Notes: generated by a model from the letters alone, not told the origin. Positions 1-32,000 are shown, counted from the stretch's first letter. The stretch: 32,000 nucleotides of DNA from Dehalococcoidia bacterium (GCA_965202815.1 CBDBCD010000002.1:1798638-1830637); one strand, 5' to 3'. Made by a program: numbers and translations.

Positions 1-654
1 ATCTCCGCCCCCGCCAAGGGCGACGCGCTCACCGTCGTGCTCGGAGTCAACGAGGACGACTACGACCCGGAGCGTCACAACATCGTCAGCAACTCATCCT
101 GCACCACCAACTGCATCGCGCCCATAGTCAAGGTGCTGCACGACAATTTCGGCATAGAGCGCGGCCTGATGACGACCGTCCACGCCTACACCAACGATCA
201 GCGCATCCTGGACAAGTACCACTCCGACCCTCGCAGGGCCAGGGCTGCCGCCCAGAACATCATTCCCACGACCACCGGCGCGGCGAAGTCCGTCGGTATC
301 GTAATGCCCGAACTGGCGGGCAGGATCAACGGCATGGCGGTGCGCGTGCCGACCCCAACCGTGTCCCTTACTGACTTTGTGGCTACTCTCGGGAAAGCGG
401 TGTCGGCGGAAGAGGTGAACGACTCGTACAGGGAGGCCGCTTCCAACGGCCTGAACGGGATCCTGGACTACACCGAAGAGCCGCTCGTGAGCGCCGACTT
501 CATACGAGACCCCCACAGCGCTATCGTTGACGGAACGTCCACCATGTCGCTCGGCGGCGATATGGTCAAGGTCGTCGGTTGGTACGACAACGAGTGGGGA
601 TACTCCTGCCGCACAGCCGACCTCGCCGCCTTCGTGGCGGACAAGGGCATATAG
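1..654 (+). CDS. gap: glyceraldehyde-3-phosphate dehydrogenase, 3' portion (5' end outside window)
   Basis: Frame 1 is open from base 1 ([21 protein letters not shown]...). Has the active-site SCTTNC motif and the [10 protein letters not shown]-terminal signature. Stop TAG at 652-654. Confidence 0.95.
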
Positions 655-667
655 CCCGGACGCACGT

Positions 668-1510
668 ATGGCAGACACCGCGACAGTCCAGCAGAACATC
701 CAGACCGTCAGGGCGCTGTCCAACGACCTGGCCGGTTTCCTGCACACGCTCCCGGACGACGTGTGGCGCGACCCCGACACCTACGCCAGCGCGTGCGCCG
801 ACTGGAAGGTAGCCGACGTCGTAACCCACCTGATTACGATAGCCGGCATGAAGACCATGAGCATCCAGCGCGCGCTCAGGGGCGACTCATCTCCGCCGAT
901 GGGATACACGCCCAGGTCCGCGGAGGAGCGTCTGGATGAGTTGGTCAATCTCAGGGAGGCGTACTACGAGGACATCTTCTACGAATTCAACGCGTCCTGC
1001 CTGCGCCTGAACAGCCTCCTGATCGGACTCGAACCCGATCAGTACGACCTTCCCGCGTGGCACCCGGCCAGGGTTATGGATGTATCGCGGCTGATAGAAC
1101 TTCGCGTCATAGAACTCGCCGTTCACGCATGGGACATACGCTACGTCTTCGACCGCGGCGCCAGGATCAACCCGGTCGCCTTGCCGTTCCTGAAGGGGTG
1201 GGTCCCCAACTGGCTGCGCGCGTCGTTCCGCAAGCCCACGAACATCGAGGACAGTGTGATATTCAGGTTCAATCTGACCGATTCCGAAGGTGAAGCTCAC
1301 GACCTCAGAGTATGTGCCGAATCATTCACGCTCGAACCCGCCGACCTCGCTTCGGACGCCGACGTTGCTATATCGCTCGATTCCAGCGCCTACATCCTGT
1401 TCTTGATGGGCCGCGTGAACCTGCGACGCTCGGTCCGCAGACGTCAAATCGGGCTGGAAGGCGACATGGAATTAGCCAGCAAGTTCGGAGAATGGTTCGT
1501 CGGCATCTGA
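668..1510 (+). CDS. DinB/MDMPI-type protein (maleylpyruvate isomerase N-terminal domain family, TIGR03083-like)
   Basis: ATG at 668, 13 nt after the gap stop. The track start at 527 overlaps gap in another frame. The N-terminal region (WKVADVVTHL...) resembles DinB/MDMPI helical-bundle proteins. Family call is from motif memory only. Confidence 0.6.
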   Translation: MADTATVQQNIQTVRALSNDLAGFLHTLPDDVWRDPDTYASACADWKVADVVTHLITIAGMKTMSIQRALRGDSSPPMGYTPRSAEERLDELVNLREAYYEDIFYEFNASCLRLNSLLIGLEPDQYDLPAWHPARVMDVSRLIELRVIELAVHAWDIRYVFDRGARINPVALPFLKGWVPNWLRASFRKPTNIEDSVIFRFNLTDSEGEAHDLRVCAESFTLEPADLASDADVAISLDSSAYILFLMGRVNLRRSVRRRQIGLEGDMELASKFGEWFVGI

Positions 1511-1516
1511 CGTTCG

Positions 1517-2218
1517 CTACCCAGACAGACGCTCGCCAAGCTCCACGAAATTTCGCGCTACGATGTCGAAGCGCGAAGTGTCGCCGGGGTCCTCGCCCTT
1601 GCCCGGGCCGAACTCGTCAGGCCTGAAAACATAGGCGGTCCTCAGACCGGCCTCGCGCGCGCCGTCAACGTCGTAGGCGTGGGCTGCTGCCATCATCACA
1701 TCGCCGGGCTCCGCGTCAAGCATCCTCACCGCTCCCAGGTACACCTCCGGGTTCGGCTTATAGGTGCCGAACATCCCGGTAGAGAGCACGCAGTCCCAGG
1801 GCAGCCCTCCGTGCTTGGCAAGCGACACCAGCAGCGACAGATTCCCGTTCGACAGCGTTCCGATGATATGGTCCTGCTTCATCAGCGTCAGCCCCTCTAC
1901 CGTATCGGGCCACGGGTTCAGCCTGTGCCATGCACCATTAAGATGGGCGACTCTTTCCTCAGGCAGGTCGTCCGCCCCCAAATCGAGCAGCATCCCATCC
2001 AGTACCTCGCGATGGATAGCGTCCATCGTAATCCAGTCCCTTTCGCCCCGCGCTATCCTGCCCTGCAAATCACGGAAGCCCGCGCGCCACCTGTCTGCCA
2101 TCACGGGCCAGTCCGCATCCAGCCCGTTCTCGCTGCCGAATCCCTCCAACTCCGCGATAATCGAGGACCGCCAGTCCACGGTCGTCCCGAACACGTCGAA
2201 CAGTATCGCTTTCATCAT
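1517..2218 (-). CDS. haloacid dehalogenase type II (HAD superfamily)
   Basis: MMKAILFDVFGTTVDW nucleophile motif, then TLSNGN, YKPNPEVY and AAHAYDVDGA in the HAD-II order. ATG at 2218 or 2215 is preferred over 2236. Confidence 0.85.
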   Translation of the reverse strand: MMKAILFDVFGTTVDWRSSIIAELEGFGSENGLDADWPVMADRWRAGFRDLQGRIARGERDWITMDAIHREVLDGMLLDLGADDLPEERVAHLNGAWHRLNPWPDTVEGLTLMKQDHIIGTLSNGNLSLLVSLAKHGGLPWDCVLSTGMFGTYKPNPEVYLGAVRMLDAEPGDVMMAAAHAYDVDGAREAGLRTAYVFRPDEFGPGKGEDPGDTSRFDIVARNFVELGERLSG

Positions 2219-2287
2219 ATATCTCCGTTGACCCAATCGCGCTATGATACACGAAGCTCAAAATTCCGCTAGGAGAAACAGAACCCC

Positions 2288-2938
2288 TCACGCCCTGTGG
2301 GTCTGGTGCGCCCAAATGGCGAGTTCGACGCGGTTGCGAACATCGAGCTTGGTCATAAGACTGGTGAGGTGAGTCTTGACGGTACTGAGGCTGACGCGCA
2401 GTTCGTCAGCTATCTCAGCGTTGGTCAGACCCCGGGAGACAAGCGCCAGCGCTTCTTCTTCCCGCTCCGTCAGGGGTGTAGCGGGCTGAGCGAGTTTCCC
2501 CCTGTCCGTACCCCGTGCGAAGGTCGAGAGCAGCCGCGCGGTCACGCTGGGGCTGATGAGGGCGTCCCCGTTTGCGGCGGCGTGAATCGCCTGGACCAAC
2601 AGCTCGGGTCCCGCGTCTTTGAGCACAAACCCACGCGCGCCCGCCCTTAGCGCGTTGTACACGTATTCATCCAGGTCGTATGTGGTGATCATGACGATAG
2701 CGAAGGGCGTATCGGCCTGCGGTCCGGCCAGGATGCGAGTGGCCTCGATGCCGTCCATTTCGGGCATACGTATATCGAACAGGCAAACGTCGGGCCGTAG
2801 TCGGCGGGCAAGAGCGACAGCCTGTCGCCCGTCGGCGGCCTCGCCTATCACCTCGATGCCGGGCTGGTGGTCCAATATCACGCGCAGCCCAGCGCGTATG
2901 AGAGCTTGGTCGTCGGCAACCAGTACCCGGACAGCCAT
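2288..2938 (-). CDS. two-component response regulator, NarL/LuxR family
   Basis: Receiver motifs VLVADDQ and LFDIRMPEMDG. C-terminal LuxR HTH (LTEREEEALALVSRGLTNAEIADELRVSLSTVKTHL). Start lies 3 nt after the kinase stop. Confidence 0.95.
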   Translation of the reverse strand: MAVRVLVADDQALIRAGLRVILDHQPGIEVIGEAADGRQAVALARRLRPDVCLFDIRMPEMDGIEATRILAGPQADTPFAIVMITTYDLDEYVYNALRAGARGFVLKDAGPELLVQAIHAAANGDALISPSVTARLLSTFARGTDRGKLAQPATPLTEREEEALALVSRGLTNAEIADELRVSLSTVKTHLTSLMTKLDVRNRVELAIWAHQTHRA

Positions 2939-2941
2939 TTC

Positions 2942-4081
2942 TTAACCTCCGGTCTTGGGGATCAGCGCGTCAACAATCCAACGACCATCCGGCCCGCGGC
3001 CCGCGCTAAGCTGGCCGCCAAGCATGGACACACGTTCAGTCATGCCAATGATCCCATAGCCGGACCCGACGCGCGCGCCGGGCCTGGCGGGATCGCCGTC
3101 GTCGGTGACAGTCAGGCGAATCGCTTCGGCGGTCCCATTGACGCGGACAGTGATTCGGCTCGCTCGGCGGGCATACTTTCGGGCATTGGTAATGGACTCC
3201 TGCGCGACCCGGAACAGACCCGCCTCCACCGACGCGCTGAGATCATCCAATTCTCCCTCCAACTGCGCGCTGACGGGGATCTCTCCCGCGCCGGCGTTGG
3301 CAACCCGTTCGATGTCGGAGACCGTATGACTCGACTCGATTGGCGCGTCGCCGTCCCGTAGAACGCCGATGATCTGACGCATATCCTGAAGGCTTCTGGA
3401 GGCGGTCTCTTCTATTGTCGCCAGAGTTTCCAAGACGGTTTCCGGGTTTGACTTCGCCACAGCGCGTCCGGCCTGGGCCTGTATGGCGATGGCGGTCATT
3501 CTGTGGGCGAGCGTGTCGTGCAACTCGCGGGCGATCTGGTGGCGCTCTTTGAAACGCGACTCGATGGCTCGCGCGTGGCGCAATTCTGCCAAATGGCGCA
3601 TGGCCGCGCCGCTCAAGACCGGCAAGCATATAGCGATACCCTTGAGTATCATCCCCGTGAAATTGTCCGAAGGTATATTCCAGGCGATCATCCAGCAGAC
3701 AGCGGCGACACCCAGGCCGAGCGCGATCTGGCGGCCCGGCGCCCAGCGCGTAAGAACGTGCGTCAACACGAGCAAGGTGAATGGGTTGACCAGATGGCTC
3801 TCAACATTGGTGACGAGCATTTCGAGGTGGAGCACTCCATAGCCGCTGAAAGCTATGACGGTCGCCGGGAGCGGGTAGGCTCGCGCCCATGGAATCACCA
3901 GAGGCGCGACGATTGCGACACCGACCACGACCGGGCGCCACCCTACGTCCGACCGCAAGAATCCCTCCAGCAGACTGGCGGCGACCAGCGCGAACATAAG
4001 CAGCCAGTCTCTCCATGTCTGCTCCGGGGGATCCAGGGCCAGGGGCAACTCCCACAACCTTTGCAATGCGCCCGTAAACAT
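2942..4081 (-). CDS. membrane sensor histidine kinase, HisKA_3 (LiaS/NarX/DesK) type
   Basis: The N-terminal ~170 aa are hydrophobic, with several TM spans and no large extracytoplasmic loop. H-box IARELHDTLAHRM. ATPase boxes ESITNARKYA and GSGYGIIGM. Confidence 0.9.
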   Translation of the reverse strand: MFTGALQRLWELPLALDPPEQTWRDWLLMFALVAASLLEGFLRSDVGWRPVVVGVAIVAPLVIPWARAYPLPATVIAFSGYGVLHLEMLVTNVESHLVNPFTLLVLTHVLTRWAPGRQIALGLGVAAVCWMIAWNIPSDNFTGMILKGIAICLPVLSGAAMRHLAELRHARAIESRFKERHQIARELHDTLAHRMTAIAIQAQAGRAVAKSNPETVLETLATIEETASRSLQDMRQIIGVLRDGDAPIESSHTVSDIERVANAGAGEIPVSAQLEGELDDLSASVEAGLFRVAQESITNARKYARRASRITVRVNGTAEAIRLTVTDDGDPARPGARVGSGYGIIGMTERVSMLGGQLSAGRGPDGRWIVDALIPKTGG

Positions 4082-4337
4082 GGCCGAAGTCTAACATACC
4101 GAGATCTCGGGGGCATTGGCCGAAAGTATGACCCGGGACCCGACCAATCGGCTGATCGAAATCCGGCCTTTCTCCCGATTCGCGCCGGACTCCCCGCGTG
4201 TCAAGATTGCTTGTGACTCCTACAACCGGAGTTGTGGCCTCGCCGCATCGGACGAGCGCCAAAGCGAATACAAGCCCGGAGAACCGCGAAACAACCTATG
4301 TGGGTTACACAAACCAATGCCGAACGGGAGAAGTTGG

Positions 4338-4850
4338 ATGGTCCGACAAGCGCAGCGCCTACACAGAAGCCGCGACAACCGACTCCTATTCGGGGTCGCT
4401 GGCGGATTGGCCGAATACTTCGACGTTGATCCCGTTCTGATCCGCATGGGGTGGATACTGCTGACAGTCGCCACAGTAGGGATTGCGCTGCTGTTCTACA
4501 TCGCTCTGGCGATTATCACACCCAAAAACAGACAGCCCGCAGCCGGGGTCATACCAGGGGAGGACGACATGGACGAGGAACCAACAAGTAGAAATATGGC
4601 TGGTAGAAATGTGGCTAGAAATGCGCTTGGGATCGGGCTGGTAGTAGTCGGCGCTATCATACTACTCCACCAGTTGGACGTGATTGGCGCAATACGATGG
4701 GACATCGTCTGGCCTGTGGGTATCGTGGTTCTGGGCATCATTATCCTGAGACCCAACATAGCCGCGCTCCACAGCAGACTGCCGGTGTCCAGGGCCAGAT
4801 CAGGGGACGACGGCTCAGGCGAGAGTTCAGCTATTGAGTCCAGGCGCTGA
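4338..4850 (+). CDS. PspC-domain membrane protein with C-terminal LiaI/LiaF-like TM region (paralog 1)
   Basis: RLHRSRDNRLLFGVAGGLAEYFDVDPVLIRMGWILL is a PspC domain. ATG 4338 is preceded by gggaga. The paralog at 6004 starts at the equivalent residue, so the track start at 4116 is rejected. Confidence 0.8.
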   Translation: MVRQAQRLHRSRDNRLLFGVAGGLAEYFDVDPVLIRMGWILLTVATVGIALLFYIALAIITPKNRQPAAGVIPGEDDMDEEPTSRNMAGRNVARNALGIGLVVVGAIILLHQLDVIGAIRWDIVWPVGIVVLGIIILRPNIAALHSRLPVSRARSGDDGSGESSAIESRR

Positions 4851-4853
4851 TCC

Positions 4854-5813
4854 GTGATGGCTTCAGTCTCGACAAACAACAGGCTACGCGGCTCCTTCCT
4901 GGCAGGGTTTCTTCTTATAGCGCTTGGCGCGCTTCTGCTGCTCACAACCACAGGAGCGGTGTCCTTCGGCATCTGGTTCGAGATCGTGGACTATTGGCCG
5001 GTACTGCTGTTGCTGACCGGTATGGAGATCATCCTCGCGGCGCGCGCGCTTCTCATACGTGCGGGAGTTATCGCCGTGACTCTGGGGGCAGTAGTTTCCG
5101 CAGCGTACATCTCAATGCCTGATTACGATCCACCTGAGCCGCTGCGCGCCGGGTATGTGGAGCCGCTGGGGGACGCCCAGAGACTGCATCTGAGTATGGC
5201 GTTCATTGGAGGCGACGTGGAGCTTACGTCGGACACGACTGTTTCCGGTTCTTTGACCAGACTGCTGGCGGCTGACTTCGGGAGCCACCCCTCTCGCGTC
5301 ATCCGCGAACAGTCGAATGGCGACGTCGAGTTCCACATGGTGTCCTCCGGGCCATTCCTCAGACATTCCAGCTACGATGGCTACACCAGACGCGAGAGCG
5401 AGATCAGCTTTCCCGTTGGCTTGGCGGACTGGAATCTGGCGGTGTCTCCCGACGTGGAGGTAGATATTGAAATCAGCGCCGGGGCCACGGACCTAGCTCT
5501 CGATCTTCGGGATCTCAATGTACGCAATCTCAATGTCGAGGCCGGAGCGTCGGACATCAGAGTCCAGCTTCCCGCCAACGTGGGGCAGACATACGTAGAT
5601 ATCGCAGCCGGAGCCACCGATGTCGAGCTCTTAGTGCCGGATAATGTCGCCGCCCACATAGACATCGCCTCGCCGCTGGGTTCAGCCTGGATTGACCCAT
5701 CCCGGTTTATGGAAATCGAGGATGACGTGTACCGATCAGCCAACTATTCCGAATCGCGGAATCGCGTCTGGGTGGATATTGAAGCCATTTCCGCCGATGT
5801 CACCGTCAGATGA
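4854..5813 (+). CDS. LiaF-like protein: LiaI-LiaF-type TM region plus C-terminal toastrack (DUF2154/DUF4097-like) beta domain
   Basis: Starts (GTG 4854 or ATG 4857) 4 nt after the PspC stop. Has N-terminal TM helices. The C-terminus has repeated G-A-x-D strands (ISAGATDLALDL, VEAGASDIRVQLP, IAAGATDVELLVP) typical of the LiaF C-terminal domain. Confidence 0.7.
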   Translation: MMASVSTNNRLRGSFLAGFLLIALGALLLLTTTGAVSFGIWFEIVDYWPVLLLLTGMEIILAARALLIRAGVIAVTLGAVVSAAYISMPDYDPPEPLRAGYVEPLGDAQRLHLSMAFIGGDVELTSDTTVSGSLTRLLAADFGSHPSRVIREQSNGDVEFHMVSSGPFLRHSSYDGYTRRESEISFPVGLADWNLAVSPDVEVDIEISAGATDLALDLRDLNVRNLNVEAGASDIRVQLPANVGQTYVDIAAGATDVELLVPDNVAAHIDIASPLGSAWIDPSRFMEIEDDVYRSANYSESRNRVWVDIEAISADVTVR

Positions 5814-5871
5814 TCTCCGATGCTGTATCAGTTTGGTCGGCGGACTAAATCGAGACTTGCGCCGCCCCACC

Positions 5872-5900
5872 CCTAGATACCCGCTTTCGCGGGTATGACA
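5872..5900. repeat. REP-like GC hairpin element, copy 1
   Basis: cctagatacccgctttcgcgggtatgaca. Stem atacccgc/gcgggtat. It is the reverse complement of the element at 21611-21640 with a few mismatches. Confidence 0.5.
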
Positions 5901-6003
5901 ATGAGGTGACCGACTAGGTTGATACAGGTTCATGAGTTCGCGCCGCTCTTGCCCAGCCGGGCATTGTGATATGCTTAGCTGACCGTTGAGCAGGAGGAAT
6001 TGG

Positions 6004-6441
6004 ATGGTTCAACAAGCGCGGCGACTCCATAGAAGTCAAGACAACCGGTTCCTGTTTGGGGTAGCGGGCGGGCTGGCCGAGTACTTTGATGCCGAACCTG
6101 TCCTGATTCGTGTGGGATGGGTGCTGCTGACGATAGCGACGGCGGGAATCGCCGCGTTGGCGTACATCGTAATGGCGATATTCACGCCGGATAGCGAGCG
6201 TCAGCAGATCGAGTTTACAAGCGAGCCCTCGAGCGATTCCCGTGACGGCATAGTCGAATCCGACCGCCCGTCAAAGAGACACATTCTCAGGAATATGCTC
6301 GGGGTCGGGCTGATAGTAGCCGGTATGATCATACTGCTCGGAAATCTGGGTGTGTTTGGTTCGATACCATGGGAGATCGTTTGGCCGGTGGCGATTTCGC
6401 TTTTGGGGGTGATCATCCTGTTGCCGTCCATTCGACGCTGA
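6004..6441 (+). CDS. PspC-domain membrane protein with LiaI/LiaF-like TM region (paralog 2)
   Basis: ATG 6004 lies 5 nt after caggagga. MVQQARRLHRSQDNRFLFGVAGGLAEYFDAEPVLIRVGW closely parallels the 4338 protein at both termini. Confidence 0.8.
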   Translation: MVQQARRLHRSQDNRFLFGVAGGLAEYFDAEPVLIRVGWVLLTIATAGIAALAYIVMAIFTPDSERQQIEFTSEPSSDSRDGIVESDRPSKRHILRNMLGVGLIVAGMIILLGNLGVFGSIPWEIVWPVAISLLGVIILLPSIRR

Positions 6442-6456
6442 AACGGGATGTGGAAA

Positions 6457-6533
6457 TGGCAGGAGCGGCAGGATTCGAACCCGCGACCCTCGGTTTTGGA
6501 GACCGATGCTCTACCAGCCTGAGCTACGCTCCT
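6457..6533 (-). tRNA. tRNA-Trp (anticodon CCA), CCA end encoded
   Basis: Reverse complement folds as AGGAGCG-TA-GCTC..GAGC-A-TCGGT-CTCCAAA-ACCGA-GGGTC-GCGGG-TTCGAAT-CCTGC-CGCTCCT-G-CCA. Confidence 0.95.
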
Positions 6534-6537
6534 GCAA
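6495..6537. repeat. 43-bp direct repeat, copy 1 (tRNA-Trp nt 1-39 plus 4 bp of 5' flank)
   Basis: tttggagaccgatgctctaccagcctgagctacgctcctgcaa is identical to 30298-30340. Identity ends at the anticodon-loop/3'-stem boundary. Confidence 0.95.
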
Positions 6538-6607
6538 AGCTATTTTGGCGTTATCTGAGGTCTAATTTTCGTTTTTGCTGACGCTTATGCTAACGAAAAT
6601 CTTTGAA

Positions 6608-6782
6608 CTAATCCTCGAACGCCTCCGCCGCAGCGACGTCCATCTCCCTCAGAACGTGAGAGTAGAAGATGTCCATCGTTGTTGCTATTGTACTATGTCC
6701 GAGCCTCTCTTGTACAACCTTCGGGTGAACCTCGGCTTTCATCGGAATGGTAGTGTGCCCGTGACGGGAGTCGTGCAGCCGC
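6608..6782 (-). pseudogene. tyrosine recombinase/integrase, C-terminal catalytic fragment only
   Basis: RLHDSRHGH...VVQERLGHSTIATTMDIFYSHV matches box II (HxxR, LGH, Tyr nucleophile). Homology stops at 6782, where the IS5-like terminal repeat begins. The track ORF continues to 6901 by chance. Confidence 0.75.
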
Positions 6783-7624
6783 ACACTAGCAGGCTGCTGA
6801 AAAACGCCGCCTGAGCCGCGTTCTCCTGGTTGGCAAGATACAATGACTCCAGTATCCCATCTGTCCAGGAGACCGTCCAATGAGAGGCAAACGCAATCCA
6901 CAGTCCACCATGCTCGCCTTCGTCAACCTCGACGAGCGAGTCCCGCCAGACCACCCTCTCAGAACCATCAAGCAGGTCACCGACGATGTACTCTCCCGCA
7001 TGTCCGACGACTTCGACAGCATGTACTCGCGGGTAGGCAGAGCCTCGGTTCCACCTGAGAGACTGCTGAAGTCCCTGCTTCTGGTCTCCCTGTACTCGAT
7101 ACGCAGCGAGAGAGCGTTTTGCCAGGAACTGGACTACAATCTGCTGTATCGCTGGTTCCTGGACATGGATCTGATGGAGCCGAGCTTCGACGCGACCGTG
7201 TTCACGTGGCCCAGAAGAAGAGATGGTCGGCGATAGACGGTCGTACCACCTGCCACCAGAGCTACAGGGCGAGCCAGAAGGGTACGCAAGCGTGTTGAGT
7301 CTATCTTCGGGTGGATGAAGACTGTGGGAGGCTTTCGTCGGAGCCGGTATCGTGGGGTGGAGAGGACCGGACTGTATGGTGAGATAGTGGCTACCGCGTA
7401 CAACCTTGTGAGAATGTCGAGGCTGATAGCCGAGGAGGAGACCAAAGTCCCCGTCATCGCATAGCCTTCCCGGGGCGAGGTGTGTCTGTGCGACACCGCA
7501 TAGGGTGATAATGGCGGTATCGGCGGCCTGCTGAGGTCCGAAAAGACCGAGAATGTAGGCTGTCACGCAGCGAGCTCCTCTTCTACGCGGCCCTCAAACC
7601 CATTCTTCCGCACCCTGCTAGTGT
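6783..7624 (+). mobile_element. IS5-family insertion sequence remnant, internally deleted
   Basis: Imperfect terminal inverted repeats: 6783 acactagcaggctgctgaaaaacg versus the reverse complement of 7624 acactagcagggtgcggaagaatg (20/24). They enclose the transposase fragments. No target duplication seen. Confidence 0.6.
6880..7464 (+). pseudogene. IS5-family DDE transposase, N- and C-terminal pieces only
   Basis: N-terminal part, 6880 to about 7205: GRASVPPERLLKSLLLVSLYSIRSERAFCQELDYNLLYRWFLDMDL. C-terminal part, 7237-7464, in another frame: RKRVESIFGWMKTVGGFRRSRYRGVERTGLYGEIVATAYNLVRM. The DDE core is missing. Confidence 0.7.
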
Positions 7625-7899
7625 TTGTGAGTTCGTCAAAGCGACACCCGCAGAAGTTCAACGTACCATCGAGACCTATCAAACCTGCCAAGCCCAAGAA
7701 GCCGAAACAGAGGAAGACAGCGCGACATCCCTACGCCAAGAAGGGTGAGCGGCTCTGAGGGAAAATCAGCCAACCAACTACAACCAAACGGAACCCTTCC
7801 AAAAGAAGCCCCTGTTCGGTGTCCCGGAGGTCATTGTCCCGCTCGTACTCCACCACTACAGATCTGTCGCCAGAGGTGACAGAAGTGAGTGAGAATCGG

Positions 7900-9966
7900 C
7901 TATCGGGGCAGAAATTCTAACGTGTACTTCGCCTCGTGCCTGGTGTCCGGCGTCGTCGGAGAGACCACGATGACGACTTCGCTACCCGGCGCGTCCAGCC
8001 CGCTCAGCGTGGTTTCGCCGAAATTGTCGCCATCGAGGTCCAGCCGCGACACTTCGTATTCGCCATCCGGGCCTATCGCTATTATCTGAACAACGAACCT
8101 TTGCGGCAGGCTCGCCCGCGCCAGGGTAAAGCCCTCAGACATCCACTGGCTTCTGTCCACATCGTCATCCAATTGCGGAACGGATACGTCCGCGACCATG
8201 AAACCGTCGCGGTAAACGGCGTCGTCGGTCACATACTCGAACCTGACAAGCGCCGCACCTCCGGCGAAAGGCGTGAGGTCTATGGACTCCTGCTTCCACT
8301 CCCGGCTGCGTCCTGTGTATCCCGGGCCGTATGCGTTGCCGCTCACGTCGTCGTCCGACGTGTGCTGACCTTCGAGGATATGCCATGTGCGACCGCCGTC
8401 GTCCGACGCCTCCACGTAGCCATAGTCCCAACCATCCTCTATATCGTGCCAGATCATGTACTCCAGCGTGGCGGTGTCCAGTCCGGTCAGGTCGAACTCG
8501 CGGGTCAGCTTCGTGTTGATAGAATCCCCGCGGCCGCTCCACCAGCACCCGCTATCGCTGATGCACTCGACCTCTATCTGGCGCGCCTCGGTATTTCCCC
8601 TGAATCTGAGAGTTCCCTCAGCCGCGTTGCTTCTTAGAGTGTAATACCGCGACGAGAACTGCGGTAGCGCTCTCTCGCGTCCCCTGCCGTCTCCCAGCGG
8701 CCTCGCCCTGCGAATTCTTGCGTCGCTGTCCAGGTAGCCGTATATATCATCGTCGGCGTCCAGGTAGTTGGCTACTACCCAGTCGGCGAATACATCCTCG
8801 AACAGCAGACCGCGCTCCCGCAGGAAAGCGTCCACACCGGCGATGCCGTCCAACTGCTGGGTCATCAGACTCATCAGATTCTCGGTTCCCCCGATTCTCT
8901 GCACCAGGTATCTGAAGAACAGCGCGGACGCTCCATAGTGCGCGATTCGTCTCTGAGACTCCTCCGGCCAGTAGTTCAACTGGGTATCTGGACGTGGGAG
9001 AAAGACGTCGGGCGATGCGGCCTCGTAGCCCGACACCTCTGTCGCTAGTTCCGAAAGGCCCTCGTTGACCCACGAATCTTCTCCTGTGTCATGATTGAAG
9101 TGAATGGCGTGCTGAAATTCGTGGGCCAGGACGGACATATAGAAGTCTGAGCCTGGTTCCAGGAATTCGGCGTCAATGTAGATGATCTCCCCCTTGTTGC
9201 TGTGAGAATGCACCTCGGCCGGATATGCGTCTTTCGCGCCGAAATAGCCCGCCGCCCCGTCCAGCTTGGAATGCAGGACTATGAGGCGCGGATCGCCGTC
9301 TATGCCGGGACTCCGAATGTCCCCGAAAGCAGCTACTACCGCCGGACGAACCCGCTGCTCGAACAGCCGCGCCCCTTCCTCCAGGCCGGCCTGATTGACG
9401 GTTACAGCGTCATCGCTGAACCAGTAGGCATTGTCGCTCACCACCCTGAGCGTCGCGCTGATTTTCGTGGCCGCGCCATCATCCAGCGCAGTTAGCCAGA
9501 AGTCGCGCCGGTCCCCGACGGACATCGGCTCGGCGGGTTCGGACGCTCCGTCGCCAATCGCAGCGCCCCTGAGACGAGCCGCGAGTTCGCTGAGGTCCCT
9601 GTCGGGAATCTGTAGATGGACGAGCCCATCCTGGAACTGCGGCGCTGGCAATGTCCTGTTCGTCTCACGGGAACTCGGCCCTGCGATTGCCGTGGGTATG
9701 GGGATGGATGCCGGAGTGACACTCTTTGTTTCGGCCTGTCCTGTCGGTCGAGATGTGGGCGAGATCGCAGGAGTCGTCGGAGAGGGCGTTGGCGCAAGGA
9801 TCTGCGAGGAAGGCACAGCGGTAGGAGTCGGAGCGCCGGAAGGCTCTTCCCCGCAGGCCACGACCAATACGCCTAAAGCGGCCAATGCCAGCGCCGCCAG
9901 CAGTCTCAAAGGCCAGATTCGTTCGTATGCTATCATCAAGCAGTCGCTCTTCGTCATCGTTCTCAT
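7900..9966 (-). CDS. lipoprotein zinc metalloprotease (HExxH...NEG gluzincin) with InhA/M6-like beta domain
   Basis: Signal peptide with lipobox LVVAC, then a Pro/Thr/Ser-rich linker. Zinc site VLAHEFQHAIHF...WVNEGLSE. C-terminal WWSGRGDS...WDYGYVEASDDGGRTW...ALVRFEYVTDD resembles the InhA-type domain. Confidence 0.8.
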   Translation of the reverse strand: MRTMTKSDCLMIAYERIWPLRLLAALALAALGVLVVACGEEPSGAPTPTAVPSSQILAPTPSPTTPAISPTSRPTGQAETKSVTPASIPIPTAIAGPSSRETNRTLPAPQFQDGLVHLQIPDRDLSELAARLRGAAIGDGASEPAEPMSVGDRRDFWLTALDDGAATKISATLRVVSDNAYWFSDDAVTVNQAGLEEGARLFEQRVRPAVVAAFGDIRSPGIDGDPRLIVLHSKLDGAAGYFGAKDAYPAEVHSHSNKGEIIYIDAEFLEPGSDFYMSVLAHEFQHAIHFNHDTGEDSWVNEGLSELATEVSGYEAASPDVFLPRPDTQLNYWPEESQRRIAHYGASALFFRYLVQRIGGTENLMSLMTQQLDGIAGVDAFLRERGLLFEDVFADWVVANYLDADDDIYGYLDSDARIRRARPLGDGRGRERALPQFSSRYYTLRSNAAEGTLRFRGNTEARQIEVECISDSGCWWSGRGDSINTKLTREFDLTGLDTATLEYMIWHDIEDGWDYGYVEASDDGGRTWHILEGQHTSDDDVSGNAYGPGYTGRSREWKQESIDLTPFAGGAALVRFEYVTDDAVYRDGFMVADVSVPQLDDDVDRSQWMSEGFTLARASLPQRFVVQIIAIGPDGEYEVSRLDLDGDNFGETTLSGLDAPGSEVVIVVSPTTPDTRHEAKYTLEFLPR

Positions 9967-10007
9967 GTCACATAAAGATACGACCGCCTATCCTTCTGCC
10001 GATCTGA

Positions 10008-10874
10008 TTACGCGGACGGTATCGGAGTTCCGGGCGTCTTCATGACCATGCTGTATATGGATGTGTTCGCGGTGAAGTACATAGTGCGATTCTCCGGGCC
10101 TCCCCATCCGCAGTTGGCGGGGTACTCAGGCAGCCGAATGATGCCCAACAGTTCGCCGGACGGGTCGAATACCCAGCATCCGTCCGGGCCGGTGCAGTAC
10201 ACGCGGCCCTCGATGTCCACCTTCATGCCGTCCGGCACGCCGTTGTTTGCCGACTCGGACGGCATATCCGCGAAGTGCCTGACGCCGGACACGTCTCCAT
10301 CCGAATTCAGGTCGTAGGCCAGGATGTACTGGCCTGGCCGGGTATTGGCAACGTAGAGAACGCTTTCGTCCGGGGAGAACGCTATCCCGTTCGGGTACTC
10401 GATCCCGGGCGCGACCATATCCACGGAGCCGTCCGACCGGATGCGATGGACGCTGTTGAACTGCATATCCACGTCCGCCGGATCGAGCCGCTCCCTGCCC
10501 GGATTGGTGAAATACAGGCTGCCGTCGGACTTGCCCACCACATCGTTTGGGCGGTTGATGCGCTGCCCGTTCCAGCTATCGGCGAGAACGCTGTACGACC
10601 CGTCGGCCTCCAGGCGGGTCACCTGCCGGTTTATCATCTCGCAGACCACCTGCCTGCCCTGGATGTCGAACGTCATGCCGTTGGACTCGCCGCTGTTCTC
10701 TCGCGCGAGTTCCGGCTCTCCGCCGGGGACCAGCCTGAATATCTGGCTGCGCCGGATGTCCACGAACAGCAGGTAGCCGTCCGGGTGCCACAACGGGCCT
10801 TCGGTGAACACGAAGCCCGTAGCCAACTGCTCGGCTTCCGCCGATTCTACGATTTCGCTAAGCCTGTCAGTCAT
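10008..10874 (-). CDS. SMP-30/gluconolactonase/LRE-family protein
   Basis: TEGPLWHPDGYLLFVDI, RPNDVVGKSDGSLYFTNP, PNGIAFSPDESVLYVANT and PDGMKVDIEGRVY are beta-propeller blade motifs. RBS aggagaagg precedes the ATG. Confidence 0.9.
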   Translation of the reverse strand: MTDRLSEIVESAEAEQLATGFVFTEGPLWHPDGYLLFVDIRRSQIFRLVPGGEPELARENSGESNGMTFDIQGRQVVCEMINRQVTRLEADGSYSVLADSWNGQRINRPNDVVGKSDGSLYFTNPGRERLDPADVDMQFNSVHRIRSDGSVDMVAPGIEYPNGIAFSPDESVLYVANTRPGQYILAYDLNSDGDVSGVRHFADMPSESANNGVPDGMKVDIEGRVYCTGPDGCWVFDPSGELLGIIRLPEYPANCGWGGPENRTMYFTANTSIYSMVMKTPGTPIPSA

Positions 10875-10899
10875 TTGTCCTTCTCCTGATGTTGGGTTG

Positions 10900-11322
10900 T
10901 CATGGCATCGTCTCGACGCCCGATTCCGACGCGGCCTGCGCGAGTCTGCGGTCCAGGGTGGCGAGCGGCAACTCTTGACGCAGCGCCAATTCGAGATACA
11001 TTGCGTCGTACATGGAAAGGTCGCAGAGCCTTGCCAGACGGAAAGCGGCGTTGAGATCAGCCTCTGTGTCGGTTTGCAACGGAAGCCCGCTCAAGTACAA
11101 CAATCCTCGTATGCTCTCTCTTAGCGCTATCCTCCCTCTACGCTCACCCACTATCAGCGCGTTGCGCACTTCAAGATGCCAGTGTCGGGTAACCCATCCA
11201 CCGCTATTGAGAACCTCGACCAACGCCGCGTCCGCGCGAGGGTGCGACTCATCCTCGAATATCCACGTATTTGCTACGGAAGCATCTATGACCAACGTAC
11301 TCACTCTCGCGCATACCGCCAT
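10900..11322 (-). CDS. vapC: PIN-domain ribonuclease toxin VapC
   Basis: LVIDASV...(D)...YDAMYLELA...LATLD acidic PIN pattern. The alternative GTG start at 11304 overlaps the antitoxin stop as GTGA. Confidence 0.85.
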   Translation of the reverse strand: MAVCARVSTLVIDASVANTWIFEDESHPRADAALVEVLNSGGWVTRHWHLEVRNALIVGERRGRIALRESIRGLLYLSGLPLQTDTEADLNAAFRLARLCDLSMYDAMYLELALRQELPLATLDRRLAQAASESGVETMP

Positions 11323-11594
11323 TCCATCGCTTCCTCCCAAGTGACTCCGGTTGGCTTGCGAGTTCGCTTCCACTCCAGAAACTTCTCCACGGCCTGTCTT
11401 CGCAATTCAGGATCTTCCATCCAGAGGTCGTCCTCAACAGGAATGATAGCCGCGAACTTCTTTCCGTCGCGGATTATGGCGATGGATTCGCCCCGTTCAA
11501 CATCGTCGAGCAGCTCAGTAAACCTTTCCTTTACTTCCTCTTCCTGAATCTTTCTCTCAATCCACATCTTCATAGGCTGCATACGCGCCTCCAT
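11301..11594 (-). CDS. type II antitoxin, Phd/YefM-like
   Basis: VKERFTELLDDVERGESIAIIRDGKKFAAIIPVED matches the Phd/YefM N-terminal fold pattern. Lies directly upstream of the PIN gene and overlaps it. Exact start is uncertain (several Met codons). Confidence 0.75.
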   Translation of the reverse strand: MEARMQPMKMWIERKIQEEEVKERFTELLDDVERGESIAIIRDGKKFAAIIPVEDDLWMEDPELRRQAVEKFLEWKRTRKPTGVTWEEAMEWRYARE

Positions 11595-11635
11595 ATCGTT
11601 ATTCTAGCTGCCGTCATTCTAGCAGGCCGCGCCGC

Positions 11636-13381
11636 CTAATCCTCCCTGAATATCTCGTCCCCGCGCTGCAATCTCACCGCTATGCCGTATGTCTGGTTCA
11701 CCGCCCTGGGCGTGGGATAGTGCGCCGCCAGGAACCTGGCCAGTCCGATCAGCACATGCCGCGCCGAGTCTGTTCCCCTGCGGTCTTCGTACTGCTTCAG
11801 CGCCGCCTCGACTATCTGGAAGTGGTGGAAGGTCGAGTCCTCCCGCAGCATGGCGTGGGCAAGCACGGGCAGAACGCCGTCCGGGTCGGGCGATCCCGAT
11901 ACGTAGTCGCTGACCAACGCCGCGGACTGTTCCACCTGCTGCTGGGAGTCCATCACACTCAGTATGCTCTTGCCCAGGTCCTCCTCCCGCCGCGCGCCGT
12001 TGGGTTCGGGGAGACGCTGAGCGGGCATATTGAGAAATCGGTCCAGGTATATGCTCATGGCTACGTCGAACACCGCGCGAGCGAGTTCGACAGACGGCGC
12101 GCGCTTCAGCGCCTGGTGCAGCGCGTTGGCCGCCGTGAGCGTGTTATGCACCGTGTCCCAGTCTCCGAACTCGTTGGAGGTGTGGAATCGCGCCATTCTC
12201 AGGAAGGCGGCGTATGCGACCGCTCCGCCCAACTGTTCGGCTGTCGCTCCTTCTCTCACCGCGTCCTTGAGCGCTTCGATAGTGGCTGCCGGATCGTCTT
12301 CCAGAATGACGCCTACAAGCCCGTCCTCGTCATCCCATTCGCCCCGCGACCTCGCTCCCTCTTCCCACAGACCGGGCAGCGCGTCCCGTGCGGCCCATAC
12401 CAGCGAAGACAGGTCTATCGGGTTGCGCCAGGAGTTGAGTTCCTCGCTGCGTCTTGCGGACGCCATGCCGTGCACCAGGCTGGTAAGTACCTGCCCCGCG
12501 TGTTCCCAGCCTATATGGTCCAGAATCTCGAACGCCTTGTTGCAGAAGTCCAGGACATGGCCCGCGTCCAGGTATAACCTGTCGGTGGCCGCCGCGAACA
12601 CCATATCCGCGATCTCACGCCGGGATATGCCTAGTTCTATCGCCGTCCGCAGCGAGCGTTCCGCGCCCTCGTCGTCCCGCACCTCTATGAAACTTCGGAA
12701 CCAGTCCTTGAATACCTCCGGCCTGGTCTCGCCAGTTGGCAGAGGGTCCACCAGGAATCTGGGCGGCCTGCCGGCGCACTCCGAGGCGACCTGCCTCAGT
12801 CCTTGGTAGAGGGCGCGCGGCCTGTCCTCATCGTTCAGGCGCTCCTGGATGTTCGCCGTGCATGTCAGCATAGTCATCGCCTGCCCCCAGCCCTGCGCCG
12901 AGTAGGTCGTGCCGAACTGCGCGCCTATGGTCAGCGGAACTCGGTAGTCGGCGTCGGACGAATTCAGCCCGAGCGCCGACTTCGCTATCACCAGGCGTAT
13001 GTTGTGTTCCAGTCCGTCTTCCAGGCGATGCGACCATCGCTCAATCGGGTCCGGCTCCGGCGGACTGGGATCAACCCATACGGCCCCATCCTCGATTGAG
13101 ACAGGGAACGACCTTACGTCGTCCGCGAAGGGGTCGAACGTCCCGCCGCTCGAAAGGTCGAAGCGGGCGTGGTGCCAGTGGCAGGTGAGGATGCCGTTCT
13201 TGACCGTGCCTCTGTCCAGCGGGAAGCCCATGTGCGGACACCTGTTGTCCACGGCGGCGAACTCGTCGCCGCGCTTGAACACCGCTATCGTATGACCGCC
13301 GCCGGTGACGACGGTACAGCCGCGTTCCTTCACATCTTCCACGCTGCCGACTCTGAGCAGGTTCTTCGTCGTTGCGGTCAT
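11636..13381 (-). CDS. Rieske [2Fe-2S] domain protein fused to a ~470-aa uncharacterised helical domain
   Basis: CPHMGFPL...CHWHHARFDL is a CxH...CxxH Rieske site. ATG 13381 is preceded by aaaggag. The rest of the protein has no motif I recognise. Confidence 0.8.
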   Translation of the reverse strand: MTATTKNLLRVGSVEDVKERGCTVVTGGGHTIAVFKRGDEFAAVDNRCPHMGFPLDRGTVKNGILTCHWHHARFDLSSGGTFDPFADDVRSFPVSIEDGAVWVDPSPPEPDPIERWSHRLEDGLEHNIRLVIAKSALGLNSSDADYRVPLTIGAQFGTTYSAQGWGQAMTMLTCTANIQERLNDEDRPRALYQGLRQVASECAGRPPRFLVDPLPTGETRPEVFKDWFRSFIEVRDDEGAERSLRTAIELGISRREIADMVFAAATDRLYLDAGHVLDFCNKAFEILDHIGWEHAGQVLTSLVHGMASARRSEELNSWRNPIDLSSLVWAARDALPGLWEEGARSRGEWDDEDGLVGVILEDDPAATIEALKDAVREGATAEQLGGAVAYAAFLRMARFHTSNEFGDWDTVHNTLTAANALHQALKRAPSVELARAVFDVAMSIYLDRFLNMPAQRLPEPNGARREEDLGKSILSVMDSQQQVEQSAALVSDYVSGSPDPDGVLPVLAHAMLREDSTFHHFQIVEAALKQYEDRRGTDSARHVLIGLARFLAAHYPTPRAVNQTYGIAVRLQRGDEIFRED

Positions 13382-13857
13382 GGCGATCTCCTTTCGGGCG
13401 GGCGAATCGTGGGGTTTCATAATGCATGGTTTATAGTTGCGCTGGGCTCGGGCTGGGTGAGCCACTGGGGTTTAACAGGTGGGCGACAGGCGACCGCTGT
13501 GACCAGCGTTCGCCTGCGTTTTGCCTGCGTTAGCTATGAGGCCCTTTTTTTCCCGCCATCCTGTTTTTCGTCAGAATAGCCTGCCGTTTATGAATTTTGG
13601 GTTGTTAGCGGTTAGCCTTTGGTCATTAGTTGTCGGTTATTGGCGGCTGATTAGTTTGTATGTTCGCATACTAGCATGGATTTGGAGAGTTGTATAGTCG
13701 GGATGGACGGATTGGGCAGATAAGGGTTGCATTTGCCCTTTTCTTGGGAATGGCGTCCTTTCTATACTATAGGAGTCGGCTGGACGCCGATGGCTGTTAT
13801 ATTGGGCGCGCTTTCTCGCGCGCCGGGGTTCAGAATCCAGTGGATCAGGAGAGACGA

Positions 13858-15090
13858 ATGAAGAGATTACAGGTTTTTGTATTGGGGATGGCGCTTCTGG
13901 CAGTCGTGGCCGCGCTCGTGGCGTGTTCACAGGAAATGTCCGACGCCGAGATACAGGCCGCCGCCCAGGAAATGGGCATGATGACCAAGGCCGAGGCGGA
14001 CGCAATGGCCCAGGGAGCTATGATGACTGAAGATCAGGTCATGGCCGCGGCAAAAGAAATGGGCATGATGACCAAGGACGAAGCCGACGCGATGGCCGGC
14101 GACAGCATGATGGTCAGCAACCGGCTTCAGCAGGTCAAGGACAGGGGCAAGGTCATTTGCGCCAGCCGAAACGACGTCCCCGGCTATGGCTACCTCGACG
14201 CCTCCGGCAACAACGTCGGGTTCGACATTGACCTGTGCCGCGCGCTTGCGACCGCGGTGCTGGGCGACCCTAACGCCATCGAGATCCGTCTGATTTCAGC
14301 GGCGGAGCGCGGGCCGACGATCCAGTCCGGCGAAGTTGACATGCTCGTTCGCACGGTCACCTGGACCACCTCCCGCGATTCTCAGTGGGGCAACTACGCC
14401 CAGACGATGTTCTACGACGGACAGGGCTTTATGGTCAACAAGGACCTCGGCATATCCAGCGCGCTCGAGCTCGGAGGAGCCAGCGTCTGCGTGACCCAGG
14501 GCACCACCACCGAGCTCAACCTGGCCGACTTCTCCAGACAGAATGGCCTGAACATAGAAGCCGTAACGTTCGAAGACACCGACGCCGTTAAAGCGGCCTA
14601 CGAAAGCGGACAGTGCGACGCCTTCACCAACGACCGCTCGCAGCTGGCTGCGATAGGGTCCGGCATGGACGACCCCAACGCGCACGTCATTCTGCCCGAG
14701 ACCATCTCCGAAGAGCCTCTTGGTCCCGTCGTCCCCCACGGTGACGACCAGTGGTTCGACGTCGTCAAGACGGTCATGGGCATCCTCATCTATGCCGAGG
14801 CCTATGGCGTAGGACAGATGGATGTTCCGAGCTCGGTTACCGGCGACGCCAAGGTTGACCGCCTGTTCGGACTGGAAGGCTCATTCGGACAGGAGAGCCT
14901 GGGACTGGGCGATACCGTCGCGCAGGACGTGATCAAGGCCGTCGGCAACTACGGCGATATCTACGACCGCAACCTAGGCCCTGACGGAATCAATCTTCCC
15001 CGAGAGAACGGGCGCAACGCGCTGTGGGCGGACGCCCCCTGCATGGACTGCCCGAAGGGCGGACAGATCTACGCCGCGCCTCTGAGGTAG
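13858..15090 (+). CDS. aapJ: amino-acid ABC transporter substrate-binding lipoprotein (AapJ/BztA-like)
   Basis: ATG 13858 follows caggagaga. Signal peptide with lipobox LVAC. Met-rich repeat linker, then a family-3 SBP body (KVICASRNDVPGYGYLD...GFDIDLCRALA...). Confidence 0.85.
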   Translation: MKRLQVFVLGMALLAVVAALVACSQEMSDAEIQAAAQEMGMMTKAEADAMAQGAMMTEDQVMAAAKEMGMMTKDEADAMAGDSMMVSNRLQQVKDRGKVICASRNDVPGYGYLDASGNNVGFDIDLCRALATAVLGDPNAIEIRLISAAERGPTIQSGEVDMLVRTVTWTTSRDSQWGNYAQTMFYDGQGFMVNKDLGISSALELGGASVCVTQGTTTELNLADFSRQNGLNIEAVTFEDTDAVKAAYESGQCDAFTNDRSQLAAIGSGMDDPNAHVILPETISEEPLGPVVPHGDDQWFDVVKTVMGILIYAEAYGVGQMDVPSSVTGDAKVDRLFGLEGSFGQESLGLGDTVAQDVIKAVGNYGDIYDRNLGPDGINLPRENGRNALWADAPCMDCPKGGQIYAAPLR

Positions 15091-15138
15091 AGAACCCGGT
15101 AGTCACGTCTGACGATGTGAAACAACCGAGATAGCAAG

Positions 15139-15174
15139 AGCGGCTGGCGAATTTTCGCCAGCCGCTTCTTTTCG
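15139..15174 (+). terminator. rho-independent terminator/attenuator between the SBP and permease genes
   Basis: Perfect 12-bp stem agcggctggcga/tcgccagccgct, loop attt, followed by tcttttcg. Confidence 0.65.
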
Positions 15175-15283
15175 TCGGACGCCATGCCAATTTTACGGCT
15201 CGCGCTGTCGGACAGCGGCAAAGTTCGCGTCGTTGTGGTAGCATCTGCGACGCAGACCATACTTAGAGAGTATCTTCAACCCG

Positions 15284-16480
15284 ATGACGAACATTCTGAC
15301 CTATCAGGGCATCCCTATTTGGAGGCATGCGCGCGCTATTCAGTGGGCCGCGCAGATTGTGTCCGGCATACTGGTCGTGTTCTTAGTGGCCTGGTTTTTC
15401 TTCAACATTTACAGCGCGATACACGACCGTAACATCCCGTTCGGTTTCAGTTTTCTGGAAAGGTCATATCAGACCCCCATAGGCCAGCACTTCCTTCCCT
15501 TCGAACCGTCCAAATCATTCCGGTACGCTCTGGGAGTAGCGGTCACCAATACCATAGTAGTCTCTATCGTAGGCGTCATTCTCGCTACGATACTTGGGAT
15601 CATCATCGGAGTGGCGCGGCTGTCGGGCAATTGGCTTGTGGCGAAGATTGCGACGGTCTATATCGAGTTCTTCCGAAACGTCCCGCTGCTGGTGCAGCTC
15701 TTCTTCTGGTTCTACATCATTCTCGCGCTGCCCCGCGTGCGAGACGGCTATGTCCTGCTCGACGCCTTCTACATCAACAACGCGGGTATATCCATGCCCT
15801 GGCCCACCCCTCCCAATCTCGGCGCCGGTCTCATATGGTTGGCCGTGGCGGTAGTTGCGATAATCCTCGGAGTCATCGTCTATCGAATAATGGCTAAGAG
15901 AGAACTCCTCACGGGACAGGCATCCTATCCGGTAGTCTATGGATGCGGCGTGGCTGTCGCAGTGGGCGCGGCTGCATGGATAATCGTCATGATCGCAAAC
16001 GGCCAGGCTCCCTTCACCATATCCGTTCCAGCTCCGGAGGGACGATTCGGCAGGATAGGCGGCGGTTTCACGGCGTCGGCGGGTCTGCTGGTGCTGCTGG
16101 TCGGACTGGTGATATACACCTCTTCGTTCATAGCGGAGCTTGTCCGCGCAGGGATACAGTCGGTCGGACGTGGACAGACTGAGGCTGCGCGCTCTCTTGG
16201 GCTTTCCCAGATGGAAACTCTCCGGCAGGTAACCTTTCCGCAGGCCCTGCGCGTTATCATTCCCCCGCTCATCAGCCAGTATCTCAACCTCACCAAGAAC
16301 AGCAGCCTCGCCGGAGCGATAGGCTACGCCGACCTCACCAACGTCGCCAAGACGATGACCCAGACCGCCCCGGCGGTGTCCATCTTCATACTCATCATGC
16401 TGGCCTACCTCGCGATGAGCCTGACTTACTCGCTTATCGGCAATCTGTACAATAGACACATCAGGTTCGTCGGAGCATAG
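15284..16480 (+). CDS. aapQ: amino-acid ABC transporter permease (AapQ/BztB-like)
   Basis: Polytopic membrane protein with the EAA-type loop AELVRAGIQSVGRGQTEAARSLGLS. Confidence 0.9.
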   Translation: MTNILTYQGIPIWRHARAIQWAAQIVSGILVVFLVAWFFFNIYSAIHDRNIPFGFSFLERSYQTPIGQHFLPFEPSKSFRYALGVAVTNTIVVSIVGVILATILGIIIGVARLSGNWLVAKIATVYIEFFRNVPLLVQLFFWFYIILALPRVRDGYVLLDAFYINNAGISMPWPTPPNLGAGLIWLAVAVVAIILGVIVYRIMAKRELLTGQASYPVVYGCGVAVAVGAAAWIIVMIANGQAPFTISVPAPEGRFGRIGGGFTASAGLLVLLVGLVIYTSSFIAELVRAGIQSVGRGQTEAARSLGLSQMETLRQVTFPQALRVIIPPLISQYLNLTKNSSLAGAIGYADLTNVAKTMTQTAPAVSIFILIMLAYLAMSLTYSLIGNLYNRHIRFVGA

Positions 16481-16483
16481 ACC

Positions 16484-17737
16484 TTGGCTGCCAGCGTCAA
16501 CCAGTTCCAACCCCCGCCAAGCCTGCCGCCGCCGCGCTCCGAGACCGGAGCGGTCGGCTGGATGCGCGCCAACCTGTTCAGCACTTGGTACAACGGGCTT
16601 CTCACTGTCATACTCATGATAATTCTAATCGCGGCAGTGTGGTTCGGCGGCAAGTGGACTGTCACCGACGCCGACTGGACGGTCATCGGCGTTCTGGGCG
16701 GCCAGATGGTCATAGGCCAGTACAACGTCGAGTCGTCCTGCCCGGGCCAGAACTGCTTCTGGAGGCCCCAGGCCAGTCTGATCCTGGTAACGGTCCTGCT
16801 CGGAATGGGCTGGGCCATAGCCGGTGGAGGTGTCGCCAAACGCATTGCGCTCGGGGCGGCAATCGTGTCGGCGGCCTTTGCGCTGCTGCCATACAGTTTC
16901 GAGGAGATGGGCATAGATGTGCGCCTGTTGTTGGTGGCGAACCTGCCCGCGGTCTTCGCGGGATGGGCGCTCGCGCGATACACCCCTCTCGGAACTCCGA
17001 AGTGGGTGGGAATTCTGGCTGTCGTATTCTTCCTGCTTACACTCGTTCTTCTTCGCGGGATAGAGGGCGTGCCCGGTATGCAGCCCGTATCCGTCATACA
17101 CTGGGGCGGAATAACCCTGAACATCCTGCTTGCGGTGGCGGGTATTACGCTCAGCCTGCCTATCGGCATCGCGCTCGCGCTGGGACGGCGCAGCAATCTG
17201 CCCGTCGTCAAACTGCTCTGCGTGGTGTTCATAGAGGTATTCAGGGGCGTGCCTCTGATAACCCTGCTGTTCATGTCGCAGGTGCTGGTGCCGCTCGCTT
17301 TTCCGGAGGACCTGAAGCCGAACTCGCTGCTCCGCGCCGCCATCGTGATCACACTCTTCAGCGCGGCGTACATGGCGGAGAACATCCGGGGCGGCTTGCA
17401 GGCTCTCCATCCCGGGCAGGAGGAGGCGGCGCGAGCGCTCGGACTTCCCGGCTGGCAGACGACGCTGTTCATCTCGCTGCCCCAGGCGATCAGAAACGTC
17501 ATACCCGCCATAGTGGGGCAGTTCATAGCGCTGTTCAAGGACACCAGCCTCGTTTACATCATCGGTATGCTGGACATCGTTGAGATAAGCCGGGCGTTCA
17601 TACAGGGCAACACCGAATACCTGTCCAGCGCGAAGGAACTGTTCATATTCCTCGCGCTGGTCTTCTGGGTATTCACCTACACTATGTCGTATGTGAGCGG
17701 ACGGGTAGAACGCTACCTGGGCGTGGGTCAGCGCTGA
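16484..17737 (+). CDS. aapM: amino-acid ABC transporter permease (AapM/BztC-like)
   Basis: TTG at 16484, or ATG at 16562. WMRANLFSTWYN N-terminus. EAA loop AENIRGGLQALHPGQEEAARALGL. Confidence 0.85.
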   Translation: MAASVNQFQPPPSLPPPRSETGAVGWMRANLFSTWYNGLLTVILMIILIAAVWFGGKWTVTDADWTVIGVLGGQMVIGQYNVESSCPGQNCFWRPQASLILVTVLLGMGWAIAGGGVAKRIALGAAIVSAAFALLPYSFEEMGIDVRLLLVANLPAVFAGWALARYTPLGTPKWVGILAVVFFLLTLVLLRGIEGVPGMQPVSVIHWGGITLNILLAVAGITLSLPIGIALALGRRSNLPVVKLLCVVFIEVFRGVPLITLLFMSQVLVPLAFPEDLKPNSLLRAAIVITLFSAAYMAENIRGGLQALHPGQEEAARALGLPGWQTTLFISLPQAIRNVIPAIVGQFIALFKDTSLVYIIGMLDIVEISRAFIQGNTEYLSSAKELFIFLALVFWVFTYTMSYVSGRVERYLGVGQR

Positions 17738-17777
17738 CGCCGCATGATAAGTCAGTGAGTTCAAGAGAGGTTGCGCT

Positions 17778-18536
17778 ATGACTACCAACGGAACACAGGC
17801 AGAGTCCGAGAGCGTCATCGTTTGCCGCGACGTGCATAAGTGGTTCGGCGACTTCCACGTCATCAAGGGGATCTCCACCGATATATACAAGGGCCAGGTG
17901 GTCGTAGTATTCGGGCCGTCGGGATCGGGGAAGTCCACCTTCATCAGGATGCTCAACCGGCTGGAGGAGCACCAGCGGGGACAGATAATCATAGACGGCA
18001 TTGAGCTGACCGACGACATCAGGAACATCAACGCCATACGCCGCGACGTGGGAATGGTCTTCCAGTCATTCAATCTCTTCCCTCACCTGAGCGTCCTGAG
18101 AAACATAACGCTCGGTCCCACACAGGTCAGGAAGATGCCGCAGGACGAGGCCGAGGAAGCGGCTCACCAACTTCTGGAACGCGTGGGAATTTCCGAGCAG
18201 GCCGAGAAGTACCCCGCCGAACTTTCCGGCGGTCAGCAGCAGCGAGTAGCCATAGCCCGCGCGCTCGCGATGCAGCCCAACATCATGCTCTTCGACGAGC
18301 CGACCTCGGCGCTCGACCCCGAGATGATCAAGGAAGTGCTGGACGTCATGCAGGAGTTGGCCAAGTCCGGCATGACGATGGTGGTCGTCACCCACGAGAT
18401 GGGATTCGCCCGCGAGGTCGCCGACCGCATGATCATGTTCGACGAGGGAATCATCGTAGAGGAAGGCCCGCCCGAGCAGATCTTCGAGAACCCGCAAAAT
18501 GACCGCACGAAGCTGTTCCTGTCACAGATACTATAG
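17778..18536 (+). CDS. aapP: amino-acid ABC transporter ATP-binding protein
   Basis: Walker [11 protein letters not shown]-loop, signature [15 protein letters not shown], Walker [14 protein letters not shown]-loop VVTHEM. Confidence 0.95.
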
Positions 18537-18553
18537 GCAGTTGGGAGAAACCT

Positions 18554-19591
18554 ATGCGATTTGGCTCGATGGTATTCCCTGTAAGCCATGAACCGGACAA
18601 CGACGCCGATGTAATCGCCAGCACGCTGGCCGAAATAGAACTCCAGGACAAGATGGGCTTCGACGCCGCCTGGCTCACCGAACACCACTTCGATGGCGCC
18701 TGCGCCTACGTGGACCCACTCGTCTTCGGCGCCGCCGTCGCGTCCAGGACGACCCGAATCAAGATCGGCTTCGCGGTCGTCGAGATGGCCTTTCATCACC
18801 CCGTCCGTCTCGCCGCCCAGACCGCGCTCCTGGACAACCTGAGCCGCGGAAGGCTCATCGTGGGCGTCGGACGCGGGTCGGCCTTCAACACCTACGAATA
18901 CATGGGTTTCGGCATTCCAATGGACGAAGGCCCCGACAGGCTGGCGGAGGCCGAAGAACTGCTGGTGAAGGCTTGGACAACCGACAACCTGCGGCACGAA
19001 GGCAAATACTGGGACGTGGAGTTCCCCCAGCTGAGGCCGCAGCCCTACCAGAAGCCTCATCCGCCCCTGGTGCGCGCCTGCATAAGCGAAGCGTCCACGC
19101 TGGCGATGGGACGGATAGGCCGTCCAATCCTCATGGGAGTGCAGGAGCCGGAGGTGTTCGTATCCCGTATGAGCGGGTACAGGGACGAAATGGCGAAAGC
19201 GGGCTTCGACGAGGACACAATCGAGGCGACCCTGGACCAGTGCTGGTTCTCCAAGAACGTATTCGTCGCTGAGACCTACGAGCGCGCCAGGGAACTGTGC
19301 GAGCCCGGCTTCCACAGGGAGCGCAAGCACTTCCGCGAGGCGCGCGAGATCTATAACCCGGAGGGATTCCCCCCGCTCGACCCGACCAAGCCGCTTCCGG
19401 CCGGCGAGGACTTCGAGAAGGCGTGCATCGTCGGAACGCCGGACCAGGTGTCGGAACAGATAGCCGAACTGCGCGTCGTCGGCGTGCGCAACCTCATGAT
19501 GAAGATGAACATAGGCGAGATGGACACGAACGGCGTGCAGAACTCCATCCGGCTGTTCGGCGAGAAAGTGATGCCCCAGTTCAGTTCCTAG
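18554..19591 (+). CDS. LLM-class flavin-dependent oxidoreductase
   Basis: MRFGSMVFPV...GFDAAWLTEHHF...RLIVGVGRGS is luciferase-like TIM-barrel motif order. Starts 18 nt after the ATPase stop, with RBS gggaga. Confidence 0.85.
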   Translation: MRFGSMVFPVSHEPDNDADVIASTLAEIELQDKMGFDAAWLTEHHFDGACAYVDPLVFGAAVASRTTRIKIGFAVVEMAFHHPVRLAAQTALLDNLSRGRLIVGVGRGSAFNTYEYMGFGIPMDEGPDRLAEAEELLVKAWTTDNLRHEGKYWDVEFPQLRPQPYQKPHPPLVRACISEASTLAMGRIGRPILMGVQEPEVFVSRMSGYRDEMAKAGFDEDTIEATLDQCWFSKNVFVAETYERARELCEPGFHRERKHFREAREIYNPEGFPPLDPTKPLPAGEDFEKACIVGTPDQVSEQIAELRVVGVRNLMMKMNIGEMDTNGVQNSIRLFGEKVMPQFSS

Positions 19592-20439
19592 GCCAAAACC
19601 GCCTCCGCTATCTGATCGAGTTGGGCGAATGTGGCGTCTTTCTCAGCCGTCTCCACCCGTATCATCACCCGGTCCGCCCCGGCCTCGAACAGGCTCGACA
19701 CCAGTTCCCTGTCCGCCGGCTGTCCGAACACCGAGATGTTTATAGACTCCGGGTCCCGACCCGCCTCGGACGCCAGTTCGTTCAGCTTCTGCCGACCCGC
19801 GCTGATGTCTTCCGGCGTAACGCGGTTGGGCATCCACCCGTCGCCCCACTCCACCACGCGCTTGAACACGTTGCGCGCCATTCCGCCCAGATACACCGGC
19901 GGATGCGGTCGCTGCGTGGGCCTCGGGAACGAGTACACCGCAGGGAAGTCGTAGTAGTTGCCGTGATACTCGCTCTCCACCTCGGTCCAGAGCGACTTCA
20001 TAGCCAACACCGACTCCTTCGTCTGCGTCCAGCGATGGGCGAAATCGCCGCCCATTATCTCGGTCTCTTCTTTGTGCCAGCCCGCTCCGATTCCGAACAG
20101 GAACCTGCCGCCCGAGTACATATCCAGCGTCGCCACCTCTTTGGCGAGCAGCAGCGGATTGCGCTCCGGCACTAGGCAGATGCCCGTCCCCAGCTTCATC
20201 GCGCTCGTAACCGCCGACGCCCTGCCCAGCGCGACGAACGGGTCAACGATGTCCGCGTACACCTTCGGGATGACGCCGTCCGCCGAACTCGGCCATGGCG
20301 AACTCGCCTTCACCGGCAGAATCGGATGTTCAGGCACCCACAGCGACTCGAAACCGATCTCCTCGGCCCTCTTCGCAAGTACCGCTATGTCAACCGAGTA
20401 GTCGGTCGGAAAGGTGGAAATACCGATATTCATTCGCAA
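19588..20439 (-). CDS. LLM-class (probably F420-dependent) oxidoreductase
   Basis: MNIGISTFPTDYSVDIAVLAKRAEEIGFESLWVPEHP...GGRFLFGIGAGW. Cofactor assignment is inference. Confidence 0.8.
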   Translation of the reverse strand: MRMNIGISTFPTDYSVDIAVLAKRAEEIGFESLWVPEHPILPVKASSPWPSSADGVIPKVYADIVDPFVALGRASAVTSAMKLGTGICLVPERNPLLLAKEVATLDMYSGGRFLFGIGAGWHKEETEIMGGDFAHRWTQTKESVLAMKSLWTEVESEYHGNYYDFPAVYSFPRPTQRPHPPVYLGGMARNVFKRVVEWGDGWMPNRVTPEDISAGRQKLNELASEAGRDPESINISVFGQPADRELVSSLFEAGADRVMIRVETAEKDATFAQLDQIAEAVLA

Positions 20440-20527
20440 ATCTCCTGTATTGGTTCTTAGGGACGGACTGTCCCAATTCTACGCGCGGTCTATTTCCCTT
20501 ACAACCTCTTTATCGGGACGCCCGCAG

Positions 20528-21340
20528 ATGCTAACCTCAATGGCACATGGAAATGCGAGGGTCAAGGTGGAAGTATCTCCAAACATACATATAGCCCCCA
20601 GCGCGAGATGGTCCAGGGTTTACCTGATCGTCGGCGAAACCCTGACTCTCGTTGACTCCGGCCTCCCCTGGCGTCCGCGAGGGATCCTCAACTACATCCG
20701 CTCCATCGGCAGGCGACCCGACGAGTTGAAACACATCCTCGTCACCCACAGCCATCCCGACCACACAGGCATGACATCGGCTCTGGCGAAGGCGACTGGC
20801 GCGGCAGTCGTGGTTCACAGATCCGATACCGTCCGGCTGCCAGATAACCGTCTCGCCCTGGGCTACGCGGGACTGCTGGGCAGAGTGGCGTCTCCGATTC
20901 CGTTCTTCAGCCGGGTGGGTGTCAATACACTGGTCGAGGACGGCGACACCCTGCCGCTTCACGGCGGCATCAGGGTCATCCACACCCCCGGACACACACG
21001 CGGCAGCGTCTGCTTCCTCTTGGAAGAGAACAAAATCCTGTTCTCGGGAGACACCATCTTCAGCGACGGCAATCACCTCAGCCGGTCGGTGCCGTTCCCC
21101 GGCTACGACCGTGACGACTACATACGCTCCCTCAAGCGCCTGTCCGAGTTCGAGTTCGAGGGCGTATTCGGAGGACATGGCTCGCCTATGCTCGAAGGTG
21201 GCAGCCACGTTCTCAGTCAACTGCTTGAGTCCTACCCTGAACCGCCCACCTGGGGAGACTTCTTCGGCAGCATACCGAGACGCCTCAAACGCTCCTTCCC
21301 CATTACCGGCGAATACCACGTCAACCCCCGCCGCAAGTAA
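20528..21340 (+). CDS. MBL-fold metallo-hydrolase
   Basis: HILVTHSHPDHTG (HxHxDH), HTPGHTRGS and GGHG motifs. ATG 20528 or 20540 is preferred, because the track start 20414 overlaps the divergent gene. Confidence 0.85.
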   Translation: MLTSMAHGNARVKVEVSPNIHIAPSARWSRVYLIVGETLTLVDSGLPWRPRGILNYIRSIGRRPDELKHILVTHSHPDHTGMTSALAKATGAAVVVHRSDTVRLPDNRLALGYAGLLGRVASPIPFFSRVGVNTLVEDGDTLPLHGGIRVIHTPGHTRGSVCFLLEENKILFSGDTIFSDGNHLSRSVPFPGYDRDDYIRSLKRLSEFEFEGVFGGHGSPMLEGGSHVLSQLLESYPEPPTWGDFFGSIPRRLKRSFPITGEYHVNPRRK

Positions 21341-21572
21341 CCGCGAGATTTACATAGTCGAAGATACGCTGGCCCTCTTCAAGTGGCTCCGCCGCAAGAC
21401 CTACACTCTCATAAAGACCTTGCCCGAAGAGGCGTGGTCCCACACCGCCTACCATCCCGAAAACGGCGACATGACGCTTGAAGACTGGCTCGACGTGTAT
21501 GCCGCGCACGTCCCTGAACACATCCATTACATGCGCGAGAATTACGAGGTCTGGCTGAAAACAAAGGCCTGA
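21339..21572 (+). pseudogene. DinB-family C-terminal fragment without a usable start codon
   Basis: LEDWLDVYAAHVPEHIHYMRENYEVW resembles the last DinB helix with its His pair. There is no ATG/GTG/TTG after the MBL stop. The upstream in-frame sequence overlaps the MBL gene and looks non-coding. Confidence 0.4.
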
Positions 21573-21610
21573 CCGGGAGACGATTGCGAAAGTCTCCTGC
21601 CCCGCTTACT

Positions 21611-21640
21611 CGTCATTCCCGCGAAGGCGGGGAATCCAGG
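21611..21640. repeat. REP-like GC hairpin element, copy 2
   Basis: cgtcattcccgcgaaggcggggaatccagg. Stem ttcccgc/gcgggga-a. Inverted relative to 5872-5900. Confidence 0.5.
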
Positions 21641-21704
21641 GGTAGGTGGACTGGCGACTGCCGCAATTCCACTTATGTAATTGCAATTTTCCCTCAAAAG
21701 CTGT

Positions 21705-21733
21705 TTGACGCTCGGCTAATCATTCATATATGA
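21705..21733 (+). promoter_or_regulatory. candidate sigma70-type promoter of the tRNA cluster
   Basis: TTGACG (21705-21710), a 16-17 nt spacer, then tatatg/atatga. Lies about 25 nt upstream of the first tRNA, in an AT-rich stretch. Confidence 0.35.
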
Positions 21734-21758
21734 TTTTGGATAGGCTATGACCTTAGGT

Positions 21759-21831
21759 GGCAACGTAGCTCAGCGGTCAGAGCGGGCGCTTCATAAGCGC
21801 TAGGTCACAGGTTCAAATCCTGTCGTTGCCA
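21759..21831 (+). tRNA. tRNA-Met (anticodon CAT; elongator type, could be Ile2), CCA not encoded
   Basis: GGCAACG-TA-GCTC-AGCGGTCA-GAGC-G-GGCGC-TTCATAA-GCGCT-AGGTC-ACAGG-TTCAAAT-CCTGT-CGTTGCC-A. Confidence 0.9.
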
Positions 21832-21929
21832 CTCAACGGCAAAGGCAATGAGAAGAACAGAGCCGTTGGACGGGTTGCGGCGTGAGCGCCGCCGAACGGA
21901 GTCCTTCCCGGCGTAAACCCGGAAAGCCG

Positions 21930-22005
21930 GGGCGGTTAGCTCAGTGGTTAGAGCGCTCGCCTCACACGCGAGAGGTCCGAGGTTCAAATCCTCGACCGCC
22001 CACCA
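21930..22005 (+). tRNA. tRNA-Val (anticodon CAC)
   Basis: GGGCGGT...CTCGC-CTCACAC-GCGAG...ACCGCCC-A-CCA cloverleaf, 76 nt. Confidence 0.95.
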
Positions 22006-22052
22006 CCGGCGACCGGCGGGGACGTGAGTTCAAGGAGCGTATATACACAGGG

Positions 22053-22138
22053 GCCGAAGTGGCGGAACGGCAGACGCGCTACGTTCAGGACGTAGTGCCC
22101 GCAAGGGCGTGTGGGTTCAAATCCCTCCTTCGGCACCA
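22053..22138 (+). tRNA. tRNA-Leu (anticodon CAG), long variable arm
   Basis: GCCGAAG...CTACG-TTCAGGA-CGTAG, variable arm TGCCCGCAAGGGCG, then ...CTTCGGC-A-CCA. Confidence 0.95.
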
Positions 22139-22171
22139 TCTCCAATATCCGTTGTCGTGTCCTGAAAGCGC

Positions 22172-22247
22172 GCGCTTGTAGCTCAGTGGATAGAGCGCAT
22201 CCCTGCGGAGGATGAGGCCGTGGGTTCGAGTCCCACCAAGCGCGCCA
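22172..22247 (+). tRNA. tRNA-Arg (anticodon GCG)
   Basis: GCGCTTG-TA-GCTC-AGTGGATA-GAGC-G-CATCC-CTGCGGA-GGATG-AGGCC-GTGGG-TTCGAGT-CCCAC-CAAGCGC-G-CCA. The loop CTGCGGA places G-C-G at positions 34-36. Confidence 0.85.
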
Positions 22248-22278
22248 CCCGCGCCAAATGCGGCATACTACATTTCAT

Positions 22279-22356
22279 GGGCGGTTAGCTCAGCTTGGTT
22301 AGAGCGTCTGTCTTACACACAGAAGGTCAGAGGTTCGAGTCCTCTATCGCCCACCA
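22279..22356 (+). tRNA. tRNA-Val (anticodon TAC)
   Basis: GGGCGGT...TCTGT-CTTACAC-ACAGA...ATCGCCC-A-CCA. Confidence 0.95.
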
Positions 22357-22416
22357 AGTGCCTGGACGGGTTAGGCTGCGTCCGCGTCCCACGCGGGATA
22401 GTCTGGTCAATCGTAG

Positions 22417-22800
22417 TTACGTTTGCATTATCTGGATCAAGTTGCCGCAGGTGTCGTCAAAGACCGCAACAGTGACGTTGGCCAATTCCGTCGGCTCCAT
22501 CGTAAAGGCTACGCCCAGCGACTTCAGTTTCTCATATTCTGCGCGTATGTCCGTAACGCCAAAGGACGCCGCTGGGATGCCTTGGTCAAATATCCCCTTC
22601 TGATATGTCTGTGATACCGGGTTTTCATTTGGCTCAAGCAGAAGCTCGGTTCCATCTGGGTCATCGGGCGAGACGACGGTAAGCCACTTGAATTGCCCCA
22701 CAGGGACGTCATGCTTCTTTACAAAGCCGAGGGTCTCCGTGTAGAACCTCAGAGCTTCGTCTTGGTCACTTACGAAGACGCCGGTGAGTGTAATGCGCAT
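22417..22800 (-). CDS. VOC-family (glyoxalase/bleomycin-resistance fold) protein
   Basis: MRITLTGVFVSDQDEALRFYTETLGF...TELLLEP...FGVTDIRAEYEKLKSLGV. The size and beta-alpha-beta-beta-beta pattern are typical. Confidence 0.8.
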   Translation of the reverse strand: MRITLTGVFVSDQDEALRFYTETLGFVKKHDVPVGQFKWLTVVSPDDPDGTELLLEPNENPVSQTYQKGIFDQGIPAASFGVTDIRAEYEKLKSLGVAFTMEPTELANVTVAVFDDTCGNLIQIMQT

Positions 22801-22827
22801 ATCTGGTCTCCTTTTCTTTTCATAGTG

Positions 22828-23106
22828 TCACTTGAGCCAGCGGTCCATGACAGTCCTGAGGGGTTCAGCGTTGAAGACAAGCATCCGATACTTGCCACGC
22901 TTCTCTGAGCTTACGAGCCCTGCTTGTTCCAGGAGATCAATGTGCTTGGCCAGGGCCTGTCGGGAGATGGCGACTTCATGCCGCATGATCAAGCGCGCCG
23001 TAAGCTCGTAGAGCGTCTGCTCCTTGCGCTCGGATAGCTCGTCCAGCATCAACCGCCGTGTTGGGTCCGCGAGCGCCTTGAAGATCAGGTCTTTGTACAT
23101 GCGCAT
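22828..23106 (-). CDS. ArsR/SmtB-family transcriptional regulator
   Basis: IFKALADPTRRLMLDELSERKEQTLYELTARL...SRQALAKHIDLLEQAGLV is a winged HTH. ATG at 23106 or 23100. The track start 23163 lies inside the IS terminal repeat. Confidence 0.85.
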   Translation of the reverse strand: MRMYKDLIFKALADPTRRLMLDELSERKEQTLYELTARLIMRHEVAISRQALAKHIDLLEQAGLVSSEKRGKYRMLVFNAEPLRTVMDRWLK

Positions 23107-23149
23107 ACAATACGAAACCACAGGGTTGCATGTCAAGGGGTTATTCCCC

Positions 23150-24376
23150 CAGGGCAATCGCATCTTATTGAGCGAGTACCTTGAGCGGATATTGAGTGTC
23201 CCAACCTGCCTTTTTGCGCTTAGCGGCTATGCCAACTTTGAGAGTTTTCTCCTGTATGAGCATATTCAACGCCATCCGGCGCAGAGCGGCGAGTATCTCA
23301 GCGCTGTTGCCCTTTCTCACTCTGGAAGCGTCCTCTCCAAAGGACACGTCCAGTACCCAGCGCACAGAGTTCTCCACTTCCCAGTGTCCGCGAACGGCCT
23401 CCGGCAGCCGCTCGGCGTCGCCCGGCAGAGACGATATGTAGTAGCGGGTCTGTGAAGACACATCCCCAGGTATGTCGCGCTCGGACTCGACCATAGCCAC
23501 ACTTCTCAGGTTCGACCACTGCTCTCGCTCATTCAGGTAGGATATGAACTCAGGGGACCAGAGCGTTGTGCAGCGTCGAGTCTCCACTCTTCCATGTCCC
23601 TTCTCAACAGTCTCGAACCAGTCTGAGTGAGGGTCGTCAAAGCCTGTCTGTCGTCCATACTCGAACATCTCGGCCACATCGTCGTAGAGTTGGCCCTGGT
23701 TGCGCTTCAGCGACAGAACGTAGTCCGCGCCTCGCTCTGTGATGGTCCGCGCTATGTCCTTCTGACATCCCATCGCGTCTATGGTTGCTATGCAGCCACT
23801 CAGCTCCAGCATCCTGAGCAACTTCGGGATCGCCGTTATCTCGTTGGACTTGTCATCCACCTTGACCTGTCCCAGAACCAGTCTGTTGGCTGACGCCCAG
23901 GCGTTGACCAGATGGATCGCCGACCTGCCCGCTCGCGCGTCGTGAGAACGCCTCACACTCTTGCCGTCTATCGCCACTATCTGACCTTCTGTTATCTCAC
24001 TGACCGACCTGACCCACTGCACAAAACAACTCTGAAACCTCTCAGCATCCAGCATCGAGAACACTCTGCCGAAGGTGTCATGGGAGGGGATTGAGTTTGG
24101 CAGTTCTAAAAAGCCGCTCAACCACTCCTTCCTGGAGTTGCCGAACAATTCCACGTCCACCCAGGAGTCCGCTCCACACACCACGGCGCAGATGGCGATT
24201 GTGATGATGTCTGTCAGGCTGTGTCGCTTGGTTCGGTCTATACGAGGGTCTTCAAGCTCTGAGAAGATACTGATTAGAGAAGCTGTTTGAGTGTCTTCCA
24301 TGAGGCCGCCCCCAATTCTTAGGATGACCTATATTCTATAACCCATAGAAGACCCCGTTTAGATGCGATTGCCCTG
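23150..24376 (-). mobile_element. intact ISAs1-family insertion sequence (1227 bp)
   Basis: Perfect 16-bp terminal inverted repeats: cagggcaatcgcatct at 23150-23165 and its reverse complement at 24361-24376. They enclose a single full-length transposase ORF. Confidence 0.85.
23165..24301 (-). CDS. ISAs1-family (H-repeat-associated) DDE transposase
   Basis: FSELEDPRIDRTKRHSLTDIITIAICAVVCGADSW is the N-terminal signature. DDE region IDAMGCQ...HWEVENSVRWVLDVSFGED. Confidence 0.9.
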   Translation of the reverse strand: MEDTQTASLISIFSELEDPRIDRTKRHSLTDIITIAICAVVCGADSWVDVELFGNSRKEWLSGFLELPNSIPSHDTFGRVFSMLDAERFQSCFVQWVRSVSEITEGQIVAIDGKSVRRSHDARAGRSAIHLVNAWASANRLVLGQVKVDDKSNEITAIPKLLRMLELSGCIATIDAMGCQKDIARTITERGADYVLSLKRNQGQLYDDVAEMFEYGRQTGFDDPHSDWFETVEKGHGRVETRRCTTLWSPEFISYLNEREQWSNLRSVAMVESERDIPGDVSSQTRYYISSLPGDAERLPEAVRGHWEVENSVRWVLDVSFGEDASRVRKGNSAEILAALRRMALNMLIQEKTLKVGIAAKRKKAGWDTQYPLKVLAQ

Positions 24377-24449
24377 CCAAAAGAGCAGATTGCAAAAGTC
24401 CGGCGCTGTTTCACATAGTGTAGCCAATGTTGTCGAGTGCTCTATCGTC

Positions 24450-24767
24450 TCATGTTGACAGACTGATATCAGGCGAGGACGTCGCAGACCACCGCCATGA
24501 AGTTGAGAGCGCCCGGGTCGCTCTTCCCACACCGGCGGGTTTGGCCGTCATCGTCTTATGGCAACTCTTGCGCCGATAGCGCTGAGTCCGTATCTCTCTG
24601 ACCGATATGTCCACGGTCTTGCGGTCCTTGGCTTTATCCCACTTGTGAAATCCCTCGCTTCCGCATCTTGTACACCGACCGGGCGGCGCCGGTTGGGACT
24701 CGACCTGGATGTTGGCGGTCTTTATGATGAACACTGGCGAGACTCCTGTGAATTGGTCTTGTGTCAA
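24450..24767 (-). pseudogene. transposase N-terminal zinc-ribbon fragment (ISL3- or IS1-like), remnant
   Basis: CTRCGSEGFHKWDK...RYRRKSCHKT resembles a CxxC...CxxC transposase zinc ribbon with one Cys replaced by Arg. No catalytic domain follows. TTG start. Confidence 0.4.
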
Positions 24768-25085
24768 CCTCCAATTCTAAGGCCGTCTCGCCTTGTTTCA
24801 ACTTCGACACGTTTCCTACACTCCTTGAAACAGTCCCGGGACGGACTCAAGTCTTGCCTTCGCCTCCTGGGCGGTCTCCCCGGTGAACGGGGCGATGAAC
24901 CCCTCCACATAGAGGTCCGTGAATATCCCGTCCAGTACGGCGAGTTCAGGGAGTTTGTCCGTGTTCACGTCCGGAGGAGTGGGCTGTGAGCGGATGCACC
25001 GTCATACCGCATCCCTCTGTTTACTATTATCCCGTTCCATCAACTTCCCTGGCTGCCGATAGTTGGCGTCCACAGATGGTTCTCT

Positions 25086-25122
25086 CCTGCGTTCAGGCAT
25101 GATTCCCATGCCTGAACGCAGG
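25086..25122. repeat. perfect 16-bp-stem hairpin
   Basis: cctgcgttcaggcatg - attcc - catgcctgaacgcagg. No U-tract on either strand. Confidence 0.7.
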
Positions 25123-25225
25123 CCCTCAAGGAACCCTAAAGCGGAACAGGAGACCAGTCGTGCAGCCTCTACTCGGCGCACCTGCCAATACCCTAGGGCC
25201 CTTCCGCGCGACGTCTGAACGTGCG

Positions 25226-25720
25226 TTACTTGGTGGAGTTACAAACCATAGGTCGCATTCGCATAGTACCAAGGGGATGAGATATATCTGAACTAGGATC
25301 GTCCATGAACTGGAGTTTTCTGATGACGAATATGGCCGCGAGCGGAACGATGACTCCCGTGCCGATTACGGCAATGATGATCCAGGCCATCTCCCAACCG
25401 ACAGTATCTATGAGGTACTTGGTCAGGGGGACGAACACCATAGCGCCTATGGGAACTCCCAGAGACATGAACGCAAGGGCGCGGCCTCTGTTGCGAACGA
25501 ACCACTTGAGCACCGGCACAGAGGTCGCGAGCGCGCCCGGCCCGCTCATGCCGACGAGTCCCATGATCGTAAACAGCAGGACCAGTTGCCATGCGTGACC
25601 AACGTGTGCGAGGCCCATCAGGGCGAGTCCGGTCATCATTGCGGCGACTGGCAGGATCAGCCGTGATCGGAAGCGGTCGAGCAGGGGCCCTATTGCGGGG
25701 CTGGACAGCGCGCCCGCGCC
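25226..25720 (-). pseudogene. MFS transporter fragment (about TM2-TM6 only)
   Basis: GPLLDRFRSR is the MFS loop 2-3 motif, followed by four hydrophobic spans. The N-terminus and the entire C-terminal half are missing. The upstream part of the track ORF overlaps the formamidase gene. Confidence 0.6.
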
Positions 25721-25775
25721 CCGTCTGGCGTTGAATGTCCGGGCGACCTTATGCGAGAAGGGAACACTATGTTCC

Positions 25776-26705
25776 TTATATACGGGGGAGGTAGCGCTTG
25801 GGGAACTTAGCGACGACCGAGTATTGTATGTCCACCATGTTGGCGAGGCGCACACGCGCGACCTGCGAGCAGAGTTGGTATGCCGTAAGGCGCTCGACGC
25901 CGTAAGACGATTCCAACCACATCACCAGTTCGTAGAAGGCGATGCGGGCAGCGTCCTCCATCGGGCGGGCGCTGCCGACGGTCATCAGGAACTCGTCAGA
26001 CTCGACTCGAGGCGTGGCGACATGATGCCCCTTGATGAGATCAACGGTGAGAGTGCCGCGTGTGGGTATCTCGGTGGCAACGCCGCAGACCTCGGCATCG
26101 CCCTGCGCGGCGTGTCCGTCGCCGATGTGCAGCAGACCGCCGGGCACATTGACTGGCAAGTGTATGGTGTTGCCGGGGCAGACATCGGCTGCGTCCATGT
26201 TGCCACCGTGAAAGCCGGGCGCGAGCGAGGAAATCGCTTCGAGTTCCGGCGCGGCGCCGATTGTGCCGTAGAACGGCTCATAGGGAATAGCGGCGATGTC
26301 GAGGTCCTCCGAGAAGATGATTTCGCCGGCCCTGATGGGATGCAGCATGACGCGTGGCGGCAATGGTGGATTGAGCGTGCGTGTGAAGACCGTGCCGCAC
26401 AGGCCTCCGAACTCCGGGATGAGCGCGCTGACGCCGTAATCGCGCGTAACCTCGATGGAGTGGATAGTCACAGAGAGCGTGTCTCCCTTTTCCGCGCCTT
26501 CGACATAGATGGGGCCTGTCAGCGGGTTCACGTATGGCAGCGTGATTATCTGCGTGATGTCGTCGTCCGGCGAGGTAATCCTATTCTCAAATGCGTCCAC
26601 GGTCTCCACGATGAAGGTTTCGCCCGGCGAAACAGTAGCGACGGGCTGCTTGTACGGTCCGATCACATAGGAGAAGTCGCCAGGTTCGTTGATTATGGTC
26701 TGCAC
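25776..26705 (-). CDS. acetamidase/formamidase-family amidohydrolase
   Basis: NPLTGPIYVEGAEKGDTLSV and GGNMD...LHIGDGHAAQGDAEVCG are family motifs. GTG 26705 lies 8 nt after aagggggaa and gives a typical ~309 aa protein. Confidence 0.85.
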   Translation of the reverse strand: MQTIINEPGDFSYVIGPYKQPVATVSPGETFIVETVDAFENRITSPDDDITQIITLPYVNPLTGPIYVEGAEKGDTLSVTIHSIEVTRDYGVSALIPEFGGLCGTVFTRTLNPPLPPRVMLHPIRAGEIIFSEDLDIAAIPYEPFYGTIGAAPELEAISSLAPGFHGGNMDAADVCPGNTIHLPVNVPGGLLHIGDGHAAQGDAEVCGVATEIPTRGTLTVDLIKGHHVATPRVESDEFLMTVGSARPMEDAARIAFYELVMWLESSYGVERLTAYQLCSQVARVRLANMVDIQYSVVAKFPKRYLPRI

Positions 26706-26832
26706 AGAGGATTTCCCCCTTTCTTGAATCGAGCTTAGGATATGCTCTAAATATCCCGTGTTGTATCGCCTCAGCATCAGGATTCGGACGTCCTTGTCGA
26801 GTAGCAGGGCAGCCACCGGGGCAGTGAACACA

Positions 26833-27372
26833 TCAGACGACCCATTCAGAGTTGCTCCTAACCAGATCTTCGTTGGAGCCGGTTATGTATGCGCCTATGT
26901 GGGGGACAAGGAGATGACGGTACTCCTCCACCTGTGCCTCGATGTCGTGACCATCCTTATCCTGTGCCTCAAGCTCGAATATCCGACCAACATCCTCTAC
27001 ATCATCGAGATTGAACTTGATGTTTTCCTTATGCCACAGCTCACGTCGCTTTCGTACCACAGCGCGTATGCCCAGAGCGGCCTCCAGTACCTCAATGGTC
27101 CCAGGATCAGGCAGCGGCCAGAGTTGAAAGTGACTGACCCTTGTGTCCGCCTCCTGGTGGTCCCGGTAGTAGATCAGTTCGCTTCTCTCGCCCTCCGTCC
27201 GGAGCTTGAGCCTCCGAGCGCCCTCTCCCTCTGCAAGTTCTGGCAGGTTGTAATAGCGGTCCACCTGCTCCTTGGTCTCGATGAAGTCCGCGCCTTTATC
27301 CCTCAGGAGCTGGCGCACCGGCCCAAAGTCCGGGCAATATGCCTTAATCTCACGGTTCAGACTCACCTTCAT
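26833..27372 (-). CDS. CYTH-domain protein (class IV adenylate cyclase / triphosphate tunnel family)
   Basis: N-terminal NREIKAY strand, then RRLKLRTEG, IYYRD and KFNLDDVEDVGRIFELE strands in CYTH order. ATG 27372 (RBS gggaga), or 27387. Confidence 0.7.
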   Translation of the reverse strand: MKVSLNREIKAYCPDFGPVRQLLRDKGADFIETKEQVDRYYNLPELAEGEGARRLKLRTEGERSELIYYRDHQEADTRVSHFQLWPLPDPGTIEVLEAALGIRAVVRKRRELWHKENIKFNLDDVEDVGRIFELEAQDKDGHDIEAQVEEYRHLLVPHIGAYITGSNEDLVRSNSEWVV

Positions 27373-27603
27373 CCGATGTTCTCCCATAGCAATTGACCAA
27401 TGTGTCTCAGGCCTGAGCCAGCTTCCTGTATTGGATACTCTCGCCTCGTCAGACACGCAGTATACATCAAGGCCATGAGCGACAAGTAGCGTGGTTCCGA
27501 TCTCCGGGAGAACAGCCACCCTGATCGTTCCTCGGCATGCAATGAGAGACGTTCGCACATGGCTCCGGAACTGTCTCGGTTGGATACGGAAACCACTCAG
27601 CGG

Positions 27604-27647
27604 TTGACAAGTCGTGCCAGTGGGCCTAACATATCGTTAGACGATAT
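27604..27647 (+). promoter_or_regulatory. padR promoter with overlapping palindromic operator
   Basis: TTGACA (27604-27609), 17 nt, TAACAT (27627-27632). Perfect palindrome atatcgt-tag-acgatat at 27631-27647. Confidence 0.5.
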
Positions 27648-27688
27648 AACGAGAACCAATATAAATTGCTTCCAGGAAGGCTCGGACA

Positions 27689-28054
27689 TTGGCGAACCGT
27701 CCCCCCACAGACCTGCTTCCTGTCCCATCTGCACAGTTCCACATCCTGATGGCCCTTGCCACTGGAGACAAACACGGCTACGCGATCATGCAGGAAGTAG
27801 AACTCTTCACAGACGGGACGGTCACCATGGGCCCTGGCACCCTGTATGGCGCCGTGAAGCAGATGCTGGCCTCTGGCCTCATCCAGGAGAGCGACGAACG
27901 CCCCGACCCTGAACTGGACGACCAGCGTCGTCGCTACTACAGGATGACAACTTTGGGTGGGCGCGTGCTCGACGCGGAGGTCGGAAGACTAGAACAACTG
28001 GTACTAACCGCCAGGAGCAGGCGACCGACATCCACAAGGACGCAAGGTACCTAA
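27689..28054 (+). CDS. PadR-family transcriptional regulator
   Basis: FHILMALATGDKHGYAIMQEVELFTDGTVTMGPGTLYGAVKQMLASGLI...RRRYYRMTTLG. TTG start 8 nt after aggaagg. Confidence 0.9.
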   Translation: MANRPPTDLLPVPSAQFHILMALATGDKHGYAIMQEVELFTDGTVTMGPGTLYGAVKQMLASGLIQESDERPDPELDDQRRRYYRMTTLGGRVLDAEVGRLEQLVLTARSRRPTSTRTQGT

Positions 28055-28055
28055 C

Positions 28056-28256
28056 GTGCTATCTGAGAAACTCTACAGAGCACTGCTATTCGCCTACCCA
28101 AGAGAGCACCGTCGCGAGTACGGAGATCTGATGGTCCAGCTGTTTCGAGACCGTATGCGTCGCGATGGTGGTGGCTTAGGAGTTCTCAAAGTCTGGCTGG
28201 CGATGATCGGCGACCTTTTAACATCAGCGTTTAAGGAGCACAGCAACGGAGGAAGC
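28056..28256 (+). pseudogene. N-terminal remnant of a PadR-associated permease-prefix-type protein, reading in frame into purC
   Basis: LYRALLFAYPREHRREYGDLMVQLFRD is typical of proteins encoded next to padR. There is no membrane domain and no stop before the purC start. Confidence 0.5.
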
Positions 28257-28415
28257 ATGACTGCGAGAGCATGGGCCGGTATGGAGAACGCTATTCACAC
28301 CCCAGAAGGCTACACGGACCGGATACGACAAGAGCTCGAAAATTGCCTCACTGAGACGAATCTTTCTCAAGGCGAGAAGTTCATTGGCAAAGCACGGGAT
28401 CGCTACGATCTTGGG
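28257..28415 (+). pseudogene. purC: purC 5' segment, out of frame with the gene body
   Basis: ...CLTETNLSQGEKFIGKARDRYDLG is the conserved N-terminal strand of long-form SAICAR synthase. ATG at 28257 or 28281. The frame breaks at G-run 28413-28415. Confidence 0.65.
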
Positions 28416-28420
28416 ATCGT

Positions 28421-29269
28421 ATGGTACTCATTACCACCGACCGACAGAGTGCCTTCGACAGGGTGCTGGCCGCTATCCCCTTCAAAGGGCAGGCTCTCAA
28501 CATGACGAGTGCATGGTGGTTTGAACAGACCCGCCATATTGTGCCGAATCAGGTTCTTTCCGTCCCCGATCCAAACGTCACAATTGCCAAGAAATGTACC
28601 GTCTTCCCGATTGAGTTCGTGGTGCGTGGATACATCACCGGAAGCACGAACACCTCCCTCTGGACGGTCTATCAGAGTGGTCAGCGTAACTACTGTGGCA
28701 TCGATTTTCCCGACGGCCTGGTGAAGAACCAGAAGCTGCCAACGAATCTCCTCACACCGACCACCAAAGAGGAGGACCACGACTGTCCGATCAGCCCTGA
28801 CGAGATCGTGTCCGAGAACTGGATGACGGCCGATGATTGGGAACGATGCAGCCGAATCGCGCTGGAACTTTTCGAATTCGGTCAAGCCAAGGCAGCCGAG
28901 CGTGGCCTGATTCTCGTAGATACCAAATATGAGATGGGCCGTGACGAGAACGGAGAGATCCTTCTGATCGACGAGATCCACACCTCTGACTCCAGTCGCT
29001 ACTGGATCGCCGACACTTATCAACAGCGCATTCAGGAGGGACAGGAACCCGACAACGTCGACAGAGAATTCCTCCGGCTCTGGTTCACTGAGAACTGCGA
29101 TCCCTACGAGGATGAGGTCCTGCCACCAGCGCCGGACGATCTTGTAACCGAGCTCTCAAGACGCCACATCTACCTTTACGAGAAGATCACCGGTCGCTCA
29201 TTCGAATTTCCAGAGGCGGACCAGCCAATCGAGACACGCTTGGAAAGCAACCTCGAAGGAATACAGTGA
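28421..29269 (+). CDS. purC: phosphoribosylaminoimidazole-succinocarboxamide (SAICAR) synthase, long form, body
   Basis: MVLITTDRQSAFDRVL...VVRGYITGS...LTPTTKEE...LILVDTKYEMG...LIDEIHTSDSSRYW. The first ATG in this frame lacks the N-terminal GKxRDxY strand, which is encoded upstream in another frame. Confidence 0.9.
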   Translation: MVLITTDRQSAFDRVLAAIPFKGQALNMTSAWWFEQTRHIVPNQVLSVPDPNVTIAKKCTVFPIEFVVRGYITGSTNTSLWTVYQSGQRNYCGIDFPDGLVKNQKLPTNLLTPTTKEEDHDCPISPDEIVSENWMTADDWERCSRIALELFEFGQAKAAERGLILVDTKYEMGRDENGEILLIDEIHTSDSSRYWIADTYQQRIQEGQEPDNVDREFLRLWFTENCDPYEDEVLPPAPDDLVTELSRRHIYLYEKITGRSFEFPEADQPIETRLESNLEGIQ

Positions 29270-29937
29270 AGAAATACATTCTCTTTGACCATGATGGGGT
29301 CTTAGTCGAAACAGAGCAGTGGTATTACCTGGCAAACAAACGAGCGCTGGCATCTTTCGGAATTGATCTCCCACGAGACGCATATCTGGCGAATATGGCA
29401 AATGGAGTTTCCGTATGGGAGGCGGCACGAGTTTCAGGAATATCCGAATCCAAAATTGATCGTGGCCGAGAACTAAGAAACCGGTACTATCAGGAATACC
29501 TGATGACCGAAGACATCGAGATCGAGGGTGTTCTGGAAACGCTAGACGTACTCGCAGGTGAGTACAGGATGGGCATAATTACTACCTCCAAACCACCTGA
29601 TTTCGCCCTGATCCACGAAAGGCGATCCATCCTGGATCATATGGAGTTCTATTTGACTCGTGAGGATTACGAGCGAGCTAAACCACATCCCGAACCCTAT
29701 CTGAAAGGACTCCAACGCTTTGGCGCTACTGCCGCTGAAACGGTAGTTATCGAAGACTCGGCCAGAGGGTTGAAGTCGGCAATAGCGGCGGGTATTGACT
29801 GCATCGTGGTTGCAAACGAGTTCACCGCATCTCACGATTTGTCCAAAGCAACTGCCAAGGTCGCTACGTTCAGGGAACTGCCATCTGCTATAAAGGGCTT
29901 GACAAGTTTAGGCAGGAACCAATCCCAGAATCCCTGA
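29266..29937 (+). CDS. HAD-IA family hydrolase (phosphatase/beta-phosphoglucomutase-like)
   Basis: KYILFDHDGVLVETE, IITTS, KPHPEPY and VIEDSARGLKSAIAAG are HAD motifs I-IV. GTG start overlaps the purC stop as GTGA. Confidence 0.85.
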   Translation: MKKYILFDHDGVLVETEQWYYLANKRALASFGIDLPRDAYLANMANGVSVWEAARVSGISESKIDRGRELRNRYYQEYLMTEDIEIEGVLETLDVLAGEYRMGIITTSKPPDFALIHERRSILDHMEFYLTREDYERAKPHPEPYLKGLQRFGATAAETVVIEDSARGLKSAIAAGIDCIVVANEFTASHDLSKATAKVATFRELPSAIKGLTSLGRNQSQNP

Positions 29938-30297
29938 GATAGTGGTCGTGAAGCAGGCGATAGTCAGAAAGGTGATGTAGGCGTCGGGATGTTGCTGAAG
30001 CCAGTCCAGTATCTCGCATCACACTACCGCCATCTCGACTCCGCTCCAGTAGCTGAAACGAGAGATGGAAGTGATTCACGTACAGCCGCATCGCACCGTA
30101 CAGTGTCAACGCCGATGTACATTTGACCCACCCTTGTCCGATCACCCGGTTTCCTTGTTGACTTCAGCCCCCGCATTCAGCAGTTGCTGTGATGTCAGCA
30201 GTCCAGAACGGGAATTGGAGGTCGGGAATGAAAGGATTAGCTACGGAATGCCACTGAAAGAGAAGGAAAAAGGCATATCCGGGAAGCTCGTACTGCA

Positions 30298-30340
30298 TTT
30301 GGAGACCGATGCTCTACCAGCCTGAGCTACGCTCCTGCAA
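30298..30340. repeat. 43-bp direct repeat, copy 2: orphan 5' half of tRNA-Trp
   Basis: Identical to 6495-6537. No matching 3' half follows to its left (ctgca versus cggtt). Confidence 0.95.
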
Positions 30341-30363
30341 TGCCGGCTGATAATGTATTACTC

Positions 30364-30409
30364 ATTGTACTACTTCCGGGCCGCTCTTGTACAACCTTCG
30401 GATGAACTC
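30364..30409 (-). pseudogene. relic of a second tyrosine-recombinase 3' end
   Basis: 41/47 identity with one gap to 6687-6733, which encodes EVHPKVVQERLGHSTIAT in the first integrase fragment. Same order and orientation relative to the tRNA piece. Confidence 0.45.
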
Positions 30410-30477
30410 TGGAGTCGGGCAGCCTGAGCATAGTCGCCGGTCCGGCCAACTCAGAGCCGACAGCGTGAACGCCAGGA

Positions 30478-30508
30478 GGGACGGGCGAAATGCCCGTCCC
30501 CTCTTTGG
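30478..30508 (+). terminator. terminator-like hairpin
   Basis: gggacgggc-gaaat-gcccgtccc (9-bp stem) followed by ctctttgg. Confidence 0.35.
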
Positions 30509-30602
30509 TTCAGGAGCTGTCCCGCTGGCGATTTCTGGCAAAGACTTGCGCTTATGCTATCATCGGAATGTCCGGCAGGCAGACGGAAAAGGGAGTGTGA
30601 CT

Positions 30603-31769
30603 ATGGAATCGAGAATTTCGCTGGCTGAAGACTCAGTCCTTGACCCGGAGATTTCACCCAGGGCAGAAGCGCGAACTACCCGATTGAGCGAGGCGTCTTC
30701 AATCCTGATCACTGGAGCGACCGGATTCCTTGGTTCCTTCTTGCTCGACCAGCTCATTCATGCCACAGGACGGGACACCAGGTTTTACTGCCTCGTACGC
30801 GACCGGAACGCCGGGCAGGGCGAATCTTCCAACCGGGTGATGGAGACCCTTGAGTTTTATGGACTGGACGGCCAGTCCGCCGGTGAGCGGATAATTCCTA
30901 TAACTGGGGACCTTACACATTCGCGGATGGGGCTGGACAGCGATCAGTATCAGGACCTGGCGGAAGAAATTGACCTGATATTCCACTGCGCCGCCTCCGT
31001 CAACTATACATACCCCTACACCGTAGCCAGTCCCCATACCGTCGGAGGCACACTGGAAGCGCTCAGGTTCGCCTGCTCCGCTACGCCAAAGCCGGTCCAG
31101 TACATTTCATCCAACGGAGTCTTCCCGGGAGGAGACGACGCTCCGTATCTGGAGAATGATCGGATAGGCGACTTCGTAGATAGCATGGAAGGAGGCTACA
31201 ACCAGGCCAAATGGGTCGCGGAACGGCTGGTGTGGAGCGCCGTATCTCGCGGACTGCTGGTGTGCATATACAGGCCAGGCAACATAGGCCACCATAGCCT
31301 CGCGGGCACAGTGAATCCCAACGACTTCCTGTCGTTGATAATCAGGGTCTGCGCAAGCTTGGGATGCGCCCCCCTGGCGCCGGACTGGTACTTTGAAATG
31401 ACCCCCGTGAACTTCCTGGTCAATGCCATCGCCAGGATAGCCGACGATCCGAAACACTTTGGCGAGGTATATAACATCGTGCATCAAGACCCGGTTCCGG
31501 CAGACCGGATTTTCGCTCGTATGGAAAGCGAAGGACACGTGACCGAGCGCGTTGCGCTGGAGGACTGGAAGTCGAGATTGCAGGCGGCGGCCGACCCTGG
31601 CGACGACACGGACCTGAATGTCCTGGTCCAATCCCTTGACTCAGTGGAAGGGTATCTGGCCGATACCAGCGTCTATGATATAAGCAAATTCACCAGGGCG
31701 CTTTCGGAAATCGGTCTCACAATGCCATCGGTTGATGAGAACTACGCGACCATGTTCCTGGGAAAATAG
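30603..31769 (+). CDS. thioester reductase-domain (SDR, TIGR01746-like) protein, stand-alone
   Basis: ILITGATGFLGSFLL Rossmann motif, IFHCAASVNY, and the GGYNQAKWVAE YxxxK catalytic motif. ATG 30603 lies 8 nt after aagggag. The track start 30387 adds non-homologous sequence. Confidence 0.85.
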   Translation: MESRISLAEDSVLDPEISPRAEARTTRLSEASSILITGATGFLGSFLLDQLIHATGRDTRFYCLVRDRNAGQGESSNRVMETLEFYGLDGQSAGERIIPITGDLTHSRMGLDSDQYQDLAEEIDLIFHCAASVNYTYPYTVASPHTVGGTLEALRFACSATPKPVQYISSNGVFPGGDDAPYLENDRIGDFVDSMEGGYNQAKWVAERLVWSAVSRGLLVCIYRPGNIGHHSLAGTVNPNDFLSLIIRVCASLGCAPLAPDWYFEMTPVNFLVNAIARIADDPKHFGEVYNIVHQDPVPADRIFARMESEGHVTERVALEDWKSRLQAAADPGDDTDLNVLVQSLDSVEGYLADTSVYDISKFTRALSEIGLTMPSVDENYATMFLGK

Positions 31770-31880
31770 GCGTCAGATTCATTGAAGAGTACGGTCAGCA
31801 GCGCGGACGTATCCGGGATCAATGGTCGAAGGACCGGACGGCTGGCCGAATGCCTCAACGAATAGCGTTGAAATTGGAAG

Positions 31881-32000
31881 TCACCGCACCGTTTCGTCTC
31901 TCAGGTCAACGGCCTTTTCGGCTACCGTCGCGAGCATTCTCCACGCGGTCTCGTGGTGGGTTGTGGCCTCGACGTCGTCGTAGTAGGTGTCGAGCAGGAC
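31881..32000 (-). CDS. 3' end of an unidentified minus-strand gene (continues beyond the window)
   Basis: Open frame from the window edge: VLLDTYYDDVEATTHHETAWRMLATVAEKAVDLRDETVR, stop at 31881-31883. No family recognised. Confidence 0.35.
   Translation of the reverse strand, partial: VLLDTYYDDVEATTHHETAWRMLATVAEKAVDLRDETVR

Follow-up and report, generated by a model that had tools for sequence, protein, structure and literature searches.

A duplicated 5' half of tRNA-Trp in a Dehalococcoidia genome, probably the scar of a reversed tyrosine-integrase insertion

A perfect 43-bp direct repeat brackets 23.8 kb of the DNA studied here, and it is probably what remains of a tyrosine-integrase insertion of the reversed kind, in which the 5' half of a tRNA-Trp gene is duplicated, the element lies upstream of that gene, and the element has since decayed. 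Both copies of the repeat adjoin the 3' relic of an integrase gene, a related chromosome carries the site unoccupied, and the integrases closest to the relics stand on the 5' side of a tRNA gene wherever they have been recovered, which is the opposite of the arrangement seen among their more distant relatives.

The repeat and the tRNA-Trp gene

The window, that is, the whole stretch of 32,000 nt that was analysed, comes from the genome of an uncultured member of the Dehalococcoidia (Chloroflexota). The features at the two ends of the bracketed interval are these:

6457-6533, minus strand: intact tRNA-Trp(CCA) (ARAGORN; Rfam tRNA, 66.7 bits)
6495-6537: repeat copy 1, putative att core at the intact-tRNA junction, tRNA nt 1-39 plus 4 bp
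6538-6607, minus strand: "A-type" spacer from the integrase stop to the tRNA 5' end, homologous to the spacer and C-terminal tail of intact clade integrases (blastn, alignment)
6608-6785, minus strand: integrase relic A, 58 C-terminal tyrosine-recombinase codons (HxxR...LGH...Y), cut on its upstream side by an IS fragment
6687-6716, minus strand: TGTACA-N18-TACAAT, promoter-like site in integrase codons KVVQERLGHSTI, on the tRNA strand; candidate tRNA-Trp promoter
6880-7464, plus strand: internally deleted IS5/IS1182-like transposase fragment, which truncates integrase A (Pfam)
30298-30340: repeat copy 2, orphan tRNA-Trp 5' half (nt 1-39 plus 4 bp), apparently the displaced older copy
30341-30409, minus strand: "B-type" short spacer and integrase relic B (30364-30409, a 15-codon stub); 98.2% identical to L001 (blastn)
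30364-30393, minus strand: copy of TGTACA-N18-TACAAT in relic B

In a self-comparison of the window, positions 6495-6537 and 30298-30340 are identical at 43 of 43 bp and lie 23,803 bp apart from start to start; the 43-mer is matched twice in the window, against 0.00 times expected from 100 shuffles. ARAGORN and Rfam put the anticodon of tRNA-Trp(CCA) at position 35, and the repeat runs from nt -4 to nt 39 of the gene, as the first-pass annotation had described it. By a cloverleaf reading the anticodon loop is nt 33-39, so that identity ends exactly at the boundary between the loop and the 3' stem, and this supports the crossover in the anticodon loop that the annotation had proposed. The orphan fragment of nt 1-39 (30298-30336) lies on the same strand as the intact gene and on its 5' side; it is without a 3' half, and when both loci were checked ARAGORN called the gene at 6457-6533 and neither ARAGORN nor Rfam called a tRNA at copy 2. 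The register of the repeat also agrees with the view that the 5' half is duplicated instead of the 3' half and that the insert is upstream of the tRNA, from which it would follow that the incoming DNA supplied the 5' half of the gene together with its upstream region.

The two halves of the intact gene have different surroundings. The 3' half (6457-6494) is contiguous with a conserved host flank, a PspC/LiaF cluster, and the 5' half with integrase relic A. The left flank is 84-96% identical to loci L001-L003 (blastn), and conserved chromosome (HAD, MDMPI, GAPDH, enolase) lies on the 3' side of tRNA-Trp in L006, L007 and L009 as it does in the window (1-2236). We read the two copies as a putative attL/attR scar, left by a tyrosine-integrase crossover in the anticodon loop. 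The attP site would have carried the front part of the tRNA gene, nt -4 to 39, adjoining the 3' end of the element's own integrase gene; integration would have put the new DNA upstream of the tRNA and displaced the host 5' half by 23.8 kb, and the working tRNA would now consist of an element-derived 5' half and a host 3' half.

Integrase relics and the unoccupied site

That each repeat copy is followed by the 3' end of a tyrosine-integrase gene, another early observation, is borne out by Pfam and by self-comparison. Relic A translates as VRLHDSRHGH...LGHST...YSHV, matches Pfam Phage_integrase (E=2.4e-5), and shares 80-86% nucleotide identity with the intact integrase genes of L009 and L010 at their 3' ends (blastn; 85.8% to L010 and 79.7% to L009 for 6538-6785). 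The IS fragment upstream of it matches Pfam DUF772 (E=5.9e-16) and the C-terminal end of DDE_Tnp_1_6 (E=7.2e-8), and among the interval ORFs scanned with Pfam there is no recombinase besides relic A. Relic B (30364-30407) is 89% identical to 6687-6730 of relic A, and the two are further set apart by an indel of about 125 nt, whereas the tRNA halves are identical; divergent relics beside identical halves fit two successive elements and not one duplication. Relic B would then be what is left of an older element from the same family, displaced along with the host 5' half.

Locus L001, on chromosome OZ241888.1 of a related member of the Dehalococcoidia, has an intact tRNA-Trp to which the sequence flanking the orphan copy is attached without a gap. 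By blastn, window positions 6436-6540, on the PspC side, match L001 11621-11725 at 96%, and positions 30298-30407, the orphan flank, match L001 11680-11789 at 98.2% over 110 nt. An empty site of this form, with tRNA-Trp abutting the flank that starts at 30341, had been predicted and was looked for in relatives, and with L001 there is a presence/absence polymorphism at an unoccupied site, for which the shared sequence to the right of the core amounts to 67 nt only; synteny beyond 30409 is not common to the window and L001. The tandem accretion proposed at the outset is strengthened by the finding that relic B adjoins an intact tRNA in L001, but of the older island that was thought to continue past 30340 nothing is visible except a relic of 46-67 nt.

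A clade of integrases on the 5' side of tRNA genes

The clade to which the relics are assigned (P0121-P0140) shares 60-85% identity with a reconstructed member, beyond which no match exceeds 43%; its domains are Arm-DNA-bind_4, Phage_int_SAM_3 and Phage_integrase. At all ten loci recovered, an integrase or its relic directly precedes a tRNA gene of the same strand, with 17-74 nt between its end and the 5' end of the tRNA. Three tRNA identities serve as targets:

tRNA-Trp: L001, L006, L007, L009 and the window
Thr-CGT: L005, L010, L093, L094
Arg-CCT: L008

The intact integrases of L008-L010 end 17-58 nt before the tRNA, which does not interrupt them. Just upstream of each is an HTH_17 (xis-like) gene, followed further upstream in L008 and L009 by Replic_Relax, and these genes place the element body 5' of the tRNA. 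Within the 10-kb flanks of the recovered loci, no clade element was found intact with a 5'-half repeat at each end.

As a control, 80 distantly related integrases (24-44% identity) were taken, 33 of which have a tRNA within 600 nt. The two genes are convergent in 26 of these, the tRNA is upstream in tandem in 6, and 1 pair is divergent; an integrase followed by a tRNA on the same strand does not occur among the 33. A repeat scan found nt 31-76 duplicated in L013 (tRNA-Trp, an 8-kb element), nt 36-76 in L047, nt 30-76 in L079 and nt 54-76 in L082, all of them repeats of the 3' part, and the same scan gave nt 1-39 for the window. The clade is always upstream of the tRNA and in the same direction (10/10 against 0/33).

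Contents and composition of the interval

Between the relics the following have been identified:

10900-11594: vapBC (Pfam)
13690-18536: amino-acid ABC importer (Pfam)
21759-22356, plus strand: five tRNA genes, Met-CAT, Val-CAC, Leu-CAG, Arg-GCG and Val-TAC (ARAGORN, Rfam)
23150-24379, minus strand: intact IS4-like element with a 378-aa transposase
27587-29938, plus strand: PadR-purC-HAD block, 90-93% nucleotide identity in L091 and L092
within 7465-30297 (Pfam): InhA-like protease, gluconolactonase-like gene and Rieske protein
within 7465-30297 (Pfam): two luciferase-like oxidoreductases, a metallo-beta-lactamase-fold gene and glyoxalase/ArsR
within 7465-30297 (Pfam): MFS, formamidase and CYTH genes

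All of the contents that had been listed for the interval (IS fragments, vapBC, five tRNAs, the ABC importer, purC) are present. The IS4-like element is 87% identical to an IS inside the L009 element, the MFS ORF matches only part of its Pfam profile, and purC has lost 1 nt from a G run near 28415. Neither xis, replication or transfer genes nor arm-site repeats were found in the interval, and tblastx against the element bodies of L005 and L008-L010 recovered the integrase end and an IS only. The GC and k-mer comparison with the flanks that the first-pass annotation had called for gave no break: GC is 0.584 in the interval against 0.604 and 0.570 in the flanks, and tetranucleotide distances of 1.3-2.5, against a baseline of 1.78 +/- 0.40, are within the range of the host. 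Of the traits by which a genomic island is recognized, foreign composition and mobility genes, the interval has IS elements and vapBC only. In L091 and L092 the PadR-purC-HAD block stands in other contexts, away from tRNA-Trp, and its high identity there makes at least part of the interval look like chromosome of the lineage. With no compositional break, no mobility genes and this block conserved elsewhere, it is doubtful that the entire 23.8 kb was the incoming element, as had been supposed. After integration an IS would have trimmed the integrase to its 58 codons, and the recognizable backbone of the element would have been lost.

Alternative explanations

These contents are what gives weight to a different history, in which a small reversed element integrated and most of the 23.8 kb is chromosomal DNA that was moved between the att copies later, by IS translocation or recombination, with deletion of the backbone. 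The native-like composition and the occurrence of PadR-purC-HAD in other contexts favor it, the absence of backbone genes fits such a deletion, and the IS fragment at the integrase break and the intact IS4-like element fit IS-mediated movement; neighborhoods differ among all of the relatives, so rearrangement appears to be frequent. No like pair of IS elements brackets any segment, however, an inversion with one endpoint inside the island would have broken an intact junction or flipped the directly oriented orphan, and the purC frameshift and partial MFS match would equally fit redundant, decaying cargo. We regard this history as a serious possibility, though not the probable one. A route without integrase catalysis is unlikely: a single RecA-type crossover between a circle, carrying the 3' end of integrase A and the tRNA 5' half, and the resident relic B with its tRNA. 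The incoming and resident sites would have shared 43 identical bp and another 44 bp at 89%, the integrase adjoining the tRNA is now non-functional, and, the flanks formed by relics A and B being homologous, RecA recombination would give the same product as integrase catalysis; but an identity of 43 bp is little for RecA to work on efficiently, it ends distally at the anticodon-loop boundary, and the clade occupies three different tRNAs with the integrase always in one register, which points to site-specific recombination. (The choice between these routes changes the enzyme but not the nature of the structure.)

It is still less likely that the assembler threaded two strains, or a chromosome and a circle, through the shared 43-mer, though the relatives of the window are metagenome-assembled genomes, several related contigs are labeled as low-coverage (_3x, _5x), and the homopolymer-length indel in purC is typical of long-read errors. 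However the 43-mer is traversed, non-tRNA sequence (30290-30297) must adjoin the 5' half in some real molecule, and either the orphan or an attP-type junction must therefore exist; in the other resolution, an L001-like chromosome together with a separate 23.8-kb circle closed at the core, that circle would itself be an excised element; and L001, an independent assembly, confirms the B-type junction. The layout common to both copies (5' half, spacer, integrase 3' end) would also suit a segmental duplication that copied the tRNA 5' half and the integrase 3' end 23.8 kb away with no integrase involved. This we find the hardest to credit, since the tRNA part is identical at 43/43 while the integrase part is 89% identical with its indel of about 125 nt, the boundary falls at the anticodon-loop edge, a classic crossover position, and the B-type flank on the intact tRNA of L001 marks copy 2 as the junction that was there before, not one derived from copy 1.

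A candidate promoter within integrase codons

If the repeat is the scar of a reversed integrase insertion, transcription of the rebuilt tRNA must begin in element DNA, and the best candidate for its promoter is TGTACA-N18-TACAAT, in the codons for VVQERLGHSTI. It is the only sigma-70-like match in 6350-6950, as it is the only such site near the tRNA in L001, and it is exact in 11/11 clade sequences, including non-coding relics. The hexamers arise from AT-rich synonymous codons; in the canonical relatives L012, L013 and L017 the same peptide, KIVQERLGHSTI, is spelled in GC-rich codons, and the hexamers are absent. GC3 drops to 0.33 in the motif window, the gene as a whole averaging about 0.7, and in L010 this is the lowest window of all. 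Truncation points of the relics (window copy 2, L007, L093) fall 15-20 nt upstream of the -35 hexamer and never within the site, which all truncated relics retain. From its sequence and conservation the site is probably the tRNA-Trp promoter, though a tRNA promoter would be expected closer than the 138-172 nt that separate the site from the tRNA in A-type copies; such a promoter would explain why decayed copies keep this piece of the integrase.

Relation to known systems

A bacterial tyrosine-integrase element described by Zhao & Williams in 2002 (J Bacteriol 184:859) reportedly uses the 5' part of a tRNA gene for recombination; it is said to lie upstream of that gene and to have to supply the 5' part and promoter. 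The window resembles that element in 5'-part recombination, in upstream position and in a 5' part apparently supplied by the element; it differs in that the host belongs to the Chloroflexota (Dehalococcoidia), the element is decayed, and a whole integrase clade is involved, with three tRNA identities and a candidate promoter within the integrase coding sequence. The arrangement had been presented as unprecedented, but reversed tRNA integration is a rare, already known type (PMC6563490, PMC8371274), documented by Zhao & Williams 2002, as cited in PMC6563490, and integration into the 5' half is described as "seldomly encountered in bacteria" (PMC8371274). For the pTN3-like integrases of Thermococcales (Cossu et al. 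2017), the 5' half of a tRNA gene serves as attB, and the integrase promoter is said to drive expression of the tRNA once it is rebuilt (PMC8371274). Those integrases are archaeal and "suicidal", their gene being split by integration, whereas the genes of the present clade are unsplit, end 17-74 nt before the tRNA, and encode domains of bacterial phage type (Arm-DNA-bind_4, Phage_int_SAM_3, Phage_integrase); the integrases of L008-L010, which are intact beside the tRNA, do not show the split gene of the pTN3-like group.

The canonical anticodon-loop (class I) integrases (Williams 2002, as cited in PMC8371274 and PMC6563490), exemplified by the 8-kb element of L013, are of the same superfamily (36-44% identity) and use the same tRNA sublocation, the repeated blocks (nt 31-76 in L013, nt 1-39 in the window) overlapping in the anticodon loop. 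In both groups the 3' end of the integrase faces the att core and tandem arrays form by re-use of the site, but the orientation is opposite: in the canonical elements it is the 3' part that is duplicated, the element is downstream and the host promoter stays in charge, whereas in the present clade the 5' part is duplicated and the element is upstream. Islander's configuration filter discards islands only where a 5' fragment lies downstream of the tRNA gene or a 3' fragment lies upstream of it, so a 5' fragment upstream is allowed (PMC4383910). With islands of the Islander/TIGER type the window shares the intact tRNA, the displaced fragment in direct orientation and the logic of tandem arrays, and its 23,803 bp are within the permitted 2-200 kb; Islander further requires an integrase gene in each island (PMC4383910), where the window has stubs of 58 codons (island A, cut by the IS fragment) and 15 codons (relic B). 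Two features of reversed integration were found: an identity block at nt -4 to 39 with an upstream element, against blocks from nt 30, 31 or 36 to 76 in the canonical controls, and an integrase consistently on the 5' side of the tRNA, at 10/10 clade loci against 0/33 distant ones.

The repeat and the tRNA-Trp gene

The 23.8-kb interval is bracketed by two copies of the 5' half of tRNA-Trp, identical at 43/43 bp, with a remnant of a tyrosine-integrase gene to the right of each:

6457-6533, minus strand: intact tRNA-Trp(CCA), anticodon at position 35 (ARAGORN, Rfam)
6495-6537: repeat copy 1, comprising 4 bp of 5' flank and tRNA nt 1-39
6608-6785, minus strand: relic A, tyrosine-recombinase 3' end (VRLHDSRHGH...LGHST...YSHV...stop), right of copy 1
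30298-30340: repeat copy 2, the orphan, lacking the tRNA 3' half
30364-30409, minus strand: relic B, tyrosine-recombinase 3' end, 89% identical to 6687-6730, right of copy 2

The first-pass annotation had described the repeat, its register on the tRNA and both integrase relics accurately, as judged by sequence identity, ARAGORN and Rfam. On our reading of the cloverleaf (acceptor 1-7, D arm 10-26, anticodon stem 28-32/40-44, loop 33-39), the repeat ends with the last base of the anticodon loop. Searching the window for the 43-mer with up to 3 mismatches gave these 2 copies and no more, while 100 shuffles gave none. An Rfam scan of the window (E<=1) revealed no further tRNA fragments that would mark other island boundaries, and a search for arm-type repeats common to 6538-6800 and 29800-30297 yielded one 9-mer only, which is uninformative.

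The empty site and the host flanks

To the left of tRNA-Trp lie MDMPI and HAD genes, a LiaS/LiaR-type two-component system and PspC/LiaF proteins; this flank is 77-96% identical to four Dehalococcoidia metagenome-assembled genomes, which assigns the window to an uncultured Dehalococcoidia bacterium. One relative, L001, is a chromosome of 3.78 Mb (OZ241888.1). Window 6436-6540, covering the PspC side, the tRNA 3' half and the repeated core, matches L001 11621-11725 at 96%, and window 30298-30407, covering the core, a short spacer and relic B, matches L001 11680-11789 at 98%; L001 has one intact tRNA-Trp, whose 5' end is continuous with a B-type relic. This is the junction expected without 6538-30297 and one copy of the core, and it favours insertion. 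An empty-site comparison of this kind had been proposed in the first-pass annotation, and L001 answers it by joining an intact tRNA-Trp to the orphan-side flank. Homology between window and L001 extends just 67 nt rightward from the core, and the genomes diverge beyond 30409. Since L001 carries relic B on an intact tRNA, relic B would be the older resident and the A-type junction at the working tRNA the newer one.

A plain segmental duplication might also have made the second copy, but between the copies the tRNA halves are identical while the integrase parts are 11% divergent, with an indel, and L001 identifies copy 2 as a former resident junction; we consider a duplication unlikely. An assembly artefact in the tandem layout is improbable; even then, every path through the 43-mer would need a real molecule with either an orphan or an attP-type junction. 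Insertion of the Campbell type by RecA would give the same product as an integrase and could have drawn on the homologous flanks common to the incoming and resident sites, though we think it improbable. Integrase-mediated insertion and tandem accretion, both proposed in the first-pass annotation, stand in large part. Together with the related loci, the window offers a clean natural example, showing the site both occupied and empty as well as two insertions stacked one after the other.

In L003 the LiaFSR-PspC cluster lies elsewhere, with both flanks unlike the window, and in L004 it is likewise in another context; L002 starts inside the cluster and has no tRNA after PspC, its right side alone being comparable and differing from the window. 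In L006, L007 and L009, tRNA-Trp adjoins HAD-MDMPI-GAPDH-enolase with no LiaFSR-PspC cluster between. From these comparisons the 3' side of tRNA-Trp is the stable host side and the 5' side is hypervariable. Import of tRNA-Trp itself, considered on account of L002 and L003, which have no tRNA after PspC, was rejected, the cluster being in another context in L003 and its right side different in L002; it is also contradicted by the three loci in which the tRNA keeps its HAD-MDMPI-GAPDH flank. In the window and L001, HAD and tRNA-Trp are separated by the LiaS/LiaR-PspC-LiaF cluster (window 2288-6441), which is missing from that place in L006, L007 and L009; on these alignments it behaves as a movable block.

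Contents of the interval

The bracket around the interval is real. Integrase A breaks off near 6785, where it is cut by an IS5/IS1182-like fragment that itself carries an internal deletion, and the interval contains an InhA-like protease, a gluconolactonase-like gene, vapBC, a Rieske protein, a complete amino-acid ABC importer, two luciferase-like oxidoreductases, a metallo-beta-lactamase-fold gene, five tRNAs, glyoxalase/ArsR, an intact IS4-like element, MFS and formamidase genes (the MFS ORF fits its profile only in part), CYTH and PadR-purC-HAD. Beyond the integrase end and an IS, it holds none of the backbone of the elements at L005 or L008-L010, loci with integrases related to relic A. 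The GC and k-mer comparison with the flanks suggested in the first-pass annotation, carried out as GC and tetranucleotide scans, shows no compositional break. Homologues of purC across the lineage are 86-95% identical, and L091 and L092 carry the PadR-purC-HAD block (27587-29938) at 90-93% identity, among other neighbours and with no tRNA-Trp half. All this argues against a simple imported element, and the earlier reading of all 23.8 kb as the incoming element is unproven. The content may be cargo captured from a close relative, or may have been translocated later into a decaying island. More generally, DNA bracketed by att repeats need not all be imported, and part of this interval resembles ordinary chromosome.

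The window purC is full length in DNA relative to L091 and L092, with a 1-nt deletion in a G run (GGGG; within 28281-28420, the run lying near 28413-28418) that throws translation out of frame some 45 codons in; the deletion reflects either decay of a redundant copy or a long-read/homopolymer assembly error. In L091 and L092, tRNA genes (L091:9207-9299 and L092:9241-9317; Ser-GCT and Ile-GAT) lie within 700 nt upstream of PadR-purC-HAD and purC-HAD, respectively, the homology to the window beginning 224 nt past the tRNA in L091 and 684 nt past it in L092; the purC block repeatedly borders tRNA genes. The tRNAs within the interval form a tight five-gene array at 21759-22356 (Met-CAT, Val-CAC, Leu-CAG, Arg-GCG, Val-TAC), Arg-GCG being an uncommon anticodon in bacteria. 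The intact IS4-like element (23150-24379; DDE_Tnp_1_assoc and DDE_Tnp_1) is 87% identical to L009:3484-4712, inside the L009 element, and the L007 integrase relic is cut by a related transposase; the family seems to be active throughout the lineage. Within the 5' part of the solute-binding-protein ORF, a 55-nt sequence occurs twice (13956-14097; 85% identity, copies 87 nt apart), giving a repeated peptide segment.

A clade of integrases upstream of tRNA genes

Homologues of the 58-aa relic A are mostly stubs as well, and the clade was delimited with the frameshifted integrase copy of L005, reconstructed, as query. Its members (P0121-P0140) are 60-85% identical to this query, the next matches reaching at most 43%, and have Arm-DNA-bind_4, Phage_int_SAM_3 and Phage_integrase domains. 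In every clade locus recovered, the integrase or stub stops 17-74 nt short of a same-strand tRNA gene, on the 5' side of that gene.

Clade loci by adjoining tRNA gene
tRNA-Trp: L001, L006, L007, L009, window
tRNA-Thr(CGT): L005, L010, L093, L094
tRNA-Arg(CCT): L008

An HTH_17 (excisionase-like) gene precedes the intact integrase in L008-L010, with HTH regulators or IS elements upstream in all three and Replic_Relax further upstream in L008 and L009, which places the body of the element upstream of the tRNA. The integrase 3' end and spacer of L009 and L010 match window 6538-6785 at 80-86% identity. No repeat of a tRNA 5' half was found within 10 kb upstream of the clade integrases in L005 and L008-L010 (up to 8 mismatches in 40 nt); these elements are probably longer than the flank searched. 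A scan of viral contigs for clade integrases gave no match, and one of metagenome contigs gave no intact clade elements, all matches being distant (<=44% identity). The L005 integrase by tRNA-Thr (L005:8880-10255) has two frameshifts and is about 398 aa once reconstructed; to judge from the indel in the window purC and from contig labels denoting low coverage, sequencing errors may account for some "pseudogenes" in these assemblies. The spacer between integrase and tRNA is about 86% conserved between window 6538-6607 and L010:11159-11210, though the tRNAs differ (Trp, Thr), so that closely related integrase 3' ends and spacers are paired with different tRNA 5' halves, which hints that the att core may be swapped as a module among clade elements.

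As a contrast set, 80 distant integrases (24-44% identity) were taken from the metagenome scan with the clade alignment. A tRNA lies within 600 nt in 33 of the 80, with 26 convergent (tRNA 3' end facing integrase 3' end), 6 having the tRNA upstream in tandem and 1 divergent; an integrase followed by a same-strand tRNA occurs in 0/33. Among the closest of these relatives, L012, L013, L017 and L022 lie at tRNA-Trp in the canonical orientation. The same unbiased scan for displaced tRNA fragments that gave nt 1-39 in the window gave nt 31-76 in L013 (an 8-kb element including the integrase), nt 36-76 in L047, nt 30-76 in L079 and nt 54-76 in L082. The first three overlap the window block around the anticodon loop only, the L082 block lying further 3'; the sublocation in the window is thus classic, and the orientation alone is inverted. 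Such a flip is plausible, the anticodon stem-loop being a dyad-symmetric site, as we infer from what PMC8371274 says of att sites in tRNA genes.

PMC8371274 calls integration into the 5' part of a tRNA gene "seldomly encountered in bacteria". The configuration filter of Islander excludes just two layouts, a 5' fragment lying downstream of the tRNA gene and a 3' fragment lying upstream of it; the layout in the window, with a 5' fragment upstream, passes (PMC4383910). The window element is therefore a decayed new example of a rare, already known integration type, and the novelty claimed for it in the first-pass annotation was overstated. What is new relative to the literature consulted is the clade-wide property in Dehalococcoidia, a synonymous-site promoter signature and the systematic retention of stubs; integration on the 5' side appears to be a trait of the whole integrase clade, not a one-off, in a host group that is uncultured and environmentally abundant.

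The tRNA-Thr(CGT) gene of L010, with its clade integrase on the 5' side, also has its 3' part (nt 31-74; 47 nt, 98%) repeated 9.5 kb downstream (L010:11217-20844), with a third, degenerate copy (68%) at 11809-11855. The segment between the repeats carries MFS, dnaE2-like polymerase and imuB-like (IMS) genes and no integrase; this tRNA gene appears to have been used from both ends.

A candidate promoter in the integrase codons

With the integrase stop 17 nt from the tRNA in L009 and 22 nt in L005, the tRNA promoter must lie within the integrase gene or beyond it on the upstream side. The window and L001 each show just one sigma-70-like site close to the tRNA, TGTACA-18-TACAAT on the tRNA strand, and this is exact in 11/11 clade sequences, six of them non-coding relics. 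It overlies the codons for KVVQERLGHSTI (GTT GTA CAA/G ... CAT AGT ACA ATT); the same peptide in the canonical L012, L013 and L017 is encoded as ATT GTC CAG ... CAC TCC ACC ATC, and the hexamers are absent. The GC3 of the 12-codon motif window is 0.33 vs a gene mean of about 0.7, ranking lowest in L010 and 12th lowest of 388 in L009. Independent truncations of the relics come no closer to the -35 than 15-20 nt on its upstream side (window copy 2, L007, L093); others end further off, and none inside it. A distance of 138-172 nt separates site and tRNA in A-type copies; in the B-type relic a deletion of about 125 nt puts the -10 at 27 nt from the tRNA +1.

We infer that this site is a candidate element-borne tRNA promoter. 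The promoter would be written into synonymous positions of codons of the integrase catalytic domain (VVQERLGHSTI), and after integration the transcription of the host tRNA-Trp, -Thr or -Arg would rely on the DNA of the element. Integration at the 5' half puts the tRNA gene, which may be the only one that the genome has for that amino acid, under the control of foreign DNA; if it were the sole copy, the last ~50-250 bp of the integrase gene could never be lost, and the stub would stay locked in as a fossil and offer later elements a homologous landing pad. A retained promoter would account for the persistence of integrase stubs beside these tRNAs. That this Dehalococcoidia clade flipped its target orientation, carries a tRNA promoter in its own codons and has its stubs locked in by tRNA dependence (given a sole copy) is a reading that we put forward tentatively, as a serious possibility short of the expected answer. 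If true, it would amount to genetic addiction by way of an essential tRNA instead of a toxin. Where an integrase stub lies upstream of a tRNA gene, it may be the sign of an old integration site, and it may be a functional promoter, not junk.

The orphan 5' half also keeps an intact TGTACA-N18-TACAAT (window 30364-30393) 27 nt upstream; judging from its sequence, this could still fire, giving a truncated tRNA half and reading leftward into the end of the island, antisense to the HAD gene.
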